Positions 1 through 64,000 of a stretch of DNA of 64,000 nt are shown in pieces. The DNA lies in the IMG/VR virus record IMGVR_UViG_3300028920_000027, positions 118,336 through 182,335 of that record, one strand, 5' to 3'. The notes beneath the pieces were generated by a model, which was not told where the DNA came from, did no database searches, and saw only the letters and a program-made list of their open reading frames with translations. The position numbers and the translations under genes were made by a program. Source of the stretch: a virus. Positions within the stretch are counted from its first letter, which is position 1. Each line of letters begins with the position of its first letter.

Positions 1-2
1 CG

Positions 3-344
3 GAAGGTGAGTGGACCTTCGACCAGGGGTCCGCATGCTACAAAGACACTGTGTCCATGAGGGCACGCACCAAAAAGGTACCGAAGCCCATCACCCTGTG
101 TGAAGCTACGAAGGAACACCCAGCCCAGGTTCAGCTTGCCCACGAGGACATCATTGTTGGCTACTGGCATCAAACCGCACTCTCCGGGGCCATCCCCCGT
201 ACGCGTGCACAAGAGCTGCGAGACAGGGTTGAAACCTTGTTGGCGGCCATCAAAACAGCGCGGGAAACCGCCAACCACGTCGAGGCCCCGAAGAAAGAAG
301 CGGGTGCCGTGATCTTCCGCTACCTTTTCCGGAAGGAAAGCTAA
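3..344 (+). CDS. Conserved hypothetical protein, 5'-truncated by the window edge (resembles the family I recall as DUF7873)
   Basis: Frame is open from base 3 (EGEWTFDQGSACYKDT..RTKKVPKP..EATKEHPAQV..EDIIVGYW..SGAIP). Family name is from memory only. Confidence 0.65.
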   Translation, partial: EGEWTFDQGSACYKDTVSMRARTKKVPKPITLCEATKEHPAQVQLAHEDIIVGYWHQTALSGAIPRTRAQELRDRVETLLAAIKTARETANHVEAPKKEAGAVIFRYLFRKES

Positions 345-412
345 CCTGCCTCCGTGGTGGCAACCCCTTACCCAAGGAGGTTCATCTACATCCTGCTGCG
401 ACCCCAACAAGG

Positions 413-450
413 GGTACCGGGGGGGCTTTTAGGCCCCTGAGGATTTCAAC
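413..450 (+). CRISPR. Solitary CRISPR repeat (array-1 type)
   Basis: GGTACCGGGGGGGCTTTTAGGCCCCTGAGGATTTCAAC versus array-1 consensus GGTACCAGGGGCTTCTAGRCCCCTGAGGATTTCAAC. The last 20 nt match exactly; no second repeat follows. Confidence 0.85.
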
Positions 451-868
451 AAGACTACCTAAGCTGAAGCTAAGACTGAGACTGACGACCCTTGGAGTTA
501 AGTGTTGGTTCGATCCCAGCCCCGCCGACCGAGTCCCGCGGGCTCCTTCCCCGGATTGAGTCCCGGGCTCTCACCCTCTCATCGGCGGGTAGCCCAATCT
601 GGCAGAGGCACTCCGTAGCCGGGTCTACCTGATGCCTGAGACTTGGTAGAAAGCTGACCAAAAGCGGTGGTCTCGCTCATCGACCGTTACCTCGACAATC
701 TTCGTGGATGTGGGTTCAAGTCCCTCCGGGCCAGCTCTGTCGAGTAGGGTCCGAACCACCCCCTCCCCCTTGGGTGGCTCCTTACTCGGCAGAGCTGGCC
801 TGTAGCTCAATGGCAGAGCACACGAACTTTAGATCTGATCGAGGTCGACCCTGTGGAGCAGTAGTCTT
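451..868 (+). ncRNA. Structured RNA with two tandem circularly permuted tRNA-like modules (YrlA/Y-RNA-like architecture)
   Basis: Module 1 (494-614): T-arm 504-520, acceptor-like helix 521-528/582-589, D-arm 592-609, GGAGT/ACTCC closing stem. Module 2 (701-826): T-arm 710-726, ~23-bp helix 727-749/780-802, D-arm 805-819, TTCGTG/CACGAA closing stem. AAGACTAC (451-458) pairs with GTAGTCTT (861-868). Confidence 0.75.
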
Positions 869-1027
869 CGGACTGAGACCAAACCGAACATCAATCCTAA
901 TACGACTGATCACAGAACCCGGGGAGCCGGCTATGCTCCTCGGGTTCGCCTATTTTGAGGACCGCGATGTTCAGGCTCGCCAAAAGTTGTTGACAGGGTG
1001 GGGAGTGGGGACTACAACAATCCCCAC

Positions 1028-1372
1028 GTGACAGAGTTTGGAGAGCACGTTCGGGCTCGCCGTGAGGCGGCGGGGCTATCGGTACGTCAGTTGGCCAAGC
1101 AAGCAGGTCTCGACCACAGCTACTTGAGCCGACTGGAGCTGGCCAAGGTCGGGACCTACCCCCCTTCGGAGGGGAAGGTCCAGGAGTTGGCCAAGGTGCT
1201 GGGCGAAGACCCAGACGTCCTGCTTGCGATGACGGGTCGAGTTTCCCGGGAGCTACTCAAGGTGATCTTGAGCCGCCCCCGGGAGTTTGCTCAGCTTATC
1301 CGGCAGCTCAAAGACGCACCGGCCAACGCCATCCTCAGGGTGGTCCGAGAAGTGCGGGATGGAGAGTGGTAA
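1028..1372 (+). CDS. XRE-family helix-turn-helix transcriptional regulator
   Basis: FGEHVRARREAAGLSVRQLAKQAGLDHSYLSRLE; GTG start chosen. Confidence 0.85.
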   Translation: MTEFGEHVRARREAAGLSVRQLAKQAGLDHSYLSRLELAKVGTYPPSEGKVQELAKVLGEDPDVLLAMTGRVSRELLKVILSRPREFAQLIRQLKDAPANAILRVVREVRDGEW

Positions 1373-1373
1373 C

Positions 1374-1853
1374 ATGCTGGAATTGCACAATGATGAGCTG
1401 GTTTATGCGGTCCGCCACTCGGGATCACTCCAGAGAGCATCAGGGCAACCCTTTCCAGTGACCAGGTGCAGGTGCTCAAGGAAAAGCGTAAGGGGACCGT
1501 TCGTGACGGAGCGTGGGGTTAGCCCTGCTGTAGCTGGATCGATGGCACTCATGGGACACCTAAGTGCCGCCACCCGCGGCTTCGAGACCTGGGTCACCGA
1601 GGTGGCCCAGTCCGCGGGGATTCCCTACCTCGAAGAAGGGGAGCACCCCTCTGACTATAAGGTCATGTCGATCTCTGACGTGATGCGCCTGGTCTCGAAG
1701 CCCAAGGGGATGTGGTCGGATAACTCCCAGCTGTGCTGGGTAATCCTCAACGGGGACGGACAAGCTCTGGGTATCCGGTCAATCGATCTATATCATAACC
1801 GAGAACGCGCCTATGAGCTGGTCCGGGTGCTGGAGCGCTCCGGTGTAGAGTGA
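1374..1853 (+). CDS. Hypothetical protein
   Basis: ORF starts immediately after the HTH stop codon. Confidence 0.55.
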   Translation: MLELHNDELVYAVRHSGSLQRASGQPFPVTRCRCSRKSVRGPFVTERGVSPAVAGSMALMGHLSAATRGFETWVTEVAQSAGIPYLEEGEHPSDYKVMSISDVMRLVSKPKGMWSDNSQLCWVILNGDGQALGIRSIDLYHNRERAYELVRVLERSGVE

Positions 1854-1878
1854 GGTGTGGGGCCTTGTGCCCCGCGCC

Positions 1879-1952
1879 GTCCCCGTAGCTCAATCTGGCA
1901 GAGCACCCGCTTCTAGTTCGGGTTGTTGCAGGTTCAATTCCTGTCGGGGGCC
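1879..1952 (+). tRNA. tRNA with CUA anticodon (amber-suppressor type)
   Basis: Cloverleaf: acceptor GTCCCCG/CGGGGGC, D-arm GCTC-AATCTGGCA-GAGC, anticodon arm CCCGC-TTCTAGT-TCGGG (31-39 mismatch), T-arm GCAGG-TTCAATT-CCTGT. Followed by CCCCA, so CCA is one base out of register. Confidence 0.75.
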
Positions 1953-1955
1953 CCC

Positions 1956-2231
1956 ATGGCCACGTTTGAAGATCAAGTCGACGAGTTCATCGAGAATTGC
2001 ACTGCCATCGACGTGGGGGTCAGACAGCTTCTTCAAGAGCAGGGGGTGGAGGCCAACACCCCCGAGAATGTCGAGATCATGGCTCAGATCAACGCCAAGC
2101 TCAGCGAGGTAGTTGATCTTGTGGGGGCGCTCGTCAGGTCTGCGGGTAGCTCTTGTTCCACTGGACCTGTCGAGGCATCAGCTCAGCCACCGCATCCTGC
2201 TGTTCATCGGTCCACTGACCCTGAGCCCTAG
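1956..2231 (+). CDS. Hypothetical protein
   Basis: ATG directly after the tRNA; acidic, helical-looking sequence. Confidence 0.55.
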   Translation: MATFEDQVDEFIENCTAIDVGVRQLLQEQGVEANTPENVEIMAQINAKLSEVVDLVGALVRSAGSSCSTGPVEASAQPPHPAVHRSTDPEP

Positions 2232-2547
2232 CGTACCAATTGACCACCAGCTTTTCCTTGCTGGGGGTGTTGCGGCTGTCCACATAGATCTCGCCCATAT
2301 CACGGAACGAGATCCCTTGGTCCAGAAGGTCGGGCCGAGCATTAACCACTACGTTCTGAAGTGCTTGGAGAGCCTTCTCGGCAGAAACAAGGCTCCCAGT
2401 GAGGTGGTGAATGCGGCCGTAGCCCGTGACTGTCGTCCACACCTGGATCCCATACTGGTCCACCTCAGCATAGAGGCCATCGTGCTGACCAGACCCAACT
2501 CTCTGCTGGGCTTCTCGGGTTTTCCAATCCTTGGCGGTGATAGTCAT
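2134..2547 (-). CDS. Hypothetical protein
   Basis: 137-aa ORF with protein-like composition. Confidence 0.55.
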   Translation of the reverse strand: MTITAKDWKTREAQQRVGSGQHDGLYAEVDQYGIQVWTTVTGYGRIHHLTGSLVSAEKALQALQNVVVNARPDLLDQGISFRDMGEIYVDSRNTPSKEKLVVNWYARAQGQWTDEQQDAVAELMPRQVQWNKSYPQT

Positions 2548-2612
2548 GGATCCTCATACGATGGAAGCAACTCGTTCAGTCAAGAATGGGCCACAAATGA
2601 ATCACCGGGCCG

Positions 2613-3212
2613 GTGTACGGTGGTTTCGTGCAGGACGAACAAGAACGCCTCAAACGCGAGCTGGCCGACCTGGAATCGAAGGCTGCCTTCGTTCGCCAGC
2701 GCCTTTGCGAGTTGAACGATGACATCGTGGGCCCCTTCGGGTCCCGTGCCAAGGGCAAGCAAGACGACATCTACACATGTCGAGGGTGCGGCTTGAGCAG
2801 CAAAAATGTCGAGTGTGCAGGCATCTACTACTGCCCCAATCCCCTTTGCACGTCGAGTGGGGCCGCACCCCACCGGGCCAAGATGAAGAGCTTCCAGGAG
2901 GACAAGAACGGCCGGCACACGGTGGACCCCGACGAGATGCTTCAGGTGGGGCTCAAGTTCCTGCACGAGCACCCACCTAGTGATCTCACCGCCGCCGTGC
3001 GACGGATGCTCCCCTACTGGGCCAAGCAAGGCACTTGGGGGGCCATCGAGGCGTGGATGGAGGCGACGGGCCAGACCCTGCCCGATCACTACGAGTCGGG
3101 CTGGGGTCCCGGTCCACACCCCTGCACCAACGGCTCAGAGAAGGGCGTGGAGCCCCTGCGATATGTTCACTTGACCTCCGCCTGCTTCTCGCCGTCGGGT
3201 GACACCCCGTAG
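2613..3212 (+). CDS. Hypothetical protein with Cys cluster (putative Zn-binding)
   Basis: CRGC..C..YYCPNPLC. Confidence 0.55.
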   Translation: MYGGFVQDEQERLKRELADLESKAAFVRQRLCELNDDIVGPFGSRAKGKQDDIYTCRGCGLSSKNVECAGIYYCPNPLCTSSGAAPHRAKMKSFQEDKNGRHTVDPDEMLQVGLKFLHEHPPSDLTAAVRRMLPYWAKQGTWGAIEAWMEATGQTLPDHYESGWGPGPHPCTNGSEKGVEPLRYVHLTSACFSPSGDTP

Positions 3213-4099
3213 CCCATCTTTTTCAGCTCCTTTGCCATGTCACATTCATCGCCGGGGAGCATCGATCGGGGCTCAGGCTCGGGCCCCTCATCCGATTTCA
3301 TCAGCGCCTTGACGTGGGTATGTGCCGGGCTGCGGAACCGACTTACCTCGTCGGCCCCCTCGCGTTGAGCAGACCACACCACAATCGACGGAATATCACC
3401 AGGAGAAGTAGACTTCTCGATGTCAACCTGTCTCACGACGTATGAGACAGGTTGGTTCGTGACCATGCGTCGCCTGGCGTCTCTCACCGGGTTCGACATG
3501 AACACCACCATGCCAACCGTCAGCCGTTCGACAGGAAGGTGCACGACGGTGGAGGGGCCCACCGTGGTCTCGCTCTTCAAGTGGTTAGCGATCTCTCCAG
3601 GAAGAGGTGTGTTCCCCCGCTTCGTGCCCGGCTGGGTCGGCGTGATGAACGTTCGGGATAGGACCTGGGTTCCTTCCTGCGCTTTGACGTCTTCAGCCAG
3701 CCTTGCCTGCGATTGTTCCAGCGTGAAGGGCTGTACGCCCATGAGTTGCAGCTGCCCTCTCCAGAAGAGTCGGCGAACGCGCGAAAGGTCCGAGCCGGAG
3801 CCGGGGTCGTGGGCGCCCAATTGGTGAGCTTGGTGGAAGAATCCTGTACCCGGGATCCCCGTGTCGTGGTTAACCACAACTGCTGTGGTTAACGGGCGAC
3901 CTCGGGTGTGGTCTTCCTCGGCAATCATCGCGAGGGCATCAGGAAGGCTGCACCCCTTGGGAGTGTCCTTCAGGGCGTCGGCGATGGCACCATAGGTGGT
4001 GAGCAGCTTGAGGTGGTGGGCGAAGTAGTGGACAATCCCTCGAACCTGGGCAGCGTAGACAGCTACCCGCACGTCATCGTGCAGACCTTCGATAGGCAT
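3167..4099 (-). CDS. Hypothetical protein, possible N-terminal winged-helix-like domain
   Basis: TTYGAIADAL..EEDHTRGRPLTTAVVVNHDTGIPGTGFF. Confidence 0.5.
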   Translation of the reverse strand: MPIEGLHDDVRVAVYAAQVRGIVHYFAHHLKLLTTYGAIADALKDTPKGCSLPDALAMIAEEDHTRGRPLTTAVVVNHDTGIPGTGFFHQAHQLGAHDPGSGSDLSRVRRLFWRGQLQLMGVQPFTLEQSQARLAEDVKAQEGTQVLSRTFITPTQPGTKRGNTPLPGEIANHLKSETTVGPSTVVHLPVERLTVGMVVFMSNPVRDARRRMVTNQPVSYVVRQVDIEKSTSPGDIPSIVVWSAQREGADEVSRFRSPAHTHVKALMKSDEGPEPEPRSMLPGDECDMAKELKKMGYGVSPDGEKQAEVK

Positions 4100-4178
4100 G
4101 ATGCCTCCTGATTGTGAGCGCCCGCCAGTTTGTGCGGGCCGACACGGGACCATCCCCGCGGCACTCAAAGCCAAAGCA

Positions 4179-4613
4179 TCAAAGGATCCTCAGCGTAGAG
4201 TCCACCCACGCTACCCAATCGACGAGGCGGTAGAAGCGTTGACCCTCGATGTAGTCCAGCACGCGCCTGAGGCTCCACGGCTTCCAGTCTGGGTTGTCCC
4301 AACGCATGGGCTCGGAGTCATAGGCACGCCACTCGTTGAGTTTCCAGTTCCAGCCCACCTCGGGGCGGGGGGCACTGGAGTCAGCCCCTTTGCAGAAGAC
4401 AATAGTCCTGAAGGTAGGCATCCTCGCCGGCAGCTCCATGTTCAGCGCTCGCCTCTTCAAAAGGTAGCGTGAGTAGCTGATGAGAAGCTCGATCTCTGCC
4501 GCGGTCGGCATTCGACTCCCCTGATCAAGGCAGATGAGCCAAGGGATGGACACCCGCGGTGGAGCCACTGCGATTCCCATCTCCCTCAGTCTCTGCTCTT
4601 GGGTTGGAGTCAC
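4179..4613 (-). CDS. Hypothetical protein
   Basis: ORF with a GGTG-TAGACT promoter motif just upstream of the GTG start. Confidence 0.55.
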   Translation of the reverse strand: MTPTQEQRLREMGIAVAPPRVSIPWLICLDQGSRMPTAAEIELLISYSRYLLKRRALNMELPARMPTFRTIVFCKGADSSAPRPEVGWNWKLNEWRAYDSEPMRWDNPDWKPWSLRRVLDYIEGQRFYRLVDWVAWVDSTLRIL

Positions 4614-4936
4614 CCCTTCAGTCTACACCACGGGCCGGAACGTGGGAGTCTGACAAATGGCGAGAACAACTCCTGCGTGCCTTCACGCCCACAGCATGGC
4701 AACGCCTGATGTAGGTGAGCCGCCATCACGAGGTGGGCCCGTGCGGCGGCTCAGCATTAGGCACATCCCTCCAAAGGAGTTTTGTCTTTCCCTCCAGAAG
4801 TCGTGTCTGGGACTATTCTACACCAGTCCCGACTTATCGGTCCATACAGAACGGCTTGCGAGCACAGTCGGGGCAAATGCGGCTCACCTGCTCCCGGGTG
4901 AGCAGGGGATCAGCTGAGGCTACCTTCTGCTTGACC

Positions 4937-5221
4937 ATGCCTCTCCTGGACATCAAAACTTCTGCCACTCACCTACACTCACTTATATTTACCCACACTA
5001 ATGGCAGATTCTTTGATGAACCACTCTGGGAAGACATGAGACCTCCAATTGCTTTGAACCAGCCACAGCTTCCCTACCGCGTCGTCCGGAAGCGGGTTCG
5101 TTTCAGCGATGGGACCACGAAGGTTTTTCCTGTCAAGGTCTACAAGTTCCCTCAGGACGGAGGCACCCCTCTCAAGGTGCTGCCCTCAGAGTACGGGTTG
5201 GGGGACGCTTTCAGCTTTTGA
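4937..5221 (+). CDS. Hypothetical protein
   Basis: ORF track; internal ATG chosen. Confidence 0.45.
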   Translation: MPLLDIKTSATHLHSLIFTHTNGRFFDEPLWEDMRPPIALNQPQLPYRVVRKRVRFSDGTTKVFPVKVYKFPQDGGTPLKVLPSEYGLGDAFSF

Positions 5222-5223
5222 TC

Positions 5224-5233
5224 GGTGTATGAT
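5224..5233 (+). promoter_or_regulatory. GGTG-TATGAT promoter-like motif, 5 nt before the HD gene ATG
   Basis: Instance of the recurrent GGTG-TAnnnT motif. Confidence 0.6.
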
Positions 5234-5238
5234 CCGCC

Positions 5239-5814
5239 ATGGCGGATCGTGGCGATTGGATGCAGACGACGAGTGGGCGTGCCTTCTGGCCCCTCGACCC
5301 AAGACCCGAAGACATTTGCATTCGAGATATCGCCATTGCGTTAAGCAAGCTTTGTCGTTTTGGAGGCCACACCCACGAGTTTATCTTTTACTCTGTTGCG
5401 GAACACTGCCTCTACGGCGCCCACAACGGCGCCTTCGATTTGGAGTTGCAGCACCTGTTCTTGCTGCACGATGCCTCCGAAGCCTACCTTCAGGATCTGA
5501 TTCTGCCCCTCAAGCGCGTCCTAACGGATTACCGCAAGATCGAGGCACGTGTTGAACAGGTCATCTTCGAGAAGTTCGGACTCTGGGAAGCATTCCAACG
5601 ACGTCGAGCCGAACTGAAGGCGATCGACGACCGGATGCTCGCCACGGAACTACGGGATTTGATGGCGGACCCTCCCTACCCTTGGGCCATCGTCGAGAAC
5701 GTCAAACCTTACCCTCTCAAAATCGAACCTCGGAATGACACCCTAGCCGTAGTCGAGAGTTACCTACGATTACACCAAGACCTGTCAGAGAGGAGAGGGC
5801 TACATGCTAAATAG
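5239..5814 (+). CDS. HD-domain phosphohydrolase (YfbR/YfdR-like 5'-deoxynucleotidase family)
   Basis: QTTSGRAFWPLDPRPEDI..DIAIALSKLCRFGGH..YSVAEH..LLHDASEAY..D. Confidence 0.9.
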   Translation: MADRGDWMQTTSGRAFWPLDPRPEDICIRDIAIALSKLCRFGGHTHEFIFYSVAEHCLYGAHNGAFDLELQHLFLLHDASEAYLQDLILPLKRVLTDYRKIEARVEQVIFEKFGLWEAFQRRRAELKAIDDRMLATELRDLMADPPYPWAIVENVKPYPLKIEPRNDTLAVVESYLRLHQDLSERRGLHAK

Positions 5815-6178
5815 GGGCGAAGGGGTGGTCTACCCTCGGCGCACGTTCACCCTGAAAGCCGATGACCTCATCATTGGTCGGGTTGGAATTCGCTGTGCCG
5901 AGGAGCACGTGCGAGCGCTGCTGAAAGCGCTGCTCAAGGGCGGTTTCAAGGTTGAGCCTGGGCCGTCGGTGGATCCCTCCAAGTGTGCCGACTGCTCAGG
6001 CTACGTGCCGATGTACGTGGTGGGAGACGAGGTCTGGGCCAAAGCCATCGCCACGAAGCCTGCCCGATTCCTTTGCCTGAGTTGTCTGGAGCAACGTCTC
6101 GGGCGCCTACTACTGTTCCAGGACTTCCCTGAAGCTAACCCCACCAACCAAGCCATACACTACTTGAGGCCCCGGTGA
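5804..6178 (+). CDS. Hypothetical protein with two CxxC pairs
   Basis: CADC..YVV..EVW..LCLSCLEQRLGR. Confidence 0.6.
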   Translation: MLNRGEGVVYPRRTFTLKADDLIIGRVGIRCAEEHVRALLKALLKGGFKVEPGPSVDPSKCADCSGYVPMYVVGDEVWAKAIATKPARFLCLSCLEQRLGRLLLFQDFPEANPTNQAIHYLRPR

Positions 6179-6690
6179 AACGTCGTCTATTCCTCGAACG
6201 AGTCGACACCAAAGAAGTGCACATCGCCCACGTCACGGGTTCGGTGATGGTATGGGAAGAAGGCGACTGGAGACCACTCGGCAGTGGGGTGTCGAGGTTA
6301 GACACCACAGGTACTTATATTATCGCGCCCTTGGTCGAGATTCTTCCCCTCAAGCCCAGCTTGCGGGAAGCTCGGAAGTGGGAAGGGTATAACGACAAAT
6401 GGCACGGCCTTCGCGCCCGCGCCGCGCTCTGGGACCAACAGAGGTATGACTACGTGACCTCCTGCATGGGCCTCTTGGCTCAGTCGTGGAACTTCGTCCT
6501 CTCTTGGAACCGCAAGCTCCCTCAAAGCATCGCTCTGGTTGCCATCCAACATGACGTCGTGGATTACCAAGACCCGGGGCACGCACCGAACTGGGTCGAG
6601 ATGCTGCGGGATGAGTTCGCGAGGCAATCGAAGACCGTTCAGCCCCACCAGCTTTCCTTCTGGGAACGTATCGGCAAGGGCGAGTTCTGA
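6175..6690 (+). CDS. Hypothetical protein with C-terminal SFWERI tag
   Basis: Start and stop overlap neighbouring genes; ends QLSFWERIGKGEF. Confidence 0.65.
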   Translation: MKRRLFLERVDTKEVHIAHVTGSVMVWEEGDWRPLGSGVSRLDTTGTYIIAPLVEILPLKPSLREARKWEGYNDKWHGLRARAALWDQQRYDYVTSCMGLLAQSWNFVLSWNRKLPQSIALVAIQHDVVDYQDPGHAPNWVEMLRDEFARQSKTVQPHQLSFWERIGKGEF

Positions 6691-8447
6691 TGAACCGGGA
6701 AGCCGTTCGCATCCCACGGGCACACCGGGTTGCCTACTTCGAGAAACAGTTGCGCCTCCACCGCAACCATCCAGAATTCCGGCTCGCCGACGAGCCCTTG
6801 CGCCGCTTGATCGGCTTCTCCTGTACCTGTGGAGGATCCGAGACCTTGATTCAGATCAGCCTTGCCTCCGTCCGCGAGCTGATGCCCCAAGCGTTGCGGG
6901 CCTTCCAGAATGTCCGCAACCAGCACATGAACTACGGGTTGCGGCAAAAGAAGAGGCGAACTCGCGCCGATAAGAAAGCACGGGCCCTCCTATTCAGTCA
7001 CCTCACCAAACAGCAGAAGTGGCACTATCGGGCCCACGGCTGCATCCGCTTCACAGGTGGTGACGGGCACGAGTACGAGATCGAGCTGAACGTCTGCAAC
7101 AACGTCTACAAGCTCGAAGACGGCCATCGAAAGGTACGCTACTGCGTCGTCTTCAAGGGTCATAGAAGACTCCCCCTGTACGACCTGATGCTGGCCCAAA
7201 TGGTCATACTCAAGGTAAACCCCGACTACTTCCACGAGATCGCCATCAAGTCAGAGATCAACGACTACCGTGACGTGGGAGCCCCTCTCCAAGGTCAGCA
7301 GCTAGAAGGTGCCGCCGAAGCCGCCGAGGTGGGTCATGAGGGCGTTGTCATCCGCCGAAACGTGCAAGGGCTGGTTGAGCGCCTTCAGCAACGACTCAAT
7401 GAGTTCGAGCAGCAACGCTACACCCATCCTGAAGCCAACCTCCGCCAGCAACTTCAGGAAGTCGGGTTTGGGCGTCCCGAGATCCTGATGAACGACTTGA
7501 TCTTCAGAAAGGAGCAGGGCAACGATCAGGCGATTGAGTACGACGTTCCCCTGGGCGGGGCCGCCTACTACTTGAACTGGGACGACAGCATTGTGGCCAC
7601 GTGCGGGCCCCGCGTCATGGTGCCGCGCCTCAACCTCGATGACGTCGACTACGCAGTGGCCGTGATTGCCCTCTTGCAAGCCGCTGCGTGCTGCACCTAC
7701 GACCACTACGACCAGGTGTTGGACCACTTCCGACAGTATGATCTCCAGTTTGCCCAGGTCCTCTTTCACCCGGATGACGAGCCCGTGTTCGTCGAGTGGA
7801 TCGCGGGCGCTCGCTGGGTCCCCTACCTGACCACGGACGAGCGGGTCCCTCGGGGCAAAGCCCTTTGCCTGACCAACGCAGAGTTCCTGGGCATCATCAC
7901 CCATTGGCATGCAAACGATGGCGAACCGGCAGGGATTGGGTTCTGCGTTCTTAACAACCGGGGCGTCGTCAAGCTTAGACTTCCCCCAGATGAGGATGAC
8001 CGTGAAGACATTGATGAGGTTCAAGTGGGCCCCAGACGACCAGAGGGATGTGGTCCAGGTCCGAAAGATCTTTCAACACCACCGCTTTCAGGGCCGGAAG
8101 ATCTTCAAGGTCGGAGAGGACGGAGAGATGGGAGACCCGATGGAGGTCTTCGATCCGAGCGAGGGGAGGATGGTCGTGTCGGAGCGGATGACGTCGTTCG
8201 AGAGGATCCGGGAGAGCTCGGAGAGCTCGGAGAGCCCGGAGAGTACCTCAGGAGATGGCTCTCCTCCGAACGGCGCCGAGGTACCCAGCACCGGCAAGAA
8301 GTCAATCTCGAAGGCACCGACCTCAAAGGCCTCACGGAAGACCAGCTCCGGGACCGCCTCGCGGAAACGTACCTCGAAGAAGGCCCCGAAGAAGGCGGGC
8401 ACCAAAAAGGCCCCCACCAAGCGCGGTTTTCGGCAGACGGGCAATGA
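6690..8447 (+). CDS. Multidomain hypothetical protein; the part after ~7990 is probably out-of-frame read-through
   Basis: N-half contains ARALLFSHL..YEIE..NVYKL..YCVV..LPLYDLMLAQ. After ~7990 this frame is low-information while another frame is protein-like. Confidence 0.55.
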   Translation: MNREAVRIPRAHRVAYFEKQLRLHRNHPEFRLADEPLRRLIGFSCTCGGSETLIQISLASVRELMPQALRAFQNVRNQHMNYGLRQKKRRTRADKKARALLFSHLTKQQKWHYRAHGCIRFTGGDGHEYEIELNVCNNVYKLEDGHRKVRYCVVFKGHRRLPLYDLMLAQMVILKVNPDYFHEIAIKSEINDYRDVGAPLQGQQLEGAAEAAEVGHEGVVIRRNVQGLVERLQQRLNEFEQQRYTHPEANLRQQLQEVGFGRPEILMNDLIFRKEQGNDQAIEYDVPLGGAAYYLNWDDSIVATCGPRVMVPRLNLDDVDYAVAVIALLQAAACCTYDHYDQVLDHFRQYDLQFAQVLFHPDDEPVFVEWIAGARWVPYLTTDERVPRGKALCLTNAEFLGIITHWHANDGEPAGIGFCVLNNRGVVKLRLPPDEDDREDIDEVQVGPRRPEGCGPGPKDLSTPPLSGPEDLQGRRGRRDGRPDGGLRSERGEDGRVGADDVVREDPGELGELGEPGEYLRRWLSSERRRGTQHRQEVNLEGTDLKGLTEDQLRDRLAETYLEEGPEEGGHQKGPHQARFSADGQ

Positions 8448-8538
8448 TGCCCTGGGCAGTCAGACCAAGCCCAAGGCGGCCTCGAAGCGGGCACCTGTCA
8501 AGAAGACCACCCGGGTTCGCAAGACGACCCGCAAATGA
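7990..8538 (+). CDS. Hypothetical protein: paralog of the 8564 protein plus a Lys/Ala/Thr/Ser-rich histone-H1-like tail
   Basis: RFKWAPDD..F..G.KIFKV..GDPMEVFDPSEG aligns with KYSWDPSD..F..GYRPFAL..GEQMTEFNASAG; tail KKAPKKAGTKKAPTK. Confidence 0.6.
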   Translation: MRMTVKTLMRFKWAPDDQRDVVQVRKIFQHHRFQGRKIFKVGEDGEMGDPMEVFDPSEGRMVVSERMTSFERIRESSESSESPESTSGDGSPPNGAEVPSTGKKSISKAPTSKASRKTSSGTASRKRTSKKAPKKAGTKKAPTKRGFRQTGNDALGSQTKPKAASKRAPVKKTTRVRKTTRK

Positions 8539-8563
8539 CCCCAAAATCGGAAAGGAATGAAGG

Positions 8564-8803
8564 ATGAGCACAAAAAGGCCTGATCACGTGATGGCTGCGA
8601 TGGGTGAAGAGGGTGACACCAAGTACAGCTGGGACCCCAGCGATCCTGAATCGGTGGCCGCCGCTCAGGAGACCTTCAACGGCTACATCTCCGATGGCTA
8701 CCGTCCCTTCGCCCTGAGCGATGGTACTCAGGGCGAGCAGATGACGGAGTTCAATGCCAGCGCTGGCAACATCCTGATGGTTCCGCCCATGCAGGGCGGC
8801 TGA
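8564..8803 (+). CDS. Small acidic protein ending in Gly-Gly
   Basis: RBS GAAGGA upstream; ends MVPPMQGG. Confidence 0.75.
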   Translation: MSTKRPDHVMAAMGEEGDTKYSWDPSDPESVAAAQETFNGYISDGYRPFALSDGTQGEQMTEFNASAGNILMVPPMQGG

Positions 8804-9142
8804 GTGCCGACCAAGCTCGACCATGGCTCCTACTACTCGACAAGCCCCTTCGACGTCGTTCAGCACCAGTACGCTGCGGGCGAATGGGGCTATGTCGAGC
8901 TACTAGAGGTCAAAGACACCCCCGAGGGCCACCTATCCTTCGTCCTCTTGCTGAACAATACCTCCGAGGGCCTCTACTTTTTTGACGAAGGGTACCACCT
9001 CTGGGAGCGCGCGACCCGAGCCGAGGCCGATCAGCTGTGGGAGTTGTTCTTCAGCAACCCCAAGAAAATGCGTGAAGCCACAACCCGAGAGACGTGGCTC
9101 CTCGACATTCCGCCGCGTGAAGACCTAGCCGCAGGAGGCTAG
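8804..9142 (+). CDS. Hypothetical protein
   Basis: Abuts the previous stop codon. Confidence 0.55.
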   Translation: MPTKLDHGSYYSTSPFDVVQHQYAAGEWGYVELLEVKDTPEGHLSFVLLLNNTSEGLYFFDEGYHLWERATRAEADQLWELFFSNPKKMREATTRETWLLDIPPREDLAAGG

Positions 9143-9862
9143 GCGCCACCCGGCGGGGCTCGGCTGGAAATTGATGTAGTCCGCGTACCCGTGCTGAATC
9201 GCAAGGCCCGCTTTGACGAGCTTTACACACCGCTGGTAGGCGGTCTCGTCTTTGCCTCGATAAAGATCACATGGCAGGCCCTTCAGCTGCTGGTACAGCT
9301 CGGGCGAGAGATCCTGGTTAACCTTAACCGTGTCCTTGATCTCCTCTTCAAGGAGATCCTGAACTTTGCCAATCTCCTCGGCCGTGTGGACCACGCCGCC
9401 AGTGTTCAGGTCAAGGTACCACTGGAGTACTTCAGCACGTGTCCCCAGGTCACTCACGTTCCAACGGATGCTGGGACCGTTGCGGCGAATGGGGGCGCTG
9501 AATTCACTGTACCTGTATCCAAATACCGGCACCTCGTCCTGGAGGAATCCCATGATCGCCCGCAGTCGCTGCTTCCCGTCGACGAGCACGTAGTCCGTAG
9601 TATCCCCCCGGTTCCACCCTGGACAGTTCAGGTAGACGTTGTTCCCGCTCTGGCCACCTCGAAGGCAGAATTCGAGGTAGGCTGTCTGCTTCTCGAGCGT
9701 CCAGACATGTGGACGCTGAAAGTCAGGGTCGATGTTGAGCCCGTCTTCCACGTGCTGTTCAAAGTATCGTATGAGCGAACTCCAAGGCACGTCGACACCA
9801 TAAGGAGCGGTTCTTGTCATCGGAGGGATGGCCTGAAAGTCTGGCCGGCGGATCTTGATCAT
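9125..9862 (-). CDS. DUF262 (ParB/GmrS-like) domain protein
   Basis: PDFQRPHVWT..VDGKQRLRAI motifs; AGGTG RBS upstream. Confidence 0.85.
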   Translation of the reverse strand: MIKIRRPDFQAIPPMTRTAPYGVDVPWSSLIRYFEQHVEDGLNIDPDFQRPHVWTLEKQTAYLEFCLRGGQSGNNVYLNCPGWNRGDTTDYVLVDGKQRLRAIMGFLQDEVPVFGYRYSEFSAPIRRNGPSIRWNVSDLGTRAEVLQWYLDLNTGGVVHTAEEIGKVQDLLEEEIKDTVKVNQDLSPELYQQLKGLPCDLYRGKDETAYQRCVKLVKAGLAIQHGYADYINFQPSPAGWRLASCG

Positions 9863-10098
9863 GGCTATCACCTAGAAAACCGAGGTTATTCCCAGCTCGA
9901 ATGCCTGTCGAGGGGGCGGCAATCATCCCACTATACGATGGGTGCCCAGGGATCGTTCAGGGTAACCCTTCTTTTTTTGACGAGAAGTCTGAATCCTCGG
10001 TGTATAGTGTCAACATGGACTATTGGGACATCATGACACTAGTTGGGCTGAGGGGATAATGTCGAGCGGGCCCGCATGGTCGCGGTGAGCAAGCTCTG

Positions 10099-10317
10099 AT
10101 GCCGCGCAACGATTTGGTTGAAATGGAGGGGGTGGTTGGCCGACAGCTCGGCGGGGGTCAATATCGCATCACCACGGGCGACGGGGAAGAGATCCGCGCC
10201 CAACTCAACGGCCGAATGCGCAGGAATCATATCCGCGTACTGCCTGGAGACCGCGTGAAAGTCGCGGTCTCCCCCTACGACAAGAGCCACGGGATGATCA
10301 CCTACCGTTTCAAGTAG
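10099..10317 (+). CDS. infA: Translation initiation factor IF-1
   Basis: 72 aa: EMEGVV..GRMRRNHIRVLPGDRVKVAVSPYDKSHGMITYRFK. Confidence 0.95.
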   Translation: MPRNDLVEMEGVVGRQLGGGQYRITTGDGEEIRAQLNGRMRRNHIRVLPGDRVKVAVSPYDKSHGMITYRFK

Positions 10318-10329
10318 ACCCGAAACAAC

Positions 10330-11140
10330 ATGAACACCATCGTCATCGGCGACATTCACGGCTGTCTGGACGAGTTTCAAGCACTCGTGGAGAAGGTCGC
10401 CCTCAAGCCCGAGGACCATGTGATCTGCCTGGGCGATTTCATGGACAAGGGGCCGGACCCTGCCGGTTGTGTGCGGTTCGCGCGTACGCATGGGTTCCAG
10501 TCTGTCCAAGGCAACCACGAGGACAAGCACCTCCGCTGGCGGCGTCACGAAGCCCGCAGGATCCTGGATCCCTCCTACACAACCCCATGACGTTGGATGT
10601 TGCCAAACAGCAAGACAATACCGCTCTGAGCGGCGACGACATCGACTGGCTCAGTAACCTGCCCCCATCGTCGAGGCTGATGGTTGGGTGGCCGTCCACG
10701 GCGGCTTTCTACCAGGCAAGACCCCACGGGAACAGGCCGCTGACCGCAAGATCCGCTCGACCATCGTACGCGTGAGGTGGCTCACCCCCGAAGGCGAGCA
10801 CTGGGCCGAGTTATGGGACCAGCATTTCAACGTGGTCTACGGCCACGAGGCACACAGCCTCAGCCGCCCCTACGACGTCCAAGCCCCCAGCGGCGCCCGG
10901 ACCGTGGGTATCGACACGGGCTGTGTCCACGGGGGCCACCTGACCGCCTTCGTGGTTGAAAACGACGGGGCCACCCACTTCGTCCAGGTGCCGGCGGCCA
11001 AGTGCTACCACCGACACCACGGGCTACGGGCTAGACGCTCCCACAGGGTGGGGGGCGGGAAGGGTGGCACCCCCACGGGAGTGTGGGGTTGCGGGGTAGA
11101 CGTAGGTTGCAGGCATCACAGGTTGTCGAGCGAAACATAG
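10330..11140 (+). pseudogene. Metallophosphoesterase (ApaH/PrpA-like) split by two frameshifts
   Basis: IGDIHG, LGDFMDKGP and GNHE in frame 1; WLSNLP in frame 2; AVHGG, VYGH and GIDTGCVHGGHLTA in frame 3. Shifts near 10580 and 10665. Confidence 0.85.
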
Positions 11141-11694
11141 ACAGTTTGGCAATGATTGCAACGTTGAACGTCCACGACCTGGATACCCCCAACATCAATT
11201 CCGAGACTTCGCAGGGCGGTGAGGTTGACCAGCGACGGGTCCGAAAGAAGCAGCCCGTCCCGGCACCGCGAGCATTGTATGGGCGAGCGAGAGTCCTCTT
11301 CGGTAGGATATCGAATGAGGCTCTCAAGCCCTTGCACCTGGGCCACCTCGGGCGGCTCCAGAGAGCCCAGCTGGAGGCATGAGGGCTCGATTCCCACCAG
11401 ACGCTCGAAAAGCGTTGGCAGAAACGGGGTTGGAGGGTCGAAGATAGGCTCGTGTTTGACCTCAGGTTCGGACTCCAGAGCCCGTTCGGCTTCACGCCAG
11501 GGAGCCACCCAGGAGTTAGCGCGGGTGGTGGTACCGTCGTTGCCACCATCCAAAAAAAGGTCACCATCTTGTGAGGAGATGGCCCCGCAGTGCGAGCACC
11601 AAACGATGTCAGTACCTTCAACGTAGCGAAGGTGGGCAGGATTGTGGAAGCACTCCGGCACGACTCCTGGGAAGATACACCAATTGGTGTACAT
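11116..11694 (-). CDS. Hypothetical protein with several CxxC pairs and an internal PTLFERL motif
   Basis: CSHCG, CSRC, CNHC. Confidence 0.6.
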   Translation of the reverse strand: MYTNWCIFPGVVPECFHNPAHLRYVEGTDIVWCSHCGAISSQDGDLFLDGGNDGTTTRANSWVAPWREAERALESEPEVKHEPIFDPPTPFLPTLFERLVGIEPSCLQLGSLEPPEVAQVQGLESLIRYPTEEDSRSPIQCSRCRDGLLLSDPSLVNLTALRSLGIDVGGIQVVDVQRCNHCQTVYVSLDNL

Positions 11695-11920
11695 CTAGGG
11701 CATGAATCCCAACGAGCTTCTCGGTGTTCATGGCACCACGGGGAAGGTGAGCCCGAGGAAGTCGAGGTCTACCGTTCCGACCGAAGAGGCAGGCCCAATT
11801 TCGATTCATCCTATATCGCACAGTGAGTTGGAACCGGTGTAGAGTTGATACCATTTGACGGCGAGGAGCACATCGTCGTCCAGGAAGATGGCGTTCTCGC
11901 TGTCATCAAGGAGTAGGTCA

Positions 11921-12145
11921 ATGACTGAAGCTGAGCTTGCCACTGCGGCGGCCAAACAAAAGTTCGAGATTCTTGATCTGAAAGAGCTGGTGGCGTTGGC
12001 CATCGAAGAAGCCCTTCGCCGTACCGGTGGAAACATCATGAAGACGTGCCGTATTCTGAACATAGGCAAGGCGACCCTTTACCGCCGGCTTCAGGAACCT
12101 CGGTTCCAGAGAGTTCTTCAAGCAGCCCGAGCACCATCACAATGA
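11921..12145 (+). CDS. Stand-alone Fis-type (HTH_8) DNA-binding protein
   Basis: AIEEALRRTGGNIMKTCRILNIGKATLYRRL; AAGGAG RBS upstream. Confidence 0.85.
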   Translation: MTEAELATAAAKQKFEILDLKELVALAIEEALRRTGGNIMKTCRILNIGKATLYRRLQEPRFQRVLQAARAPSQ

Positions 12146-12492
12146 TCCCCATCCCCATTACGGTTCTGGTCGTTGTCCTGGCCATTGTGGCCCTGGTTGT
12201 CGGCTTCTCCGTGTGGTCTGCACGGATTTCCCGCTACCACTACAACATCCTGAACAAGAAGTGGGGGGTCCTCGTTCAACGTGAGGAGCACCTCAGCCGG
12301 TTCATCGCACTCGTACAGGAGGTTCAGGACCTGGCCTTTTTCGGGGCGCCCTTTCGTGTCGTGAGGGGGCGTTCCGACTTTCGAGACGACTCTCCGTCAC
12401 GACCAGCGCTTGTCGCCGTCGCAATCAAAGAGCGGCTCTACCTAAAAATTGGATGCATCCCGCGGGGGGGAAGATCCCAAGGTGGGCATTAA
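12142..12492 (+). CDS. Hypothetical membrane protein
   Basis: N-terminal hydrophobic helix. Confidence 0.55.
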   Translation: MIPIPITVLVVVLAIVALVVGFSVWSARISRYHYNILNKKWGVLVQREEHLSRFIALVQEVQDLAFFGAPFRVVRGRSDFRDDSPSRPALVAVAIKERLYLKIGCIPRGGRSQGGH

Positions 12493-12721
12493 GACCCAGG
12501 TCTATCTGGAGCAGAATCGCATCCACGCTGGTCAAAGCTACATCTTTGGCATCGACAACTTAATTCAGGAAGCTGAACTGGAAACCCTGAAAGTTCTAAA
12601 AGAGGAAGAGACCCTTTTACAGGACCGAACCGACCAAGGTGTCACCTTTGACCATCTTCGGTCACGCCTTGCGGTCAAACAGGGAGATGCCTCGACAGCT
12701 GGTGCTCAGGCGTCTACCTAG
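12449..12721 (+). CDS. Hypothetical protein (may be the frameshifted continuation of the previous gene)
   Basis: Overlapping ORF in another frame. Confidence 0.4.
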   Translation: MDASRGGEDPKVGIKTQVYLEQNRIHAGQSYIFGIDNLIQEAELETLKVLKEEETLLQDRTDQGVTFDHLRSRLAVKQGDASTAGAQAST

Positions 12722-12811
12722 GCGGTCCTCACTGGAGCATCCTTGAAGCTTTGAAGGCGTCAACAACAAAGACCCCCACGCCGTTTAGTCGACCCGGTGT
12801 ATCTTGAAATC

Positions 12812-13192
12812 ATGACCTTCCCGTCTCAACCCACCCCGCCTTCCAAAATCACTATCCTCAACCATTCTACGGAACTCGACCCCTCGGGGTTCTTATACCA
12901 CCTCAACATCTCGATCTTCAAAGTCCGCATCGAGGTCGTCAAACCCTCTCACTCCCATATAATAGACTGCCTGGCGTTCTGGCACGTCTACCTCCAGGGG
13001 TCGACTCTAGAACATTATCTTGCCTGGGGCAAGATCCGCATCGAGGACGCCGAGCCCGACAAGGCCGTCGGAGCTGCGTGCTTGGCAACGGCCGAAGCTC
13101 TTCAGAAGCTGTGCCAGGGTATCTTGGCCATCGGCAATGGGGACTTCAGGACCACCTATGCAACGGTTGGTCCGAAGAAGACCGATGGCTGA
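12812..13192 (+). CDS. Hypothetical protein
   Basis: ATG lies 6 nt after GGTG-TATCTT. Confidence 0.6.
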   Translation: MTFPSQPTPPSKITILNHSTELDPSGFLYHLNISIFKVRIEVVKPSHSHIIDCLAFWHVYLQGSTLEHYLAWGKIRIEDAEPDKAVGAACLATAEALQKLCQGILAIGNGDFRTTYATVGPKKTDG

Positions 13193-13247
13193 TTTGCCAG
13201 AGGAATGGTTTGATAAGACATGGGACCACAACTAGGAACCACTGCCA

Positions 13248-14465
13248 ATGCCCGTTGAGCACATCGAGATGTGGTGGGAGTGCAAGACCTGTGGAACCCT
13301 CAACGGAGGACTTGCCAAGGTCTGTGGAAAGCGGCCCGTCGAGGACGGGAAAGTCGTCTCGCCTCGTAGTGATGTCGGCTGTGGAAAGCCCATCGAGGAC
13401 GAAGAATGGATCGATCCCGATGACGACAGTGTCAACCTCATCACAGACGCGGAGGGCATCCAGCAAGCTCAGGACGGCACCGACTGGATCTGCGGCTACT
13501 GCGGCTCATCTCAGAAGCGCGCCAATGGCCAGTGTGCCTCTTGCGGTGGGGACCCCAACTTCAACCACCGCCTGCGCGGGAGTGAAGAGACAGCCCCCGT
13601 TGGCGACCTCGATCCCTTTGGAGGTCAGCCTGAGCGGACCACCTACGGGTCATCATACCTGCCCAAAAGCGATCCTCCATTTCTCCGACGGCGCCGGTCC
13701 AAATTGCCCCTCATCATTGGGGGGGTGGCTTTGACTCTCATCGCTCTAACCGTTTTCATCTTCTGGCCGCGCTACGTCGACGCAGAGGTTGTTGGGTCCC
13801 ACTGGACCTCCACGGTCACCATCGACCGCTACCAAAAGGTGCCCCACGAAGGCTGGGAGCCCCCTTATGATGCGGTGGATGAGATTGAGATGGGTAAGCG
13901 GAGTCACCCCACTAAGAAAGTCCAGGTCGGCACCAAGACCATCAAGGTAGACCCATCTGGGGGCTGCGGCCAGACGTGCAAACCGATTCCTAAGGTTTGC
14001 AAGAAGACCCCTAGGAATTGCACGGAGAACAAGAATGGAACCAAGACCTGCTCAGGAGGGGACATGAAGTGCACGGGCGGGGGTGAGACATGCAAGAAGA
14101 ACAAGTGCACCGACAGTCAGAAAGTGCTCAAAGAGATCGCGATCTATGAGCCTGCGAAGTTGATGTGGTATTCTTGGAAGATTTGGGAATGGAAGTACGA
14201 CCGCTCGGTTGTCCGCAAAGGTCAAGACCTCGATCCACAACCCCCCGAGAAGGCCAAGTACCGGCTCAACGTTGGCTGCATGGACGGCGAGAAGGAGCGG
14301 GCGTCGGCCCCCAACTGGAAGTACACCACGGTTTTCCGCGACGAGTCGGGGGAAACCCACAACTACCACCCATCAACTCACAACGAATACGTGAGCCTCA
14401 AGCAAGGCGTCCGCAAGCGACTCCGTGTTTCGGCCGCAGCCGTTGCCATCGTAGAGGACCGATGA
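13248..14465 (+). CDS. Zn-ribbon membrane protein with Cys-rich C-terminal region
   Basis: WECKTC..C, DWICGYCG..CASCG; central TM helix; multiple Cys after it. Confidence 0.75.
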   Translation: MPVEHIEMWWECKTCGTLNGGLAKVCGKRPVEDGKVVSPRSDVGCGKPIEDEEWIDPDDDSVNLITDAEGIQQAQDGTDWICGYCGSSQKRANGQCASCGGDPNFNHRLRGSEETAPVGDLDPFGGQPERTTYGSSYLPKSDPPFLRRRRSKLPLIIGGVALTLIALTVFIFWPRYVDAEVVGSHWTSTVTIDRYQKVPHEGWEPPYDAVDEIEMGKRSHPTKKVQVGTKTIKVDPSGGCGQTCKPIPKVCKKTPRNCTENKNGTKTCSGGDMKCTGGGETCKKNKCTDSQKVLKEIAIYEPAKLMWYSWKIWEWKYDRSVVRKGQDLDPQPPEKAKYRLNVGCMDGEKERASAPNWKYTTVFRDESGETHNYHPSTHNEYVSLKQGVRKRLRVSAAAVAIVEDR

Positions 14466-14689
14466 TCGACAGTCTGAAGCTGACCCCCAAGCAACGCGAA
14501 GTCTTGGGCCTGGCCCCTGACGCCCCCAGCGACGGCAAGATGTTCAAGGGCGGGCAGGCGAACACGGCCAACACTCTCGTAGCCAAGGGTCTCCTGTGCG
14601 TGGCTGGGTCAGGGCACACAGGGACCTTCTACGTGCGGACCGCCGCTGGGTACACCCACGCCCGCGACCTGGGACTAGCAACACCCTAG
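14462..14689 (+). CDS. Small hypothetical protein
   Basis: ATGA overlap with the previous gene. Confidence 0.55.
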   Translation: MIDSLKLTPKQREVLGLAPDAPSDGKMFKGGQANTANTLVAKGLLCVAGSGHTGTFYVRTAAGYTHARDLGLATP

Positions 14690-14997
14690 TGTGGAGCGTC
14701 TACATCGTCCAAAGTGAGCGAGATGGTTCACTTTATGTGGGGATCACGCTTGACGTTGAAGCTCGGGTGGCGGCTCACAACGCTGGCATGGGAGCCAAGC
14801 GTACGCGGGGGCGCGGCCCTTGGGTCTTGTGCTGGTCGAAGGCCGTCGGGGCCCGCGGGGAAGCCCAGCGGGAGGAAGCTCGAATCAAAAAGCTGCGGCG
14901 GGCCCAGAAGCTGGCCATTTTTTGGTGTACCTTGAGCTATGCCGGAAGAAGACCCCTGCTTCGGTCCCTGGACCGTGAAGACCACGAAGACCACTGA
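14689..14997 (+). CDS. Small GIY-YIG nuclease family protein (UPF0213-like)
   Basis: VYIV..SLYVGIT..R..HN.G.GAKRTRGRGP..E..IKKL. Confidence 0.85.
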   Translation: MWSVYIVQSERDGSLYVGITLDVEARVAAHNAGMGAKRTRGRGPWVLCWSKAVGARGEAQREEARIKKLRRAQKLAIFWCTLSYAGRRPLLRSLDREDHEDH

Positions 14998-15451
14998 GGG
15001 GCAGAAGCCTCTCATCACCTACAAGCACAACTCTGGGCACGTGATCACGTTCGAGCGCACTTCTAGTGGCCTCCAACGTGCCATGACTTCAATTCAGGCC
15101 ATGGGCGAAGTCCTCAAACTCGTAGACATCCCTGGCATGACCGACGCCGATGGGATGAGCCTGCTACGAGCTTTTCAAGCGACGGGCGTCCCTACCGGAG
15201 TGGGTCGTGCGGCTCCCAAAGTCATCGCCAGCATCGAGCGCATCATGGCACGCCCCCCATGTACGACATCGGAGATTATCCGATGTCTCGAGGACGAGGC
15301 TCCCGACCCAGGAGAGTGGCAGGAAGCCGTTCGGGAAGCTGTCGTCGAGGTCTACCAACAACGCCTCGAAGGGTACTGCGCCAAAGCTGCCGACTGCCAA
15401 CTCGTTGTCGACACGTTGACTCCTGAACAACCCCCGGGAAGCAGTGCCTGA
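14939..15451 (+). CDS. Hypothetical protein
   Basis: 170-aa ORF. Confidence 0.55.
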   Translation: MPEEDPCFGPWTVKTTKTTEGQKPLITYKHNSGHVITFERTSSGLQRAMTSIQAMGEVLKLVDIPGMTDADGMSLLRAFQATGVPTGVGRAAPKVIASIERIMARPPCTTSEIIRCLEDEAPDPGEWQEAVREAVVEVYQQRLEGYCAKAADCQLVVDTLTPEQPPGSSA

Positions 15452-15662
15452 GCTGCTCAGGGGGGGGCAGCTTTCTATCCCGAGTTCGGTCGTTGTTCCC
15501 GTTTCATTCACACAGTACGCTAAGATCGTGAAGCGTGGCATGCCACGATCAAGCGCACCTCTGGCGGGCGGGAGCCTTTTTGCACCTTGGTGTCCCGTTC
15601 CAGACCAGCCTTTTCCCCCACCTTCGAGAGGAAGCCGACTTTCGAGTCGCCATGAGGGTACC

Positions 15663-16001
15663 TTAGCCCTCTGACAGGCGTTCCCACGCCGTTTTGACTG
15701 GGCCCGGGACTTCGGCCTGCTCCGGGGTCTGCACGGCCTCCAGAAGGGTGTGGCCGGCCTTTTGGACCCTCTCTCGCTTAGATCGTTCCTCCTGGACTTC
15801 TCGCTCAGCGCGCTGAGCCCTTCTCTGGCACGCTTGAAATTCGCGATTCAGGTCGTGCCCCACCTTTCGCAGACGTTCGATTTCGTTGCGGGACCACCTC
15901 AGCTCTTCCTGCTTGTGTATCTTCGTTTGGCGGTACCACCGGTACTGGAGCGCCAGGACAACGGCGATGGTAGTGGCACAGGTGACTTCGAGAATAGACA
16001 C
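15663..16001 (-). CDS. TM plus coiled-coil protein with C-terminal TAWERL tag (paralog of 16749-17060)
   Basis: Hydrophobic N-terminus, QY.W motif; ends KTAWERLSEG. Confidence 0.7.
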   Translation of the reverse strand: MSILEVTCATTIAVVLALQYRWYRQTKIHKQEELRWSRNEIERLRKVGHDLNREFQACQRRAQRAEREVQEERSKRERVQKAGHTLLEAVQTPEQAEVPGPVKTAWERLSEG

Positions 16002-16009
16002 TTTTTTGG

Positions 16010-16037
16010 AAGTTACACCAGTGAGCCGGTGTAACTT
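16010..16037. promoter_or_regulatory. Back-to-back divergent GGTG-TAACTT promoter motifs (perfect 10-bp inverted repeat)
   Basis: AAGTTACACC-N8-GGTGTAACTT. Confidence 0.6.
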
Positions 16038-16157
16038 GTATCATGGCTAACGCTGCCGCCCCATCCCCAGTATGACCTCTACAGTGACCGAGGTCAGCTG
16101 GGCATCCGCCAGCACAACGAATCAAGAGATCCAACAAGGATCCTCCGAAGCCGCTGA

Positions 16158-16376
16158 ATGAACCTGTCTGAACTCCTTCCGGTCATTGCCTTCATGCTGG
16201 TCGTGGCTCTACTGTTCTACTCGATGGGCGTTCGGGACGCGAACCGTCGCTGGGCCAATGCGGCGAAGTATGACTTCCCCCGCAAGTGGCGGGGGGTAGA
16301 CTTCAAGGTCCAATACAGGGATCCTGACCAGGTGATCGACGCGATCCTCGAAGGTTATGACGACGATTCGGAATAG
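16158..16376 (+). CDS. Small membrane protein (paralog of 18317-18495)
   Basis: TM helix followed by MGVRDANRR..KWRGVDFKVQ. Confidence 0.7.
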   Translation: MNLSELLPVIAFMLVVALLFYSMGVRDANRRWANAAKYDFPRKWRGVDFKVQYRDPDQVIDAILEGYDDDSE

Positions 16377-16382
16377 GAAATC

Positions 16383-16667
16383 ATGGCACAAGCAAAGGAC
16401 TACTACTTCTACATTGGCGAGGACCTCGACGACCCCAGCATGGGCATGGTGGTTATCACCAGCGTCGAGTACTACAACAATGAAGGCTGCCTCGACGAAG
16501 ATCTTCAAGAGGAAGAGCTACAGCAGGTCGAAGGCTGGCCCGGAGGCATCCTGGAAGACGTAGGGGGTGCCACCTTCATCTGGAACTTCGAGGACATGAG
16601 CCTCTCTGAGATGAAGGACCTGATGGAGCAGGCCGGATTCCAATACAACGAAGAGCTTTTGGACTGA
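16383..16667 (+). CDS. Highly acidic hypothetical protein
   Basis: AGGA RBS upstream; Asp/Glu-rich. Confidence 0.65.
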   Translation: MAQAKDYYFYIGEDLDDPSMGMVVITSVEYYNNEGCLDEDLQEEELQQVEGWPGGILEDVGGATFIWNFEDMSLSEMKDLMEQAGFQYNEELLD

Positions 16668-16748
16668 ACACGGAAGCTGCACAGACGGGCCGCATTGGTT
16701 TTCAGAAACTTCGCTGGCCAACAAAGAAACCGTTCCCACACAACACCA

Positions 16749-17060
16749 CTAGCCTTTCCGCAACCGCTCCCACGCGGTCAAACGGACGGACTCGAGAGCC
16801 TTCTTCGGCGGGGGCTCGGGCCCTTCGGGAACCTCTGGTCGATTCGCCAGCTCCTGCTCGAGACAAGTCCTGAGCTCGGCGTACTGGATGCCCATGGATT
16901 GCAGGCTCGTGCGCAACTGAGCCTCGTTCTTCTTCAGTGCTGTGATCTCTGAACGGAGGCGGCCCCGCTCCTCTTGCCGCTTGAGGCACCAGCAGTACTG
17001 GATACTGATGATGAGCAGCTCGGCGATGACCACGGCTGTGAGGAGTTGGGTCAAGGTCAT
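16749..17060 (-). CDS. TM plus coiled-coil protein with C-terminal TAWERL tag
   Basis: GGAG RBS upstream; ends LTAWERLRKG. Confidence 0.7.
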   Translation of the reverse strand: MTLTQLLTAVVIAELLIISIQYCWCLKRQEERGRLRSEITALKKNEAQLRTSLQSMGIQYAELRTCLEQELANRPEVPEGPEPPPKKALESVRLTAWERLRKG

Positions 17061-17102
17061 TTTTCTCCAAGGTACACCGTTGGGACCAGTGTACCCTAGG
17101 GC

Positions 17103-18320
17103 ATGGCCAACCCCATCGCCCCCATGCTCCGGGACCACGTCCTACGCCTGATCAGTGCCGAGGGGCGCGAACGGGTCGAGGGGCTCATCCTGCCGCTCGC
17201 CCTGGCGCGCCACGACTACAGCTCTGAGCAGTCGGCTGTGCTGGCAGTTTCGAACTTCGTCACCCACCTGATGAACCCCTCACACGCCTTCATTCCCCGG
17301 TGGCACACGGTGATTCAGGAGCTGGTGCGAACCACTCCGGTCCCGGATCCCGAGCCCGAAGTTAGCTCCAATGCGCTCGCCAACATGTTTGGCAACGGAT
17401 CCGTCTTTATCGATCTTTCCAGGGGCGAAGGCCAGGAATGGGGAAGTCTTAGCGATCTGCACCGAGTCAGTGGTGCAGGCAAGAGTCGCACGCCAAGCGA
17501 CTGGCTGAGAACCAAACAGGCTCAACGTCTCATTATGGAGCAGTCTGGGAAATCACAGACTGCCTTAAATTCCGCTACATTTGACGTCGACGACTACAAC
17601 GACGTGATTCAAGTGGTCAATGGCGGCACCCATCCAGGGACTCGAGCCCGTTGGGAACTCTTCACGGCTTTTGCCGAATGGCTGGCCCCAGCTTTCCACC
17701 TGCAAGTCATCCGGGACTGGCGGATCTATGTCACTGGTCAGGCCGCTCAAATGCCGGCCCAGGGCGCACTCGAGCAGGCCCTCGTCCGCCTCGTATCCAG
17801 CTTCGAACGGACGCTGGACACGTTTGCCAAGACCGCTGAGCGCCTCGCCTGCTGGGATGGACAACGCCTTCAGCAGGCATCGCCCGTGCCCGTGGCGCCC
17901 CCTGGGGGGCAGGCAGAGGCACGGGCCCAAGTCCGGATCATTGTCGAAGAGCATGCCAAGTTTTTGATAGCGCAGGGCATCCCTCACAGGGAAGCCTACG
18001 AGAGTGCCTATGGGTGGCTCTACACGTTCGCTGAAGGGCAGTGGGGGATCCGGGTACGGCGGCACAGCCAGAGCGAGACCAACCTCGAGTACATTGACAG
18101 CCAGGGGCTCTCCACGCGCCTGCTGGAGTTGGTCAAGCTGTTCTACCCGGACGCCTATGCTAGGTGCCAGCACCGCATCGAGTCGCCTATCCCGCGCCCG
18201 TCCCGCAAACGCAGGGTAGAGGTTGAGGGCGACAGCGATGATGACAGTGCCGACGACAACACTGGGTCGCCTTTTGTCCAGGAAGTTGTGGAAAACTACG
18301 TCGCCGAGCAGCTGTCATGA
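17103..18320 (+). CDS. KilA-N domain protein (antirepressor-like)
   Basis: LSDLHRVSG..PSDWLR..GGTHPGT..FAEWLAPAFHLQVI. Confidence 0.85.
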   Translation: MANPIAPMLRDHVLRLISAEGRERVEGLILPLALARHDYSSEQSAVLAVSNFVTHLMNPSHAFIPRWHTVIQELVRTTPVPDPEPEVSSNALANMFGNGSVFIDLSRGEGQEWGSLSDLHRVSGAGKSRTPSDWLRTKQAQRLIMEQSGKSQTALNSATFDVDDYNDVIQVVNGGTHPGTRARWELFTAFAEWLAPAFHLQVIRDWRIYVTGQAAQMPAQGALEQALVRLVSSFERTLDTFAKTAERLACWDGQRLQQASPVPVAPPGGQAEARAQVRIIVEEHAKFLIAQGIPHREAYESAYGWLYTFAEGQWGIRVRRHSQSETNLEYIDSQGLSTRLLELVKLFYPDAYARCQHRIESPIPRPSRKRRVEVEGDSDDDSADDNTGSPFVQEVVENYVAEQLS

Positions 18321-18495
18321 CCCTGTACATCTCCATGCTCATCGTGGCAGCCGCGTTCTACTTTATGGGGGTCCGCGACACGAATCGACGGCCGCCGCGC
18401 GGTACAACTACCTTCACAAGTGGCGCGGCATTGACTTCCGGGTCCAATGCCAAGATCCTGAAGTACTTAACCAGCTCGAATCCTACGACGAGTAG
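18317..18495 (+). pseudogene. Frameshifted paralog of 16158-16376
   Basis: MGVRDTNR followed by KWRGIDFRVQ in another frame; consistent with a 4-nt loss relative to CGCTGGGCC in the paralog. Confidence 0.75.
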
Positions 18496-18500
18496 AACCA

Positions 18501-18842
18501 TTGACCATCCGTTTTGGCCCCAACCTTGTCTACCCCAGCGACCGCCAGGGGGGTCGGTACCAAGAGTTTCAAGGGACCGCTATTGAGGTCGATGAGTGGG
18601 AACCTCACGAGCCCGGAAGCCGGATTGCCAAAAGAGCCGTTCGAGTTGTAGTCAAAATCCCCGGCGAAGAGCAGACATACGCCGGGTATACCGAGGCCCC
18701 ACCTCCAGTTGGTGCGACCGTGACCATTCGGGTCTATGACTGCGGTGGGGGCTGGTACCCCGATAGTCGTATCCAAGGGTGGTCATCACCCCGGCCACGA
18801 AAGACCTTTTGGGAACGTTTGAATGGTGCACAAAGTTTCTGA
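18501..18842 (+). CDS. Hypothetical protein with C-terminal TFWERL tag
   Basis: Ends RKTFWERLNGAQSF. Confidence 0.65.
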   Translation: MTIRFGPNLVYPSDRQGGRYQEFQGTAIEVDEWEPHEPGSRIAKRAVRVVVKIPGEEQTYAGYTEAPPPVGATVTIRVYDCGGGWYPDSRIQGWSSPRPRKTFWERLNGAQSF

Positions 18843-18908
18843 AATTAAGACGACCGAGCTGTCTTTCAAAGACGCCATGGCCCTCGGCCAGTTCACCCAG
18901 ACGCTACA

Positions 18909-19118
18909 ATGAAGCCTGCTTGGCAGGAGGTTCTTTGTGACGAGTGTCAGGGGCGTGCCCAGTGGCCTGGTAGCCGAGGCCTAGTTCAGTGTTGGAAGTG
19001 CTACGGAACCGGGATGCAAGTGCCCACCAGGACTCAGCTGGAGGCCGCTAGAGCGCGGCTGGAACTGTTCCAGCAGCTGATGACCACCATCGCCCGTCTC
19101 CAGAAAGCCTCCAAATGA
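18909..19118 (+). CDS. Small Zn-finger protein
   Basis: CDECQG..CWKCYGTG. Confidence 0.65.
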   Translation: MKPAWQEVLCDECQGRAQWPGSRGLVQCWKCYGTGMQVPTRTQLEAARARLELFQQLMTTIARLQKASK

Positions 19119-19599
19119 GCGTAGGGCTGATTCAAGGGGCCACCCTCCCAGCAGCGGCCCCTTCAGGTGACTTCCGAGGGAGAAGTCGTGCGCGACGACA
19201 CGGTCGGGTGCGCGCCTCAGCAAGCTGCTGGCCGGGAGCAGATTGGTGTAGAATAGGCCCGTGATGCCGGTCTACTTTAGCATTTGGGGCGATCCTTCAG
19301 GGCCCAGGAGGCTAACCTACGCCCGCGGGACACTCGGACCTATGAAGTCCCTTCTGGGTCAGTCGAGCTTCAGCACTTTCTGGTTCTGCTTCTGCTTCTG
19401 CTTCTGCTTGACCAAGGTTTTCAGCTTAGCAACAGTATCTTCCGGCAACTGGCCGCCCTGGACATTCAACGCACACAGCCGTCCCGGGCGGTCGGGTTGG
19501 CTTTGATACACCAACCACCACACGCGCGGAACCTCAGCCGCGAGCTGGTTGCGGAGGATCTTCAGATTCTCAACAGCGCCCTGAGCTAGTTCAGTTTCC

Positions 19600-19902
19600 A
19601 TGACTCGAACATACACCAAGCTCCCCCGCCGGGTACGGCGGGTGTTCAAGACCATTCCGTGGAGGACTTTGGAGCAGCTGTACGCAGCCAACGGTTGGGT
19701 CTGCTCTACCTTTGATCCTGAAGATCCTGGAGGGGTCACGCTGCCCTCTGCACGGCGCATCATGCGCACGGCGGTACATCTCACGCTCGACGTCTTCAAC
19801 AGCCCGGCGCAGATCCGGTGCATCCGGTCGATGCACCTTGTCGCATCCCGGCACGAGCTGCGTGTAGGCGATATGGTAGCCCTGCGCCGCTACTCGTTCT
19901 GA
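19600..19902 (+). CDS. Hypothetical protein
   Basis: ORF track. Confidence 0.5.
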   Translation: MTRTYTKLPRRVRRVFKTIPWRTLEQLYAANGWVCSTFDPEDPGGVTLPSARRIMRTAVHLTLDVFNSPAQIRCIRSMHLVASRHELRVGDMVALRRYSF

Positions 19903-19927
19903 TCGCCGTTCGGTGTAGGATGCCGCC

Positions 19928-20215
19928 ATGGCTGATGGCACCAAGCTGGTCCAGATCATGCGCGACATCGCCAAACACGTGAGTCGCGTGGGTGGCATTC
20001 CCTACGACTGGACGCAGGTCCAGATCATGATTCACTTTCGGGAGTTTGGGGGACGTCCCCATCGATCCTATGGTGCTTCTATCGGGGACAACAGGGTAGA
20101 GGGTGCCACGAGCGAAAAGCAGGCACTCCTCGCCCTACAGGTTGATCTGAGGGGTCAGACCACGGGGTCTGGGGACCACGACTACCCCAGTGGGGCCACG
20201 TTCTTTCACAGGTGA
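19928..20215 (+). CDS. Hypothetical protein
   Basis: ATG lies 6 nt after GGTG-TAGGAT. Confidence 0.6.
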   Translation: MADGTKLVQIMRDIAKHVSRVGGIPYDWTQVQIMIHFREFGGRPHRSYGASIGDNRVEGATSEKQALLALQVDLRGQTTGSGDHDYPSGATFFHR

Positions 20216-20734
20216 ATGGTGCCTGCTCTGACGAACTCACTGACTCTGGTGGCCGTCAAGGAAGACGATGCCGCGCCCAGGCTGCGGACCTGCGTCCCTC
20301 CCCCGCAACCACGAACCATCTGGCAGCTCATCGGGGGGATCGTCGAGAACCCCAATCGGTACCGGTACAAGAATCCGCTGCCGGAGAACCCCGACCGCGC
20401 TGTAGCGGTTATCCACAACGGTGTGATCGTGATGTGGTTGGGCCACATCGGATCCGACATGGAGTATCTCTACGAGTGTGGCGGGCTCGACGATGAACTG
20501 GGGCAGACCCAGCCGGACCTCGGCCCTACCGATTCGGGGGTATACGTCTGGGAAGGGGTCATCCGGTGGGAGGTCTACCGCGATTACTGGGGAGAGTACG
20601 ACGGCGAGGAGCACGAGTGGGTCGGAGCCTGGCGCCCCGTCACGACAGAAGAAGCTAAAGCCACTGCTCGGGGGGATTCAGTCTGGGACCCTGACTTGTG
20701 GCACGAGCCCGAGACGGTCCCCGAATCGGTGTAG
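20216..20734 (+). CDS. Hypothetical protein
   Basis: Abuts the previous stop codon. Confidence 0.6.
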   Translation: MVPALTNSLTLVAVKEDDAAPRLRTCVPPPQPRTIWQLIGGIVENPNRYRYKNPLPENPDRAVAVIHNGVIVMWLGHIGSDMEYLYECGGLDDELGQTQPDLGPTDSGVYVWEGVIRWEVYRDYWGEYDGEEHEWVGAWRPVTTEEAKATARGDSVWDPDLWHEPETVPESV

Positions 20735-20790
20735 TGGAGCGCCCGCGCCAAGCAAAGCTTGCAAAATCCTCGAAGGTTGCGCTGACCAAT

Positions 20791-20957
20791 TGCGAGCGGT
20801 GTAATGGTCTCTATAACCCCCGTACCTCTCGCAAGCATTACTGGTGCCTCTATGGCTCCACAAGGGGGTCCTGACCTTTGACAATTTGGTCAGTTCTAGA
20901 GGACCTCTCGCCAACCAACCTCTAAGAACTTGAAGGTCCTTACTTTTTCGAAAGTGG
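20791..20957 (+). promoter_or_regulatory. Leader of CRISPR array 1
   Basis: Non-coding. GCGAG..ACCCCC..ACCTCTCGCA and CAAGGGGGT..CTTTGACA motifs are shared with the array-2 leader. Confidence 0.65.
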
Positions 20958-22742
20958 GGTACCAGGGGCTTCTAGGCCCCTGAGGATTTCAACCTCTCGA
21001 CTTGCCTCACTCAGAGCAGCCAGGGAAGGGGGTACCAGGGGCTTCTAGGCCCCTGAGGATTTCAACTTCGACTACATCGTCGTTGCGGTAGAGGGTGATA
21101 CGAGGTACCAGGGGCTTCTAGGCCCCTGAGGATTTCAACCCGTTCTTCATCCTTCGCACCACCTCACCCGCCCCCGGGTACCAGGGGCTTCTAGACCCCT
21201 GAGGATTTAAACAGAAGCAAGAAGGCGCCTGAGCCAACTGCGGCGCGGTACCAGGGGCTTCTAGACCCCTGAGGATTTCAACACGCACGTCAATGCGCCA
21301 ATCGCAAGCGACCCGAAGAGGTACCAGGGGCTTCTAGACCCCTGAGGATTTCAACATCGCCAAGCTACGGGAAGAGCTCAAGCGCGCCGAGGGTACCAGG
21401 GTCTTCTAGACCCCTGAGGATTTCCTCGGGCTCTTCTTCTTTCCGGACGTCACCGACGGTACCAGGGGCTTCTAGGTCCCTGAGGATTTCAACTGCCTCG
21501 GTACCAGGGGCTTCTAGACCCCTGAGGATTTCAACTAGGCGATCAGGAAGTCGTCGCCGACGCGCATGAAAAGAGTACCAGGGGCTTCTAGACCCCTGAG
21601 GATTTCAACAGGATGGAGGAGAACTAGGGGCTTATAGACCCCTGAGGATTTCAACACTCTTGAGTGCCTCAAGCACTGCCGCGTTCGACGGTACCGCGTT
21701 CGACGGTACCAGGGGCTTCTAGACCCCTGAGGATTTCAACGCCTTCCGAGCATCGAGCAGAACTTCGCGATGGTACCAGGGGCTTTCTAGGCCCCTGAGG
21801 ATTTCAACGATCAGGCGCTGGGACAAGCAGGGATGCCCCTCGGTGGGGTACCAGGGGCTCCAGGCCCCTGAGGATTTCAACAGCGTGTTCAAGAAGACGT
21901 AGGGAACCCCTTGGTGGGTACCAGGGGCTTCCAGGCCCCTGAGGATTTCAACCTGCTGCTAATAGGTCAAAAGGGTCCAGTATCTCCGCAGATATCAGGG
22001 TCTTCTAGACCCCTGAGGATTTCAACGAGTATTGAAACGCACTTGGCCACTGGCTCCTTCTAGGGTACCAGGGTCTTCTAGACCCCTGAGGATTTCAACC
22101 TGTCGTGGCCGGCGGCCGTTGCGAGTTCGCCGGGTGGTACCAGGGGTTTCTAGACCCCTGAGGATTTCAACGTCAGTGTCCAGGGCCGACATGAGCCCCT
22201 TGGGTACCAGGGGCTTCTAGACCCCTGAGGATTTCAACGACTTCCTCGCCGAACTGCGAGAGGCGGTAGAGTAGGTACCAGGGGCTTCCAGGCCCCTGAG
22301 GATTTCAATGGGAGGACGCCAGTCTTCTTGAGTGCCTTTTTCGACGCAGTACCAGGGGCTTCTAGACCCCTGAGGATTTCAACGGATACACGACCCCCTG
22401 TGGGCCGAAATCGACAAGCTCGGTGGCACCAGGGGCTTCTAGGCCCCTGAGGATTTCAACAAGAAGCTCCAGGGCGATCCCGTGCCGGGCAGCACGGTAA
22501 GGGGCTTCTAGGCCCCTGAGGATTTCAACGAGTAGCCTCGGACAGGCTCAATCCCCATCAACGAGGGTATCAGGGGCTCCTAGACCCCTGAGGATTTCAA
22601 CCCACATGGGGCGTCGAGCCCGAGCGAGCGCCAGGTGGCACCAGGGCACGGCAAGGGGTCGGAACCGGGCTTCCAGGGGCTTCCACGACCGCTTTGACAG
22701 TCGAGGGGTACCAGGGGCACACAAGCCCCTGAGGATTCCAAG
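20958..22742 (+). CRISPR. CRISPR array 1, about 25 repeats of 36 nt (GGTACCAGGGGCTTCTAGRCCCCTGAGGATTTCAAC)
   Basis: Regular repeats with mostly 31-41-nt unique spacers; AGGGG/CCCCT hairpin; degeneration increases toward the 3' end. Confidence 0.98.
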
Positions 22743-22779
22743 ATACAACAGGACCGTTCCTTAATAAAAACGGTAGTTT

Positions 22780-22824
22780 AAGGGCACCTTCGGATTTCCT
22801 TCCGAAGGTGCCCTTTTCTTTTTT
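22780..22824 (+). terminator. Rho-independent terminator after array 1
   Basis: 15-bp stem AAGGGCACCTTCGGA/TCCGAAGGTGCCCTT followed by a T-tract. Confidence 0.9.
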
Positions 22825-22860
22825 GGGAAAGGCTTGAACGTTCCTGGTGTATAAAGTTTC

Positions 22861-23571
22861 ATGTACCCCACAACTGCAACGTTCGTCGTTGGGATCGACG
22901 GCGAGAGAGCTTGCTACTCCAACCCGGCGTTTCGCTCAGAACGCTACACATACCCCGTGATCACCCCACCGGCAGCGGCTGGCATCATGGACAACACTTG
23001 GTGGCGGCCGGGAGTACGGTGGGTCGTCGAACGAATCGACGTCTTGAAGCCGATCCAAACCTATACACAAACTGTCAACGAGATCAAGGTCTGCCCTCAG
23101 ACCTTGGAATCGGCTCTGAAATATCGGGTAGCAAAACTGCTACCGAGCTCTGAAGCAGTTCAGGTTCAAGGAGGGGTTAACATTGAAACCAATCGCACCT
23201 TGAGGCGCACCACGATGTTGTACGACGTATCATACAACATCTGGATGCGGGCTGTATGTGCCGACTGGAGGCTCGCCAAGAAAGCCGAAGCGAGCACCTG
23301 CCGCTTCCTTCTTTCCGGTCGTAGCTTCCGACCTCGATGCCTTGGGATGAGAGAGTTGGATGCCAAGGTACGGCTGGTCACTATGCTCGACCACGATGGG
23401 GTGGCCCACACTGACCTCCCTCGCCCCATCCCACTGACTCAGGACCTTGGGTGGATGGTACACAGCTACGTCTGGGAAAACGGCGTCCGCAAACAGGTCG
23501 GGTTGTTCCATGCCTACCTGAACGCTGGCACGCTACTCGTGCCCCCAGAACCAATGAGGATGGTGTCATGA
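22861..23571 (+). CDS. cas5: Type I-C-like Cas5 (Cas5c/Cas5d)
   Basis: ACYSNP..ERYTYPVITPPAAAGI..WWRPGVRWVVERIDVLKPI..NE..LGMRE. Confidence 0.9.
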   Translation: MYPTTATFVVGIDGERACYSNPAFRSERYTYPVITPPAAAGIMDNTWWRPGVRWVVERIDVLKPIQTYTQTVNEIKVCPQTLESALKYRVAKLLPSSEAVQVQGGVNIETNRTLRRTTMLYDVSYNIWMRAVCADWRLAKKAEASTCRFLLSGRSFRPRCLGMRELDAKVRLVTMLDHDGVAHTDLPRPIPLTQDLGWMVHSYVWENGVRKQVGLFHAYLNAGTLLVPPEPMRMVS

Positions 23572-24770
23572 TCCTAGAGACCTTGTATGAATTTGCCAAG
23601 CTGCATGGACTCGTGCCCAGCGTGCTTCGGAAACGACACGCCAATTACACTTTCCACCTCGATCCGAAGGGGTGTTTGCGTGAGTTCTCTGACGAGCGAC
23701 AAGTGATGGCAGACGCGAAGGCCAAACGGTCCAGCAATATCCAACCCAACTTGCTCGACAATGTGGGGTACACATTCGGTTTGGGCAAGCATGGACCCAA
23801 ACGACAGGAAGCCTGGTTGGAGGCCCTACGCGCCTTCAAGTCCATGGCGCCGGTTGCAACCTTCGCTCAAAAGCCTCTACCTGATGGCATCCTCAAGATT
23901 CTTGCCAAAAACTCGTCCAAGGTTGTGGCCTTCACCGTGGGAGGGGAGTCCCCCTATGAACACCCTGACATCGTTGAGCACCTGAACGCTCAAGAGGAAG
24001 GTGACTACATCTGCCGCATCACTGGACGGAGCTGTAGTCCAGGATTCGTCCCCAACATCAGCAACCTACCCCCCAACGGAAGCTTGCAGAACTTCGTGGG
24101 GTTCAATGCGTCCGCTACACAGTTCGATGGGCGTGAAAACAAATGCTGCTTTGTCATGCATCGCGAAGTTCGCGAAGGCATCATTGCAGCCATTGACCAT
24201 CTCGCGCGCTATGAGAACAAGGAGCGCCCGTCGGCCATCGTTGCAACGAAGCGCTTTCACTCCAAGAGTGAGGTAAACTCTGCTCGGAGTGGGCCCGTCC
24301 CCACGACTCTGCTCTTCTCCCTGGAACCAGAGTTCGACGTTAGCCCTCTGATGGTCCTGCTTAGGGGGTTGAGGTCAGAAGGGGAAACCCCAGAGGAACG
24401 ACTGGAGGAAGGTCGACAAGCTCATAAGGCTGCCCTGGAAACCCTGGTCTCATGGACGGGCTACTCTGGGGATCTCTATGCTCTGACCCTTTGCGCTGAC
24501 GGGGCCTGCCGACGGACGGCTGTACTGGACTTCACTACCATCCCTCTAGCAGAGATCCCGGCTCGGATGGAGTCGTTCACTCATGCATCTGGCCCGTACC
24601 CCCTACGCTGGCGGCTGGCCGAAATGCCCAACTACACGCTCGCGTGGCGCTTCATGCGGGCTGTCTTGGCCGGTGACCCTCTACCTCCCGCAATCCTGGC
24701 ACACGCACTTCGGCAGCCGCTCAAGAACGAGCAGCTGTTGACCACTCTCACAGCTTTTCAAAGCCTTTAG
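23568..24770 (+). CDS. cas8c: Cas8c-like large subunit lacking the C-terminal Cas11 domain
   Basis: MILETLYEF start; KRSSNIQPNLL-DNVGYTFG; C.ITG; located between cas5 and cas7. Confidence 0.8.
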   Translation: MILETLYEFAKLHGLVPSVLRKRHANYTFHLDPKGCLREFSDERQVMADAKAKRSSNIQPNLLDNVGYTFGLGKHGPKRQEAWLEALRAFKSMAPVATFAQKPLPDGILKILAKNSSKVVAFTVGGESPYEHPDIVEHLNAQEEGDYICRITGRSCSPGFVPNISNLPPNGSLQNFVGFNASATQFDGRENKCCFVMHREVREGIIAAIDHLARYENKERPSAIVATKRFHSKSEVNSARSGPVPTTLLFSLEPEFDVSPLMVLLRGLRSEGETPEERLEEGRQAHKAALETLVSWTGYSGDLYALTLCADGACRRTAVLDFTTIPLAEIPARMESFTHASGPYPLRWRLAEMPNYTLAWRFMRAVLAGDPLPPAILAHALRQPLKNEQLLTTLTAFQSL

Positions 24771-24784
24771 CCAAAGAGGACCTA

Positions 24785-25261
24785 ATGCCTGAAACCACCC
24801 CTGAAACCACCCCTGAAACCCCAACCACTCCGACCAATGGTCACAGGATTTCAGAAAAAAGGCTGGCCCAGCTAAGACACCCCAACCCGACCTTTCACCT
24901 GGGCCGTGCCATGGCTCGTGCTGTGGTCATCTACAGGTACGCGCAAGGCAGTGCCGCAGCAGCATCCCTGGAGAATAAGGTCGTGTCCGCGGGGTCTCGC
25001 CCCTTGGAAATCGTTACCCAGATTCTCAACCGGACTCAACGAGCCATCGCGTACTTGAGTCGTGGGGAGGCCCGCCAAGGGGCGGCAATCGACATCCATA
25101 ACTATGAAGAAGCAGTGGAGTTGATCGATGCCCAAGCGCTGCCCCGCACGTTCCAGGCGCAGGACCAGGTCCTGTTCTGGAACGGGTACAACAGCGAGAA
25201 GAATTGCATCCGCGCCCGACAACGTATTCAGGCTGCGGAATCGGCAAACAAAGGGGGCTAA
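24785..25261 (+). CDS. cas11: Stand-alone Cas11 small subunit (homolog of the Cas8c C-terminal domain)
   Basis: FHLGRAMA..P.EI..LPRTFQAQDQVLFWNGY resembles the Cas8c C-terminus; own RBS (AGAGGA); different frame from cas8c. Confidence 0.75.
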   Translation: MPETTPETTPETPTTPTNGHRISEKRLAQLRHPNPTFHLGRAMARAVVIYRYAQGSAAAASLENKVVSAGSRPLEIVTQILNRTQRAIAYLSRGEARQGAAIDIHNYEEAVELIDAQALPRTFQAQDQVLFWNGYNSEKNCIRARQRIQAAESANKGG

Positions 25262-25333
25262 CTCTCCCTGCGGATTGACTCTCACCATCAGGGGCGACCC
25301 TGCGGATTGACCCAAATGTAAATGTGGAGAAAA

Positions 25334-26335
25334 ATGACTAAGACAACTACGACTAAGGCAACTACTCTTCCCGCCCTCGATGGACTTTTGGTAATCGAGG
25401 CCCACAACGACGCCCTCAATATCGACCCCGATGTCGGAGTGCCCCGCACCAACCCCATCTCGGGAAAGGGGGAGGTTAGCGCTGAATGCATAAAGGCCAA
25501 AATCCGGCGGTCCGCTATGCGGCTCAACCCGACTTTGGTGCCGTTCTACCACCGTGGCGCCGTCCACCAGGACCACATCGAGCAGGCATACGAAGCTGCC
25601 GGCGCCATCGTCAAGACTGCGAAGAAGGCGTCCAAGAAGACTGCGAAGGCTGAGGCCCCCGACATCGAGGATACTGAGGCCCCCGACACCGAGGATGCCG
25701 AGGATAACACCATCACGATCGACACCATCAAAGGCAACGCCGAGCTGTGCCGCATCTTCTTCGACGTCTCTTGGTTTGGACTGGTGGTCACCAAGCCGGG
25801 TCGCGGTCAGATCCGGGGACCATTCTCATTCGGGATTGGCGAGACCGTCTATCCTGTGAATCTGGATGAGCGCCTCCTGACCCGCCAGACGGTCACCAAC
25901 CGAGAACGGTCAGACAAGCAGAAGGGTGCCAACCAGGAGTTCGGACGCAAGACCGTTGTGACCCATGGGGTCTACCTCGTACACTGGCACTTCGACCCCT
26001 TCTGCGCCGACCAGAACGGGCTCACGGAGCAGGACCTGGCGGAGTTCATCGAGGCCATGCTCCACATGTTCCGCAACGACCAGTCGTCAGCACGGAACAA
26101 CGTGACACTGCGGAAGGCTTATGTCTTCGAGCACGCGAGTCCCTTCCGGGACGCCGAACCGGTCGAGCTTTTAGAGCAAATCAAGGTCACGGCCGAGAAC
26201 CCCGACACCGCGGTCTCTTGGGACGCCTACACAGTCGAGGTCCCGGCAGACTTGCCTGAGACGATCAAGCTCCACGTCCTCAAGGACGGCCTCACCATCA
26301 ACAATCCCTGGGTCAAGGCATCCGCTGCCGAATAA
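25334..26335 (+). CDS. cas7: Type I-C-like Cas7 (Csd2 family)
   Basis: NDALNIDPDVGVPRTNPISGKGEVSAECIKAKIRR..FFDVSWFG..GQIRGPFSF..FGRKTVVTHGVY..MFRNDQSSAR. Confidence 0.92.
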   Translation: MTKTTTTKATTLPALDGLLVIEAHNDALNIDPDVGVPRTNPISGKGEVSAECIKAKIRRSAMRLNPTLVPFYHRGAVHQDHIEQAYEAAGAIVKTAKKASKKTAKAEAPDIEDTEAPDTEDAEDNTITIDTIKGNAELCRIFFDVSWFGLVVTKPGRGQIRGPFSFGIGETVYPVNLDERLLTRQTVTNRERSDKQKGANQEFGRKTVVTHGVYLVHWHFDPFCADQNGLTEQDLAEFIEAMLHMFRNDQSSARNNVTLRKAYVFEHASPFRDAEPVELLEQIKVTAENPDTAVSWDAYTVEVPADLPETIKLHVLKDGLTINNPWVKASAAE

Positions 26336-26350
26336 TAGCCCGCTACCATG

Positions 26351-26383
26351 CCAGGGAGGGGGGTTTTTGACCCCCCTCCCTGG
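26351..26383. terminator. Perfect 13-bp GC-rich hairpin between cas7 and the helicase gene
   Basis: CCAGGGAGGGGGG-TTTTTGA-CCCCCCTCCCTGG followed by TGTAGTTTTT. Confidence 0.7.
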
Positions 26384-26403
26384 TGTAGTTTTTGGGAACG
26401 TTC

Positions 26404-28917
26404 ATGAGATTCCGACACTATCAGATTCACGGATTCAGCGCGGCGACGAGTCGTCGTTGGCGTTTCATCTACCTATGCTGGGCTGTAGCTTCCGGTAAGA
26501 CAGCGTTCACCCATGCCTACCTGGCCGAAGTTTTCCGCAACGGCTGGCACTCGCACGCAGTCATTGTGGGGCCCTACGAGCCCATCCGCAACGGGTTCGA
26601 CACCAGCAAACTGGGTGACGATAAGCGCGAGTTCTGCATGGGGGGTGTCACTGTCCGGGCTTGGGCAGGGATGGTTCGAGAGTTGAAGAGAGGGTCCTCC
26701 CAAGCCGGCCAAGCCGGCCGCATTGAGTCGACCGTTCGGGAGTTGGTCAGCTACTTGCTGAACCCTCGCCCCACGGATGAAGCCACGGGAAGGCCTTACG
26801 CTGTCAGCGTGTGTACGCAGACAGCTCTTCAGTTAATCCTTCATATGGACCAGCTACCGGCTGACATGAGTCACGTGCTGTTCGTCATCGACGAAGCTCA
26901 GGGTATCGGTGCTGACTGTACCAACCGTGTCGTGAACACCCTGATTTCTCGGGGAACTCGCTTCATCCTTGCATCGGGGTCACCGTACCGGGACGACAAC
27001 CGAAATGTCCTCCCCGACCCCAATGACCCAGATGTTCTCATTCTCTCCCGGTCTCTGGCAGAGCAGATTCACGAGGGGTATGCCCCTCGTGTTAAGTTCG
27101 AGGTCGAGGTCGTTGACTGCGATGGGGACACCTATGAGTCCCGTCAGCAGCAGATGATCGACCATGTGGTGGCCGACTTCCAACCTGGCCAGAAGAAAGT
27201 CATCCGTGCTGTCCCTGCGCGGGGTGCCATGTACGACAGGGACGGTGAGGATGCCGATGCCGATGACTTCTCGGAGAACGTCGATGACGTGAGAGTAGGG
27301 GTGCGACTCCGGGACCTGGCGCTCAGGGCTTTTACTGAAAGGGGTTTACGATTTCGGGATGCCACGAGCTACCCAGGCAACCACGGCGACGACTGGCTGG
27401 AGTCCGAGCGTCGGGTTCGCGACTTCAATGATTCGGAAGTTGATGTGGTGTGGGGGATCAACCGCATCTACTGCGGCATGGATTGGGCTCTGGCGAACAC
27501 AGTGTGCTGCCTAGACTTCCCCACGACTTTACCCTTGATCGTCCAGCTCCTCGGGCGTGGCATGAGGTACAAGGGCGGCCGGCACGGAGGTGGGTATGCC
27601 AACTACCCGGAGCAGTACCTCGAACGGACGCTTCTCAAAATCTACGTTCCCGGCCGACGTGACGGAAGTGAGCGCTTCTTTCGGCACGACATGGCCCAGG
27701 TAGCTGTCAAGATCGGAGCTGTCCTCGCCACAGTAGCTCTCCCGGACGGCTTGACCGCCAAGCTGGATATGCACCGAGCTTTGAGGTCCCCTCTCAGCGA
27801 CGCTTCGGTCGTCGAAGGCACTGGTAGGGGGAGTGCCAACGAAAGCGAGATCGCCGAAGCCGCTAGTCAACACTTCATGATCCACTACGGACGGCGGGAG
27901 TGCACCGTTGGTGAAGCTCGTGATCAGCTCATGCGTGCATACCGCATTCGTCGCCAAAGGCAGGGTCTCGAGGTGTCGGATGAAGACGTGGAGGCAATCA
28001 ACCTCTTACTCCACCGTTTCATCAGCGAACGCAACGAACGAAACCCGTTGGATCGTGAAAGCCAGCGACGCATGGGAGAAGCCCATGACCGCGCCGTTGA
28101 AGCCGCTGCTCGACGCCATCCCCACAACCCGAGACGGTTGGTACAGGAAGCCTATCGCCGCGTGATTGACGAGTACAGCGAGATGCGGATCGTAACCGCT
28201 GAATCACCTCTTCTCAGCACCATTGTGCGATTCGTGATCGACCTCGACGATGGGACAGCAGGCGGCATTGCACAAAGGTTGGAACAAGAGTCTCGACCTC
28301 TACATGAGCAAGCTGTGCGCCACTGGGCTATGGCCTACTGGACCAACAACGGAGCCTTCCCTGACACCGACAGTGGCCCCGTCCAGGAAGACCCTCGCGA
28401 AGATTGGTCTCGCGTCATTGCCGCTTTACAAGGGGGTTATCGAGGACTACCCTCACACCCTTCTGTGGAAGACCTGGTGCGTTCCCATCAGATGAGTGAT
28501 GGCGACGTGTTGCATCTATTCAGGCTCTGCCCCGACTTATTGCCATCGGACTTGACGGTGGGGTGGACGTCAGACGTGAGTCTGCAATTCTACTACGATC
28601 GGTACCGAGACATGAGGCGCACCGCCGAGGCGTTACCTCCACACACTTGGAATAGGCTCGTTGACTACTTGCTCCAGCAATCAACCATTCGGCTGGGCTC
28701 CCTGTTGAACCTATTTCGAGAAACTCCAGTGACAGTTGACCTTCGGGCCCGACGGCCCTGGTATCTGTTCTGGCACTCCGTGAGCCGCGCTTCTTCGGAA
28801 GGTAGGGACCTCGACCTGCGGACATTGCGAACCTGGATTCGACGGGTTCGCAATGGAGCTGTCTCTATTGGCCAGGTCTACGACGACGACAGTTCAGCTA
28901 CCACCGTAGTGGTGTAA
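26404..28917 (+). CDS. SF2 helicase (DEAQ) with no HD nuclease domain and a long uncharacterised C-terminus, in the cas3 position
   Basis: Motif I AVASGKT within the first ~35 aa; II VIDEAQ; III SGSPYRDD; VI QLLGRGMR. Confidence 0.85.
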   Translation: MRFRHYQIHGFSAATSRRWRFIYLCWAVASGKTAFTHAYLAEVFRNGWHSHAVIVGPYEPIRNGFDTSKLGDDKREFCMGGVTVRAWAGMVRELKRGSSQAGQAGRIESTVRELVSYLLNPRPTDEATGRPYAVSVCTQTALQLILHMDQLPADMSHVLFVIDEAQGIGADCTNRVVNTLISRGTRFILASGSPYRDDNRNVLPDPNDPDVLILSRSLAEQIHEGYAPRVKFEVEVVDCDGDTYESRQQQMIDHVVADFQPGQKKVIRAVPARGAMYDRDGEDADADDFSENVDDVRVGVRLRDLALRAFTERGLRFRDATSYPGNHGDDWLESERRVRDFNDSEVDVVWGINRIYCGMDWALANTVCCLDFPTTLPLIVQLLGRGMRYKGGRHGGGYANYPEQYLERTLLKIYVPGRRDGSERFFRHDMAQVAVKIGAVLATVALPDGLTAKLDMHRALRSPLSDASVVEGTGRGSANESEIAEAASQHFMIHYGRRECTVGEARDQLMRAYRIRRQRQGLEVSDEDVEAINLLLHRFISERNERNPLDRESQRRMGEAHDRAVEAAARRHPHNPRRLVQEAYRRVIDEYSEMRIVTAESPLLSTIVRFVIDLDDGTAGGIAQRLEQESRPLHEQAVRHWAMAYWTNNGAFPDTDSGPVQEDPREDWSRVIAALQGGYRGLPSHPSVEDLVRSHQMSDGDVLHLFRLCPDLLPSDLTVGWTSDVSLQFYYDRYRDMRRTAEALPPHTWNRLVDYLLQQSTIRLGSLLNLFRETPVTVDLRARRPWYLFWHSVSRASSEGRDLDLRTLRTWIRRVRNGAVSIGQVYDDDSSATTVVV

Positions 28918-28920
28918 GGT

Positions 28921-29026
28921 AGCGAGGGGTTCGGTGATACCGAAACCCCCAACACCTCTCGCAGCCCAAATTTTCAAGGGGGTTCCCACCCCCTTGGTCT
29001 TTGACAGCACATAACCGCTCGCATCC
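28921..29026 (+). promoter_or_regulatory. Leader of CRISPR array 2
   Basis: GCGAGGGG..ACCCCC..ACCTCTCGCA and CAAGGGGGT..CTTTGACA, as in leader 1. Confidence 0.6.
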
Positions 29027-29597
29027 CAATTCTTGCCCTTGAGGATTCCAACAGCTCCTCCAGAACACCCGGGGCGAGTCGGCCGTACAGGAACAAGGGC
29101 AATTCTTGCCCTTGAGGATTCCAACCACAACTTCGAGTTGGTTCACTACGGGGAGGGGCAAGGGCAATTCTTGCCCTTGAGGATTCCAACCATGGTTCGG
29201 CGAACGAACTTGCATTTCTCGTACTGCGGGACAAGGGCAATTCTTGCCCTTGAGGATTCCAATGATCTGCTGTGAGACAAAGCTAAAATGCCCTCTCTGA
29301 AACAAGGGCAGTTGCCCTTGAGGATTCCAACATCGCCCACGAGACCAAGGCAGACTTCGACGAATGGCAAGACAAGGGCAGTCCATGCCCTGAGGATTCC
29401 AACGTGGCTCCCGCGACCCGGTCGAACACCTCGAGGAAGGAGACAGTCTTGGCCCTTGAGGATTCCAACCTGCGGTAATGGCACAAGCAGACGTTTTACC
29501 GTCGTGAGACAAGGGCCTTGCCCTTGAGGATTCCAACATCCAAAACCACTCTGGGAGCTACGGCTACATCGTATGTGTCTTTGCCCTTGAGGATTCA
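29027..29597 (+). CRISPR. CRISPR array 2, 9 repeats (core ACAAGGGCAATTCTTGCCCTTGAGGATTCCAAC)
   Basis: First repeat 5'-truncated, later repeats degenerate; 8 unique spacers of roughly 33-40 nt. Confidence 0.95.
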
Positions 29598-29803
29598 TGA
29601 GGGAGAATCCCGCGACCGGTGTATAGTTCTGCTCAGGCCATGCTGACGTTGGCCTGCACCCCTGAGCCCGGCACCCCACGGCGGGCTCCCTCAACGGGGC
29701 GAAGAGGGTCCGAAACGCTCTCACTGCCGGTGTTGGTGATTCCATTCCCGAGTGGAGTCCGGCGTGGGGGCGGGTGCCACTCGGTCGAAGTGGAGTCCAC
29801 AAC

Positions 29804-30577
29804 ATGACCAACTCTCGCAAGCAGCGGGCCAAGAAGCTCGCGAAGAAGCTCCGCATTTCCCACCAGGGCGCCACCAACCTCATGCGCCAGCAGCAGGACC
29901 AAGACCTCCGGGACGCGCCCCCGTGGTACCTTCGCACATTCGAGGTTCGCGAAAACGGTCAACTGCTTCCACTTCCGCCCACATCCTACAGCGAGATGCT
30001 GGAGCAGATCCGCGTCTTCATGGTTGCTAACTCCGATTACCAGCTGTCCCTTGCGGACGAGCCCCTCGGCTTGCGAGAGGTTCTACGCCGCAGCGCCCTG
30101 GCCACGAGTCGTTTCAACAAGGGCCTGATCTTCGAGGTCGAGGGCTCGCAGCTCCTAGCCGAGCCCGCAGGAGAGTGGTCCGATCAAAAAGCTCCCCACA
30201 CCAAGCTTCAAGACAAGATCGAAGCCGCTCTCAAGGACGTCAACGTTTTTGCAACGCCAACCTACACGGAGATTCGGTTCGAGAACGCCGACGGTAGTCT
30301 CTGGGGATCCACGTCCGAGTGGGCACCTGAGGTCACGGCCAAAACGGACACCCTGCTCCAACGCAAGATGTGGGTCATCCGGCGGGCGTGGACCATATAC
30401 CGTAACCAGGTCTCACGCCACGAGGCTCCGGAAGACCGCCGCTACGACCAACCCGATCCCGAAGATCGAAAGGAGCGGGAGACCCTCTGGGAGGCTCGCA
30501 GTACCTGGTACAGGGAGGGGGTGTTCGAGCGCTTTGGGCACCCCGCACGCATCGTGCTTCAGCCGAGCACCCTTTAG
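29804..30577 (+). CDS. Hypothetical protein
   Basis: GGAG RBS upstream; basic N-terminus. Confidence 0.65.
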   Translation: MTNSRKQRAKKLAKKLRISHQGATNLMRQQQDQDLRDAPPWYLRTFEVRENGQLLPLPPTSYSEMLEQIRVFMVANSDYQLSLADEPLGLREVLRRSALATSRFNKGLIFEVEGSQLLAEPAGEWSDQKAPHTKLQDKIEAALKDVNVFATPTYTEIRFENADGSLWGSTSEWAPEVTAKTDTLLQRKMWVIRRAWTIYRNQVSRHEAPEDRRYDQPDPEDRKERETLWEARSTWYREGVFERFGHPARIVLQPSTL

Positions 30578-31080
30578 ACAATCCCCAAGCCGTTGCCAAC
30601 GAACTCGTGTCCCGGACCCACCGGATCCGAAACCTTACTGTTGATGAGCTTCAGCGAGACGCCTGGAGCCCGTACCGGGTCCAAGGCCCCAATGGCTGGA
30701 TGGGGTGGGCCGCACCCGACGGGCACTGCCACGTCAGCGAGGATCGCACCTCCGTGTGTGTCTACTGGTGCCCAGCCTGCCGCGCGGACCAACCCCAATG
30801 AATGACCCCTGTCCCCTGTGCCGACGGGGGGGCAGGGTCCCCGGTCCGCGCCTACAAGACCAAGATGTACAGGATGTGTCCCCGTGTGCTCCTCAAGTGC
30901 ACCAGCTGTGGCTATGAGTGGTTCGGGTACGCCAAGAAGCGAATCCGTTAAGGCGAAGGGGGCAGCCGCCAGGTTGACTCCAGAACTACTAGAGTACTCA
31001 GTTTGGATCAACCCTTTACTCCATGACTTTTGAGTTTCCGACCTCCGCGGCGTACAGTGGTGCATGAGGTCACGAATGAC

Positions 31081-31109
31081 TGAACGTTTCCAAGGATCAC
31101 ATCGTATGG
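31081..31109 (+). promoter_or_regulatory. YGAAC-N17-CGTAT promoter-like motif (ECF-sigma-like)
   Basis: Same spacing at 33446, 47070, 47837 and 48424. Confidence 0.6.
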
Positions 31110-31118
31110 GGGAGTATC

Positions 31119-31382
31119 ATGGCAACTCTCACTGAGATGAACGCTGAACACAACCTCTTGACCAAGGCTTTTGATCTGGTCAAGCCCTCGACGCACTGGA
31201 AGGACGTTATCAGTGCCTATGTCCCGGCCCACGCTCTGGTCGAGGCTGGGGTCACCATCGAAGACGTCGCCCGTGCGGTGATCCACTTCACTGCGACCGA
31301 GGCTGATGTCAATCCCTTGAGCATGGGCGCTTTCTTCGTCCAGGCCAAGGGTTACCGCGCCGGGCCGGCGGGAGACCACTGA
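31119..31382 (+). CDS. Hypothetical protein
   Basis: GGAG RBS upstream. Confidence 0.65.
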   Translation: MATLTEMNAEHNLLTKAFDLVKPSTHWKDVISAYVPAHALVEAGVTIEDVARAVIHFTATEADVNPLSMGAFFVQAKGYRAGPAGDH

Positions 31383-31383
31383 A

Positions 31384-31671
31384 GTGCAGATCAAGTTCAC
31401 TGTTCACCGGGACGGTCACATTTCCAGAGAGGTCGTCGAACGGCCCTTCACGTTGGCGCTTGATGTCTTGCGCATCACTCGCCCCACGGATGACCGCATC
31501 AAAATGGTCTCTCCGGCGCCACAGCCTACTCCCACCCCGGCGCCCAAGCCCACCCTCCGGGCTGTCTCCTACCATGGGGTCCCTTTGGGGTACATAGACG
31601 ACTTTCCAATTGAGGTTCAGCACGCTTTGGATGCCCTTGAGGTTGATGGTGACCATCAAAACTGCTGGTGA
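31384..31671 (+). CDS. Hypothetical protein
   Basis: Tightly packed in an operon-like run. Confidence 0.5.
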   Translation: MQIKFTVHRDGHISREVVERPFTLALDVLRITRPTDDRIKMVSPAPQPTPTPAPKPTLRAVSYHGVPLGYIDDFPIEVQHALDALEVDGDHQNCW

Positions 31672-31678
31672 CCTGGTT

Positions 31679-31969
31679 ATGGCCCTCGATCAGGGGGAGT
31701 TCAGCAGCATAGGGTCCTACCCCCTCTACTTCATCACCTCGAACGAGGATTGCCTGCACCCCAAGTGCGTGCGCGAACTTCTCGACCCCGACCAGACGGG
31801 CCTGGGCGTGCGCGAACTCCTCGATACCCGTGACCCTGCTGAGGCGACCACGGTCGACGAGTGGAAGATTATCTCGCACGGAATCAACTGGGGCATTCCC
31901 GACCTCTACTGCGCCCATTGTGGCGCGCGCATCGAATCTGCCTGTGAGGAGCAAGCCGATGATTCTTGA
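31679..31969 (+). CDS. Hypothetical protein with Cys motifs
   Basis: YPLYF..CLHPKC..LYCAHCG. Confidence 0.6.
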   Translation: MALDQGEFSSIGSYPLYFITSNEDCLHPKCVRELLDPDQTGLGVRELLDTRDPAEATTVDEWKIISHGINWGIPDLYCAHCGARIESACEEQADDS

Positions 31970-32315
31970 GCGAGCAGAAGCCTGGCATGTCCGGGATACT
32001 CACACCGACGCCCAATACCTCGTGCAGTTCTGGGACACCCATCAGGAACGGCATGGTCGACGTCGCATGGCCGTGGCTGTGTTCCGTCAGAATCCAACCT
32101 TCCCATCCAACTACCACCTCATCCAGCGCACTCGTGTCTGGCCCATCCCTTCGTTGTCGTGCGACGGCCCCGAAGTCGCCACCTACGTTGTCAGTGAAGT
32201 GACTTGGGAAATCCTCGACGACTACGTTCCCGAAAAGGACCTTGATGTCTCTCTTGAATCCGTCGAGAACCTTGGCGAGATCCACCTCACCCACAACCTG
32301 TTCAAAGCACCGTGA
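31959..32315 (+). CDS. Hypothetical protein
   Basis: Overlaps neighbouring genes. Confidence 0.55.
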   Translation: MILERAEAWHVRDTHTDAQYLVQFWDTHQERHGRRRMAVAVFRQNPTFPSNYHLIQRTRVWPIPSLSCDGPEVATYVVSEVTWEILDDYVPEKDLDVSLESVENLGEIHLTHNLFKAP

Positions 32316-32527
32316 AATACCAACTTCATGAGAAGTGCCCCGCCTGTGAACGAACGCGTACGGACTCCGGCGTGTCCGTTGCTGAAACCGTGGCCATGCA
32401 CAACCCCGACACCACGGACCTGAACGCCCGCGCCACGCTCCGGTGCCGCGCCTGCGGGCACACGTGGGAAGGTCACACCACGAGCCCATATACCCAGAGA
32501 ATGCGCCGACGAGGGAGAATCCGATGA
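32312..32527 (+). CDS. Small Zn-ribbon protein
   Basis: CPAC..CRACG. Confidence 0.6.
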   Translation: MKYQLHEKCPACERTRTDSGVSVAETVAMHNPDTTDLNARATLRCRACGHTWEGHTTSPYTQRMRRRGRIR

Positions 32528-32943
32528 ACACCAAGCTAATGCCTAGAGCGGAACAATCACAGCGGCTTACTCTCATCGCGCAGAAACTGCGAGGGGTGGA
32601 CCGCCGGGATCCCGTCGTGGATGAGTTCGTCGATCTTCTGAGCCGCCACCTAGCCACTACTTGCGATCTCAGCATTAGAGACCGAACTCTGACCCTGGTG
32701 CTCTTGCCTCTCAGAGGCGCCCCCACGCCCCGGAAGCGAACCCCTCATGGGGTGAGCCACTCCATGGATCAGATCTTGATCGTCGATCCCGAGAGCTTTC
32801 GGGTCATCGAGGTCATCAAGGACTGTTTTGGCCGGACCAGACCGGGGGATCCCGTGTACCAGGGAGACTTTATTCGGCTGGGACGGGCGCGGCTGGCCGA
32901 GGAAGCTCGGCCTACCTTGTGGGAGCGGCTCGACGAGGAGTAG
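32524..32943 (+). CDS. Hypothetical protein with C-terminal PTLWERL tag
   Basis: Ends RPTLWERLDEE. Confidence 0.7.
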   Translation: MNTKLMPRAEQSQRLTLIAQKLRGVDRRDPVVDEFVDLLSRHLATTCDLSIRDRTLTLVLLPLRGAPTPRKRTPHGVSHSMDQILIVDPESFRVIEVIKDCFGRTRPGDPVYQGDFIRLGRARLAEEARPTLWERLDEE

Positions 32944-33418
32944 TGTACTCGGTCATCCCAAGGGCAACGTAGGCCCACTCGACAGCCGTCGAGAGAAAGT
33001 GCTCGGGGAATGGTAGCTCAGTGGCGGCGGCCATGAGGTTGAGGACCCCAAAAACGAAGGCGTCAGAGGGAGACTTGGGCTTGCTGATGGGAGGGTACTT
33101 CTCGGCGATGCGACCGAGTATATCCTGGGAGACTTTCAGGCTGTTTGGTGAAGATGAAATGCACTCCCACATCCTGGTGGCCCGCTGGTCCAGAGTGAGA
33201 TGGGGTAGGACCTCGGCCATGAGATCCCGCACGGCAACGAGGACCTGCTCTTCATAGTCGAACTCGTCGGCCTCAACACGCCCATGAAAGCGGAGGACCG
33301 CCCTCTCGTACTGAGACCAAGTCCCTTGGTCAATTAGACCTTCTTTGATCGCCTGTTCAATAGGGCTGAAGCCCTGCTGGGCAGCCTTAAATCGCGCGAG
33401 TTTCTTGTAGAGTCCCAT
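32912..33418 (-). CDS. Hypothetical protein
   Basis: GGTG-TAGAAT motif upstream. Confidence 0.55.
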   Translation of the reverse strand: MGLYKKLARFKAAQQGFSPIEQAIKEGLIDQGTWSQYERAVLRFHGRVEADEFDYEEQVLVAVRDLMAEVLPHLTLDQRATRMWECISSSPNSLKVSQDILGRIAEKYPPISKPKSPSDAFVFGVLNLMAAATELPFPEHFLSTAVEWAYVALGMTEYTTPRRAAPTR

Positions 33419-33480
33419 CAGGATCAGATTCTACACCAGATCGGCTGAACGTTTTCGAAACTCGCGGCGTATGGTTGGGT

Positions 33481-34047
33481 ATGGCACTACCCGCATCCGC
33501 ACTATTCGCCCGCCCCTCTGGCAAGCCCGCACCCGCCAAAGATTACTCTGGTGAGCAAGCAGCCCTGACCAGGGCTGGCGTTCCCGAGAGCAACGACGAG
33601 CACCCTGTTTTGAATCTCGTCGAGCGTCGTGACGCTTACAACGCGGTTGACTTCGATAAGAGCCGCGTGCCCACGGCGGTCCTACGCCAGCTCGCTCACG
33701 AAGCTCTGCTCACCCGGTGCTGGGCCCAGGCCCGCATCTACCTCGACGACCTCGGAAAACGGTCCAACAATACCGAGCCCCTCAACCGTGACGACTACTG
33801 TATCAGTGGACTATATTATGACATCATCGTTGACCGCATCAAGAGCGTCAACCTGAAGGTCAAGCCTACTCGTGGAGCCGAAGTGAGGATGGACGACCTC
33901 AAGAAGGGTGACCGCTTCGTCGATGTCCAGGGTAAGACTTGGGTCTACCAACGTCGGCACGGGACCAACCGCGGGGCCCACATCGTGGTTGACGATGTGG
34001 GCTTCTCTACGGTATTCGCTGGGTGTGCGACGGTGACAAAAGTCTAG
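33481..34047 (+). CDS. Hypothetical protein
   Basis: ATG follows a TGAAC-N17-CGTAT motif. Confidence 0.6.
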   Translation: MALPASALFARPSGKPAPAKDYSGEQAALTRAGVPESNDEHPVLNLVERRDAYNAVDFDKSRVPTAVLRQLAHEALLTRCWAQARIYLDDLGKRSNNTEPLNRDDYCISGLYYDIIVDRIKSVNLKVKPTRGAEVRMDDLKKGDRFVDVQGKTWVYQRRHGTNRGAHIVVDDVGFSTVFAGCATVTKV

Positions 34048-34074
34048 CGGGCTCCACTCTCAAACGGCTTGGAC

Positions 34075-34740
34075 CTAACCCACCTCCCCTATCAACACCC
34101 CTACTGCATCCGCCGCGCCGAGCTCTCGTTGGTTGTTCGTCGGCGGGTGGGGGTGAACGCTATCTGCCCCATGCCCCGCGGCGCGGTCGAGGTAGGTGGC
34201 GCGAACCAATTCGAGGTCGTGACGGGCGTGGTCCACGTGCAGTAGATATGCCCGCAACGCGGGGGTGGTAGCCTTTTCCGTGGCGGCTCGTGGGTAGTTC
34301 ACCGGGAGCGTGTCAAGCAAAGCATCGGTGAGGCCGACGATGCGTGTTGCGGCACACTGGCCGCGCTCGCGCTGGGCTCGGGCTTCGTCGCGCTCAATGG
34401 TTTGCCGCCCCTCATTTAACACGACGCGCACCAGTGTTTTTACAGCGGCGTCGAACTCTCCTGAATCCGGCGTCCACTGCTCTAGGCGTCGCTCGATCTC
34501 GTTGACGGCCCGCTTCAGCTCGGGGAGCGGTAGGTTCCCAGCACCAGTATGGTGCATGTGCACGTCGAGGCACAGGCCGAGCAGGTTGTACTCGTCACGC
34601 TTGTAGATCCCGCAGTCATCAATCGCGCTCTGGCTTCGCCCGTGAAATTTGACACGCGGCATGCTCAGGTTTTCGGTATCGCTTCCCATTAGTATACTCC
34701 TATCTCCTATCATGTAAAACATGCTCAGAATGTGCACCAA
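34075..34740 (-). CDS. Hypothetical protein (start uncertain)
   Basis: ORF track. Confidence 0.5.
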   Translation of the reverse strand: MVHILSMFYMIGDRSILMGSDTENLSMPRVKFHGRSQSAIDDCGIYKRDEYNLLGLCLDVHMHHTGAGNLPLPELKRAVNEIERRLEQWTPDSGEFDAAVKTLVRVVLNEGRQTIERDEARAQRERGQCAATRIVGLTDALLDTLPVNYPRAATEKATTPALRAYLLHVDHARHDLELVRATYLDRAAGHGADSVHPHPPTNNQRELGAADAVGVLIGEVG

Positions 34741-34792
34741 ACACTTCTGGGCTCAGATCCAGAAGCCGACGACGAAGGCACGGAGAGGCCCT

Positions 34793-35219
34793 CTAGCTGA
34801 GGTACTTGAAGTCGGGGTTCCGGCGGAACTGGTCACTGTCCTTGTCGTGCTCCAGAGCACCGATTTCGACGAGCTTGTGCACCAGCTCGGTCAGTAGCTC
34901 TCCCGCGGGGTTGGCTGACCAGAAGATGTTTGCGGCTCTGGTGAAGCACGACGTCTACCCAGGAGCCTTCGGGGAGCAGGTCGAGGCTTTGTGCGAGGCG
35001 TAACTGCACGAGATCGAAGTCGGCCCACTCGGCAAGGTGTTTAGCGAGGGCGTTCCGCGGCGCTGGGAGGGCACCGGGGCCCTCTAGGGTCGAGTGGTTG
35101 GGGCGCTGGGGCTCAATGGCACCAGTACCAGGGTAGCAGATGCGGCAGTTGCCAAGAGCAAGGTCGTGACGACAGGACATGGTAGACGGTACACCGACTT
35201 GGGGTAACTTTGACGGCAT
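34793..35219 (-). pseudogene. Hypothetical gene with an apparent frameshift
   Basis: LAEWADFDLVQLRLAQSLDLL continues in another frame as NIFWSANPAGELL..DQFRRNPDF. Confidence 0.45.
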
Positions 35220-35410
35220 GAAGCGACCGCCGTTGGAAAAGCTTTCCTGACGTCCCTAGTCCTTGCTCATCAGCTCCCAAGACGTCGGGGGCGGGGCTGA
35301 GTAGCTCTTGGGTTTGACGTAGATGGGCGAGTCGGGGACCTTGTGTGGGTCCACGTTGGTGACTGAGGTGCACCGGGGAGTGGTGATTTTTGGATCGGAT
35401 TGCGAGCCGT

Positions 35411-35761
35411 CTAACCACCACACTGCTCCCGGGACTGCCGTGACCGGTGTCGGGACCCGGCGTACTCGTACCCCTTCGGCGCGTCAATCGTGTCGATGCG
35501 AATCTGAGCGGGGTCCGAGCCCTGACACATCTCAACAAGATCCTGGGCCACGTTACCGGCGCGGTCCCAGTTGTCCCCAGGGGTGCCTTCAAGGGCGCGA
35601 CCCTTCTCGTCGCAGAAGATGTAGAGGTAGATGAGGGACTGGATGCCCTCGGTTTCCCCGTCGCAAATAACGGGGGTGAGTGCCTTCATCTCGGGCCAGG
35701 GGCCTTCTCCTAGCACGTAGTAGGTTCGGCGTTCGTCATTGAACAATTTGAAGATGTCCAT
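35411..35761 (-). CDS. Hypothetical protein
   Basis: ATG lies 6 nt after a GGTG-TAAAGG motif. Confidence 0.6.
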   Translation of the reverse strand: MDIFKLFNDERRTYYVLGEGPWPEMKALTPVICDGETEGIQSLIYLYIFCDEKGRALEGTPGDNWDRAGNVAQDLVEMCQGSDPAQIRIDTIDAPKGYEYAGSRHRSRQSREQCGG

Positions 35762-36113
35762 GTCGACCCTTTACACCAATGTGACGACAGGGGCTCATCG
35801 ACAACCCACGGCTTGATCGAAGGCTGTGGGTTGTCTAGCTAGTAGCCGTTCCCGACGCCGCCCCCAGCCGGGTCGCTGTACCACACGTCGTCTTCGCTGT
35901 ATTCCCCTTGGACGTGGCTTATCTCAGGCACTAAGGGCACGACCCGCAACAGGACTTGCATGGCCGCGCTGGGTCTCACGTAGTACAGCTCGCCCCAGAC
36001 CCAGAACTTGGGGTACGGGATCATCCGTGCGGCGTCCGCTAGCGTCTTTGGTTTTGACCGTGCATCCTTCACGTCTCGTCTCAGGTATCAATGCTTCTTC
36101 GCTCGGGAACGGC

Positions 36114-36422
36114 TTAGGTATTCGGCTTCTTCTTGTAGTCCTCAGGGTTGATACCACTGATGACCTTTTTCACGGCATCACTAAGGTCAAACTCCGAATT
36201 TACCAGGCCGTGGGAGAGTTGAGAAGCTCTCTGCTGGCCCGGTCGAACCCAGCGAACGACGATACCACGGTCTTCGATGTCGGGTATCTTGGGCTTGGAC
36301 GTGCCTAGGTCACAAACGAGGGTGACCTCGACCTCGGTACCATCTTCGCGGGCGTAGATGTTGGTATGGGGGCCCCAGGTAGCAGAGTACCAAGCTTGCT
36401 TTTTGGAATCTAAAAATGACAT
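36114..36422 (-). CDS. Hypothetical protein
   Basis: RBS upstream; part of a minus-strand run. Confidence 0.55.
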   Translation of the reverse strand: MSFLDSKKQAWYSATWGPHTNIYAREDGTEVEVTLVCDLGTSKPKIPDIEDRGIVVRWVRPGQQRASQLSHGLVNSEFDLSDAVKKVISGINPEDYKKKPNT

Positions 36423-36472
36423 GGGTAGGGTCCTTCAGTTGGGTTGGTGTTGGTTGTTGAGTCGCTGGGCCA

Positions 36473-36712
36473 TCAGATTGCCGGTCCGGTCCACGGCTCC
36501 CAGACGCGCTCGTCGCGGGGGAGCATGAACATGAGGCACTTTTGCACCTCCAACGCGCCCGTGTCCGTGGCCCCATCCTCGACATCGCCCCACGGCAACG
36601 GTCGGCCATCCTTGTAGTGGATCGTCATCCGTCCCGCGGGCGTCCAGGGGTCACGGCGCACCTGGGGAAGCCGCTGCTCGAACACCTCTTGCAGGGTCAG
36701 GAGGGCGCTCAT
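36473..36712 (-). CDS. Hypothetical protein
   Basis: Overlaps the previous stop codon. Confidence 0.55.
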   Translation of the reverse strand: MSALLTLQEVFEQRLPQVRRDPWTPAGRMTIHYKDGRPLPWGDVEDGATDTGALEVQKCLMFMLPRDERVWEPWTGPAI

Positions 36713-37083
36713 TCCAGCCCCAGCGCCCGCTTCTCATTGTCGTCGAGCTTGCTCAGCGCCCGCTTCCGGATCTCTTCGACGTCGAGCGTCGAGGGCCCGT
36801 CGAGGTCGATGGGCTTTTCGTCCTGGAGCAAGTAGACCTTGCCGTTGACCATAACGGCCCAGCGCGCCTTGATGTTGTGGTAGTGGTGACCCAGACGCCC
36901 GGTGACCTTTTGGGCGCCGGCTTCCGTCGAACGGAAGGCAAGGGTCCCGCGGTGCACGCCCCTACCCCCGTCATCGGTCTGGTAGGCTTCGTAGACCTGT
37001 AAAGGTTCGCGATTACGACAGGGGACCGAGTCGTCGAAGGGGCTAGGCACGTCGCAGGGCTCGTTGTGGTGGTCATAAGGCAT
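36709..37083 (-). CDS. Hypothetical protein
   Basis: ATG lies 5 nt after GGTG-TAAAGT. Confidence 0.65.
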   Translation of the reverse strand: MPYDHHNEPCDVPSPFDDSVPCRNREPLQVYEAYQTDDGGRGVHRGTLAFRSTEAGAQKVTGRLGHHYHNIKARWAVMVNGKVYLLQDEKPIDLDGPSTLDVEEIRKRALSKLDDNEKRALGLE

Positions 37084-37143
37084 GTCCCACTTTACACCAA
37101 GCAGCTCGAATGCTTTTAGACCGGAGTGGTGTACCTTTTAGAC

Positions 37144-37659
37144 ATGATCGAAGCCTACGTTGCGCGACTCGACGGCAAGCTTGTCGGTTGGGTCCCCGTC
37201 GCTCAGCACGAGCGGTTCTATGGACCGGGCCCGGAGTTCGTCGTGAAAGTCGCTGCCCTCGAACCTGACGAGGTTTCGGATGTTGAGCTGGCTATGGCTC
37301 AAGACGCCCTTGAAGCGGCCCAGAGGACCCATGCAATGGCCGCTCTCGAAGCCCAGCTGGAGCCCCTCTCCGAAACCGTCTACGCCCTCCAGGTGAATGC
37401 CAACCGGTTTTGGCTCGATCAAGCCCCGCTTCGAATGGCCAAGTACCTCGAAACCTGGACCGAGGTTTGCCGTCTTGGCTACGAACTGATGTGGGTCCGA
37501 CACCGTCGAGAGGTCGGGTGGAGAGTCATCACCTGGCTCACCTTCCTTGACCTTCAAAATGCGCCCTCCCCGCCCGCCAAGTGGGCACACGTGGTCCGGG
37601 AATCGCTTTTTGCCAACATCACACTACACATACCCGGGAAAGTGGTGACATGTCCCTGA
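37144..37659 (+). CDS. Hypothetical protein
   Basis: ATG lies 6 nt after GGTG-TACCTT. Confidence 0.6.
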   Translation: MIEAYVARLDGKLVGWVPVAQHERFYGPGPEFVVKVAALEPDEVSDVELAMAQDALEAAQRTHAMAALEAQLEPLSETVYALQVNANRFWLDQAPLRMAKYLETWTEVCRLGYELMWVRHRREVGWRVITWLTFLDLQNAPSPPAKWAHVVRESLFANITLHIPGKVVTCP

Positions 37660-37953
37660 AGCATCGCGACACCGTGGAGACCAGCTCCGAAGTCTTCACT
37701 CCCGGCTAAACCGTCTACGCCGCCCACGCGGATGAGGTTGAGCGTCTCGTCATCGTCGAGCAAGGGACCGGCGATTTCAACCTCAAATCCACTCCGGCCG
37801 ACCCCTATGTCGTCTGGGACCCGGCCCACCCCGAAGAAGGGGGCGCCGTTTACAGCGGCCTACGTCTCTATGAAGACCCGCCGCAGCCGCTTCGGCAACT
37901 CTGGCCCTGGAACTCAACGAACCCTGAAAGTTCAGCCATTGGATTCTAGCCGC

Positions 37954-38292
37954 TCAAGGGTGGTCCGCCAAACGTCGAAGCTTTGTCTCCTGCGTCGCCA
38001 AGCCTGCCAGATAGAACGCCCGCGTTCGCTCATCTTCGACCGGAACGGGCCGGAACGCTTCGGGGTTGACGTTCAAGTACGTCGACGATCTTGAACTCGT
38101 CAGATAGGGTGGGTACGCACCCAGGTACTCCAAAAGATCGCCAACCACAGCATCGGCTCCAAACGCCGAGTCGTAATCCTTCTCGAGCTTGGCCCGGTAA
38201 GCGGCCAAGCAGGCCGCTTGCAAGAGCGCCAAGTGTGTCGCCGCCTGCTCTGGGATCCCCAATGGGCCCCATGGTCGCCGTACTATAGACAT
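37954..38292 (-). CDS. Hypothetical protein
   Basis: ORF track. Confidence 0.5.
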   Translation of the reverse strand: MSIVRRPWGPLGIPEQAATHLALLQAACLAAYRAKLEKDYDSAFGADAVVGDLLEYLGAYPPYLTSSRSSTYLNVNPEAFRPVPVEDERTRAFYLAGLATQETKLRRLADHP

Positions 38293-38609
38293 TGACCCCC
38301 CAACTCCTCACCGTCAAAAAGCCGTCGAGCGTCTTCCGCCGAAACCAGCTGGTCTAGGTGTGTCAAAACATTGGTCAAGAGTTGTGGCGGAATGTCTTCC
38401 CGAGTGATGTTTATCGCCAAGAGCTGGCCGCCGGGACTGATCTTCAACTGATGCGCACGGATTGCCGCGCTCACCGCGTCGTATTTACCGTTGAGAATGA
38501 CCACCCCACGGCACCCCGCCTTGTCCGCGTAGGAGCAGTAGGTCATCTGCTTCGGAACCTCACTGATGCCCATACCCACTAGTACACCGGAATCTACGAA
38601 ATGGGCCAA
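38283..38609 (-). CDS. Hypothetical protein
   Basis: ORF track. Confidence 0.55.
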   Translation of the reverse strand: MAHFVDSGVLVGMGISEVPKQMTYCSYADKAGCRGVVILNGKYDAVSAAIRAHQLKISPGGQLLAINITREDIPPQLLTNVLTHLDQLVSAEDARRLFDGEELGGQCL

Positions 38610-39226
38610 CGAGCATGCTCAGGGGCCGGATCGAGGCTTATTTTCTGCCGAACTTGAGCGTCAAGCCAAGCATGGAGAACGCCACTGTCTGCAAAATCGG
38701 TCTGGAGAGGGACTCGGCCACAATTTGACCATACACGGTAGGGCTTGAGTTCGCCTTGAACGAGGTAGTTCTCATACCGAGGTGACACTTCGACTTTCGT
38801 GTTTGACCAAAGGCGAGCGTGGAGTGGGCCTCCTATGACCGTGACGAGCTTGACGTCCGAAGAGCCACGCCCAGCCTTCACCAGGTTGAGAAGGTCTCGG
38901 TGAAGTTGAGCGCGGAAGGCCGAGAGTGCTTGGTTGATGTACCGGGGTACGCCGGGAATGTCCGCACAAGGAGCCTGGCGAAGGTCCTTGAGGGCATACT
39001 GGAATGACCCGGAGAAGGGTTTTTGACGGACAAGCCCTGCGTTTCTGCCCGAAGTCCAGAGGTCACCGTTGAAGGTTCTACCCGTGAAGGACCCTCGGTC
39101 GATGATGAAGTGAGGTCGATCGAGAAGGGGCGGGGATCCCTCAGTCACGAGCAGAGGAGCGTCCTTCGGCAGCGAGACTGCTGCTGCCGTGATCCCGAGT
39201 AGCTGGAGGAAGACGCGGCGTTCCAT
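38594..39226 (-). CDS. Hypothetical protein with twin-arginine-like N-terminus
   Basis: MERRVFLQLLGITAAAV; ATG lies 7 nt after GGTG-TATACT. Confidence 0.6.
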   Translation of the reverse strand: MERRVFLQLLGITAAAVSLPKDAPLLVTEGSPPLLDRPHFIIDRGSFTGRTFNGDLWTSGRNAGLVRQKPFSGSFQYALKDLRQAPCADIPGVPRYINQALSAFRAQLHRDLLNLVKAGRGSSDVKLVTVIGGPLHARLWSNTKVEVSPRYENYLVQGELKPYRVWSNCGRVPLQTDFADSGVLHAWLDAQVRQKISLDPAPEHARWPIS

Positions 39227-39281
39227 GGGAGCCAGTATACACCGATGCTGAGGTGGGCACGGCGCGACTTGCGCGGTTATG

Positions 39282-40316
39282 TTACACCAGCTCTGCCAGC
39301 GGTCTACCCTCGTGGGTGAGTCGCTCCACGCCGAACTGGAAGTACGTTGAATCGATCTCGCAAGCGCACGCACGACGCCCCAACCTGATGGCCGCGATGG
39401 TCGCGGAGAACAACCCGCCGAAAGGTTCCCAGATCACGTCGCCGACGTCGGTCAATGATGCGCTCCATCAGGGCAAGTGGCTTCTGGTTCAGGTGAACAG
39501 CCCTGCATCCGTTCTGCACCGTGTAGTGGAGCCAGATCCCAAACGTTGGTGACACCGTGTGGGCAGTGAAACTTGGCGCGCGTTCCGGCCCACGCGAGAA
39601 GTAGGGTCTTCCCGCCGGCTTGCCATGCTGGTTGGCGTAGTCAGAGATCCAGTACGTCTTTGAGCCGCGGATCGACGGGATGCTTCTCAAGCAGTGGCTC
39701 TTGGCCGAGTGGAAGCGCACCGGGCTTCCTCTGCGGCTGGCGAACACTGCGTGTGGTGTTCGGAACGCCGCGACCAGGAAATACTTTGACCAGGGGCACG
39801 TCTGGTATTGGCCACCAGTCGAGATGTGTTGACGTTGCCAGCGACACCCTTATTCCAGATGTTCGCGTTCACATACCGAAAGCCGTGCCGCTCCAGTGTC
39901 GGGTGGGCCGCTGCCCAGCCGATCTCGCTGTTCCAGAACCACAGCGTCATACCGGGCTTGGCATATCTGACCCACTCTCGCGCATGGGGTTCGTACCAGG
40001 CCGGAACGCCGAGATGGTCTGACGTGTCCCCTTCGAACCCGAGAACACCGTAGGCACCATCCGAAACGATCGTGTCTGGGCGAGGCCACCTCGCGTAGTG
40101 ATGTAAAGCGTCACCAAATGCCACCTCTGAGCCGTGAGCACGCCAGCGTTCTGTCGGTGGGGCGTTGCCCAGGCGAATAGCCTTCGCACGGCCCACTGTG
40201 CTCGGATATTCTCGATTGATCTGGGGACTGTTGTCGAGGAGTGACACACCACTGTCGCACCCACACCCACATTTGGCCAAGTTTGGGGATCCATGACCAT
40301 GAGATTCTCGCGGCAT
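39282..40316 (-). pseudogene. DNA amino-methyltransferase (N4C/N6A family) disrupted by small deletions and an internal inversion
   Basis: IVSDGAYG, WNKG, HLNQKP and WEPFGG motifs lie in several frames; segment 39644-39826 reads on the + strand. Confidence 0.85.
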
Positions 40317-40625
40317 GAGCCGCAGTCTACCTCAACCACATCAAGAAGTCCGAAGAGGTAAAACCTGCCGCCGCCAAGACTGCCCCCGCCAAGACTGCCC
40401 CCTGAGAGCCCCTTCGATCACTTGCAGGTAGCCGCCATCGACGTCGACGAAGCAGCTTCCCAAGGCGATCCAGCCTTGGCTAACTAGCCTGGGTGCGACG
40501 ATGGGAAATAAGCTCGATCCCCCGCCCAAAGAGGGAGCGAGGGCTCGAAGACGCCTATGACCAAGGCGTATCCCGACGACTGGACCCTCTCAGCTTACTC
40601 GTGCAGGGTTCGCTGGCAACTTCTT

Positions 40626-40931
40626 TCAGCGGACCCGGTGCGTGGCTCGAGCCCGTAGCAGCGGTTTGAGGCCAGCGGCGGCCTTACTCAACGCGGCCCG
40701 CTCACCCGTGGTCAAATGCCCCCGGAACGCCTCTTCAGCCGCCTCGGCCACGTCAATGAGGCGGTCGAACACCTCGGCGAGCGCCTCATCCCGTTCGTCA
40801 TCGTCCATGGACTCCAAGTCTTCGGGACGGTAGCCCAGGCTGCTGGGGTCGTAAGCTGCCTCGACCAAGGTGTAAGCAAGCTTGGGATTCGTGGTCGCTA
40901 GTTGGACAGCGCGGTGCGCGAGTCGATCCAT
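40626..40931 (-). CDS. Hypothetical protein
   Basis: Real start MDRLAH; the longer ORF-track frame is antisense to the ATP-grasp gene. Confidence 0.55.
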   Translation of the reverse strand: MDRLAHRAVQLATTNPKLAYTLVEAAYDPSSLGYRPEDLESMDDDERDEALAEVFDRLIDVAEAAEEAFRGHLTTGERAALSKAAAGLKPLLRARATHRVR

Positions 40932-41000
40932 GCCAGACCGTTCCGATGAGTCTTTCCGGTGTATCCTCACAAACGTCTCCCCCGGGGAAGCCGCACACTG

Positions 41001-41717
41001 ATGGTCACCTACATTGAAGTCTCTCTCGGCACCAAGATCCCGTTCGATGAGTCTGCCTACGCCATGTGGTACGGCTGCCGGCAGCTCGACGTCGAGACGC
41101 GCACCTTCGACTTCTTGCAAGATGTCGAGCCCGACCCGGAACATGTTGTGCACGGCAAGGTCCGCACGGTGCTCCGAGCCCTGCGTCGACTCCAAGTGCC
41201 GCCGCCACCCCCGCTCGATGCCCCCGAGCCGCTCCTCCCCTTCTTCGGGCGCCGCATCTGGACCACGACACTGGGCGCCATCCGCGAACACAGGGGTCGA
41301 GTGTTCATCAAGCCCGCTGAGGACCAGAAAGCCTTCACCGGGTTCGTCGCTGACGATCCCGTGCAGACCATGGTCCGAACTGCACCCTTTCCCAACGATA
41401 TGCCATTGCTCGCTTCCGAACCCGTCACCTTCGTCGCTGAGTACCGCATCATGGTCCACCACAGGCGCCTCATCGCCTGCCGCCACTACTCAGGGGACTT
41501 CACCACCTCCCCCGACTTCAGCGTCGCCTATGCCGCCGTGAGAGCCTTCACGGCCGCCCCCTGTGCCTACAGCCTCGACCTCGGCGTCACCAATGATGAC
41601 CGAACGCTCATCGTCGAGGTCAACGACGCCTGGGCGCTAGGCTCCTACGGTACGCCGCCCATGCTCTATGCTCGGATGATTGCCGACCGCTGGCGTCAAC
41701 TCGTGGGGCTCGAATGA
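41001..41717 (+). CDS. ATP-grasp domain protein (DUF4343/R2K-like)
   Basis: VFIKP..KAFTGFV..EYR..YSGD..YSLDLGV..IVEVNDAWALGSYG. Confidence 0.85.
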   Translation: MVTYIEVSLGTKIPFDESAYAMWYGCRQLDVETRTFDFLQDVEPDPEHVVHGKVRTVLRALRRLQVPPPPPLDAPEPLLPFFGRRIWTTTLGAIREHRGRVFIKPAEDQKAFTGFVADDPVQTMVRTAPFPNDMPLLASEPVTFVAEYRIMVHHRRLIACRHYSGDFTTSPDFSVAYAAVRAFTAAPCAYSLDLGVTNDDRTLIVEVNDAWALGSYGTPPMLYARMIADRWRQLVGLE

Positions 41718-41992
41718 CTATCATCGCCTTCACCGTCGGCCGCACCACAAACTACGAACGTGGCCTGCACATGCGGAAGGTCGGTCGCACGGAGGACTAT
41801 GACGGAGGCTGTGTCTTCCGCACCATACCCGAGGCTCAAGCCTTCATCGACCAACACGGGTACCCCTACAGCGTCTACCAGCTCGTGCTCCAAAGCGACG
41901 CTGACGTGGATTGGGCCCGCGAGGCCGAGCTGGGCTACGGCCTCCTGCTCGTTGATACTCCCATCACGGCCCTATGCCGCCCACAGACGTGA
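41714..41992 (+). CDS. Hypothetical protein
   Basis: ATGA overlap with the previous gene. Confidence 0.6.
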   Translation: MTIIAFTVGRTTNYERGLHMRKVGRTEDYDGGCVFRTIPEAQAFIDQHGYPYSVYQLVLQSDADVDWAREAELGYGLLLVDTPITALCRPQT

Positions 41993-42115
41993 GGTAAGAC
42001 GGGTGGCTCCAAAGTCTCCCTTCACTCAGGAAGAAGCAAACCGGGCCACGGACGATGGTGTACTGTGGTGATATCCGCCCCAGGCCCGGGAGAAAGGTAG
42101 AAGGTAGAAAGAAAA

Positions 42116-42433
42116 ATGCATATTTACGAGGTCCAACTGGGACATCAGACGGCTAAAGTCACTTGGTCTGACGTCGACGACTGCTCCGACGAATTCAAAG
42201 AAACAGTATGGATCACCCAGGGGGGCGCTACGGCGATAGTCCGCGCAGAATCTTTTCCGGCCGCCATCGCAAGGGCTAAAGCGGTCGTGATAGAGGCAGG
42301 TGGCTTCGACCAGCTCAAATCGCCAAACGGTTCAGAGACGTCGCTCTTCCGGGTGCTCGTTGACCGCAATCGCCAAACTGCTCCGTTGGCCTGGAGCATC
42401 GTCTACACTAGTCATTCGGATGATCTTACCTAA
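42116..42433 (+). CDS. Hypothetical protein
   Basis: Purine-rich RBS upstream. Confidence 0.55.
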   Translation: MHIYEVQLGHQTAKVTWSDVDDCSDEFKETVWITQGGATAIVRAESFPAAIARAKAVVIEAGGFDQLKSPNGSETSLFRVLVDRNRQTAPLAWSIVYTSHSDDLT

Positions 42434-42520
42434 TATGAAACGTGAGGAACTACCCTCGAGCCGCCACCAACGGATCCGAGACCGAGGCCAGGCAAGCCAG
42501 ATGATCTTCCCCATCCACGT

Positions 42521-42832
42521 GTGGCGCGACGCGTCTTCTACGCCAACTTCCCGGGCCAAACGCCAATCGCCACGGGTCAGTCCAAGGTCGAAGCCGCCAG
42601 GGCGCTCATGCTCGCCTGTGTAGGTCACGTGCAAGACGGGACACTGAACCCTGATGACCTCGATGCGACACCCGTCCAGCACGTGCTCAACACCCTCTCT
42701 AGCTGCCTCGAACGCCAGCTGCAACTGCGTGCGGCCGACTACCGCTCGGGTGCCACCTTGCAACTTGAGGATAGTACCATCAGCGACCTGGGTACGGCCA
42801 TTGCCGCCGTGGCGCGCCTCAAGGAGTTCTAA
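42521..42832 (+). CDS. Hypothetical protein
   Basis: ORF track. Confidence 0.55.
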   Translation: MARRVFYANFPGQTPIATGQSKVEAARALMLACVGHVQDGTLNPDDLDATPVQHVLNTLSSCLERQLQLRAADYRSGATLQLEDSTISDLGTAIAAVARLKEF

Positions 42833-42835
42833 GAA

Positions 42836-43429
42836 ATGGTCGAACGTCTGCGGCCTGCAAGAACTCCCTTCACTCAGGAAGAAGCAAACCGGGCCACAGA
42901 CGAATGGGGATTCAACTGCGGACCAGCAGCACTGGCCGCACTGCTCCAGAAGACCCCTGAGGAAGTCCGGCTGCTCCTGGGGGACTTCGAGGCTAAGCGG
43001 TACACAAGCCCCGCCATGATGCGGGCCGCCCTGAAACGGGTACCCAATGTTGAGTTCAAGGTCCGTGGGACTTTGCAAGCCGAGCCGCCTGGGCCCGCCT
43101 GGCCCCGGTTCGGCCTGGTCCGCATCCAGTGGGGTGGTCCCTGGTGTAGGCCCGAAGCCTCCGCACGGGCTCGCCACCGTAAGACACACTGGAGTGCTAC
43201 CCAAATGTTGGGTGAGGAACGCCTCATCTTCGACGTGAACGGCTGTGCCTGGGGCCCCTTCTCCGGCTAGAAGACAATCCTTGTCCCATGGATCATCAAG
43301 AATGTCGTTCCAGGGGGCGATGGGACCTGGTGGCCCACTCATGCTTTCGAGGTGGCAATCGGGCAAGACAAGCCAGAGGTCGCCGGAGGCGTGCGTGAGG
43401 CCGCCTTGTGGGCCCGCCCTCCGGTGTAA
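42836..43429 (+). pseudogene. Papain-fold/peptidase C39-like protein with an in-frame TAG at 43268-43270
   Basis: NCGPAALAA..THW..IFDVN; the same frame continues past TAG (KTILVPWII..WWPTH..EV) to TAA at 43429. Confidence 0.6.
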
Positions 43430-43438
43430 AGTAAGGAA

Positions 43439-43927
43439 ATGCTCACGTTTTTACCTCCAAAATGGCGTATCATCGACATGGGAAACCGACGGCAGGTTCG
43501 GGTAACCGAGTTGCTCGACCGACTCATGTCCAGGTACGGAGAGGCCTTCGTGGCGGACGCCTTCAGTGCAGCCGTCGAAGGTCGCTTGCTGGAGAGGCTC
43601 AGGTCACGCTTCGGCGAGTCAACGTCAGAGCCTCGAATCGCAACCCTGCTGGACTACCCTCGACGGCTTCTCTACACAGAGGAGAAGGGCCGTGTCGACT
43701 GGGAAAACCAGACTTTCCCCGGGGAGGATCACTCTGACGTCCGCGAAAAAGATGGCGAACGCACGTTCACAACCGAGCCCTACGGCATTAGCTGGGAGAA
43801 TTTGGCTGGGATGGTCGACTACTGTCGGAAAAATGGCCTTCAAGCCGACGTGTCCACAGGGTCGCCGCACAACGCTACCAGTTGTGTCCTGGTCACCGTG
43901 CGCCGGGCTTCAAAGGAAACGCCGTGA
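43439..43927 (+). CDS. Hypothetical protein
   Basis: ATG lies 6 nt after GGTG-TAAAGT. Confidence 0.6.
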   Translation: MLTFLPPKWRIIDMGNRRQVRVTELLDRLMSRYGEAFVADAFSAAVEGRLLERLRSRFGESTSEPRIATLLDYPRRLLYTEEKGRVDWENQTFPGEDHSDVREKDGERTFTTEPYGISWENLAGMVDYCRKNGLQADVSTGSPHNATSCVLVTVRRASKETP

Positions 43928-44865
43928 TGGAAATGGTCACTTCCCAAGAAGCGGGCCTGGTCCTGGTGCGGTTCGAGACATGCTGGCGCCCCCTGTGCCA
44001 GCATGTCGTTACTGAGTGGGGTATCGCCCACGAAGGGCGGGCATCCCTTGCCTACGAAATGTTCGAGCGGCTTGAAGGCCAAGACGTATTCGATTGGCCT
44101 ATGTTGCTGGGCCTGCCGTCGCGGAGTCTCGACGAGTTGACCGAGATCGCGTTCCGACCACCGATAGACTCGGGGACGTTCTGGCAATGGTTGTTGTCCA
44201 AGTCCGACCAGCAAGACGCCTTGGGGTTGCTGTCCGCTGACCTGCGACGGGACCTCCTAGCCCCCAAGACCGATGATCTCGCAAAGCTGTACGAGTATCT
44301 GGGAACCTCTGACCCGTCGTTGTGGGAAGACCGTAAGCACGGATCGGAGTTGGCACAGTCCGCTGTCCTGTGCGCCTGGCTCGCGTTCAAAACGGGGTTC
44401 AAGGCAATCCCGATAAGCCCCGATGTATTCCTCAAGCTGGGTCGAGCCTACGCCCTGTTGCGAGGGCTCCAAGCCGATGAAGGAGTCAGGGATGACGTTG
44501 ACGTGTCCCCTGTGGTCAAACAACTAGCCCCTATGCTGGATAGATTGGGGCTGGTACGGACGACATTCCCCTTCAAACCATACGATGAGGTGGAGCCCTT
44601 GGCCGACTACTTCCAACGACTGTCCACGTGCTGGAGTCAGATCGACAGAGACCTCCACGACGTGTATCGCAGCGTGACCCTTTCATTTCAAGTGAACGAC
44701 CAGGGCGCTGACCTGTTCCAAGTGATAGGGTACTCTGGGTTGGCCGGCCTCCGTGTCGATATCACCGACGCTGCGGAGAAGTTCAACGTGGTGACCCAGG
44801 ACCTGTTTCCAGAGGTGGAAAGTCGAGGGCTTTCGACTTGGGAACTTCTAGCCCTGACCAGCTGA
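43924..44865 (+). CDS. Hypothetical protein with a possible YozE-like segment
   Basis: TFWQWLL..DALGLLSADLRRD..P..YL. Confidence 0.55.
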   Translation: MMEMVTSQEAGLVLVRFETCWRPLCQHVVTEWGIAHEGRASLAYEMFERLEGQDVFDWPMLLGLPSRSLDELTEIAFRPPIDSGTFWQWLLSKSDQQDALGLLSADLRRDLLAPKTDDLAKLYEYLGTSDPSLWEDRKHGSELAQSAVLCAWLAFKTGFKAIPISPDVFLKLGRAYALLRGLQADEGVRDDVDVSPVVKQLAPMLDRLGLVRTTFPFKPYDEVEPLADYFQRLSTCWSQIDRDLHDVYRSVTLSFQVNDQGADLFQVIGYSGLAGLRVDITDAAEKFNVVTQDLFPEVESRGLSTWELLALTS

Positions 44866-44978
44866 CGTCCAAACCATGCCGAACGTCTCACCACTTGCTC
44901 CCAGTGCCGAGACCTCGAGGTCACGGCCGTCACCCATCCAAACCATGAACGCCCTCGCCACGCTCCAATGCCGCGCCT

Positions 44979-45269
44979 GTGGCCACATGGGAAGGTCTGG
45001 TCACTAGTCGCGAACAGCGCCGCCAAGGCTTCTGCATCATGCCAACGCCACCCTGCGACGACCACGCCGCCATCCTGGCCTACCTAGGCACCATCCCCGA
45101 GCTCGAAGCAGACGCCATCACGCTGTACGTCCAGAACGGCATGGAGCCGGAGAACATCGCTGCCGTCATCGGGACCGACTTCGCGACCGCGCGCCGGGAC
45201 CGAGAAGTCCAACAGCTCGCCCAGGACGCACGCCGCCCGTCCCTCTGGGAACGGCTCAGCCGCTTGTAG
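44979..45269 (+). CDS. Hypothetical protein with C-terminal PSLWERL tag (start uncertain)
   Basis: Ends RRPSLWERLSRL. Confidence 0.55.
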   Translation: MATWEGLVTSREQRRQGFCIMPTPPCDDHAAILAYLGTIPELEADAITLYVQNGMEPENIAAVIGTDFATARRDREVQQLAQDARRPSLWERLSRL

Positions 45270-45567
45270 AGATGGGGTTCAGCGAACCGTCCGTCAGGCA
45301 GCGTTGACGGCCCAGTCCAGACTCTCCGCTCGCAACAGCCGCACCGCTTCCTGTACGCTCGAACGCGCTCCCAGCGCCTCCAGGACGGCTCCCAGCGCCG
45401 CTTCTGCCTCTCCCCGCGGGGGCGGCCTCCAACGCGCGTGAAAGCGCCGTGGCGGCCTTGTAGCGGACAGCCACAAAGCGACGGTCGACCATGCTCAAGC
45501 CGAGGTCACCTCGATGACTCCTTGCTTCGAAGCAATGACACCCAGGCACCCAATCTGTCGTTGCTCA

Positions 45568-46430
45568 CTACCGACTCCTTGTCGCGGCAGCCACAAAGCG
45601 ACGCCCAAACCGCTTCGCCAGCAAGACGGGAACGGCGTTCCCGACCTGCCGAGCGATAGAGTCAAGAGTTCCACAAAACTGGTAGTTTGGAGGGAATGTC
45701 TGCAAGAGAGCCGCCTCGCGCGGAGATGGCGCGGTCCTGAGTCGGATGCCCAAACCGACCATTGGACAAGCTGATGCATCGAGTAGTCATGGCAGTGGCA
45801 GGCTCCCCCAGACGAAGCCGCCCATAGACATCGGAGAATGAACTGGTGTCCTGCGTATGGTAGGACAGGAGAAGCTCGCGTGGCCAGTCCAGGCGAGAGC
45901 CCCCGACGGGCGTGGCACGGATTCTTGCAAGGTTTCGTGGGGAAAGGTTGGCGCTGCGGTGAATCGGGTCCTGTGCGTCGATCTGCCCAGCGACGAGTGG
46001 TGGCATAGCTCCTATCCAGTCGCTCACCGTGGACCATGGACGTGCCCGTCCAGGGCCATGCGTGAGATGGGGCCAACCGATTTTGCCGCGGCGACTAGCG
46101 GTGAGGACCCAGCGCGCTCGCCGCTGTGGAACGCCGTAGTCACGACAGTCAACGATGCCGTGGCGATATGCGTAGTTGAGACAGTGCAGCGCCTCGAGTA
46201 GGTCCCTCCCAGGACTCCCACTCGTGCCCTCCCAGTTTCGGGCTTCGGGAACGTTCTCACAGAAAATGAAGTCTGGCCGGAGGGCTTCAACGAATCGCAG
46301 GAACTCCAGGAGGAGGTAGGACCGGGGATCTTCTGTGGCTCGACCCCTTCGCTGCCTGGAGAAGGGCTGGCAGGGAGCTGCTACAACCTCGATGCCAGCC
46401 CGCCTCATGCCAGTGCTCGTCCCCCCAAGG
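45568..46430 (-). pseudogene. DNA cytosine-5 methyltransferase remnant
   Basis: GGTSTGMRRAGIEVV is joined directly to APCQPFS (internal deletion); ENV and YGVPQRRAR present; frameshift before REAALLQTFP..QVGNAVP. Confidence 0.88.
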
Positions 46431-47109
46431 CAATCTTCGGATGCCGCGTGGCGCTAGGGGCTACCACGCGACTCCTGGGTTTCACAGAACTCGGAAGCAA
46501 ACGCATGGGTATTCGCCCGTCTCTCGTGCCAGCGCTTCATTTCCGGCGATGTTAGTCGTGTGGGCCATTGCGATCAATGCCCCCGAGTTGGTTCATTTGC
46601 CGTGGCTCTTGTACACTACCTGGCCTTTGGACACGTTCGCTCGTCCGCTGGGAGCCAGTGCGATACGTTGGGTGGGATCGCGCAGATCGTGTGTGCGGCG
46701 CTCACCCAGCTCGACGTTGCTCGGTGGAATGACAGCGGGAATTGACCATCGCCGGAGAAGTGCCGCGCCCCAACGCGCTCCGTAGGAGGCAGTGACGGCC
46801 CCCGGACGAGATATCCCGATTTGCCCGAAAAAGTGCCCGCACTAGAAATTCCGAAACTCGCGCTGAAAGCGCCTGGTTTCGAATGGGGGGCCCCTCCTTC
46901 CCGGGGCGGCCGAGGTTTTGCCCGAAACGGGCTACCTACGTGTGTTGGGGTGTGGGGACTGGATGGGCCCAAATCGGGGTCCTGGTCAACCCGAAAAAGA
47001 TAATCGAGCGGTTTTTTACGGCGGTACCCGGCCCGGGTACCAGCCCCGACACGCGAGTGTCACTTAGGCCGAACGTTTCCGAAACTCGCGGCGTATCTTG
47101 AAGGAAACG

Positions 47110-47565
47110 ATGAGTCATTTCGCCAAAGCCGCTGAGATCCTGAAACGTGCTGCCCAGGGGGAGATCCTGCCCCCTGATGATGGACACCGAGAATGTAGAC
47201 CATCGATGCCGCCCCCGCGTAGGGTAGGCAATCCCGTCCGCCTGAAGGAGGCGTACCAGTCGCTCTGGCGCCTCACCCTGGACTACATCCGGTGCCCGAG
47301 CGACCAGGCTCGGGGTAAGGTCATCTATCAGCACCGGGTGATAGGGCTCTTAGAGCCCGAGTGTGCCCCTGTGGGATCTCCCTGGGTGCGGCCCCCCTTC
47401 GGCAAGGACGAGACCTCCTTCGCGCCACTGCGAGCGTTGGACACCAAGGTCATGTCCCTTCTGGACATGAATAGACGGGGTGTACGTTGGCAGCGCCTCG
47501 CTCGTGAGGTGCAGGAGACCATCGAGAAGCAGATGCCCAGCTCGAGCACCGCCCCACGTACGTAG
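47110..47565 (+). CDS. Hypothetical protein
   Basis: AAGGA RBS; follows a CGAAC-N17-CGTAT motif. Confidence 0.6.
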   Translation: MSHFAKAAEILKRAAQGEILPPDDGHRECRPSMPPPRRVGNPVRLKEAYQSLWRLTLDYIRCPSDQARGKVIYQHRVIGLLEPECAPVGSPWVRPPFGKDETSFAPLRALDTKVMSLLDMNRRGVRWQRLAREVQETIEKQMPSSSTAPRT

Positions 47566-48461
47566 GCCCGCCCCTGACCTACGCTTGGAGCGGGGACCCC
47601 GCCGGGGGATGGGGAGGGACTCGGCGGGTTTGAGAGGCGTCTGCCAGGGGCGGAAGAGGGCAGGAACATCCACCCATTGATCGCCGCCCGAGAAGGGTGG
47701 GGGACCGGTACAGATGCTCCCTGCCCTCTTAGGGCAACAAGAAGATTCTCCCCACCCTCCAGCACCCAGTCCACCATACGTCGGGGTCCACAAGATCGTT
47801 CGAAGAAAATTCACGTCTTAGGGGTGTCTCTTCCTCCGAACGTTTGAAACCTGAGCAGCGTATAATGGTTCGTGATGAACATCGACACCCTGCCCACAAT
47901 CCCCTGTGCGCCGCCCGACGACTGCGTAGACAACGCTACGACCATTCCGGCACCGCCGCCGGTTCCTGCGGAGGACTCATGTTCCGCCGAGTAGAGCTGC
48001 TCCAGGCCGTGGTTGAGGCTCGCATGGAGTTCGAGGCCACGCGCATCCAACAAGGTCTCTGCCCCGCCTGCGGGCGCCCAGCGACCTTCCTGAGGCAAGC
48101 TTCATTCTCACATTGCCACATACGGCCTTCATCGCCGTACGGGAGGCAACCTTTGTTGGCGGTTTCTCCCACCTCGACGGGAGCGTCGAGACCGTGCCGC
48201 ACGAATTATCCTGAACGATCTGGGCGGGCCCAGCGTAGGGGGGAGTACATCATCACTAAGAACCAGTACCGCGTTGTAACGGCTCTTGAGGCCGTCCAGG
48301 GCCACGGCGCCGCGCACGTCGAGGTGGGCCGTGCCGTCGTCAACGCTTTCAAGCATGCGGTCAAAGGTCCGCGACTCCTACGAGTACACTCTCACCCAGA
48401 TGGTCGAAAAGGCTACTTTGCTCTGAACGTTTCCAAGGGTCGCATCGTATAGGGGAGTATC

Positions 48462-49090
48462 ATGACCAAGGACCAGCGCAGAGATTCCGAGACCGGCTAC
48501 GTGGTGACTATACACGCCATCATCGGGACCACGGCCCACGCTACCAGGCCGCCTATGCTGCCATCATCCGCTGTTTTCCCGAGGCCGAGGCCGGGCACCG
48601 CGCCTACGGTGAGATCGAGGTTCAGAGGGCGTTGCGCAGGTCGAGGAAATGGATCGACTTGCGGCAGCCCAGGCATCGCGGGAAGACGTCAATGCCTGAC
48701 CCCGCCAGACTCTCGGGGGACAGACAGTCGCTTGAGGTCACCGGGGATGCCCTGGCCTGTCCTCATCGCCTGGGTTGCGGGTGGTTCTCGTATCGAAAAC
48801 ACCGCCCTCACGAAGGCTTGCGGCCAGAACACACGATCCACGACCCCGCGAAGTACCTGCCTGGCGTGGATATCAGGGCGGTGGAGACCCAAACGGTCTC
48901 TGTTGGACAACAACTCCGCAAGCCACCCGGCAAGTCGGAGTACCTTCGCGCGACGGGCTCCGTGATCGGCTATGATAAGGGAAAGAACGCCACATGGTCC
49001 TTTGCAGAGTGCAGTGGAGGTCCGAAGAGTCACGGTCGCCCGATGGCGTCAAGCAACCACAAGGTTCCTCAGAATGACCGAGAAGATTGA
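48462..49090 (+). pseudogene. Hypothetical gene, probably frameshifted near 48520
   Basis: ATG with promoter and RBS; protein-like sequence continues in the 48632 frame. Confidence 0.4.
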
Positions 49091-49889
49091 GCCCCGCGTC
49101 CGTTCGACTGAACTGGCGCTTCAAAGAGAGGGTGAGCACACCGTTTCTGGAAGGGCGTTCGTGAGCCCGGCCCTCGACCTGCCGGACGGGGAACTACAGT
49201 CGTGGTTTGATCGCGCGTTCATCGACGATGACGACATTGAGCGCCTACCTCTTCTCCGAGAAGCGTTGTCCGCCGGTCCTGTGGTCGTAGACACGTATCC
49301 CGATTGCGACTCGCGTGGCGAACTCCACGCCTATGTCTTGGCGCCTGCCGTGACGGAGGCTCCGTTGTTTGCTTGCGTGTTGGCGACGACGGAGGCAGTC
49401 AAGATGCTGCTGAGAGAGCCGCCACATGCGATTCTCGAAACTGCAACTTTTCAGGTGGTCGGCGACCGCTTCACCACCGACTCCGTCCCTGCCGCTTTGC
49501 AGAACTGGGCGAGCCGAGTATTCGGCTTGGATGGGGTCGAATTCACGCTGCACCCATGGACAGAGCACGCGGACGCCGGGCTTCCTGATGTGTCAGAGAA
49601 GCAGATGCCCAGCTCGGGCACCGTTTGCGTGGCTGAATGGCGGCAGAGCACCGCCGCTGGTCAGTTCGGCTGGTATAGAACTAACCTCGGCTACGAGTTG
49701 CACGAGTACCGTCACGACGACACCACGGGAAGCACCAGCTCCCGCGTGCTTACTGTGGTGTATAAACACGGGAACTGCTTTGTTGGTCCGTGCCAACGGT
49801 GCGGGTCCGAGCACACAAGCCCCGTCAGTCCGGTTGGGCCATGGTGCTGTGCCCACTGCGGGGAGGGAGTAGAGGAACCCAATGTGTAG
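49074..49889 (+). CDS. Hypothetical protein with C-terminal Zn ribbon
   Basis: CQRCG..CCAHCG. Confidence 0.6.
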   Translation: MTEKIEPRVRSTELALQREGEHTVSGRAFVSPALDLPDGELQSWFDRAFIDDDDIERLPLLREALSAGPVVVDTYPDCDSRGELHAYVLAPAVTEAPLFACVLATTEAVKMLLREPPHAILETATFQVVGDRFTTDSVPAALQNWASRVFGLDGVEFTLHPWTEHADAGLPDVSEKQMPSSGTVCVAEWRQSTAAGQFGWYRTNLGYELHEYRHDDTTGSTSSRVLTVVYKHGNCFVGPCQRCGSEHTSPVSPVGPWCCAHCGEGVEEPNV

Positions 49890-50322
49890 CCACAAACATA
49901 CGTTCGAAGCCCGTACTAGGGGCTTTACGGGACCGGTGAGCGATAGCGAGAACAAAGCAGCGCACGGCTGCGTGTGTATCACCGTTGAGTGCCGCGATTG
50001 CGGGGCTCGCCGCGAGGAGAATCGCAACTGGCTCCACGTGGAGCGCGGGCCATGGGGGCCGAGCCGAGACGAGCGGCGGGCCAAGGTCGAGCAGCTCCAG
50101 CGTCGGTTACCGCCGATCCCTCCCACCGTCACCCTGATCCGGGCAGACGGTGAGACGGCTACGCTGACTCCCGACGGCGAGGGGATGCTCTTCGTCTCCT
50201 CATCTGCTGAGGTCAGCCAGCGCGAGCATTGTTCGCTCGTGGGGCTCTACCCACACCTTGACGCACTCATTGCTCGACGGCGGGCAGTGATGGCGCTCCA
50301 GGCGGAGGAGCGCGCAATCTGA
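49882..50322 (+). CDS. Hypothetical protein with Cys/His motifs
   Basis: CSHKH..CRDCG. Confidence 0.6.
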   Translation: MCSHKHTFEARTRGFTGPVSDSENKAAHGCVCITVECRDCGARREENRNWLHVERGPWGPSRDERRAKVEQLQRRLPPIPPTVTLIRADGETATLTPDGEGMLFVSSSAEVSQREHCSLVGLYPHLDALIARRRAVMALQAEERAI

Positions 50323-50393
50323 GAGTTCGGCGAGCGCAAACGCTATGCGACTGGGAGCGGGAGCACGCCGACCTTGCTGCCGCCGTCGCCGAG

Positions 50394-50732
50394 GTGCGGG
50401 CTCGAGTCGGGTTCGTGCCTTGTCAGCAGGGAGAACGACCGGTGGTATACTACGCAGTGTGCAACGCAAACGGGCCAATCAGCGTGGAGCTAGGCTCCAC
50501 CTTAGACGACGCCCTAGCGGCGTGGGAGGCGCTCGACGGACGCCGCGTCATCGACGACGCGAAGGCGGATGTTGAAGACGCGCTCGGCATCGCCGGCGCG
50601 TGCATGTCCGAGACGGAGTTCGATGCAGCGATGGAGGATTCTGGTGCTGAGTTCGTGCGGGAGCTCGGCGAAGTGGACCAGCACGGCCGCACAATGGTCG
50701 GTGACTGGTACCTCTGGGTGGTAGAATTATGA
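50394..50732 (+). CDS. Acidic hypothetical protein (start uncertain)
   Basis: ORF track. Confidence 0.5.
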   Translation: MRARVGFVPCQQGERPVVYYAVCNANGPISVELGSTLDDALAAWEALDGRRVIDDAKADVEDALGIAGACMSETEFDAAMEDSGAEFVRELGEVDQHGRTMVGDWYLWVVEL

Positions 50733-51256
50733 CCCACTACCTGCACCCGTCCGCAGACCTGGCTCTGCGGGCTATCAAGACCGCCCCGCCTGGAAATGTG
50801 AGAGCTCTCCTGTTGGAGGGCCCACCCGGATGCGGCAAGACGAGCTTCGCCGAGCACCTTGCTCGCGAGCTCGGCGCGCAACTGGTTTACCAGTTGCTCC
50901 ACTCCTGGTCTGACGACCAGGAGCTATTCCGCGGCGTCAACGTTGTTGCCGCTGTAGCGGGCGATGCTGATAGCGTCGCACAGCCCGGGGTGCTGGCACT
51001 GGCTGCCAGCGCATCCCACGCGGGGATCGTCGTGGTGTGCCTCGACGAGCTGGATAAGGCTCCAGATCGAGTAGAGGCCCTACTCCTTGATGTCCTTCAG
51101 TCGGGGCGCGTGCCAATTGCGCCCGGAGTGCATGAGCAACTCTGCCTTGACGGCAGGCGTCAGCGTTCTGTCGGTCGCAGACAGACGAATGGCTCCGCCA
51201 ACCAGACGCTCACTTGCAAGGGGTCGGCAGCGCCGAATCAATCCTTGCCGCGTTGA
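50729..51256 (+). pseudogene. AAA+ ATPase (MoxR/AAA_5-like), C-terminally truncated
   Basis: Walker A GPPGCGKT and Walker B VCLDELDKA present; similarity ends before the expected sensor-1 and Arg-finger motifs. Confidence 0.75.
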
Positions 51257-51263
51257 GGTTGCT

Positions 51264-51977
51264 ATGACTCACTACCACCCAAGCGCGGCTCTGGCCCCGG
51301 TGCTGCTCGGACTAGACGAGAACATCGAGCGGCGCCTCTGTAAGTCGTGTGGGACAGAGGTGAAGGTGGGCATCTTTTTCGGGATTGAGTGGGCCCATTT
51401 CCGGTGTTGGGCTTCTGACTGGCGCGGACATGTCGTCATGCACCGTACGTCCATGCGGACACGGTTCCTGAGAACACGACCGAGTACCGTTTTGCCGGAA
51501 ATCTCCCGGAGGTTGAGGCGGAAGATTCTCGCATCGCGTCGTTGCTCTAGACTGGAAGCGATCCAGGTGCTGGCGAGGACCTACCCTGACCTGCGACGAG
51601 GCTTTGCTGTACCGACCGTCCCACAGTCCACCATCGAAGCCGCCGGCTTCACCCCAGAAGCTCTCTTCGAGGAAGTCTGTGCAGTTTGCTACGATGCGAT
51701 GGAGGTACAAGGCACATCCGCCAGACAAGGTAGCCAAAGCGCTTCAGGGGAGTTGATGCCTGACTTGTGCGAGTGGAACCCCGAGCACGGTGTCGCTGCC
51801 ACCGAACGGCGCTTCGACAACGGTACCGTTGAGCGGGCAGGGTGCTCAAACCCTGCTCAACTGATAGTTGGGGCCAAAGGAAAGTGGCGACTTTGCCGAA
51901 GATGCGCATCACTGCCTTATTTTCGTCGCTATCGGGTCCGGATTGCCATCGGTGCGACTGCTGGGCGAAATGATTGA
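51264..51977 (+). CDS. Hypothetical protein with Cys clusters
   Basis: CKSCG..C; CEW..C..LCRRC. Confidence 0.5.
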   Translation: MTHYHPSAALAPVLLGLDENIERRLCKSCGTEVKVGIFFGIEWAHFRCWASDWRGHVVMHRTSMRTRFLRTRPSTVLPEISRRLRRKILASRRCSRLEAIQVLARTYPDLRRGFAVPTVPQSTIEAAGFTPEALFEEVCAVCYDAMEVQGTSARQGSQSASGELMPDLCEWNPEHGVAATERRFDNGTVERAGCSNPAQLIVGAKGKWRLCRRCASLPYFRRYRVRIAIGATAGRND

Positions 51978-52171
51978 ATACACAGAAACGGAACTGCGTG
52001 ACCGAGAGCGTAGACTGCGCATGGATCTAGCGTTGGCCATGGTCACGCTGCGTTGGTGCAGGTCGCACCAACTTTCACGAGCCGCAAGGCATCTACTGGA
52101 TTGCATTATTAGGATTCGCGAGGTTCTGCATGGCTGACGAGCTCCAGCGGTCGGTATTGTGGTAAGCCGCC

Positions 52172-53116
52172 ATGATCCAGTACACTCCTCGAGACTACAA
52201 GACTCTACTCTGCCAGCCCGCGCCCGGCTGGTCTAATGCTTCAATTGTCGAGCTGGTAGAGTTGGCCTGTGCCAACTGGCTCGACCCCCAGCATCCAGCC
52301 TGTCAAGTGGCAGGCGATGCCCTTCAAGAGCTCGGTATCAGTTCAGTTCGTGAGGTCGAGTTGGTTCCCGGGGTCACAACACGGATGCGCTGGATCCCGC
52401 CTGGAAGGTTCCTGATGGGGTCGCCGAAGGATGAGGTTCGGCGACACGCCGACGAGCAGCAACACTGGGTGACATTGACGCGCGGATTCTGGTTGGGGGA
52501 GACGGCGGTCACGCAGCGCGAGTGGGAGGCGGTGATGGGGGAGAACCCCAGCCGTTTCAAGGGCGAACAGCACCCCGTGGATAGTGTGAGCTGGAACGAC
52601 TGCGCAGAGTTCTTGAAGCGCGCCCCACTCGAACTGCGTCTCCCAACCGAAGCTGAATGGGAATACGCCTGTCGAGCGGGGACGCAAACGCCGTTCAGTT
52701 TTGGCGAGAACATCACCACTGACCAGGTGAACTACGACGGAAATTCCCCCTATCCTGGTGGTGCGAAAGGTGAGTACCGCAGGAAGACAGTTCCTGTGCG
52801 GTCACTCCCGCCCAATGAATGGGGCCTCTACGAGATGCATGGGAATACCTGGGAGTGGTGTAGCGACAGGTACGACAACTACCCAACGAAAGAGCAGCGT
52901 GACCCCGTCGGACCAGAAACAGGCATTTACCGTGTCCTGCGCGGCGGCAGCTGGCTCAACTGCGCCTGGTACTGCCGCTCCGCTCAGCGCCTCGGGACCT
53001 TGCCGAACTACCGCTGGAACGACCTGGGTTTCCGCTTGCTCGCAGAGGGGCATGTCCTAGTATGTCCAGAAGCTGAACCCGCCTATGCCCCCGCTGAGGT
53101 GCAGTCCACGTCCTAA
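52172..53116 (+). CDS. Formylglycine-generating-enzyme (SUMF1/FGE-sulfatase) domain protein
   Basis: IPPGRFLMGSP..HPVDSVSWND..RLPTEAEWEYACRAG..GLYEMHGNTWEW..RVLRGGSW..GFR. Confidence 0.93.
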   Translation: MIQYTPRDYKTLLCQPAPGWSNASIVELVELACANWLDPQHPACQVAGDALQELGISSVREVELVPGVTTRMRWIPPGRFLMGSPKDEVRRHADEQQHWVTLTRGFWLGETAVTQREWEAVMGENPSRFKGEQHPVDSVSWNDCAEFLKRAPLELRLPTEAEWEYACRAGTQTPFSFGENITTDQVNYDGNSPYPGGAKGEYRRKTVPVRSLPPNEWGLYEMHGNTWEWCSDRYDNYPTKEQRDPVGPETGIYRVLRGGSWLNCAWYCRSAQRLGTLPNYRWNDLGFRLLAEGHVLVCPEAEPAYAPAEVQSTS

Positions 53117-53117
53117 T

Positions 53118-53480
53118 ATGTCCATGCTTGAGGGCCAGGAGCCCGCGGTGTACCGGCTGAGCCACATCCGGCAGCCTGAAGGCTCGAACCTGTGTGGCCA
53201 AGCCTGCGTCGCCATGCTCGCGGGCGTCACCCTGGCAGAAGCGATCCGAGCTACCGGGACCCGCGGGCGTACCTCGACACGGCACGTGACCCATGCGCTG
53301 AGAGCGCTCGGATGCCGTCCCTACTCGCTCCGGAGAGGCATACCACCTGAGCTGGGCACCGGTCTCTGCCGCCTCCGTGACGCCCAGGATCGTGCACGCT
53401 CAGAGTTCGACGCCTGGCTCGTGGGCATCGCTGGCCGCTTCACAAGCTATGTCCCCGTCGGGCTGCGGACTACGAGCTAG
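53118..53480 (+). pseudogene. Peptidase C39-like N-terminal half, apparently truncated or fused
   Basis: Q..SNLCGQACVAMLAG present, but no HW motif downstream. Confidence 0.5.
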
Positions 53481-53929
53481 ATCCAGATCTTTGCTCTCCC
53501 AAATAGACGAAAAGCGACCGTTTTACGGGCCGCTTTTCGCCTGCCTTCTCGGGCGGGACGGGTCATTCCTACCCTATGGCCAACCTACTCGTCAACCCCC
53601 AGGTGTGACCTAGCCCTGACTTCCTCCTAGTTCGGCCGCTCAGATGGGGGCATCCGTTCCCGCTGTATTCCTTGTGTGGTGACGGCCCGCCGGATGGAGT
53701 TATTTCCGGTCGGCGGGCCTCGTCCCTGCCTGATAACACGCTTGACGCCCGCCCCTTCGGCGCCCCGCCCACCCCCTGCCTATCGGCTAAAAGTTCCGCT
53801 GAATCATACCCTCAAAACGCCGCTATCTTCGAAAAGTTCCACTCTTTCTCTCTAATCATTTGGAATAAGGGCAAATTCTGCGATTCAGCAGCTTGCACAA
53901 GTATTGGCGAGCGTGGTGTAGAGTGGGAA

Positions 53930-54352
53930 GTGGCTTCGAAGCGTGAGGCATTGAGTGTGAAGGCATCGGGGCCTGTGGTGTTGTTGTTGCGAGCGATGGC
54001 GCGGCGGTACTCGTGGGTGACGCTGCACAAGCTGACGTTGGTGTGTATTCGTTTGGGGCTGAGGGCACTCGACCAGCGCCCGCATTTGCTGGAGAAGGAG
54101 CTACGGGCGATGCAGGTGGAGAGGCAAGAGCATGACCCACGGAAGGGTAAGAAGAAGCGTGCAGTACGGCGGAAGGCAGCGGGGCCACCTCGGAAGGCCA
54201 AGCCGAAGCCGCCGGGGCCGGTAGCGCAGGGAGCGATACCGCCAGCGCCGAGGTTGAGAGAGGTATTGACGCCTGAGCTATTGGCGAGCGTGATGTCGGG
54301 TGTTTTGGGGAAGGGCAGTATCGAAGTAGACCTGAAGGAGCCAGATGACTGA
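53930..54352 (+). CDS. Basic hypothetical protein (possible DNA binder)
   Basis: GTG lies 5 nt after GGTG-TAGAGT. Confidence 0.55.
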   Translation: MASKREALSVKASGPVVLLLRAMARRYSWVTLHKLTLVCIRLGLRALDQRPHLLEKELRAMQVERQEHDPRKGKKKRAVRRKAAGPPRKAKPKPPGPVAQGAIPPAPRLREVLTPELLASVMSGVLGKGSIEVDLKEPDD

Positions 54353-54710
54353 GGGCTTCAGCTACACGGCGAGTTGGAGCATATCGGCATCGGAGTTGGT
54401 GGGGGCATCGAGGCTCGACCTGGTGGGTGCTGTTGAGCGGCAGTTGGAGGAGCAGCTAGCGAGGCATTGGGACCGGGTGGTAGCGGGGCTACTGGGCGAG
54501 GCGCCACTGGTACAGAAGCCAGCGATACCGCCATGGCGTCCACTGACCCCCTACTGGGCGCGGGTAGCGAACGTGGAGGCGCGAGGGGAGAGCGTGACGT
54601 CGTTGGATGAGCTATTGCCCGGAGCATCTCAGGCAGCTCGGGTATCGAGGAGCTGGGGCTGGACGCCACGGCCACTGACCTTGTGGGAGCGGCTTGATGA
54701 CAATGGCTGA
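54345..54710 (+). CDS. Hypothetical protein with TLWERL tag
   Basis: Ends PLTLWERLDDNG. Confidence 0.65.
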   Translation: MTEGFSYTASWSISASELVGASRLDLVGAVERQLEEQLARHWDRVVAGLLGEAPLVQKPAIPPWRPLTPYWARVANVEARGESVTSLDELLPGASQAARVSRSWGWTPRPLTLWERLDDNG

Positions 54711-54751
54711 ACGTTTTGGTCTTTTGGTGTAACCCCCAGAGAAGGATTTTC

Positions 54752-54955
54752 ATGAAGAAGCACCCTAGGATGAGCGAACACGTGGAAGGCCTACAGCCCT
54801 CCAGGACCGTCGAGCTGACCTGTGCCCAGTGCGCGTGGTCTGCCTGGTTCGATCCCCTAGCTCCCGAGGTCATGGCAGCCGTGGAGGGCGTTGTGCACAT
54901 CTGCACAACGTGTCGGGGCCGTGCTCTTCCCACAGAGAAAGCCTCATGCCCCTGA
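54752..54955 (+). CDS. Small Zn-finger protein
   Basis: CAQC..CTTC. Confidence 0.55.
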   Translation: MKKHPRMSEHVEGLQPSRTVELTCAQCAWSAWFDPLAPEVMAAVEGVVHICTTCRGRALPTEKASCP

Positions 54956-55917
54956 CCGGTGAACAGCGCGCTGAGTTACGACGGCTCGGGTGGACGGACC
55001 AGCAGCTCGGCAGTGCCGACAACCTGGGCCTGACCTTCGCGACACTCCGGGACGCCGAGGCCCATGAGCCAAGCTCCGTGGGGCGAACGCTCCAGGCATT
55101 GGGTCCGCCAGGCTCCGTTCAAGGCGTCCAGGTCGATCCTTCGGACCCGACCTTCGATGTCATCGAGCAGGTCCGGCAGATGACGGGGCACGGCATCACA
55201 TTCGCTCGCCAGGCGGTTCCAGAGCACCTTCCGTTTGACCTTTCAGGCGAGGCGGACCACTTCCAGGCCCTTACGCAAGCCGCCTTGAACGTTCCCCCTG
55301 AGTGGCAAGCCGCCAGTGGCCAGGTCTACCCTACCGTGGCAGAAGCCAACCAAGCCAACCATGCGTTTTTGGAAGCAGATATTCAGGGCTTCACGCGCCT
55401 GTGCCGCGATCCCGGGAACCAACGACGACCACATTCGCTCGACGAGCGGTTGCAGAGCACCTCACCTTCCCGTCCCGAGAATTGGGCCGAGGCCCTGCGT
55501 GCCTTGGGTGAGATGGGCTCGAACCCTGACATCCCGACCTGGAGGCAGCGTTTTGGTCTCAGCGATGAGGACGCGACAGTGTTACAAGTCGAGCACGCTA
55601 TGCAAGCGGTCACAACCCATGACATCACTATCGACCGTGAGTTCGTCGAGCGGTTGCAGCGCGACATTGCCTTTCATGCTCAATTCGAGCTCTTTTATGG
55701 CGCCTCACCCCGCGGTCGCCAGCAGTTTGGGGTCGAGTACCAGGGGGTGTTCGTCGACGAGGCCGCTAACTTCCCCGAGGTCTTCGTTCCCACCGAAGAG
55801 GAGATCAAGCAGATGTATGCCGACGACGCTCGTCGGGGACTGAGCGAGGACCAGCAGAAGATTCGGGACCGTCGGCCTACCCTGTGGGAACGGCTCAGGG
55901 AGGGCGGCGAACCATGA
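54946..55917 (+). CDS. Hypothetical protein with PTLWERL tag
   Basis: Ends RPTLWERLREGGEP. Confidence 0.7.
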   Translation: MPLTGEQRAELRRLGWTDQQLGSADNLGLTFATLRDAEAHEPSSVGRTLQALGPPGSVQGVQVDPSDPTFDVIEQVRQMTGHGITFARQAVPEHLPFDLSGEADHFQALTQAALNVPPEWQAASGQVYPTVAEANQANHAFLEADIQGFTRLCRDPGNQRRPHSLDERLQSTSPSRPENWAEALRALGEMGSNPDIPTWRQRFGLSDEDATVLQVEHAMQAVTTHDITIDREFVERLQRDIAFHAQFELFYGASPRGRQQFGVEYQGVFVDEAANFPEVFVPTEEEIKQMYADDARRGLSEDQQKIRDRRPTLWERLREGGEP

Positions 55918-56246
55918 TGGTCTTCGAGCCCGCCCTGCGCCGTATCCTTGACGACCTCCCCCGCGGGGCCGAGATCCTCAACGTCACTTTTGGTCAGCAG
56001 GCCCCCGCGCAACGCCTTCATCGTCTACGACGGGAAGTCGGGGCGTGGACGCGCTGAAACAGGCCGCCACGTCGGCGAAGTACCCCCGGTCCATTGTTCC
56101 TGAGATGCAGCGAGGCCAGCACTCGTACTACCGATGGTGCCCTCTAACCTTCGCCATCGAGCGGGTACCTCCCAAGGGGTCCGTGAGCGACGAGCATTTC
56201 CCCTCTTGGGCTGAACGATCCCAAGGGTCGCAGCGTATAGTGGTTC

Positions 56247-56540
56247 ATGAGCAAGTTCAGCATCCACAGCGAGTCCGTCACAGAGATCCCCTTCAACGCG
56301 GACGAGCTAGCCAGGACCGGTATCATCACGGTGAGCGAGGGTGTTGTCGAGATCTCTACCCCCAACGCCCGCATCCCGCTTCGGTTCTGGTTTCGCCGGA
56401 CCCACAACCGTGATCGTCAAGCTCGCACCTTGCACCTCATGAGCGGCCCTCGGACGAGTGACCACCCCGGCGAGTACCGCAAGGCTCGTGCCTGGGCCGA
56501 CGCCAACCTCCCCTCCCGCGCGGCGGCGGAGGCAAAGTGA
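56247..56540 (+). CDS. Hypothetical protein
   Basis: ORF track. Confidence 0.5.
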   Translation: MSKFSIHSESVTEIPFNADELARTGIITVSEGVVEISTPNARIPLRFWFRRTHNRDRQARTLHLMSGPRTSDHPGEYRKARAWADANLPSRAAAEAK

Positions 56541-56546
56541 TACCCA

Positions 56547-56732
56547 GTGGATCCACGCCTGGATTTGCTACGACAGCTCGGTCACTACGAGAAGCTACCA
56601 CCCGTAGGGTTTGTCATCGAGCGGTTGTGTTCCTCTGAGCTTTGCCATCGAGAAGCATCAAGAAGAGCCCCCCTGCCATGGGTAGACGGCCGACCCTGGT
56701 GGGAACGTTTCAGGGAGGCCGCCCGTGAGTGA
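56547..56732 (+). CDS. Small hypothetical protein with variant tag PWWERF
   Basis: Ends GRPWWERFREAARE. Confidence 0.45.
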   Translation: MDPRLDLLRQLGHYEKLPPVGFVIERLCSSELCHREASRRAPLPWVDGRPWWERFREAARE

Positions 56733-57240
56733 CCGCGTCATTGCCAAGGTCATTCCTGGCAAGCGGCCTCCCTTGAGCGTGGGAGACGCTTGCCTCACGT
56801 CGTGGCGCCAGTGGGTGCCTCAGCTGGGGTCCAGCCCCAGCCTCTCTATGTGGACGCCATGCCAAGGGCGGCTGCCCGTCACCGATCTGGGCAGGTTCAA
56901 CCATCCTCAGGCTCTGCTGGAAGACCTGAATCGTGGCTTGGACGACAAGGCTCAAGCTTGCCAACAGCGAGAGTTTCGGGACCATCAACTGAGCGACGAG
57001 CAGCGATGTGGGGCTCGGATTCTGGACATCATCATCATCAATGCCTTGAAGACTCTTTACAAGGGTTCGATACTCCTGGTCCATTTCCAGCTAACCTTCT
57101 CCGTGCGGTTTGCCATCGAGAGCGTTCCTGACTCGACCGTTGGGTTGATCTGTCCCCGCATCTTCGCCGAGACCGTGACTACATGGCATCCCGAGGGTAA
57201 GGTGGCCCCGACCCTGTGGGAGCGACTGGGTGATGGCTGA
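56725..57240 (+). CDS. Hypothetical protein with PTLWERL tag
   Basis: Ends APTLWERLGDG. Confidence 0.7.
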   Translation: MSDRVIAKVIPGKRPPLSVGDACLTSWRQWVPQLGSSPSLSMWTPCQGRLPVTDLGRFNHPQALLEDLNRGLDDKAQACQQREFRDHQLSDEQRCGARILDIIIINALKTLYKGSILLVHFQLTFSVRFAIESVPDSTVGLICPRIFAETVTTWHPEGKVAPTLWERLGDG

Positions 57241-57688
57241 CCCTATCAGTGGCTGGTACCGGGCCAAGCGCTCGTTCACGATGGATACACACGACGGCCC
57301 ATCTGAGGTCGAGAGTGGAGATCGGCTTTTCTATGTGGGTGCCGGCCGCGTTCAGGTCAAGGACGGGAAGATTTGTGAGGTGGTGGACGGCACGAACCTC
57401 TTCGAAGTAGTCTACGAGGTGGGGTGGGTCAAGCTGCTCGCCGCCGCGAAGACTCCTGAGCCCCTGAAGTTGAAACGGGGCTGGTACGTGGTGGTTCGGT
57501 CGTTCACGCACCAGAAGAGCGACATCTCGGTAGACAATGACGCCTTCATCTTCTTTGACGGCGGGCGCGGTCAGCTTGGGCAAGGTCGGTATCTGGAAGC
57601 CGACATCCTTCAGCACATGCTCAAGGTCGGGTGGATTGCCCCTGCCCAAGGGGCCCCGACCCTATGGGAGCGGCTTGATGTCGAGTAG
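57233..57688 (+). CDS. Hypothetical protein with PTLWERL tag
   Basis: Ends APTLWERLDVE. Confidence 0.7.
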   Translation: MADPISGWYRAKRSFTMDTHDGPSEVESGDRLFYVGAGRVQVKDGKICEVVDGTNLFEVVYEVGWVKLLAAAKTPEPLKLKRGWYVVVRSFTHQKSDISVDNDAFIFFDGGRGQLGQGRYLEADILQHMLKVGWIAPAQGAPTLWERLDVE

Positions 57689-57730
57689 TCATTGCGGGCC
57701 GCCACCGGGCCCAACGGTGTAAAGTGGCTC

Positions 57731-58366
57731 GTGCGCTTCGACCACATTCGCTTTCTGTGGGTTGATCACCCGGACCGCCTGACCCCGACGTCCGGCCGTT
57801 CCTGGAGCCTCATCTTCACGGGGGGTAGCCCTCTCGACACGTCGGCGCCCTACCACCATCGCGGTTACCTTTGGGGCGAGACAAAACACGGCAAGGCGCG
57901 GGTGCACAACTGGCGGGCGCTGGGGTACCACGAGGTCCAAGACCACTTGGTTCGCTTGGCGCACCACGCGCCTGCCGATGCCATGGAGCGCATGAGTGCC
58001 TACAAGGAAACAGAGGTCCTTGACTCGGTGGGTGTCGTTCGGATCGCGGCTCAGTGGACTCTCGACTACTACATGGCCAATGAGGTCTTCCCCACGAACG
58101 AGGAGCATGAGCGGTCTGGGCCGTTTCCACCAGACTCGTGGCTCTGGATTCGTTGCTACAAGCCGCCCCTGACCGCGGATGACCTGACCAATGAGAGTCG
58201 GAGGGAGAATGGCAGCCCCATCGTGTTCCAGGCGAGCATCACCGTGATGGGGCGGGATCCTCAGGAAGGTGACCGCGAGCTGCCAGCTTTCTTCTGCCAG
58301 ACCCACGCGATGCACAATCGAATGGGATCGGCGGCGCCTCAGCCAACCCTGTGGGAGAGACTATGA
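57731..58366 (+). CDS. Hypothetical protein with PTLWERL tag
   Basis: GTG lies 5 nt after GGTG-TAAAGT; ends QPTLWERL. Confidence 0.7.
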   Translation: MRFDHIRFLWVDHPDRLTPTSGRSWSLIFTGGSPLDTSAPYHHRGYLWGETKHGKARVHNWRALGYHEVQDHLVRLAHHAPADAMERMSAYKETEVLDSVGVVRIAAQWTLDYYMANEVFPTNEEHERSGPFPPDSWLWIRCYKPPLTADDLTNESRRENGSPIVFQASITVMGRDPQEGDRELPAFFCQTHAMHNRMGSAAPQPTLWERL

Positions 58367-58953
58367 CAGCGCCAATTCAAGAACGAGTTTGGTTCGAGCA
58401 GTTGCCCGATCTAGCTGAGCCTGTGTATGCGTTTGACGCGAACACAGAGATCGTCCGGTTGGGTCTGGGTAGTGACCCCTACGCGCACCTGGAGCCTCGG
58501 GTGTGGACCTTTCAAACGGACAGATTCGATGCCCCAGGCCAGATTTCCCTCACGAAGATCAAGATCCCGGTAGTGAACTCTGCCTTGGGATTCTTGCTTC
58601 AGTTCACTCACGATAAAGCCCAAGACCCTTGTGTCGTGAGCCAACGGTTGAGGGCGACGCGACCTCCCATTCTCAAGGCGGCGGCGGCCCGGCTCGCTCT
58701 CGACCAGCTCGTAACAGACGCTATCAAGTGGTACAGTCAGGAGGATTCTGACTCTCTTTTGTGGATCGTCCACCGACCGCCTAATCAAGCTGGGACGTCG
58801 ATGGTCTGCTTTACGATGTTGAAAAATCTTGCAGAGGGTGTGGGAAATACCACTTCTCCTCCCGAGAAGTGGGGCCTCACTCGCGATCTGTTGATCTCCC
58901 TGGGAGATCGCTCCCCGCCTCAGGCCCCCGTGGGAACGGTTGGGGATGATTAA
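58363..58953 (+). CDS. Hypothetical protein (WERL codons present out of frame at the 3' end)
   Basis: ATGA overlap with the previous gene. Confidence 0.6.
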   Translation: MTAPIQERVWFEQLPDLAEPVYAFDANTEIVRLGLGSDPYAHLEPRVWTFQTDRFDAPGQISLTKIKIPVVNSALGFLLQFTHDKAQDPCVVSQRLRATRPPILKAAAARLALDQLVTDAIKWYSQEDSDSLLWIVHRPPNQAGTSMVCFTMLKNLAEGVGNTTSPPEKWGLTRDLLISLGDRSPPQAPVGTVGDD

Positions 58954-58991
58954 CGGACGATTTCCTGAACGGAATCCGTATGGGGTACATC

Positions 58992-59165
58992 ATGGCTGAC
59001 TCACCGCATGACAATTATAACTCGTTTGATCCGCTAAAGTGGGTCTTTGGTCCCTTTGCGGTATTTGGGTGTGGTTTCTTGGCTGTTTGGGTGATCTCTG
59101 CCCTTGCATCCTTGGCCCTCATCGGAGCGGCCATCTATCTGATCTATTCCACAGCAACACTGTGA
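58992..59165 (+). CDS. Small membrane protein
   Basis: Long hydrophobic stretch. Confidence 0.55.
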   Translation: MADSPHDNYNSFDPLKWVFGPFAVFGCGFLAVWVISALASLALIGAAIYLIYSTATL

Positions 59166-59220
59166 CGAGGCCAAATGCCCTCGCGGCGTATCGAAACACG
59201 AGCGGCCATTTGGTCCAAAC

Positions 59221-59598
59221 ATGAAAAGCATCCCCATGGGCATCGAAGGCCGCCACATTCATCTCAGCGACTACGCTCAGCAGCCCGAGGTTCGCATCGC
59301 CTGCACCCAGCGTTACAGCAGCCCCTGGAACCAGCCCAAGGACCTACCTCCGGGCGTCCACCAGCTCGACGAGGACCTCTACACGTTCGACGAGGATTTG
59401 GTGACTTGCCCCGAGTGCAAGGCCATGCCTGTCTGGGTCAAAGGGTATACCCGCAAGCGGCGCTTCGAGGCACAGCTCCAGCTCTGGGGGCTGACGGGGG
59501 GCGAGTACGTGGCCGCCACGAGGGCAGACCCCTTCCTCACGAAGTTCTCCCGAGCTTCGGATGAGGAACTCGACCGCATCTGGAAGGGTGAGACATGA
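59221..59598 (+). CDS. Hypothetical protein
   Basis: CPEC motif. Confidence 0.6.
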   Translation: MKSIPMGIEGRHIHLSDYAQQPEVRIACTQRYSSPWNQPKDLPPGVHQLDEDLYTFDEDLVTCPECKAMPVWVKGYTRKRRFEAQLQLWGLTGGEYVAATRADPFLTKFSRASDEELDRIWKGET

Positions 59599-60218
59599 TA
59601 GTCGATACCATCTGCGAGACCTACGCCCGCTTCGAGGAAGTTCCCTTCGACAAGCCCATTGGGGTGACTCTGCCCGACGAGGCCAAGGCTTTGGTTGCTG
59701 AGGTCAACCCCTGGGCGGTGCCCGTTCCCGAACGGTTGAGGTGGGCCAACCTGATGCCTGGGATCTGGGACGTCAGCATCCGTTGGCCACGGTTGGTTTT
59801 CCCTCATTATGCGGAAGAGCACATCGAAAAGATACTAGCCTGCTGTACACATGACCAACAGCAGGCAGCACGAAACCTGATCGCCAGTGCCGCGAGTCAT
59901 GACGATGAGGGCGTCTGGGCACTCAACCGACGCGCGGCAGGACTCTACGCTGATGCCCTCATTGCGCACATCCTTGCTGAGCGCCCCCGGATGTTCCCTG
60001 ACAGCTACCTGTGGGTTCGGTGGCAGTCCGGGCGCAAGGAAGATATCGAAGATGAGCCGGTGCTGAGCGTGTTCATTCTCAGCACAGAGTGGGAGCCTCC
60101 TGCGGGTCGTCGCCTCCCCAAGGAGGAAGTCGACAGCATGACCACCTATACCCTGATGAACCGGTGGCATCTTCAGGTCAAGGGTCCAACCCTGTGGGAG
60201 CGCCTGGCTCGTGACTGA
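59595..60218 (+). CDS. Hypothetical protein with PTLWERL tag
   Basis: Ends GPTLWERLARD. Confidence 0.7.
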   Translation: MIVDTICETYARFEEVPFDKPIGVTLPDEAKALVAEVNPWAVPVPERLRWANLMPGIWDVSIRWPRLVFPHYAEEHIEKILACCTHDQQQAARNLIASAASHDDEGVWALNRRAAGLYADALIAHILAERPRMFPDSYLWVRWQSGRKEDIEDEPVLSVFILSTEWEPPAGRRLPKEEVDSMTTYTLMNRWHLQVKGPTLWERLARD

Positions 60219-60861
60219 CTCTCCCTTTACCATCCGCTTCATCGAGATGGGCTCAACTCTGGAGGTTCATTCCAGCATGGGGGAGGTTCAGGCACTGGTC
60301 CTCCCCCATGACGCTGATATCTACGAGAAGCCAGTGCCTCGACTCGGATGGCGTCCCTTACCCTCTTGGGTAGTGCATGTGAGTGACACCTTGAACATCC
60401 CTAACCGGTCTGTGCCCGAGTCGACCGCGTATTTGAAGGAGGTGTGTTCCAGGGTGCGTCCTGTAGGTGGGTCCACCGAGGACGTGCGCCGCATGTTCAT
60501 CGACAGACTCGGTCAAGACCGGCCCCACGTTATCGTCGACATTGCATCGGCGTTCCATACCGACAACATCGTCGCCAACATTCTGCGTGGGGCGTACTCC
60601 CCTCCAGCCGAGAAGGTGACCATCGGCTTCAAGCACACCGACCGGCCCCACCTCGTCGTGTTGGCCGCCCGCAAGCATTTCTGGGAGCCTCAGAAGGTCC
60701 ACAACAAGCCCTGGGGCGACATCCCGCCCGAGGAGTGGCCCCAAGTCCGGGCAGTTCTCCGTGGCCTCCACCAGGGCGCGTGGTTTCGACCCTCTCCGAC
60801 CTTGTGGGAGCGACTTGCGCTGAACGATTCGGCAAGTCCATCCGTATGTGGACGCCAGTGA
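60211..60861 (+). CDS. Hypothetical protein with PTLWERL tag
   Basis: PSPTLWERLALND near the C-terminus. Confidence 0.7.
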   Translation: MTDSPFTIRFIEMGSTLEVHSSMGEVQALVLPHDADIYEKPVPRLGWRPLPSWVVHVSDTLNIPNRSVPESTAYLKEVCSRVRPVGGSTEDVRRMFIDRLGQDRPHVIVDIASAFHTDNIVANILRGAYSPPAEKVTIGFKHTDRPHLVVLAARKHFWEPQKVHNKPWGDIPPEEWPQVRAVLRGLHQGAWFRPSPTLWERLALNDSASPSVCGRQ

Positions 60862-60981
60862 TGATTCGTGCCCTGAAAGCGTTCGCTAAAGAGGGTGGCA
60901 GGCTCAGAGTGAGCGGTCCACGCCCGAGTGGGCCGTGACGGCGTTGGCTGCGGGCTGGACACCACCCAAGGGTTGGAAGCC

Positions 60982-61536
60982 GTGAAGCTCAAGGTCCGCT
61001 TCGAGGAAGTGCCTTCAAGGGGCCTGCCTATCTGTCGGTTAGACCCCTCTTGGTGCTTACATTTCCAGGGCGGTGACCCTTATGACGGGCCAGGTGAGTA
61101 CTCTTGGACACCAATGGCCCCTAAGGCGGGTCTCATCATGACCGCTTTCCGGCGAAAAAGTCTCGAGGAGGCCCGGGAGTGGCTTCAGAAGTGGGATCTC
61201 TGTGTCGAGCACGTGGACACCACCCAGCACATGGACTCCCCCCAGTTGGTGGACCGGGTGGCACAGTTCGCGATCGACCGGTTCGTTTGCATGCTCCTGC
61301 GTCCCTTGAATGACTTCTATTGGTACCGTGTTGTCTACCAGTACGGGTATGTCGCTGGAGAGGTAGCGCGGATTGCGGTCGTTCAGAGCCATGCTGAACC
61401 CCGAGGATGCTCCCTGGAGCCCCCGCCTTTATGGTGGGCCACGGGGCGCATGCTCAAGCATCGGGGCGTTCAGAAATGGCCCACAATTTGGGAGAGGGTG
61501 GCAAACGTCGGTGTAGAGTTTGACGACGATGCCTGA
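60982..61536 (+). CDS. Hypothetical protein with PTIWERV tag
   Basis: Ends WPTIWERVANVGVEFDDDA. Confidence 0.65.
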   Translation: MKLKVRFEEVPSRGLPICRLDPSWCLHFQGGDPYDGPGEYSWTPMAPKAGLIMTAFRRKSLEEAREWLQKWDLCVEHVDTTQHMDSPQLVDRVAQFAIDRFVCMLLRPLNDFYWYRVVYQYGYVAGEVARIAVVQSHAEPRGCSLEPPPLWWATGRMLKHRGVQKWPTIWERVANVGVEFDDDA

Positions 61537-61759
61537 ACCAATTGACCCTTACCGTTTCGTTGTCGGAATCGACTTCGGCCACCACGGCGACGAGACCGCG
61601 CTGGTGACCCTAAATCAGTACACCGGACGGGTGGCAAACTCTGAGCTGACCGTGCTCAAGCAACGACAAGTTCCCGCGGACCGCATCAAGTTGAGTTGGG
61701 GAATGGGCGACCTGGTGGAGCCCCCCACGCTGTTCGAGCGCCTGATGCTGGAGGAGTGA
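61529..61759 (+). CDS. Small protein with PTLFERL tag; N-terminus resembles an RNase H-fold strand (VVGIDFG..DETA)
   Basis: Ends PPTLFERLMLEE. Confidence 0.6.
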   Translation: MPEPIDPYRFVVGIDFGHHGDETALVTLNQYTGRVANSELTVLKQRQVPADRIKLSWGMGDLVEPPTLFERLMLEE

Positions 61760-62844
61760 TGACGGTCAAGTTCTTTGGGACACCGGTCGTTGACCTGGGG
61801 GAGGTGTGGTTTGTCTCCACCGACAACAGCATTGGCTTCCGCCTCACTGCTTTCGACGGGGGCATGATTTTGAAGACCATTCAGCCCAATTGGTCTCCCC
61901 GTGCCGTTCAGAACATGGGTCTGCTGGACCCCGTCAAGCGAGATTTCGGCGAGTTGGAGCGACCCGTTGAACCCAACGAGACGGTTGCTGAGGTCCGCGA
62001 GGACCTCAGTCTACAAGAACGAACTCTGCTTCTGGAGTATGTACTCCTTCAAAATCACCCCGAGCTAGCCCATCGATTCTCCCAGCAGCCCCATTTTGGT
62101 GGCTGGAAGGTCTTCCCCGACATGGCCGTCGAGTACGAAGGTGGGTGTGTGTGGTTCCGTTGTGGTGAAGGAATGCTCTACTACTACACTATCCACAATG
62201 AAAGGGTCATGGTCGACCAGTCGACCAGGTTTCTGACCTTGAGAGAGTGTGTGGGCAGTGCGCACATGCTCATGCAGCAGAGTCGTAAGGCTGAGATGGA
62301 AGCCATTCACGAGTACTCGACAGTCCGCCTGGACCCTGTCCGTACTGAGTTCGCGTGTGGCGCCGTGCGGGTGACGGCTTCGGGGAACGCCAATTGGGAA
62401 ATAACGTGCCGGGGGGCTCGTTACCTGGTGGTGCCGCGGGTGGTTCAGCGGCTGTACGCGGTGCTTGGGTCCGAATATCCGCTGATGTACGGCTTCACCC
62501 CCGAGGACGCGGTGAAGCGCTTCCTCGGGGCCAACCCGGAGTTGAGGGAAGAGTACACCTTTTTTGGGCGTGCAATTCCCCTCAATGGAGAGCTTGACCT
62601 AGGGGACGGTTATCGAGTCGTGATTGCGGAGGCTCGGGCATGGCTGATGCACCACGACACCGAGCTGATGCAGGTAATGTCGACAACCAACCAGAAAGCT
62701 CTTCAGAAGCTGGAAAAGGCTGCCGCCACGATACGATCTAACCTAACATCGTGGCGGGAGTTCGACTACAAGATCCAACGCTTTGGCATGGGACGCATGA
62801 CGGGTTTTCAACGCCTGCGCTTTGAGGATGAGTTCGATGATTGA
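61759..62844 (+). CDS. Hypothetical protein with variant tag TGFQRL
   Basis: Ends MTGFQRLRFEDEFDD. Confidence 0.65.
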   Translation: MTVKFFGTPVVDLGEVWFVSTDNSIGFRLTAFDGGMILKTIQPNWSPRAVQNMGLLDPVKRDFGELERPVEPNETVAEVREDLSLQERTLLLEYVLLQNHPELAHRFSQQPHFGGWKVFPDMAVEYEGGCVWFRCGEGMLYYYTIHNERVMVDQSTRFLTLRECVGSAHMLMQQSRKAEMEAIHEYSTVRLDPVRTEFACGAVRVTASGNANWEITCRGARYLVVPRVVQRLYAVLGSEYPLMYGFTPEDAVKRFLGANPELREEYTFFGRAIPLNGELDLGDGYRVVIAEARAWLMHHDTELMQVMSTTNQKALQKLEKAAATIRSNLTSWREFDYKIQRFGMGRMTGFQRLRFEDEFDD

Positions 62845-63067
62845 GAAGGTGGTGTACTTCCCGGACCCGGACGGCGTGGGTGATGGCGTGACGCTGCGGT
62901 TTACCCCTGAGGGCTACCAAAACCTGCGGGACTTCTGCGATAAAGTTGTTCCTCAAGACCAGCTTTGCAGGCGGTTCGCCTCCGCGCTCCGAGCCGTTGC
63001 CGATGCCGCCGATGCTCCGCCCCCCAATGCTTGGGAGATCCTGCGCGATGCCGCCGATGAGGGCTGA
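62837..63067 (+). CDS. Small hypothetical protein with variant tag NAWEIL
   Basis: Ends PPPNAWEILRDAADEG. Confidence 0.55.
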   Translation: MIEKVVYFPDPDGVGDGVTLRFTPEGYQNLRDFCDKVVPQDQLCRRFASALRAVADAADAPPPNAWEILRDAADEG

Positions 63068-63280
63068 GTCAAGAGTCGCTACCGAGCAACTCGATGAGTT
63101 GGCCCATCAGCTGGGCCCCCCACTCCAGCATTTGGCAGACAGGATGAAGCAGTTTGGGCAGGCCCTCACCCAGTTCTCGCTCGCTCTTGAGGAACATGTG
63201 GCACCTGCAAGCATGCCCTGGGCAGCCACGATCGGCCGCAGTCCATTGTCTTCCACCTTGTCTCTGCCAAGGAGCTGTAC

Positions 63281-63973
63281 TTGCACCTGAGGATCAACTG
63301 GTGGGGCAAGGATGGGCCGGCTGTAGCGTTGGTGCTGTATCGTTCGATACGGCCGTGCATCGAGAATGAGATCGCCGACCAAGGGGACCGTCGTAGTATT
63401 ATCGTTGAGTCTCACCTTCCCGACCACTTCGACGAAGAGTTCAAGAATGTCGAGCACGTAGCGAGTCACACCGATGTGGCTCTTCGCTTGTTGGAGAACT
63501 CAGTCCTCTCCCTCTGGCCCCAGCTGGCTCACGATCTGGAGCAGTCGCTCGCGCCCCGTCGTGTTGGGGCACCGGCCTTGGAACCCTGCTTCGGGTGGCT
63601 CATTGACCCGACCCACCGCCTCGGCGACACCACTAATAGGACCCTAGCCTTCAATGAGCTCAACAAGCATTCAGAGACCGCGGTGGCCTACTTTCTCCAG
63701 GACAGCGTGCTGATCTCCCCCATAGAGAGGTTCCCCCTCCCGGTGACGCTGAGTTACGACGTCTACTGGTTCGAATACGATGGTAAGGCTTTCTTGATTC
63801 GAGCCAGTAAGCGAAGGAAGGTGTACAGCATCATCCATTTGACGGACCTACCTGACGGGGCCTACCACGTGGTCTGGGGGTTCACTCCTATCGATGCCAT
63901 GGAGCGTTTCATGGATTCCCGAAGGAACCGGGCCATCCCCGAGACCATTTGGGAGCGCCTGAGTGATGACTAG
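63281..63973 (+). CDS. Hypothetical protein with TIWERL tag (may begin at 63057 via a frameshift)
   Basis: Ends PETIWERLSDD. Confidence 0.6.
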   Translation: MHLRINWWGKDGPAVALVLYRSIRPCIENEIADQGDRRSIIVESHLPDHFDEEFKNVEHVASHTDVALRLLENSVLSLWPQLAHDLEQSLAPRRVGAPALEPCFGWLIDPTHRLGDTTNRTLAFNELNKHSETAVAYFLQDSVLISPIERFPLPVTLSYDVYWFEYDGKAFLIRASKRRKVYSIIHLTDLPDGAYHVVWGFTPIDAMERFMDSRRNRAIPETIWERLSDD

Positions 63974-64000
63974 CTTCTTCGGACATGCAGTCCTTCCCGA

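Follow-up and report, generated by a model that had tools for sequence, protein, structure and literature searches.

Two copies of a phage's own CRISPR repeat bracket a conserved DUF7873 gene beside a double tRNA-like RNA and may serve as Cas5c processing sites

The DNA analysed here, hereafter the window, comprises the last 64 kb (64,000 nt) of a 182,335-bp virus record in IMG/VR (IMGVR_UViG_3300028920_000027), which is linear, is estimated to be 38% complete and probably represents a fragment of a huge phage. We also fetched the flanking sequence upstream of the window (L001), and negative window numbers denote bases before position 1. Spanning the left edge of the window is a plus-strand gene for a 246-aa DUF7873 protein (L001 5604-6344, equal to window -396..344, of which 1..344 lies inside the window; full-length match to Pfam PF25283, E 1.9e-86), and on each side of it we find a plus-strand copy of the repeat that makes up the phage's own CRISPR array 1. 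Copy A (window -452..-417, L001 5549-5584) is placed 20 nt before the DUF7873 ATG, and copy B (413..450) follows the gene and directly precedes a large structured RNA composed of two tRNA-like domains. The initial annotation of this DNA had recognised copy B and stated that there was no second repeat; copy A, located 867 nt upstream of copy B and just beyond the window edge, overturns that point.

A promoter-like motif, GGTGTACAGT (window -519..-510, plus strand), lies about 60 nt before copy A. In its general form, GGTGTAnArT, the motif occurs 24 times in the genome record (13 copies on the plus and 11 on the minus strand) against an estimated expectation of ~1.4 per strand or ~3 in total, and judged by its sequence it is likely a phage-specific promoter element. 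Examples are the sites at window -519, 1842, 9999, 11836, 19245 and 29618; the sites usually lie just upstream of genes, including an amber suppressor tRNA. At the other end of the unit is a terminal hairpin (915..955 on the plus strand, with the hairpin proper at 915-947) that has the conserved loop GCCGGCTAYGC and a U-rich tail, and that is the only terminator-like site on the unit's plus strand. Because a second repeat lies upstream, and because there is one promoter-like motif before the unit and one terminator-like hairpin behind it, with nothing of either kind between, we predict a single transcript that runs from the promoter through a ~60-nt leader, repeat A, DUF7873, repeat B and the double tRNA-like RNA to the terminator. 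Both copies are in the sense orientation of this predicted transcript and sit at functional boundaries, so placed that neither the gene nor the RNA is disrupted.

Copy B consists of a stem (421-426/433-438), a loop (427-432) and an 11-nt 3' handle (440-450), and by analogy with Cas5c biochemistry (PMC8524198) a Cas5c cut is predicted between 439 and 440. Its earlier assignment to the array-1 repeat family (consensus GGTACCAGGGGCTTCTAGRCCCCTGAGGATTTCAAC) holds up well, in that a 39-mer search returned one match compared with none in 100 shuffles, and a profile made from the array repeats scores the copy at 34 bits (E 4e-9). Relative to the array consensus, copy B has a 2-nt insertion (GG) in the 5' stem strand, one stem base changed from A to G with pairing retained as G-U, and one loop change, and its final 17 bases are those of the consensus, including the 11-nt handle AGGATTTCAAC (11/11 identical). 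Copy A scores 39 bits (E 1e-10) with the same profile; its final 11 bases likewise equal the array consensus, with the handle AGGATTTCAAC intact, and its end is followed after 12 nt by a GAGGA ribosome-binding site. The hairpin of copy B is present in both the minimum-energy and the centroid folds of the surrounding 556 nt, in line with the intact hairpin and handle described initially, and that of copy A is present in both folds of the transcript. A pairing of the copy-A handle with the ribosome-binding site was also predicted, but it is weak (fold z-score -0.27) and we set it aside. Within the 182 kb, A and B are the sole significant repeat copies outside the arrays, the next match scoring below 10 bits.

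The base pair beside the predicted cut is altered in both copies, in copy A by a G-to-A change opposite C6 and in copy B by the GG insertion, which removes the pair, and it is also missing in a few of the array repeats. By analogy with the Cas5c of B. halodurans, in which stem-base mutations impair cleavage (PMC8524198), these changes could weaken Cas5c cleavage of A and B. The handles are unchanged at 22/22 positions, but this is not statistically significant, with an estimated probability of ~0.16 that five changes would all fall outside 22 of 72 positions. The interval between the two copies is 831 nt and includes a 246-codon gene, and it matches neither regular array spacing nor a viral mini-array, in which the spacer between repeats has the usual length. 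As is expected of solitary repeat units and RNA anti-CRISPRs (Racr), each copy is intergenic, with every other repeat over 100 nt away, though here the two share one predicted transcript.

The conserved block of the structured RNA begins at 451-453 in all relatives, and copy B therefore ends 0-2 nt before it, which bears out the earlier view that the repeat abuts the 5' end of this RNA. The RNA is built of two tRNA-like domains that both possess a T arm, a D arm and an acceptor stem capped by a loop, and that are open where a tRNA would have its anticodon loop. In domain I (451..649, plus strand) the inter-domain linker (639-647) forms a helix with a 5' block (458-465), the T arm is at 504-520, and RNAalifold together with pair counts in nine relatives gives a capped acceptor stem (521-528/582-589) and a D-arm-like stem (592-594/601-603). 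Domain II (672..877, plus strand) has an outer helix (672-677/872-877) and inner helices (686-693/840-860 and 701-706/821-826), along with a T arm (710-726), a long capped acceptor helix (727-748/781-802) and a D arm (805-819). The consensus structure of nine diverged members comprises 83 pairs with 95.7% of cells paired, and 52/83 of the pairs show compensatory changes; these values were reached by 0/500 shuffles, and slid controls gave 36-48% pairing.

The initial annotation had this RNA closed by a helix between AAGACTAC (451-458) and GTAGTCTT (861-868). The two strands are exactly complementary and the helix occurs in the minimum-energy fold, but it is absent from the centroid, and its columns pair in 33% of cells across nine RNAs, compared with a shuffled mean of 37.6%, such that it does not stand as the closing helix of the RNA. 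Instead the 5' block at 458-465 is paired with the inter-domain linker in 86% of cells in the nine-sequence alignment; we decided its partner by alignment pair counts, single-sequence RNAduplex energies being indecisive. The proposed 3' partner GTAGTCTT (861..868, plus strand) may alternatively fold into a local AGUC-UUCG-GACU hairpin. Because the outer helix 672-677/872-877 is fully covarying and a conserved terminal hairpin (918-944) follows domain II, the comparison places the RNA from ~451-453 to ~955, and not to 868. YrlA-type Y RNAs of bacteria and phages are bound by Ro60/Rsr (RF02553; Chen et al. [quoted passage not shown] 2014, PMC4201824). The RNA described here shares with them the T and D arms, the acceptor stems capped by a loop and the opening on the anticodon side. 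However, the phage RNA has two such domains within ~500 nt, and its match to YrlA is weak (32.2 bits against a gathering score of 69, at 680-851 in domain II; 28.9 bits in the genome search). It also has a constant partner in DUF7873, and neither Ro60/Rsr (TROVE domain) nor RtcB was found in the 182-kb record, which covers 38% of the genome.

The AlphaFold2 model of DUF7873 is confident (pLDDT 91.3), and a Foldseek search of the PDB gave no match at E <= 0.001. A likeness to the Cas7 fold was considered and given no weight, as it appeared only in weak Foldseek rows with TM 0.10-0.15 and rmsd >25 Å, and the best VIA-align score (Z 7.6) was to generic helical proteins, so that no fold is assigned. 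The protein has no PHROGs or PADLOC match and corresponds to no recognised Acr, and our literature search found no paper that mentions DUF7873. A protein search identified 294 homologues at E <= 0.001, and 243 viral loci. In at least 57 of 86 loci the RNA lies directly behind the DUF7873 gene (nhmmer profile, four seeds), and it could be seen by eye in four further metagenomic loci. The gene and the double tRNA-like RNA (~400-500 nt) thus form a conserved module of ~90 loci with strong covariation and with no Rfam family, and this gene-RNA module was not found in the literature that we searched.

The source family of A and B is CRISPR array 1 (20958..22742, plus strand), which has 26 repeat units when counted by a 17-nt core, 25 of them full-length, and which starts 20.5 kb away from copy B, consistent with the ~20 kb given initially. 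Array 1 is irregular in that some spacers measure 6, 10, 49 or 105 nt, some repeats are truncated, and the loop/stem occurs in two variants (TAGG and TAGA), a pattern that in sequence terms suggests rearrangement rather than orderly acquisition. Downstream of it follow cas5c, a split cas8c, a cas11-like ORF, cas7, a gene for an 841-aa helicase-like protein and CRISPR array 2 (29017..29537, plus strand), the repeats of which have a different stem and a near-identical handle, GAGGATTCCAAC; in total the phage arrays hold ~34 repeats. The two parts of cas8c (window 23451-25261) are a 439-aa ORF resembling Csd1 15-412 and a separate 158-aa ORF resembling Csd1 450-556. In canonical I-C systems the C-terminal part of Csd1 is the small subunit (Cas11c). 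The protein in the position of Cas3 (window 26392-28917, 841 aa) only weakly matches Helicase_C and is not recognised as Cas3 by PADLOC. The 182-kb record yielded no cas1, and the system looks like one that is adaptation-less and possibly without Cas3.

The cas5c gene (22861..23571, plus strand) encodes the predicted pre-crRNA endonuclease, with matches to PADLOC Cas5c (E 7.6e-31) and to PDB 3KG4 (Cas5d, E 1.6e-24). Only the Lys of the Cas5c catalytic triad is invariant (PMC8524198), and in our alignment this Lys is retained (it aligns with the K of the K-H pair), with Trp at the Tyr position and Lys at the His position, two residues that are not among the triad substitutions listed in PMC8524198. 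Family membership and the invariant Lys thus mark the protein at 22861, already called a Cas5 by the initial annotation, as a true Cas5c/Cas5d with predicted endonuclease activity. Cas5c is known to read the hairpin base, the cut site and the 3' flank of a repeat, and not its loop or 5' flank (PMC8524198), and a solitary type I-C repeat suffices for Cas5c processing, leaving an 11-nt handle, and for Cascade loading (bioRxiv 10.1101/2024.12.27.630466). Within the cas operon, between the cas11-like ORF and cas7, we also noted two tandem degenerate repeat-like units (25252..25311, plus strand), each a hairpin (G/C) followed by G-CGGATTGAC. They share the exact 14-mer CCCTGCGGATTGAC, are ~10 nt apart, which is too close for a guide, and resemble the standalone repeats and mini-arrays that occur in cas loci (Shmakov et al. 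2023, PMC10120712) in lying inside a cas operon. The second unit ends 22 nt before the likely cas7 ATG at 25334, a spacing that echoes the 20 nt between copy A and DUF7873 and that suggests a tendency of this phage to place repeat-derived elements in mRNA leaders.

For the evolutionary comparison we searched 86 related loci (L002-L086 and the window's genome) and judged four more (L239-L242) by eye. A direct repeat that brackets the gene scored in the window's genome alone, the other top rows of the 86 being T-arm similarities, and the four later loci show no repeat around the gene. On the linkage of the repeat to the RNA in related phages, a point that the initial annotation raised as a check, the RNA is conserved and the repeat is present in none of the ~90 loci. 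Cas7 is absent from five large relatives, three of which are at least 90% complete. The 17-nt repeat core has no match in viral contigs and single matches, at about the chance number, in metagenome and genome contigs; a degenerate 16-mer that spans the repeats of both arrays likewise gave single matches only in the collections searched. We found no array with the phage repeat elsewhere in the viral, metagenome and genome collections and no host array, and copies A and B are known from one genome, with no relative found that has the same CRISPR system.

With 68% protein identity, L004 is the closest relative, and it has the same order of elements as the window, namely tRNAs, the GGTGTATAGT motif, DUF7873, the RNA, the terminal hairpin and an HTH gene, with neither repeat. 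Alignment with it shows an insertion of 68 nt at B (383-450), which lies between the RNA and an ancestral intergenic segment common to both genomes (345..382, plus strand, after the stop codon and ending ...AAGGAGGTT). The first 30 nt of this insertion (383..412, plus strand) form a spacer-like segment that arrived together with copy B and that matches no array spacer and nothing elsewhere. At A the insertion is 85 nt, lies between the promoter and the ribosome-binding site, and includes a 15-nt tandem duplication at the repeat junction. In length, both insertions approximate a single spacer-plus-repeat unit of the array (period 66-74). In the relative, the stop codon is followed by a hairpin and then AGGCATCAAC, which we considered as a repeat remnant and rejected, as the stretch aligns with the ancestral intergenic segment of the window and not with the inserted unit. 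Because ~90 loci lack the repeats, five relatives lack Cas7 and no such array occurs elsewhere, the insertions are, on the genomes compared, co-occurrent with the CRISPR system and specific to the lineage that carries it.

Our favoured interpretation, to which we give a probability of roughly 0.4, is that A and B are sites for the phage's own Cas5c, which would cleave the operon transcript to yield an mRNA and a free RNA. We favour it because of the orientation of the copies, their exact placement at boundaries, their co-occurrence with CRISPR, their intact handles and the parallel before cas7. On this proposal, array-derived spacer-plus-repeat units would have entered non-coding stretches of a DUF7873-RNA operon that is older and widely conserved, and Cas5c would cut there at the 3' base of each hairpin. 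Cleavage at A would remove a leader of ~85 nt, and the DUF7873 mRNA would be released with a 5'-OH and an 11-nt handle at its start and with the repeat-B hairpin and a 2',3'-cyclic phosphate at its end, and the tRNA-like RNA would be freed with an 11-nt handle at its 5' end. The message would in this way be uncoupled from the RNA, with the maturation of both tied to phage CRISPR expression, and bound Cas5c and Cas7 might link translation or stability to it as well. For the cas7 message, the repeat-like pair ahead of it may act likewise. With less confidence we can extend the proposal, and suggest tentatively that the CRISPR repeat is a general RNA punctuation in this phage, by which Cas5c, possibly with Cas7, processes or gates the transcripts of DUF7873, the tRNA mimic and cas7. 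If so, the phage would have linked the making of a tRNA-mimic ribonucleoprotein to its CRISPR machinery, Cas5c would have a function beyond immunity, and the arrangement would parallel in nature the operon insulators that have been engineered with Csy4.

That the phage's own Cas5c might act within the repeat, about 11 nt before position 451, had been put forward in the initial annotation for copy B and the RNA. This core idea gains from the second copy at the mRNA leader, from the absence of the copies in ~90 relatives without such a CRISPR system and from the units before cas7. Its framing has to change, in that the repeat is not solitary, the supposed closing helix is not conserved, and the unit is a gene-plus-RNA operon rather than the RNA alone. 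Of the two alternatives named there, a Racr decoy has become less likely since the phage runs a matching system, and an ectopic relic stays a serious rival.

The main rival, which we consider unlikely but would not put far from mind, is that A and B are neutral relics, that is, one or two spacer-plus-repeat units that escaped a recombination-prone array into tolerant gaps, where they are transcribed and functionless. The unit-sized insertions (68 nt at B; 85 nt at A with its 15-nt duplication) are what such an escape would leave behind, and because array 1 is visibly prone to rearrangement, with truncated repeats, 'spacers' of 6 and 10 nt, and a 15-nt junction duplication like that before A, stray units could well be neutral. 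Consistent with this are the stem-base changes in both copies, and as no relative shares the copies there is no sign of purifying selection. Against it, two independent landings would have to flank one gene, both in sense and at exact boundaries, for which we roughly estimate a likelihood well under 1% with random intergenic insertion; the handles have stayed intact (22/22), and a further repeat-like pair lies at a similar distance from the cas7 start. The 15-nt tandem duplication itself, perfect or near-perfect, spans the spacer/repeat junction at L001 5521-5550 (window -480..-451) and in array 1 at 21679-21710, and may be a signature of how units get copied or moved.

We regard as improbable a second rival, in which the two hairpins act as Racr-like decoys, titrating Cas5c and Cas7 from the I-C system of a host or of a competitor, or buffering the one that the phage encodes. 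Solitary repeat units of phages do act as RNA anti-CRISPRs, and there is a close precedent in RacrIC1, which is transcribed together with acrIC5, 11 nt downstream of it, as a bicistronic RNA (Camara-Wilpert et al. 2023, PMC10651486), an order that resembles DUF7873 followed by repeat B. Similar to RacrIC1 and to viral solitary repeats in general, the copies described here are I-C-style phage repeats that are intergenic, more than 100 nt from other repeats, far from the array and, for copy B, directly behind a protein gene with which it would be co-transcribed, with hairpin and handle kept. However, Racr elements are expected in a phage that has no cas genes of its own and mimics a host repeat, and this phage has cas5c, cas8c, a cas11-like gene, cas7 and two arrays. 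A decoy would turn against the phage's own Cascade, given that the phage runs the matching system, and the ~34 array repeats already supply the same hairpins. Moreover, the two copies bracket a conserved gene that is not Acr-like: DUF7873 is a widespread partner of the RNA rather than an accessory gene, and it has no PADLOC match. The second copy abuts a large structured RNA, an inhibitory role is not evident, and no host with this repeat was found in the genome and metagenome collections.

A third possibility is that the RNA downstream of A or B enters Cascade via its handle and represses a partly matching promoter, similar to crRNA-like RNAs (crlRNA) or CreA. Standalone repeats are common regulators (PMC10120712), and type I-C crlRNAs from solitary repeats directly behind the genes that they regulate, which have an 11-nt handle and need no second repeat, repress defence-gene promoters (CRISIS/Nezha, bioRxiv 10.1101/2024.12.27.630466); the repeat right after DUF7873, with its expected Cas5c cut and 11-nt handle, is alike in these respects. 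Nevertheless we consider a guide function very improbable because no PAM-flanked partial target stands above chance in the 182 kb (38% of the genome), where the best TTC/TTA-flanked partial targets match at 11/15 compared with 10-12 for shuffled spacers, and there is no BLAST match of at least 13 nt and none by local alignment in the operon's own promoter region, the copies lie outside the cas operon and 21-22 kb from cas5c, unlike crlRNAs and CreA, and the sequences that would serve as 'spacers' are the conserved 5' strand of the structured RNA for B and the ribosome-binding region of the next gene for A. The array spacers and the four pseudo-spacers that flank A and B likewise gave only short chance matches in the genome record and in all fetched loci.

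That phages have solitary repeats, that such repeats are co-transcribed with genes and that Cas5c processes them is already in print. The difference here is that a conserved non-cas gene is framed by two copies of a phage's own repeat, and that these also adjoin a large tRNA-like RNA. Engineering offers a parallel to the processing sites that we favour, in that a 2012 report by Qi et al. in Nat Biotechnol is said to have insulated synthetic operons with CRISPR repeats cut by Csy4/Cas6f. In both cases repeats stand at the borders of a promoter leader, a coding sequence and the element that follows, and a Cas endoribonuclease would separate the parts; there, however, the design is engineered and the enzyme is Cas6f, whereas here it is natural, the enzyme would be Cas5c and cleavage is putative. 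Solitary repeats in phages are currently read as host-directed decoys or as small regulatory guides, and here the repeats belong to the phage's own system. If they are cut, a Cas endoribonuclease would have been recruited for ordinary operon processing, which would provide a natural and testable insulator design. The ~90 relatives that have the same operon without the repeats offer a clean evolutionary contrast, in which the effect of adding repeats is directly measurable.

Items related to translation are plentiful around the DUF7873 unit. They include an amber-suppressor-type tRNA with anticodon CUA (window 1879-1954), two neighbouring tRNAs (L001 5293-5446), for which ARAGORN calls an odd 4-base anticodon (tcta) and Leu(taa), and an ORF for a PTH2-like peptidyl-tRNA hydrolase (L001 4967-5302). 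In one of the loci fetched later (L239 3187-3738), a TnpB/Cas12f-like ORF (OrfB_IS605, Cas12f1-like_TNB) lies ~1 kb downstream of the module RNA.

What the first reader, a model, noticed from the sequence alone, without database searches (positions are those of the whole stretch)
6655..63973. A shared C-terminal peptide tag, [ST]-x-[WF]-E-R-[LIV] plus a short tail, on at least 16 mostly unrelated proteins
Seen within about 20 aa of the stop codon in the genes starting at 6175 (SFWERI), 16001- and 17060- (TAWERL), 18501 (TFWERL), 32524, 54345, 54946, 56725, 57233, 57731, 59595, 60211 (TLWERL), 44979 (SLWERL), 60982 (TIWERV), 61529 (TLFERL) and 63281 (TIWERL). Variants occur at 56547, 61759 and 62837; internal copies at about 8191 (TSFERI) and about 11410- (PTLFERL). 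It is often preceded by Pro and followed by DEE, SDD, LEE or FDD. Apart from one paralog pair, the carriers share no other visible homology (soluble, membrane and Zn-binding types). All six Arg codons, both Glu codons and several Leu codons are used, so selection acts on the peptide and not on a DNA or RNA site. I know no described function for this motif. Inference: a phage-wide address label, such as a docking motif for a common hub, a signal for virion packaging/ejection or compartment import, or a degron or modification site.
Basis: partly seen in the sequence, partly recalled or inferred. Interest (0 to 1): 0.93.

Follow-up and report, generated by a model that had tools for sequence, protein, structure and literature searches.

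The report
Shared C-terminal docking tag, huge phages
About one in twelve genes of this fragment of an uncultured giant phage, and up to one in eight in its relatives, encode small unrelated proteins that end in the same short peptide; the peptide changes in step on all carriers between phage lineages, so one undescribed partner probably reads it, and the phages' own ClpX unfoldase is the best candidate.

Summary
In the window, 16 ORFs end in [ST]-x-[WF]-E-R-[LIV] plus 0-14 residues, and about 5 end in variants. Three or four further carriers lie upstream in the same 182-kb record. Shuffling predicts 0.03 carriers. Codons vary freely at synonymous sites, so selection acts on the peptide.

The tag is not private to this phage. 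The record is a 38%-complete fragment of a clade of 0.2-0.5 Mb uncultured phages whose capsid protein resembles that of phage G. Every relative I read has the tag in its own flavour:
- TxWERL/TxWDRI
- TAWxRL
- [TN]LWDHL
- P[ST]RF[DE]R[DE]EVL

Carrier numbers range from 4 to 62 per genome. One core protein family keeps the tag everywhere, always in the host genome's flavour. This concerted change points to a single co-evolving reader.

The carriers are ORFans. The tag follows a Pro-rich linker and precedes an acidic tail.

My best candidate (about 35%) is the clade's own ClpX. It has a zinc-finger N-domain and a ClpP-docking loop but no RKH loop, and it sits in conserved synteny with the core client. 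A complex prediction gave no verdict.

I found no description of the motif in the literature. The scan has seen analogous tags with other sequences in other phages.

The parts
6175..6690 (+). carrier, 171 aa, tag SFWERI at 6655-6672, tail GKGEF
   Evidence: no Pfam
15663..16001 (-). carrier, 112 aa, tag TAWERL at 15692-15675, tail SEG; weak paralogue of the next
16749..17060 (-). carrier, 103 aa, tag TAWERL at 16778-16761, tail RKG
18501..18842 (+). carrier, 113 aa, tag TFWERL at 18804-18821, tail NGAQSF
32443..32943 (+). carrier, up to 166 aa (start uncertain), tag PTLWERL at 32914-32931, tail DEE
43927..44865 (+). variant carrier, 312 aa, STWELL at 44833-44850, tail ALTS
44979..45269 (+). 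carrier, 76-96 aa, tag PSLWERL at 45240-45257, tail SRL; weak sigma-70 region 4 hit below cut-off
54345..54710 (+). carrier, 121 aa, tag LTLWERL at 54678-54695, tail DDNG
54946..55917 (+). carrier, 323 aa, tag PTLWERL at 55879-55896, tail REGGEP; no homologue among 5.8 billion proteins
56547..56732 (+). variant carrier, 61 aa, PWWERF + REAARE
56725..57240 (+). carrier, 171 aa, tag PTLWERL at 57211-57228, tail GDG
57233..57688 (+). carrier, 151 aa, tag PTLWERL at 57659-57676, tail DVE
57692..58366 (+). carrier, 224 aa, tag PTLWERL at 58346-58363, no tail (tag is the C-terminus)
59595..60218 (+). carrier, 207 aa, tag PTLWERL at 60189-60206, tail ARD
60211..60861 (+). carrier, 216 aa, tag PTLWERL at 60799-60816, 14-aa tail
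60928..61536 (+). carrier, 202 aa, tag PTIWERV at 61483-61500, tail ANVGVEFDDDA (acidic with Phe)
61529..61759 (+). carrier, 76 aa, tag PTLFERL at 61727-61744, tail MLEE
61759..62844 (+). variant carrier, 361 aa, TGFQRL + RFEDEFDD
62837..63067 (+). variant carrier, 76 aa, PNAWEIL at 63026-63043, tail RDAADEG
63281..63973 (+). carrier, 230 aa, tag ETIWERL at 63944-63961, tail SDD
58925..58999 (+). out-of-frame tag copy (RPPWERL + 18 aa) overlapping the 3' end of gene 58363-58953; likely a carrier that lost its tag through a frameshift, or an assembly indel
11005..11073 (-). orphan tag copy (PPTLWERL + 8 aa) with only 22 in-frame codons upstream; probable remnant of a carrier

Best explanation
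The peptide [ST]-x-[WF]-E-R-[LIV] is a short linear docking motif. It is displayed at the end of a flexible, Pro-rich C-terminal linker and is usually followed by a few acidic residues. It belongs to a tag system shared by a whole clade of phage-G-like huge phages. General form: [TSN]-x-aromatic-[DE]-[RH]-[LI].

One partner reads the tag on all carriers of a genome and co-evolves with it. This part is shown indirectly, and I give it about 0.75.

The most likely partner is the clade's own ClpX unfoldase. I infer that its N-terminal zinc-binding domain holds the tag much as E. coli ClpX holds the C-terminal XB peptide of SspB or the C-terminal core of FtsZ. On this reading the tagged ORFans are either substrates whose lifetime the phage sets through ClpX plus host ClpP, or small adaptors that bring what they bind to that protease. 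This part is inferred and no binding is shown; I give it about 0.35.

The window's own record is a fragment and does not contain the ClpX gene.
For: Tag reality and peptide-level selection:
- p = 8e-16, 0.026 carriers expected, and free synonymous codon use.

Clade-wide presence:
- The closest complete relative, G005 (portal 73% identical), has about 32 carriers.
- G020 has about 40 and G026 about 34, with [TN]LWDHL.
- G011 has about 8, with TA[WF]xRL.
- G019 has 62 of 499 genes, with P[ST]RF[DE]R[DE]EVL.
- G039 and G032 have 4-8.

Concerted evolution:
- A core 160-180-aa family ends in the tag in every genome, in that genome's flavour: TAFDRI, SRFTRE, TAYGRL, NL[YF][DS]HL.
- The match includes G019's private Arg at position 2 and Glu at position 6.
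- 100 of 143 full-length representatives of this family end in [TSN]x[YFW]x[RHQK][LIVMF] plus an acidic tail.

Carrier properties:
- Carriers turn over fast. Only 35 of 209 have any cross-genome homologue, and a 323-aa window carrier is a singleton among 5.8e9 proteins.
- Context fits a linear motif. Pro makes up 16% of the 12 residues before the tag against 5.5% background, and Asp+Glu make up 31% after it against 14%.

ClpX:
- It is a core gene with a C4 zinc finger, GYVG and an [IVLM]-G-F ClpP-docking loop. The RKH loop that reads ssrA is absent.
- ClpX and the core client co-occur in 15-16 of 38 relatives, always 5-9 kb apart. Both are missing from the complete genomes G033 and G034.
- G019, the genome with most tags, also encodes ClpP.

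Precedent:
- The ClpX N-domain binds short C-terminal peptides of SspB and FtsZ (PMC3983244).
- Five degron classes are known for ClpX (PMC12723719).
Against: - No binding, degradation or expression datum exists for this system.
- The ClpX link rests on plausibility, core status and synteny inside a long block of core genes. Many other core genes share the same phyletic pattern.
- The tag does not resemble any known ClpX signal (LAA-COOH, RRKKAI, or the XB peptide LRVVK).
- The tag does not need a free C-terminus, since tails range from 0 to 16 residues.
- ClpX is not on the 182-kb record that holds the window. CheckV rates that record 38% complete, so the gene's presence in this phage is inferred from relatives.
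- Co-evolution could equally involve a host protein, because the lineages differ in G+C (44-65%) and presumably in host.
Confidence: 0.38

Rival explanations
1. The tag docks on a different hub. This could be another phage core protein: the J-domain protein, the Cdc48-like AAA+ ATPase, the GroEL homologue or an RNA-polymerase-associated factor. It could also be a conserved host protein. The carriers would then be brought to that hub for folding, remodelling, transcription control or inhibition of the host.
For: - The clade core also encodes a J-domain protein, a Cdc48/VCP-like AAA+ protein and a Cpn60.
- The core client has an N-terminal Tudor/KOW-like barrel. Its best structural neighbours are RNA-polymerase-binding domains of CarD and UvrD/PcrA, but only at Z 6-7.
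- Lineage-specific tag flavours would also follow from different hosts (G+C 44-65%).
Against: - None of these proteins is known to read C-terminal linear motifs the way Clp N-domains do.
- Structural matches at Z 6-7 are in the range of common folds.
- There is no phyletic or synteny signal that singles out any of them.
Confidence: 0.3
2. The tag is a virion-loading signal. It would bind the inside of the capsid shell, the scaffold or the portal, so that dozens of small proteins are packed and injected with the DNA.
For: - Huge capsids carry many internal proteins.
- Encapsulin cargo and P22 scaffold use C-terminal peptides to bind HK97-fold shells (established knowledge).
- Two tagged proteins are paralogues of the major capsid protein: G000 110953-112074 and G019 42960-43859.
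Against: - Carriers lie in co-directional ORFan arrays far from the head module. No head-module protein carries the tag.
- The capsid protein is 88-93% identical across the clade while the tag changes from WERL to WDHL to RFDR. A shell pocket that conserved would be expected to hold the tag constant.
- The core client sits in the replication/ClpX block.
Confidence: 0.1
3. The tag is a cleavage site for the phage's papain-like cysteine protease, with the aromatic residue in P2 and the acidic residue in P1. Cleavage would trim the last few residues.
For: - A Peptidase_C1 homologue is encoded in this record (113058-113888 -) and in 18 of 38 relatives, including 7 of 8 complete ones.
- Papain-family enzymes prefer a bulky hydrophobic P2 (established knowledge).
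Against: - Cleavage would remove only 3-10 residues, with no obvious purpose.
- One carrier ends exactly with the tag.
- In G001 and G022 the core client has Leu or Ile in place of the aromatic residue.
- The protease match is weak in G020 and G039, which still have tags.
Confidence: 0.07
4. The conserved element acts at the nucleic-acid or ribosome level. It would be a promoter, a recombination linker, or a nascent peptide that modulates termination or coupling. The shared peptide would then be a by-product.
For: - The tag lies just upstream of stop codons, and many stops overlap the next start.
- In this genome the tail length peaks at 3 residues.
Against: - Third codon positions vary freely, and all six Arg codons occur.
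- Substitutions between lineages are conservative at the protein level (W/F/Y, D/E, R/H, L/I) and need several base changes.
- Tail length ranges from 0 to 16 and differs between lineages.
- Carriers are on both strands and always in frame with long ORFs.
Confidence: 0.03

Closest known systems
SspB XB peptide and the FtsZ C-terminal core, both docking on the ClpX N-terminal zinc-binding domain (PMC3983244)
   Same: A short peptide at the end of a flexible C-terminal linker, on proteins with unrelated bodies, read by one unfoldase domain. The core client has the SspB-like layout of a folded body, a ~25-residue basic/Pro-rich linker and a terminal peptide. A ClpX with an intact C4 zinc finger is encoded by the clade.
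   Different: The sequence is unrelated to LRVVK. It is carried by 4-62 proteins per genome instead of a few adaptors. No binding is shown.
ClpX C-terminal degrons (ssrA-type C-motif 1, MuA-type C-motif 2; Flynn et al. 2003 as cited in PMC12723719)
   Same: C-terminal peptide signals shared by otherwise unrelated proteins and read by ClpX.
   Different: Known degrons need the free C-terminus (LAA-COOH) or are basic. Here the motif sits 0-16 residues from the end and is followed by acidic residues.
Clamp-binding C-terminal peptides of phage T4 (gp43, gp33, gp55 on gp45) and PIP boxes
   Same: Short hydrophobic/aromatic C-terminal peptides on several different proteins that bind one ring-shaped hub. 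The clade has a clamp loader.
   Different: No polymerase, ligase or other replication enzyme of these phages carries the tag. The residue order differs. The number of carriers is far larger, and they are ORFans.
Acidic C-terminal tails of SSB, T7 gp2.5/gp4 and T4 gp32
   Same: An acidic run, often with a Phe, follows the motif in the core client and in several carriers.
   Different: In this window most tails are only 3 residues long and lack an aromatic tip. The conserved part is the T-x-W-E-R-L helix-like core, not the acid run.
Other shared terminal tags found by this scan in uncultured large phages (e1-5347349, e1-5659569, e1-5684931, e1-831089)
   Same: One case also tags copies of the phage's own capsid protein. 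One has the same skeleton, [TN]-x-W-x-x-[VIL].
   Different: The sequences and phage clades are different. None of these cases was tested at the bench, and I did not re-examine them.

Membership tests
SspB-type ClpX tether (XB-like peptide) | Short peptide at the C-terminal end of a flexible linker | tested here: met
   Pro makes up 16% of the 12 residues before the tag against 5.5% background, and hydrophobic residues are depleted. The core client has a ~25-residue basic/Pro-rich linker before the tag.
SspB-type ClpX tether (XB-like peptide) | A ClpX with an N-terminal C4 zinc-binding domain is available | tested here: met
   A core ClpX is present in G005, G011, G019, G020, G026, G032, G039 and others, with CxxC...CxxC, GYVG and an [IVLM]GF loop. 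It is not on the window's own 38%-complete record.
SspB-type ClpX tether (XB-like peptide) | Sequence resembles the XB consensus (L-R-V-V-K) | tested here: not met
   The tag is [TSN]-x-[WFY]-[DE]-[RH]-[LI].
SspB-type ClpX tether (XB-like peptide) | Direct binding to the ClpX N-domain | not testable with these tools
   This needs a binding assay.
ClpX C-motif 1 / C-motif 2 degrons | The signal includes the free C-terminus (LAA-COOH) or a basic C-terminal run | tested here: not met
   Tails after the motif are 0-16 residues long, variable and mostly acidic.
Clamp-binding peptides (T4 gp45 clients, PIP box, beta-clamp motif) | Present on the replicative polymerase and other replication enzymes | tested here: not met
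   No protein of 230 aa or more with a replication domain ends in the tag in any of 8 genomes. The ligase and RecA tails in G000 lack it.
Clamp-binding peptides (T4 gp45 clients, PIP box, beta-clamp motif) | Consensus Qxx[LIM]xx[FY][FY] or QL[SD]LF | tested here: not met
   There is no Gln, and the residue order differs.
Capsid-targeting / cargo-loading peptides (T4 CTS, encapsulin CLP) | N-terminal position with a protease site (T4), or a C-terminal GSL-type peptide on cargo encoded next to the shell gene (encapsulin) | tested here: not met
   The tag is C-terminal and has no GSL motif. Carriers are far from the head module.
Capsid-targeting / cargo-loading peptides (T4 CTS, encapsulin CLP) | Carriers are found inside particles | not testable with these tools
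   No cultured member has the tag. Phage G, Tunturi_5 and LR745208.1 gave no match.
SSB-type acidic C-terminal tip | An acidic run ending in a hydrophobic or aromatic residue at the very C-terminus | tested here: inconclusive
   This is seen in the core client and some carriers. Most window carriers end in 3 residues without an aromatic.

The most novel reading that the evidence does not exclude
The clade may run a virus-encoded, programmable protein-destruction system. In this reading, a phage ClpX retargets the host's ClpP. A fast-evolving library of dozens of small ORFan proteins each binds a different host or phage target and carries the common C-terminal tether. The ORFans would then act as interchangeable adaptors, a natural PROTAC-like kit. 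The tether and its receptor would drift together between lineages.
Probability: 0.15. Interest if true: 0.92.

Novelty: new variant of a known kind. Interest (0 to 1): 0.8.

Why it matters
Between 5% and 12% of the genes of these huge phages are ORFans with no clue to function. A shared tag that changes in step across lineages gives them a common handle. It implies that one machine acts on all of them, and it turns 'hundreds of unknown genes' into one testable question: what binds the peptide?

It would also offer orthogonal tag-receptor pairs (WERL, WDHL, RFDR) for controlled proteolysis.

The same pattern, with other sequences, recurs in other large phages seen by this scan. It may therefore be a general feature of large-phage biology that has not been described.

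Tried and rejected
- An exact DNA pattern for PTLWERL in IMG/VR gave 11 single chance hits, none in frame near a C-terminus.
- Megablast of the window against GenBank phages gave no match.
- A literature search for WERL/TLWERL and for phage-encoded ClpX found nothing relevant.
- Phyletic profiling for a reader:
  - DUF5662 looked linked in 7 genomes, but it is present in G001 and absent from tag-rich G016 and G022. Rejected.
  - The papain-like protease and PTH2 turned out to be near-core.
  - The approach then collapsed, because every genome I could read has at least a few tags.
- Complex prediction of two ClpX N-domains (residues 1-58) with zinc and a 49-residue TLWERL tail of G005 gave no verdict. 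The score was 0.00 and the controls were not run.
- Fold searches with the core client gave only common SH3/Tudor/KOW-like barrels at Z 6-7 and no SspB-like match.
- No canonical SSB (PF00436) was found in 5 genomes.
- Contigs encoding divergent members of the core client are too short to show ClpX.
- The cultured or named relatives (phage G, Tunturi_5, LR745208.1) show no core client and no W-type tags.
Whether ClpX-less genomes lack tags therefore remains open.
- Covariation between ClpX N-domain residues and tag flavour was not attempted, because there are too few independent switches among the paired genomes.


Full report
**1. The observation**

A six-frame scan of the window finds 26 matches to xx[WFY]ER[LIVM]. 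The same scan of the whole 182,335-bp record adds carriers at 80.8, 85.4, 85.7 and 112.0 kb; the window is the record's last 64 kb.

With my own gene calls (249 genes), the strict pattern occurs 16 times in the last 25 residues and once elsewhere (Fisher p = 8e-16). Residue shuffles give 0.026 carriers on average.

Codon use inside the motif is free. There are four Pro, three Thr, two Glu, six Arg and five Leu codons. Carriers lie on both strands. Selection is therefore on the peptide.

All-against-all BLASTP shows that carriers share only the tag, apart from two weak paralogue pairs. None of 20 window carriers reaches a Pfam threshold. A 323-aa carrier has no homologue among 5.8 billion proteins.

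**2. What the genome is**

The record is an IMG/VR virus contig that CheckV rates 38% complete. Features found in it:
- a portal, a large terminase with an intein-like insert, and a prohead protease
- RecA, an NAD ligase, ribonucleotide reductase and a clamp loader
- a Cpn60, a vWA protein and a J-domain protein
- a type I-C-like Cascade in the window
- a CUA-anticodon tRNA

Its major capsid protein matches gp27 of Bacillus phage G (PDB 6WKK, E = 3e-60). It is 47% identical to that of Tunturiibacter phage Tunturi_5.

The portal finds 58 IMG/VR contigs, most of 0.2-0.53 Mb. The window therefore belongs to a clade of uncultured huge phages.

**3. The tag is clade-wide and drifts in step**

The closest complete relative is G005 (437 kb, portal 73% identical). 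It has about 32 carriers ending in T-x-W-E-R-L or T-x-W-D-R-I.

I ran an unbiased search for gapped k-mers enriched in the last 20 residues. It recovers the tag in each genome without prior knowledge and shows different flavours:

| Genome | Flavour | Carriers |
|---|---|---|
| G020 | [TN]-L-W-D-H-L | about 40 |
| G026 | [TN]-L-W-D-H-L | about 34 |
| G011 | T-A-[WF]-x-R-L | about 8 |
| G019 | P-[ST]-R-F-[DE]-R-[DE]-E-V-L | 62 of 499 genes |
| G039, G032 | [TN]-L-[WFY]-D-H-L plus acidic tail | 4-8 |

A 14-column profile of the W-type tags gives 31 and 39 hits in G005 and G020, and 13-27 hits in G016, G022 and G026. It gives 0-1 hits in genomes with other flavours. A profile of the G019 type hits only G019 and its near-duplicate G018.

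In all genomes the 12 residues before the tag are three-fold enriched in Pro. The residues after it are 31% Asp+Glu. Carriers cluster in co-directional arrays of small ORFans, often near the ends of terminally redundant genomes. Of 103 larger carriers, 97 or more have no Pfam family. Only 35 of 209 have any homologue in another of the eight genomes.

**4. A conserved client shows concerted evolution**

One carrier family is core (alignment A4; G005 46432-46968). It is present in all seven relatives that I read in full, and each copy ends in its own genome's flavour, followed by an acidic run:

| Genome | Tail of the core client |
|---|---|
| G005 | TAFDRI |
| G019 | SRFTRE |
| G011 | TAYGRL |
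| G032 | NLYSHL |
| G039 | NLFDHL |
| G020, G026 | NLYDHL |

The match extends to G019's private Arg at position 2 and Glu at position 6, and to G011's non-acidic position 4.

A profile search of 1.84 billion cluster representatives finds 205 members. Of 143 full-length ones, 100 end in [TSN]-x-[YFW]-x-[RHQK]-[LIVMF] plus an acidic tail, most often T-[AV]-Y-D-[RH]-L-L. In G001 and G022 the aromatic residue is Leu or Ile.

Unrelated proteins in one genome thus change the same positions together. The simplest cause is a single reader that changes with them. This is the main new evidence for the 'address label' reading.

**5.

Phyletic profiling failed. Every genome has at least a few tags, and the early candidates were either mismatched (DUF5662) or near-core (papain-like protease, PTH2).

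Annotating the core block around the conserved client turned up a full-length ClpX (E = 8e-107 to solved ClpX). Its features:
- the C4 zinc finger of the N-domain is present
- Walker motifs are present
- the GYVG pore loop is present
- an [IVLM]-G-F loop is present; this loop docks on ClpP
- the RKH loop is absent; in E. coli this loop reads the ssrA tag (PMC12723719)

ClpX and the core client co-occur in 15-16 of 38 relatives, always 5-9 kb apart. Both are missing from the complete genomes G033 and G034. Only G019, the genome with the most carriers, also encodes ClpP.

In E. coli the ClpX N-domain binds the C-terminal XB peptide of the adaptor SspB. It also binds the conserved C-terminal core of FtsZ, which includes Pro, Ala, Phe and Arg (PMC3983244). 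The core client has the SspB-like layout of body, flexible linker and terminal peptide. Its predicted fold is different, however: a Tudor/KOW-like barrel plus a beta-sandwich (pLDDT 94).

These points make ClpX the best candidate, but they are indirect. Other core genes are not excluded: a J-domain protein, a Cdc48-like AAA+ ATPase and Cpn60. The host is not excluded either.

A clamp-binding reading is weakened because no replication enzyme carries the tag. A capsid-loading reading is weakened by two things. Carriers lie away from the head module, and the capsid protein is near-invariant (88-93% identical) while the tag varies.

**6. Comparison with what is known**

The system works like the known C-terminal docking or degron peptides of Clp unfoldases and like the clamp-binding tails of T4. 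It fails the sequence and positional definitions of each (see the membership rows).

I found no paper that describes the motif or a phage ClpX with its own tag set.

The scan's notebook holds several analogous, unverified cases in other large phages with different peptides. One of them also tags copies of the phage's own capsid protein. I see the same thing here: G000 110953-112074 and G019 42960-43859 are tagged capsid-protein paralogues.

**7. Verdict**

The interpretation as a common label is supported by concerted evolution. The label's reader and purpose remain inferred, with a phage-ClpX tether or degron as the leading hypothesis at about 35%.

Limits:
- gene calls are home-made
- the window's own record lacks the ClpX region
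- ClpX-less genomes could not be read in full
- there is no experimental system, because no cultured relative shows the tag

Noticed in passing
window 58925-58999 (+) and 11005-11073 (-): Two tag copies lie out of frame with the adjoining genes. One is RPPWERL at the 3' end of gene 58363-58953. The other is PPTLWERL with only 22 in-frame codons upstream. They look like carriers that lost the tag by a frameshift, or like assembly indels.
   Followed up: partly
window 1879-1954 (+): ARAGORN calls a tRNA with anticodon CTA (an amber suppressor, labelled Pyl). Five window carriers end in TAG (stops at 16749, 32943, 45269, 57688, 63973), so read-through would extend them past the tag.
   Followed up: no
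G000 110953-112074 (L017:10953-12074:+), outside the window; G019 42960-43859: These are tagged proteins with regions 31-46% identical to the major capsid protein, so they are capsid-protein paralogues carrying the tag. An earlier scan note on another phage clade reports the same kind of tagged copies.
   Followed up: partly
G000 113058-113888 (-) and 117341-117637 (+), just upstream of the window: A papain-family cysteine protease (Peptidase_C1) is found in 18 of 38 relatives. A PTH2-type peptidyl-tRNA hydrolase is found in 6 of the 8 genomes compared. Both are unusual for phages.
   Followed up: partly
L082:707-1993:+ (G005) and orthologues in 16 relatives: A phage-encoded full-length ClpX has a ClpP-docking loop but no RKH loop. 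ClpP itself is encoded only by G019 (274091-274564).
   Followed up: yes
L013:17007-20351:- (terminase) and L014:9107-11881:- (clamp loader): Both proteins match the same PHROG of unknown function (phrog_9666) over ~300-460 residues, in addition to their own family. This suggests intein-like insertions in both.
   Followed up: no
window 7909-8538 (+): The ORF with the 'internal' TSFERI copy overlaps the 585-aa gene 6690-8447 in another frame. Another first-reader note treats it as a paralogue of the Gly-Gly-ended gene at 8564. Which frame is expressed is unclear.
   Followed up: no
G035:C1:208565-209400: There are six exact copies of TGGGAACGTTT at 96-411-bp spacing on one strand of a relative. 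This is a repeat array of unknown nature, seen only in the pattern scan.
   Followed up: no

What the first reader, a model, noticed from the sequence alone, without database searches (positions are those of the whole stretch)
22861..28917. Minimal phage type I-C-like system with no adaptation genes and no recognisable nuclease
Seen: cas5c-cas8c-cas11-cas7c plus a helicase; no cas1/2/4/6 and no HD or HNH domain. Known: canonical I-C has Cas3 (HD plus SF2) upstream of cas5; nuclease-less phage type I and type IV systems are thought to silence targets or recruit host nucleases. Inference: an RNA-guided DNA-binding/unwinding complex for transcriptional interference or inter-MGE competition, possibly an unclassified I-C variant.
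Basis: partly seen in the sequence, partly recalled or inferred. Interest (0 to 1): 0.8.

Follow-up and report, generated by a model that had tools for sequence, protein, structure and literature searches.

The report
Huge-phage Cas3-less type I-C with helicase
A fragment of a very large phage carries a stripped-down type I-C CRISPR system in which the usual DNA-shredding Cas3 is replaced by an unrelated motor protein with no detectable nuclease. This layout was first reported in huge phages in 2020, and how it works has not been tested.

Summary
Window 22861-28917 encodes Cas5c, Cas8c (N-part), a separately encoded Cas11c, Cas7c and an 837-aa SF2 ATPase. Two CRISPR arrays flank it (20958-22742 and 29017-29600). 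The 182-kb virus record (CheckV 38% complete) has no Cas1, Cas2, Cas4, Cas3 core, Cas3-HD or generic HD match. A relative of 301 kb with terminal repeats also lacks Cas1 and Cas3.

The helicase is not Cas3. It matches no Cas3 or DinG model, and its ATPase motifs are intact. Its core looks most like FANCM, RadD and INO80-type motors. The C-terminal half holds one ~70-aa module that is absent from Pfam, and no conserved catalytic residues. That half was never folded on its own.

Four distant homologues (26-32% identity) sit directly after cas7 in other loci. The five Cas-linked helicases form one clade. Their non-Cas relatives sit beside DNA methyltransferases or are fused to an Mrr nuclease.

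The layout is not new. Al-Shayeb et al. 2020 described a huge-phage "type I-C variant" with a helicase instead of Cas3. I found no mechanistic study.

Most likely reading: nuclease-free, helicase-assisted interference resembling type IV-A. A nuclease acting in trans is not excluded.

Other first-stage notes of this scan describe this same stretch.

The parts
415..450 (+). Solitary copy of the array-1 repeat, 20 kb upstream of the array
   Evidence: One mismatch to the repeat core. Sequence read. No second repeat lies nearby.
20958..22742 (+). CRISPR array 1. 25 repeats of 36 nt (GGTACCAGGGGCTTCTAGRCCCCTGAGGATTTCAAC). Spacers are mostly 30-41 nt, with a few collapsed units. The last repeat is degenerate.
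   Evidence: 24 core matches against 0 expected in shuffles.
22780..22825 (+). Terminator-like hairpin (15-bp stem plus T-run) between array 1 and cas5
22861..23571 (+). cas5c (236 aa). Probable pre-crRNA endoribonuclease and Cascade subunit.
   Evidence: TIGR01876 at 95.2 bits, above the cut-off of 85. PDB 3kg4 at E 1.6e-24; also matches D. vulgaris and N. lactamica I-C Cas5.
23568..24770 (+). cas8c, large subunit without its Cas11-like C-terminus (400 aa from the ATG that overlaps the cas5 stop)
   Evidence: Pfam Csd1 positions 15-412 of 559. Start read. Profile hits the I-C Cas8c chain 8dej_I at E 1.8e-15.
24785..25261 (+). cas11c encoded as a separate gene (158 aa, with a PETT-rich N-terminal linker)
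   Evidence: Csd1 positions 450-556. Aligns with the C-termini of the unsplit Cas8 of L001 and L025. Profile hits the Cas11c chain 7kha_K at E 1e-7.
25253..25310 (+). Two degenerate repeat-like units (hairpin plus CTGCGGATTGAC), ending just before the cas7 ATG
   Evidence: Sequence read. L002 has a comparable unit before its cas7. L036 has a full 6-repeat array at the same position.
25322..26335 (+). cas7c backbone subunit (337 aa)
   Evidence: Pfam Cas_Cas7 at E 1.2e-44. I-C Cas7 chain 7kha_B at E 1.4e-32.
26348..26396 (+). 18-bp GC-rich hairpin plus T-run between cas7 and the helicase (terminator- or attenuator-like)
   Evidence: L001 has an analogous hairpin between cas7 and its helicase.
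26404..28917 (+). Cas-linked SF2 ATPase (837 aa). Residues 1-440 are a ResIII-type two-RecA core. Residues 441-620 are a poorly conserved helical linker. Residues 621-700 hold one ~70-aa 'R' module. Residues 701-837 are a non-conserved tail.
29017..29600 (+). CRISPR array 2. About 9 repeats with different, heterogeneous stems (for example GGGCAATTCTTGCCC) but the same 3' handle, TGAGGATTCCAAC.

Best explanation

Shown:
- Four type I-C Cascade genes are present: cas5c, a truncated cas8c, a stand-alone cas11c and cas7c.
- Two arrays flank them.
- A dedicated SF2 ATPase follows that is neither Cas3 nor DinG and has intact ATPase motifs.
- No nuclease motif is conserved in that ATPase.
- It belongs to a clade that sits directly after cas7 in at least five loci.

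Inferred, step 1 (guide production): Cas5c cuts the pre-crRNA at the 3' base of the repeat hairpin. This leaves the constant handle (..AGGATTTCAAC) on the 5' side of each spacer. The hairpin sequence varies from repeat to repeat while its pairing and the handle are kept.

Inferred, step 2 (target binding): the Cas5-Cas8-Cas11-Cas7-crRNA complex forms an R-loop on double-stranded DNA of rival phages or of the host.

Inferred, step 3 (effector): the R-loop complex recruits the ATPase. The ATPase moves along the target DNA using ATP. Interference comes from blocking or displacing RNA polymerase or replisomes around the site, without a cut made by the system itself. This would work like type IV-A Cascade with DinG, but the system is not a member of that type.
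For: Identity of the Cascade genes.

Arrays with guides.

Repeat hairpins: across 123 distinct repeats from 14 loci, 67 different 5' arms still form a mean 7.0-bp stem abutting the handle. A swap control gave 3.6 +/- 0.16 bp, with a maximum of 4.03 in 200 permutations.

No Cas3, HD, Cas1, Cas2 or Cas4 in the 182-kb record. No cas3_core, Cas3_HD or Cas1 in the 301,550-bp relative with direct terminal repeats.

The helicase:
- No Cas3 or DinG model hit in NCBIfam or PADLOC.
- The family profile hits HsdR, XPB and RadD in the PDB. No Cas3 appears among the 60 hits shown.
- In the five Cas-linked members, G-K of Walker A, D-E of motif II and Q..GR..R.K of motif VI are invariant.
- Beyond residue 440 the only invariant residues are L441, G474, I596, P602, L633, P653, A674, G678, L682 and D711. 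That is no catalytic constellation.

Conserved adjacency of cas7 and the helicase in L001, L002, L003 and L025. The five Cas-linked helicases form one clade (SH-aLRT 85; one label change; none of 500 shuffles as low).

Literature: the same layout is reported in PMC7162821. It is listed among candidate systems lacking nuclease activity in 10.1101/2023.06.23.546257.
Against: - No experiment exists, and no protospacer was found for any spacer in the window. The kind of target is therefore unknown.
- The record covers about 38% of the genome, so a nuclease partner elsewhere in this phage cannot be excluded.
- Residues 441-837 were modelled poorly (pLDDT mostly 40-70) and were never searched as a separate domain.
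- Relatives of this helicase family occur fused to an Mrr nuclease or beside methyltransferases. The family's ancestral setting is therefore restriction-like, which favours cooperation with a nuclease.
- The structural preference for dsDNA translocases over Cas3 is a Z difference of about 5 on a shared SF2 fold. It is a lead, not proof.
- The Cas-linked clade has long branches, so long-branch attraction could inflate its support.
Confidence: 0.5

Rival explanations
1. The target is destroyed by a nuclease acting in trans. Cascade marks the target and the ATPase unwinds or reels the DNA. The exposed DNA is then cut by a nuclease encoded elsewhere: a phage enzyme or a host enzyme such as RecBCD.
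For: - The record encodes a 5'-3' exonuclease (679-aa ORF), a calcineurin-like phosphoesterase (Metallophos family) and several homing-type nucleases.
- The helicase family's non-Cas members are fused to Mrr_cat_2 (P0009) or sit next to N6/N4 methyltransferases. That points to an ancestry working with restriction-like nucleases.
- A sister locus with the same crRNA handle (L031) has a weak DUF559/Vsr-like match in its Cas8-position protein. This lineage may therefore pick up nucleases in other ways.
Against: - No nuclease gene is conserved next to the module. The gene after the helicase differs between the window and L002.
- The candidate phage nucleases lie about 85 kb or more away, and several belong to replication or homing classes.
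- The DUF559 hit is marginal (21.0 bits against a cut-off of 20.6).
Confidence: 0.27
2. The system depends on host Cas3. The phage Cascade binds targets and borrows the host's type I-C Cas3 for degradation and the host's Cas1-Cas2 for spacer uptake. The phage ATPase would be an accessory.
For: The Cascade subunits are clearly I-C-like. The repeat handle resembles the I-C handle; this resemblance is from my own knowledge and was not tested here. Al-Shayeb et al. suggest that phage systems lacking parts may use host Cas proteins (PMC7162821; recalled from the paper's general discussion, and only partly seen).
Against: - A scan of one genome from each of 185,579 bacterial and archaeal species found no array with this handle pair. 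The handle was found only in phage-like contigs.
- The ATPase occupies the effector slot in five loci and has conserved ATPase motifs.
- Repeats that differ from one another within an array argue against recent Cas1-Cas2 copying.
Confidence: 0.08
3. The module does not act mainly in interference. It may be a regulatory or anti-defence module (self- or host-gene regulation, or a sink for host crRNAs), or a decaying remnant.
For: - Some array units are collapsed or degenerate.
- Repeat-like elements sit before cas7.
- In L036 an array directly upstream of cas7 holds a spacer that matches its own cas7 with two mismatches, at spacer positions 1 and 20. That could be autoregulation.
- A solitary repeat lies at 415-450.
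Against: - All five ORFs are intact, with conserved motifs.
- 30 or more spacers are kept, with compensatory hairpin changes.
- The architecture is conserved at 26-32% helicase identity, which implies long purifying selection.
- No spacer in the window matches the 182-kb record itself.
Confidence: 0.1

Closest known systems
[quoted passage not shown] 2020, Nature 578:425, PMC7162821, Extended Data Fig. 9)
   Same: - Huge-phage setting.
- Cas5d-like Cas5 with no Cas6.
- No Cas1 or Cas2.
- An unidentified helicase in place of Cas3.
- All of these features are reproduced here.
   Different: - I could not establish whether this record is one of the paper's two phages.
- No second (CasPhi) system was found; the only arrays in the 182 kb are those flanking this module. 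No CasPhi model was available to test directly.
- The five loci found here have helicases only 26-32% identical to the window's. The variant is therefore broader than 'two related phages'.
Canonical type I-C CRISPR-Cas (Desulfovibrio vulgaris and Neisseria lactamica Cascade, PDB 7KHA, 8DEJ, 8G9S)
   Same: Cas5c, Cas8c, Cas11c and Cas7c are each most similar to the I-C subunits among solved structures. It has no Cas6, and the repeat is a hairpin followed by a short handle.
   Different: - No Cas3 (HD plus DExH), and no Cas1, Cas2 or Cas4.
- Cas11c is a separate gene rather than an internal translation product of cas8c. The latter is established knowledge for I-C and was not tested here.
- Cas8c and Cas7c score below the NCBIfam equivalog cut-offs (24.4 against 218.65, and 146.2 against 182.25).
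- Arrays lie on both sides of the cas genes, and their repeat stems are heterogeneous.
Type IV-A CRISPR-Cas (Csf Cascade plus DinG helicase)
   Same: It is encoded on a mobile element and lacks an adaptation module. The effector slot holds a helicase without a nuclease. The proposed outcome is nuclease-free silencing of competitors.
Cas3-less type I derivatives with fused nucleases or transposon links (Cas8-HNH, Cas5-HNH, and a I-C with a Cas8-Cas5 fusion lacking Cas3; Altae-Tran et al. 2023, PMC10910872)
   Same: A type I Cascade that has lost cas3 and gained another effector principle.
   Different: No HNH or other nuclease insertion was detected in Cas5 or Cas8 here. The added component is a separate ATPase.

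Membership tests
Type I-C CRISPR-Cas (canonical) | Cas5c (Cas5d) family subunit / pre-crRNA endonuclease | tested here: met
   TIGR01876 at 95.2 bits against a cut-off of 85. PDB 3kg4 at E 1.6e-24. The catalytic residues themselves were not checked.
Type I-C CRISPR-Cas (canonical) | Cas8c/Csd1 large subunit | tested here: inconclusive
   Pfam Csd1 at 48.1 bits is above its cut-off of 27. The profile hits 8dej_I at E 1.8e-15. NCBIfam TIGR01863 scores only 24.4 bits against a cut-off of 218.65. This is a divergent, truncated form.
Type I-C CRISPR-Cas (canonical) | Cas7c/Csd2 backbone | tested here: met
   Pfam Cas_Cas7 at E 1.2e-44. 7kha_B at E 1.4e-32. It is below the TIGR02589 cut-off (146.2 against 182.25).
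Type I-C CRISPR-Cas (canonical) | Cas11c made from within cas8c (no separate gene) | tested here: not met
   Separate ORF at 24785-25261, in another frame, 14 nt after the cas8 stop. Also split in L002 and L003. Fused in L001 and L025.
Type I-C CRISPR-Cas (canonical) | Cas3 with an HD nuclease and a DExH helicase | tested here: not met
   No cas3_core, Cas3_HD or HD match in the 182-kb record. No cas3_core or Cas3_HD in the 301-kb relative with terminal repeats. The record is a fragment (38%).
Type I-C CRISPR-Cas (canonical) | Cas1-Cas2-Cas4 adaptation module | tested here: not met
   No Cas1, Cas2 or Cas4 in the record. No Cas1 in the relative.
[quoted passage not shown] | Encoded by a huge phage | tested here: met
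   IMG/VR virus record of 182 kb at 38% estimated completeness. The record carries replication genes, two of them with inteins. The relative is a 301,550-bp virus genome with terminal repeats.
[quoted passage not shown] | A non-Cas3 helicase in place of Cas3, next to cas5-cas8-cas7, without Cas1 or Cas2 | tested here: met
   The same order is seen in L001, L002, L003 and L025.
[quoted passage not shown] | A co-resident CasPhi (Cas12j) system, reported for the two published phages | not testable with these tools
   No CasPhi model or reference sequence was to hand. No further array exists in the 182 kb. 62% of the genome is missing.
Cas3 helicase-nuclease | Match to Cas3 core or HD models | tested here: not met
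Type IV-A (DinG-associated) | Csf1/2/3/5 Cascade and a DinG helicase | tested here: not met

The most novel reading that the evidence does not exclude
Here Cascade guides a FANCM/RadD/Snf2-like DNA translocase rather than a nuclease. The R-loop complex loads a motor that strips polymerases or remodels replication forks on rival phage or host DNA. The guides come from arrays whose repeat hairpins have diversified, with pairing kept and the handle fixed. That diversification may stabilise arrays that no longer receive new spacers. In relatives the guides are aimed at the cas genes of competing phages. This would be a third way, besides Cas3 shredding and type IV DinG, for class 1 CRISPR effectors to act on DNA.
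Probability: 0.3. Interest if true: 0.8.

Novelty: new member of a known kind. Interest (0 to 1): 0.5.

Why it matters
The layout was published in 2020, but I found no follow-up on how it works. It is one of very few type I-derived systems in which the Cas3 slot holds a different motor protein.

If interference is truly nuclease-free, the system would be a compact, natural type I "CRISPRi plus motor". It would also be a second, independent case beside type IV-A of a mobile element swapping DNA cutting for helicase-assisted silencing.

- A defined clade of Cas-linked ATPases, with their ATPase motifs and a single R module.
- Their ancestry among restriction-like, methyltransferase-linked helicases.
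- A relative with terminal repeats that lacks Cas3 and Cas1.
- Repeat hairpins that covary beside a fixed handle.
- Spacers in sister arrays that match the cas genes of related phages.

Tried and rejected
- Single-sequence AlphaFold2 of the helicase was unusable (mean pLDDT 36.9).
- Word-seeded homologue searches returned almost nothing. Only the exhaustive HMMER search found the family.
- The search for related loci with Cas7 in viral contigs found nothing.
- blastn of the locus against 50,697 phage records gave no match.
- The array against phage records gave only a 26-nt chance match spanning a repeat-spacer junction (E 0.01).
- Spacer targets:
  - no self-match in the 182 kb;
  - no exact 24-mer match for three spacers in viral or metagenome contigs;
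  - array 1 against the 301-kb relative gave only repeat-to-repeat matches;
  - no spacer in the window matched any fetched locus.
- Complex prediction (Cas8 plus Cas11 plus helicase residues 441-837) returned 'no answer' with a score of 0.00. This is not evidence either way.
- The protein downstream of the helicase (29774-30577) is unrelated to the gene at the same position in L002. It was therefore rejected as a conserved partner.
- Pfam at E <= 10 did not recognise the R module, even in proteins with many copies of it. My guess that it is the Pfam 'HA' helicase-associated domain is unsupported.
- The Atlas search with the C-terminal half gave only low TM scores (0.30 or less by the query). 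The nearest unnamed clusters were mostly from Planctomycetota.
- The Foldseek and VIA searches were dominated by the helicase core. Residues 463-837 were barely tested.
- I considered that the TAG stop of cas8 might be read through by the amber-suppressor tRNA to fuse Cas8 and Cas11. I rejected this because cas11 is in a different frame.

Full report
**What is there**

The window is bases 118336-182335 of a 182,335-bp IMG/VR virus record. CheckV puts the record at 38% complete, so this is a fragment of a very large phage. The rest of the record holds replication genes. These include an intein-bearing clamp-loader subunit, a RecD2-like helicase, a 5'-3' exonuclease domain and homing endonucleases.

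Five co-oriented ORFs lie on the + strand at 22861-28917:
- Cas5c. TIGR01876 scores 95.2 bits, above its cut-off of 85. PDB 3kg4 matches at E 1.6e-24.
- Cas8c/Csd1. It covers only profile positions 15-412 of 559. Its likely start is the ATG at 23568, which overlaps the cas5 stop.
- A 158-aa protein. It matches only the Csd1 C-terminus (positions 450-556). It aligns with the C-termini of the unsplit Cas8 proteins of relatives. As a profile it hits the D. vulgaris Cas11c chain 7kha_K at E 1e-7.
- Cas7c. Pfam gives E 1.2e-44 and 7kha_B gives E 1.4e-32.
- An 837-aa protein with SF2 motifs: ASGKT, DEAQ, SGSP and QLLGRGMR.

- Array 1 (20958-22742) has 25 repeats of 36 nt. A terminator-like hairpin follows it.
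- Array 2 (29017-29600) has about 9 repeats. Their stems differ from those of array 1, but the 3' handle TGAGGATT(T/C)CAAC is the same.
- A solitary repeat lies at 415-450.
- An 18-bp hairpin with a T-run separates cas7 from the ATPase gene. L001 has an analogous hairpin. The ATPase may therefore be expressed at a lower level or separately.

**Is a nuclease or adaptation module hidden somewhere?**

None of the five proteins hits an HD, HNH, Cas3, DinG or other nuclease model in Pfam, NCBIfam or PADLOC.

Six-frame HMM searches of the 182-kb record found no Cas1, Cas2, Cas4, cas3_core, Cas3_HD or generic HD. The only HNH hits lie 38 kb or more upstream, in short open frames of 61-197 aa.

The record is incomplete, so I looked for a more complete relative. 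The closest Cas-linked homologue of the ATPase lies on IMGVR_UViG_3300036760_000522. This contig is 301,550 bp and has direct terminal repeats. It also lacks cas3_core, Cas3_HD and Cas1. That makes it unlikely that the system needs its own Cas3.

**The ATPase**

Word-seeded searches found almost nothing. An exhaustive HMMER search of 1.84 billion representatives found 1082 hits. They fall into two kinds:
- 22 of the 150 listed hits share at least part of the two-RecA core, and most of these span it.
- 128 of the 150 listed hits match only residues ~621-700 of the query, usually several times over.

This ~70-aa 'R' module has the consensus PLT..I..W......G.WP...SG.......TW..ID.AL..G.RGLPGGSSL..LL. 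It is not in Pfam. Its nearest Atlas clusters are unnamed proteins, mostly from Planctomycetota. This is a weak lead to the host.

The family core has these motifs: GSGKT, APQ..IE.GF, DEAHH, TATP.R.DG, EG.DWP and VQL.GRA.R.K. Its profile hits HsdR, XPB/Rad25 and RadD in the PDB. No Cas3 appears among the 60 hits shown.

With a 24-sequence alignment, AlphaFold2 gave a usable core (residues 1-440, pLDDT about 80-90) and R module (about 80-92). The linker and tail were weak.

Among the five Cas-linked members the ATPase residues are invariant. Beyond residue 440 the invariant positions are L, G, I, P, L, P, A, G, L and one D. No HD, PD-(D/E)xK, HNH or GIY-YIG-like pattern is conserved.

A cryptic fold is therefore unlikely but not excluded.

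**Conservation of the association**

Four homologues that are 26-32% identical to the window protein lie immediately after cas7, in cas5-cas8-(cas11)-cas7-ATPase loci:
- L001: 301-kb phage, Cas8 unsplit.
- L002: Cas8 plus a separate Cas11, as in the window.
- L003: a separate Cas11-like ORF.
- L025: Cas8 unsplit.

In a maximum-likelihood tree of the core, the five Cas-linked proteins form one clade (SH-aLRT 85; one label change; none of 500 shuffles as low). Their branches are long, so long-branch attraction is a caveat.

Each Cas-linked member has one R module. Non-Cas relatives have two to seven. Those relatives sit beside N6/N4 DNA methyltransferase genes. One protein, P0009, is an Mrr nuclease plus helicase plus 14 matched stretches to the R module.

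The simplest history is a single capture of a restriction-like helicase by a phage I-C Cascade that had lost Cas3.

**The guides**

A pattern that requires two copies of the handle at array spacing gave these results:
- one viral contig, the 301-kb relative;
- 12 short metagenome contigs, one of them next to a terminase gene;
- no hit in one genome from each of 185,579 bacterial and archaeal species.

Across these arrays the handle is constant, but the stem differs from repeat to repeat even within one array. In L032 there are 18 repeats with 17 different stems.

The 123 distinct repeats have 67 different 5' arms. They still form a mean 7.0-bp stem abutting the handle, against 3.6 +/- 0.16 bp when the 5' halves are swapped between repeats. 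This covariation is good evidence that hairpin-plus-handle processing is under selection, as expected for Cas5c.

Such heterogeneous repeats also do not look like recent Cas1-Cas2 products, which fits the missing adaptation genes.

**Targets**

No spacer in the window matches any of the following:
- the record itself;
- phage records;
- viral or metagenome contigs, tested with three spacers as exact 24-mers;
- the 301-kb relative, tested with array 1;
- any fetched locus.

Sister arrays are more informative.
- L036 and L033 carry a spacer that matches the conserved EGNPNGDPMRN-coding stretch of L031's cas7 at 35 of 35 positions. The same spacer has two mismatches to L036's own cas7, at spacer positions 1 and 20.
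- An L032 spacer matches the Cas8-position gene of L031 at 33 of 34 positions.

These loci (L031, L036) carry the handle but show no ATPase after cas7. They may be a different sub-variant. With that caveat, the pattern fits phage-against-phage targeting of each other's CRISPR modules, or autoregulation.

**Mechanism**

Shown:
- an intact I-C-type Cascade gene set with guides;
- a conserved, probably active ATPase in the effector slot;
- no nuclease detected.

Inferred:
- Cas5c processing;
- R-loop formation;
- recruitment of the ATPase;
- interference by ATP-driven action on DNA without cleavage by the system itself.

I put about 0.5 on the nuclease-free reading. I put about 0.27 on cooperation with a nuclease acting in trans, which the family's restriction-like relatives make plausible. 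The remainder goes to dependence on host Cas3 or a mainly regulatory role. A complex prediction for the ATPase C-terminus with Cas8 and Cas11 returned no answer.

**Comparison and novelty**

Al-Shayeb et al. [quoted passage not shown] They show the locus and a helicase tree in Extended Data Fig. 9.

[quoted passage not shown] Altae-Tran et al. 2023 describe other Cas3-less type I derivatives.

I found no mechanistic study in the searchable library.

The finding is therefore a correct reading of a real system that is interesting but already reported. It is a new member of a known kind.

- the characterisation of the ATPase family and its single-origin clade;
- the absence of Cas3 and Cas1 in a relative with terminal repeats;
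- the split cas8/cas11 state in three of five loci;
- the covarying repeat stems;
- the spacers in sister arrays that match cas genes.

**Earlier notes of this scan**

Other first-stage notes describe this same stretch. They cover the ResIII-like helicase with its hairpin, the separate cas11, the two arrays, and the repeat-like pair before cas7. I checked each against the sequence and the tools, and they agree with what I found.

Noticed in passing
window 20958-22742 and 29017-29600; L001 8524-10874; L002 25-713; L027, L029, L030, L032, L034, L037: Repeats within single arrays have different but self-complementary stems next to an invariant handle (CTGAGGATTTCAAC). 123 distinct repeats carry 67 different 5' arms. 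The mean stem is 7.0 bp, against 3.6 bp in a swap control. Arrays with such hypervariable repeats are unusual and suggest long evolution without Cas1-Cas2 copying.
   Followed up: partly
L036 3464-3498 (spacer), L036 3713-3746, L031 4682-4716, L030 1345-1379; L032 spacer against L031 4415-4448: Spacers in sister arrays match cas7 (the conserved NPNGDP-coding stretch) and the Cas8-position gene of related loci. L036's own cas7 differs from its spacer at positions 1 and 20. This suggests phage-against-phage targeting of CRISPR modules, or autoregulation.
   Followed up: partly
window 25253-25310; L002 about 3335-3370; L036 3213-3608: Repeat-like hairpin-plus-handle units sit directly upstream of cas7. 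There are two degenerate units in the window, one in L002, and a full 6-repeat array in L036. They could be a processing site or a feedback element.
   Followed up: partly
L031 71-2239 and 2911-4605: A sister locus with the same handle has an unknown 722-aa ORF upstream of cas5. Its Cas8-position protein has a marginal C-terminal DUF559 / REase_MTES_1575 (Vsr-like endonuclease) match (21.0 bits against a cut-off of 20.6). No ATPase is seen after cas7.
   Followed up: partly
window 415-450: A solitary array-1-type repeat lies 20 kb from the array. It could be a lone crRNA-like or regulatory RNA gene.
   Followed up: no
window 1879-1954: A tRNA with a CUA anticodon (amber suppressor; ARAGORN labels it tRNA-Pyl). 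This is a possible sign of TAG reassignment or suppression late in infection, as reported for some huge phages. That report is from my own knowledge.
   Followed up: no
window 22836-22843 and 26396-26403: The palindrome GAACGTTC occurs 5 times in the window, against 0.9 expected. It lies just upstream of both the cas5 ATG and the ATPase ATG. Each copy is preceded by TTTTTGGGAA. This could be a shared regulatory site.
   Followed up: partly
P0009; L021-L024 (P0036, P0043): The ~70-aa R module is absent from Pfam. It occurs up to 14 times in tandem in an Mrr-nuclease-helicase fusion. It also occurs in helicases that sit next to N6/N4 DNA methyltransferases. This looks like an undescribed restriction-like helicase family, probably from Planctomycetota.
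   Followed up: partly
G000:C1:37007-40351 and 49107-51881 (L013, L016): Inteins with LAGLIDADG domains interrupt large phage genes, one of them a DNA polymerase III clamp-loader subunit.
   Followed up: no
L025 about 10130-10334: The most divergent Cas-linked locus appears to start an array with a different handle (..GGGAATCGCTCGCAAG). The handle is therefore not universal in this clade.
   Followed up: no

Follow-up and report, generated by a model that had tools for sequence, protein, structure and literature searches.

SspB carries at its C-terminus a basic XB peptide, of the LRVVK type, that docks on the zinc-binding N-domain of ClpX. In family 1 encapsulins, the cargo-loading peptide is C-terminal, follows a Pro/Gly/Ala-rich linker and binds inside an HK97-fold shell. 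Poxvirus ankyrin/PRANC (F-box-like) proteins combine variable target-binding bodies with a conserved C-terminal module, folded and about 40 residues long, that binds host Skp1 and plugs into a degradation machine. Phage T4 places its capsid-targeting sequence (CTS) at the N-terminus of the internal proteins IPI-III and Alt, from which the prohead protease cleaves it off (PMC3012670).

Here, we analyse a locus of a huge phage in which a short C-terminal peptide recurs on otherwise unrelated proteins. We found no published description of such shared C-terminal tags in huge phages, which contain hundreds of orphan genes without a functional handle; a common address peptide supplies one.

A one-strand gene block and its C-terminal peptide

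The DNA analysed (the window) comprises the final 64 kb of G000, a 182-kb genome fragment (CheckV 38%) from an uncultured huge phage. Positions 54345-63973 hold 18 tightly packed, small orphan ORFs on the plus strand (Table 1), whose junctions are overlaps of 1-23 nt or gaps of 3-66 nt, with two exceptions (329 nt at 55917-56247 and 213 nt at 63067-63281). Ten of them carry the strict tag [ST]-x-[WF]-E-R-[LIV] near the stop codon, three (possibly four, if ELDRIW is counted) carry a variant, one has the tag a single base out of frame and three are untagged. None of the encoded proteins matches a Pfam or PHROGs family. The original prediction had described the block in much these terms, as some 18 overlapping genes with ten strict tags, three variants and one out-of-frame copy but no recognisable family, and this description stands. 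It had also proposed that the genes are co-expressed, with which the overlapping one-strand layout and the lack of detectable internal promoters or terminators in the block would fit. As the block adjoins the contig end, it may extend past it.

Table 1. ORFs of the tagged block, numbered by position in the window
Position	Strand	Length (aa)	C-terminus	Tag	Remarks
54345-54710	+	121	PLTLWERLDDNG	strict, TLWERL	no Pfam/PHROG
54716-54955	+	79		untagged	Cys-rich; coding status uncertain
54946-55917	+	323	RRPTLWERLREGGEP	strict, TLWERL	362 aa from GTG 54829
56247-56540	+	97		untagged
56547-56732	+	61	GRPWWERFREAARE	variant, PWWERF
56725-57240	+	171	APTLWERLGDG	strict	GGGAG of tag 8 nt upstream of next start
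57230-57688	+	152	APTLWERLDVE	strict
57692-58366	+	224	QPTLWERL-stop	strict, no tail	weak paralogue of 60928 ORF
58351-58953	+	200	...SPPQAPVGTVGDD	out of frame, PPWERL	tag one base out of frame after C5 run 58925-58929; one base fewer in the run gives ...APWERLGMIN...
58980-59165	+	61		untagged	hydrophobic, small membrane-like protein
59221-59598	+	125	SDEELDRIWKGET	possible variant, ELDRIW	like L-D-R-I flavour of G004
59595-60218	+	207	GPTLWERLARD	strict	orphan in ESM Atlas too
60211-60861	+	216	SPTLWERL + 14-aa tail	strict
60928-61536	+	202	WPTIWERV + tail ...VEFDDDA	strict
61520-61759	+	79	PPTLFERLMLEE	strict, TLFERL	F replaces W
61759-62844	+	361	MTGFQRLRFEDEFDD	variant, TGFQRL + EDEFDD	domain common to 63281 ORF
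62822-63067	+	81	PPNAWEILRDAADEG	variant, NAWEIL
63281-63973	+	230	IPETIWERLSDD	strict, TIWERL	final gene before contig end

Chance does not account for the tag. Among the 246 gene calls on the whole 182 kb, all 14 occurrences of WERL lie within 20 residues of a stop codon (0.04 expected) and none elsewhere, C-terminal [WF]ER[LIV] occurs 16 times against 0.29 in residue shuffles, and the enrichment of the C-terminal 4-mer reaches p ~1e-30. The consensus is P-T-L-W-E-R-L (with Pro before Thr in 11 of 17 tags) followed by a short, often acidic tail, which measures 0-14 aa in this phage and up to ~26 in relatives. Once the tag is removed, the protein bodies are unrelated by BLASTP and Smith-Waterman comparison, apart from a few weak paralogues (in the block, 61759/63281 with z = 6 and 57692/60928 with z = 4.2), and a Pfam domain is found in only three or four of 77 tagged proteins. 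The tagged set includes a radical SAM enzyme (in a relative), a kinase-like P-loop protein and a membrane-anchored coiled coil. One tagged protein has an N-terminal membrane helix, and some tags sit on isolated or convergent genes that have no downstream gene.

Ten identical PTLWERL peptides are encoded with five Leu codons, five Arg codons and both GAA and GAG, while their nucleotide flanks are 28% identical, which is the random level. These scrambled codons and unrelated flanks identify the tag as a peptide rather than a DNA signal, and are indirect evidence that purifying selection acts on that peptide. They lend no support to the proposal, made with the original prediction, that new genes acquire the tag by recombination at their 3' ends. 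What was seen is that tags are passed on when genes duplicate, with paralogues most evident in G018, and that orthologues inherit them while changing flavour.

Flavours of the tag among relatives

The closest relative (G001, 437 kb) has the flavour T-x-W-E-R-L and, like G000, about 20 tagged proteins, yet no homologue of the G000 tagged proteins was detectable in it. Three relatives have T-L-W-D-H-L instead, again in dense one-strand blocks (seen in G018 and G021), the LWDHL pattern being found 29 (G018), 21 (G020) and 36 (G021) times against 0-1 in the reversed control. Further flavours are T-I-L-D-R-I-L (G004) and P-T-R-F-[ED]-R (G017), and the T-x-aromatic-[DE]-R core that the latter has in common with the WERL tag makes both flavours of one family. 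Within a genome the key positions are largely uniform: W, E and R in 16, 17 and 17 of 17 tags of G000, W, D and H in 20, 20 and 23 of 28 of G018 (whose block is largely one paralogous family), and L, D and R in 9, 9 and 7 of 9 of G004. The flavour shifts in step across whole genomes, orthologues included, as in a pair that ends TVWERL in G001 and SILDRIL in G004. That orthologues follow the flavour of their own genome argues for one co-evolving reader.

The tag is also found on a conserved 165-aa core protein, fam1 (207 cluster representatives), which ends in T-x-[YF]-D-[RH]-L-L and an acidic tail in nearly all of the 142 near-full-length members inspected. In four genomes its tag reads AFDRIM, TLDRLM, LYDHLL and LMDYL. 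In an AF2 model of fam1 (pLDDT 94.5), the tag is a helix (163-170) right after the conserved Thr 162, and the pLDDT of 89-95 for linker and tag suggests that in the model they pack against the fam1 body. Mutual information between tag and body columns revealed no strong coupling. The first domain bears a weak likeness to Tudor/KOW/CarD-type barrels, and fam1 was not SspB-like in the searches made.

Candidate readers of the tag

What emerges looks like an address label, previously undescribed, that a single partner reads. We put at about evens the full reading, in which the block genes are transcribed as one tightly coupled unit and the tag is a docking peptide for one shared reader. The products would be modular, their variable body being joined, in most cases by a Pro-containing linker, to a short amphipathic helix (Thr as N-cap, a hydrophobic L/W...L face, Glu-Arg exposed) and a short, often acidic tail. 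The block genes would be fast-evolving accessory genes, ~8-10% of the phage proteins being tied through the docking helix to a slow-changing reader that all tags of a genome track. That there is a single reader for all tags is what we infer; the earlier idea of a cohort with a common partner or destination is supported by a tag conserved as a peptide, unrelated bodies and flavours that move genome-wide in step.

The leading, if weakly supported, candidate for this reader is the clade's own ClpX unfoldase, to which the tag would tether proteins either for timed unfolding or removal, or as adaptors delivering bound targets. The enzyme is a genuine ClpX (score against a solved ClpX, 361 bits) with a zinc-binding N-domain and the GYVG pore loop, in which the RKH substrate-selection loop is replaced by a sequence hypervariable between lineages and the IGF loop by [VLM]-G-F (zinc-binding domain, GYVG and [VLM]GF being checked in G001, G002, G004, G017 and G018). 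The relatives that encode ClpX are exactly those that encode fam1 (16 of 25, the two genes lying 4-9 kb from each other) and include all near-complete genomes with this tag type, and the complete genome G032 is without ClpX, fam1 and the WERL-type tag. This link amounts to essentially one independent loss (the lineage of G032 and G033, with tags checked in G032), and the co-occurrence of clpX and fam1 in fragments follows trivially from synteny. Neither gene was found in the 182-kb fragment of G000, so that their presence in this phage is taken from its relatives, and G002 has ClpX yet only about three clear tags. A phage ClpP was not found, so reading by ClpX would require the host ClpP. Moreover, 80 proteins of G032 end in a different tag, [IV]-M-E-S-stop, in a genome without ClpX, so that ClpX is dispensable for tags of this broad sort. 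The tag is unlike degrons of the ssrA/MuA type, which lie at the very C-terminus and present a free carboxylate, as variable tails of 0-26 residues separate it from the C-terminus.

Docking on another hub is the most serious competitor to reading by ClpX, possible but doubtful. This could be a host protein (e.g. DnaK, host ClpX, RNA polymerase or the sliding clamp) or a phage core protein, since the phyletic pattern of ClpX is shared by 37 other clade-specific core proteins, and those among them include an AAA ATPase of 575 aa, a GroEL-like chaperonin and a VWA protein, which share with fam1 the phyletic pattern of the tag. The Tudor-like body of fam1 is itself eligible, given the packing of its own tag that the model suggests; against it stands the lack of strong mutual information between the two. 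The fam1 N-terminal domain also resembles the RNA-polymerase-binding domains of CarD and UvrD/PcrA, weakly (Z 6-7). The GC content of these phages ranges from 40 to 65%, which points to different hosts and offers another possible driver of the flavours. On the other side, acidic flanks disfavour DnaK binding, no replisome protein is tagged (the C-termini of ligase, RecD2, clamp-loader subunits, RecA and methylase were inspected), the tag is unlike the QL[SD]LF clamp motif, for which reason a sliding-clamp-binding motif was rejected, and no single candidate stands out.

An unlikely alternative is that the tag docks cargo inside the procapsid (on major capsid protein, scaffold or portal), to be packed and injected together with the DNA as early host-takeover or anti-defence effectors; injected or early host-takeover effectors were what the original prediction had suggested. 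Encapsulins, which have the HK97 fold too, load cargo by means of a peptide that follows a flexible linker at the C-terminus, and both G000 and G001 encode a tagged protein that is paralogous to the major capsid protein over its initial ~125 residues. Diverse, fast-evolving small proteins with only a short targeting peptide in common are also the pattern of T4 internal-protein loci (PMC3012670). Mass spectrometry of phage G virions detected ClpX and ClpP (PMC12484599), and a speculation by Iyer et al. has AAA+ proteins of the ClpX type moving proteins into phage heads (PMC7824862), in which case capsid loading would merge with the ClpX idea. However, no head-module protein of G000 is tagged, the W-E-R, W-D-H and L-D-R lineages have major capsid proteins of 88-91% identity (a poor fit with a co-evolving capsid site), and a protein with an N-terminal membrane helix, a radical SAM enzyme and a kinase-like P-loop protein would be odd capsid cargo.

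A bolder version of reading by ClpX, which we regard as a long shot, is a rapidly diversifying adaptor library, in which each orphan body binds a different target from the host or rival phages and the tag helix plugs it into the rewired phage ClpX, working with the host ClpP. Blocks like the one described here would then be the arsenal of a programmable 'degrade-this' system.

Two further explanations are most improbable. That the peptide is a by-product of a nucleic-acid signal (ribosome-binding site of the next gene, recombination site or RNA element) draws on TGG-GAG containing GGGAG and on the position of GGGAG or GAG-rich tail codons 5-12 nt before the next start at several junctions, but is largely refuted by the codon mixture, the tags on genes with no gene downstream, flavours that are amino-acid substitutions at conserved positions, and the conservation of seven residues where a ribosome-binding site needs 4-5 bases. 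That it is a relic without common function, inherited from a single ancestral gene that was duplicated in tandem while its body diverged beyond recognition, could explain the weak paralogues and the G018 block, but a neutral remnant would decay with the body, whereas here nothing but the tag is conserved. The tag keeps its C-terminal position, shifts in concert within each genome and is carried by proteins of plainly distinct families (a radical SAM enzyme, the capsid-protein paralogue, a membrane-anchored coiled coil and fam1).

If a shared reader exists, the tag (i) marks ~5-10% of the clade's genes as one pathway, (ii) predicts a single reader that should be retrievable with a synthetic peptide and (iii) is a natural label for directing any protein into that pathway. 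The flavours W-E-R, W-D-H, L-D-R and R-F-E-R across ~200 fam1 variants are a ready co-evolution data set for the reader hunt. With either the phage ClpX or the capsid as reader, viruses would be organising proteolysis or cargo delivery in a new way.

Comparison with known systems

With the SspB-type tether the phage tag has in common a short peptide, a flexible linker, otherwise unrelated proteins and an encoded ClpX with a zinc-binding N-domain. It differs in its W/L helix and acidic tail, the XB sequence being unrelated and basic (for which reason the XB consensus was rejected), in that fam1 did not fold like SspB in the searches made and in that no phage ClpP was found. The MES-stop tag of G032 differs from the WERL tag in standing at the extreme C-terminus, in a genome without ClpX. 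We also compared the locus with vWA-MoxR peptide-processing modules (small diverging proteins, a conserved C-terminal motif and a zincin peptidase). The core VWA protein (G000 77387-78955), a truncated AAA_5/MoxR-like ORF (window 50729-51256) and an HExxH protein that adjoins clpX in G001 are none of them adjacent to the tagged block.

Like the encapsulin cargo-loading peptide, the tag is C-terminal after a linker, as the frequent Pro before Thr indicates, but [P]-T-L-W-E-R-L does not correspond to the encapsulin consensus G-S-L-[KR] or L-x-I-G-S-L, and the tags vary by lineage whereas the phage capsid protein that would form the shell hardly does. The T4 CTS is similar in belonging to a hypervariable phage locus of unrelated small proteins, probably anti-host cargo, with only an address peptide of ~10 residues in common. 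It is an N-terminal leader, whereas the phage tag is C-terminal, predicted to be helical and followed by a variable tail, with 0-14 residues between it and the C-terminus throughout this phage. The poxvirus PRANC proteins, finally, are the model behind the adaptor-library idea by analogy only, a 7-residue helix with an inferred reader taking the place of their folded module; if that idea is right, the tagged proteins would be the bacterial-virus counterpart of poxvirus ankyrin/F-box proteins.

The contig and its tagged block

The window covers the final 64 kb of one tailed-phage contig, 182,335 bp long, in which a portal and a head-maturation protease are recognised by PHROGs and an HK97-type capsid protein by a weak match. 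The contig also encodes a clamp loader with an intein plus delta and delta-prime subunits, RecD2, an NAD-dependent ligase, a class II ribonucleotide reductase, RecA, a GroEL-like chaperonin and a VWA protein. Its completeness is put at 38% by CheckV. Genome positions 1-118 kb are collinear, in inverted orientation, with 255-375 kb of a relative whose 437-kb genome carries terminal repeats. The contig is therefore part of a phage genome of roughly 0.4 Mb, broken at the end where the block lies. A microdiversity comparison showed other assemblies of this phage to be identical.

Features discussed in the text, in window coordinates unless marked as genome coordinates of this phage (G000) or of its relative G001
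Feature	Position	Strand	Remarks
HK97-type capsid protein	genome 24881-25759		
Head-maturation protease	genome 27797-29284		
Portal	genome 33419-35251		
Clamp-loader ATPase subunit	genome 49107-51881 (locus L003:9107-11881)		split by an intein carrying a LAGLIDADG homing endonuclease
Family-less core proteins	genome 62839-63720 and 63822-64802 (locus L004)		other conserved C-terminal peptides
Capsid-protein N-terminal paralogue	genome 110953-112074 (locus L006:10953-12074)		tagged
Tagged protein, hydrophobic N-terminus	16749-17138	-	
Irregularly spaced repeat	21700-22600		directly upstream of the cas genes
Csd1/Cas8c	23451-24770		type I-C
Cas7	25322-26335		type I-C
Helicase-like ORF, 841 aa	26392-28917		with the type I-C cas genes
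Tagged 96-aa protein	44979-45269	+	SLWERLSRL
AAA_5 ORF, 175 aa	50729-51256	+	3 kb upstream of the block
FGE-sulfatase domain protein	52172-53116	+	just upstream of the block
Tagged block	54345-63973	+	
HELGH ORF and clpX	G001 39265-41993 (locus L154)		
Counterpart of the capsid-protein paralogue	G001 111116-112093		tagged (KTWHERLL)

The block consists of 18 plus-strand ORFs (simple picks made by the analysis itself, on a genome that is a fragment), which overlap by 1-23 nt or are 3-66 nt apart, except for two gaps of 329 and 213 nt. Ten of them end in [ST]-x-[WF]-E-R-[LIV] followed by 0-14 residues, three carry clear variants (PWWERF, TGFQRL and NAWEIL), ELDRIW is a possible fourth, and in the ORF at 58351 PPWERL follows a C5 run but is shifted by one base from the reading frame, owing either to a slip in the assembly or to a frameshift of recent date. 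This recount agrees with the tag counts of the original prediction, which was also right in stating that the block proteins have no recognisable family, none of them having a match in Pfam or PHROGs. The block has no match in phage and plasmid collections by megablast either, and its 207-aa protein has no related loci in IMG/VR and no usable match in the ESM Atlas, its own model being poor. Sigma-70 promoter and terminator scanning finds fewer sites than in shuffled sequences, which makes the scan uninformative.

The 175-aa ORF upstream of the block matches no more than the first ~105 positions of the AAA_5 family (MoxR/dynein-type ATPase); it is a truncated or minimal AAA+ protein, absent from the relatives. 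The protein with the formylglycine-generating-enzyme domain (E 1e-47) is an unusual one in a phage, and comparison with four relatives found no counterpart. The repeat upstream of the cas genes reads QGLLDP*GFQR in one frame. As for the clamp-loader ATPase subunit, its orthologue in G001 is half as long. The two family-less core proteins keep, across five genomes, the C-terminal peptide [DE]-[FWY]-x-D-[LMV]-[LI]-x-x-V-stop and acidic DLFEDL-type tails, which are probably replisome contact tails.

One peptide on unrelated proteins, in lineage-specific flavours

Among the 246 called proteins of the genome, strict WERL is found at 14 places, each at most 20 residues from a stop (0.04 expected), and nowhere else. 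The tag as a whole is carried by ~20 genes, which all belong to the accessory half of the contig (80-182 kb) and include isolated genes and genes on the minus strand. BLASTP among the tagged proteins gives little match beyond the tag itself and, once the tag is removed, the only pairs that stand out are 61759/63281 (z = 6), 54345/59221 (z = 4.5) and 57692/60928 (z = 4.2); most of the block thus shows no homology at the sequence level, apart from a few old duplicates. One tagged protein contains a paralogue of the major capsid protein's first ~125 residues (29-46% identity over two segments), fused to an unrelated, Trp-rich part, and its G001 counterpart is tagged too. Another begins with a hydrophobic helix, after which come basic residues and a coiled-coil-like stretch; from its sequence it looks like a membrane-anchored protein with its tag facing the cytoplasm. 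In the 96-aa tagged protein, a helix-turn-helix resembling sigma-70 region 4 is weakly matched (E 0.002, below the Pfam cut-off). A profile of the last 40 residues returned only self matches among 5.8 billion proteins, since a motif of this length is too short for E-values computed over a whole database.

What is conserved is the peptide. Ten identical P-T-L-W-E-R-L peptides use five Leu codons, five Arg codons and both GAG and GAA, and the 60 nt upstream of the tags show 28% pairwise identity, as at random; the original prediction that genes gain the tag by recombining at their 3' end thus finds no support in the DNA. At several junctions, the GGGAG or GAG-rich tail of the tag lies 5-12 nt before the next start codon, and these bases probably double as a ribosome-binding site.

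The portal retrieves 56 relatives from IMG/VR, mostly of 230-530 kb. In the closest, G001 (72% portal identity), ~20 proteins end in [PK]-T-x-W-E-R-[LI] plus an acidic tail, and comparison in both directions finds no homologue between these and the tagged proteins of this phage. Other relatives have other flavours. In G018, an unbiased C-terminal k-mer scan finds L-W-D-H-L on ~27 proteins (p 6e-28), most of them encoded in a single block on the plus strand, and the corresponding DNA pattern occurs 29 times in G018, 21 in G020 and 36 in G021 (0-1 in the reversed control), with a run of >20 matches at 164-180 kb of G021. G004 uses P-[TS]-[IL]-L-D-R-[IV]-L, often with SPFDD after it, G017 uses P-T-R-F-[ED]-R, and only about three clear tags are seen in G002. 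Flavour is nearly uniform inside each genome, and orthologues follow it: one family has TVWERL in G001 and SILDRIL in G004. Gene conversion cannot explain this uniformity because codons are scrambled, and the simplest reading is that all the tags of a genome co-evolve with one reader.

A conserved ~165-aa tagged core protein of the relatives, fam1, shows the same design, its C-termini in four genomes being AFDRIM, TLDRLM, LYDHLL and LMDYL. A profile search yields 207 cluster representatives and, in the 142 near-full-length sequences read, nearly all have a basic linker, [RPK]-T-x-[YF]-D-[RH]-L-L and an acidic tail. The AF2 model (pLDDT 94.5) has two small beta domains, a linker helix and a tag helix (163-170) beginning immediately after the conserved Thr. 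Pfam, Foldseek and VIA-align gave no SspB-like fold, with weak similarity to Tudor/KOW/CarD-like barrels as their best result, and mutual information between tag and body reveals no strong pair.

ClpX as a candidate reader

Every near-complete relative with this type of tag encodes one true ClpX (361 bits to a solved ClpX), with a zinc-binding N-domain, GYVG, [VLM]-G-F in the IGF position, and an RKH loop that is replaced and differs between lineages. None of these relatives encodes ClpP. ClpX and fam1 share their distribution over 25 records, both being present in the same 16 and separated by 4-9 kb, and the complete genome of G032, a more distant 427-kb relative, has no ClpX, no fam1 and no T-x-aromatic-[DE]-[RH]-L tag. 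Eighty of its proteins end in [IVL]-[MQH]-[EDNK]-S-stop (e.g. EIMES), which is a second, different C-terminal tag system.

This co-distribution is suggestive but thin as a pointer to ClpX, since the association amounts to one independent loss, and 37 other core proteins pass the same phyletic filter, including a 575-aa AAA ATPase, the chaperonin and the VWA protein. Moreover, the tag is unlike known ClpX tethers and sits away from the extreme C-terminus. Phage ClpX is therefore the leading candidate, yet a tentative one that we consider rather unlikely to be the reader. In G001, clpX is preceded by an ORF with a HELGH zincin signature, and 6 kb upstream is the 575-aa protein, a classical AAA ATPase whose tail is acidic; all three are conserved in relatives carrying this tag type.

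Possible capsid loading, other identities and known systems

The original prediction gave injected effectors as one example of what the tagged proteins may be, and capsid loading followed by injection is a possible mechanism. The closest published analogue is the T4 capsid-targeting sequence (CTS) loci (PMC3012670), ClpX and ClpP have been detected in phage G virions (PMC12484599), and a speculation by Iyer et al. has phage proteins of the ClpX type moving other proteins into heads (PMC7824862). However, the tag is absent from all head proteins, the capsid protein is 88-91% identical across lineages of different flavour, and some tagged proteins are unlikely as capsid cargo. Three other identities were rejected: a membrane-targeting helix does not fit flanks that are acidic, not basic, a DNA-level repeat or ribosome-binding-site origin cannot account for seven conserved residues with scrambled codons, and a clamp-binding motif was discarded as well.

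Literature searches (WERL; C-terminal motifs in jumbo phages; ClpX in huge phages) found no description of shared tags, and the WERL tag represents one flavour of a phenomenon that is recurrent and undescribed. Systems in which proteins share a targeting or docking peptide are of a known kind; what is new is this tag family, its breadth and its putative reader.
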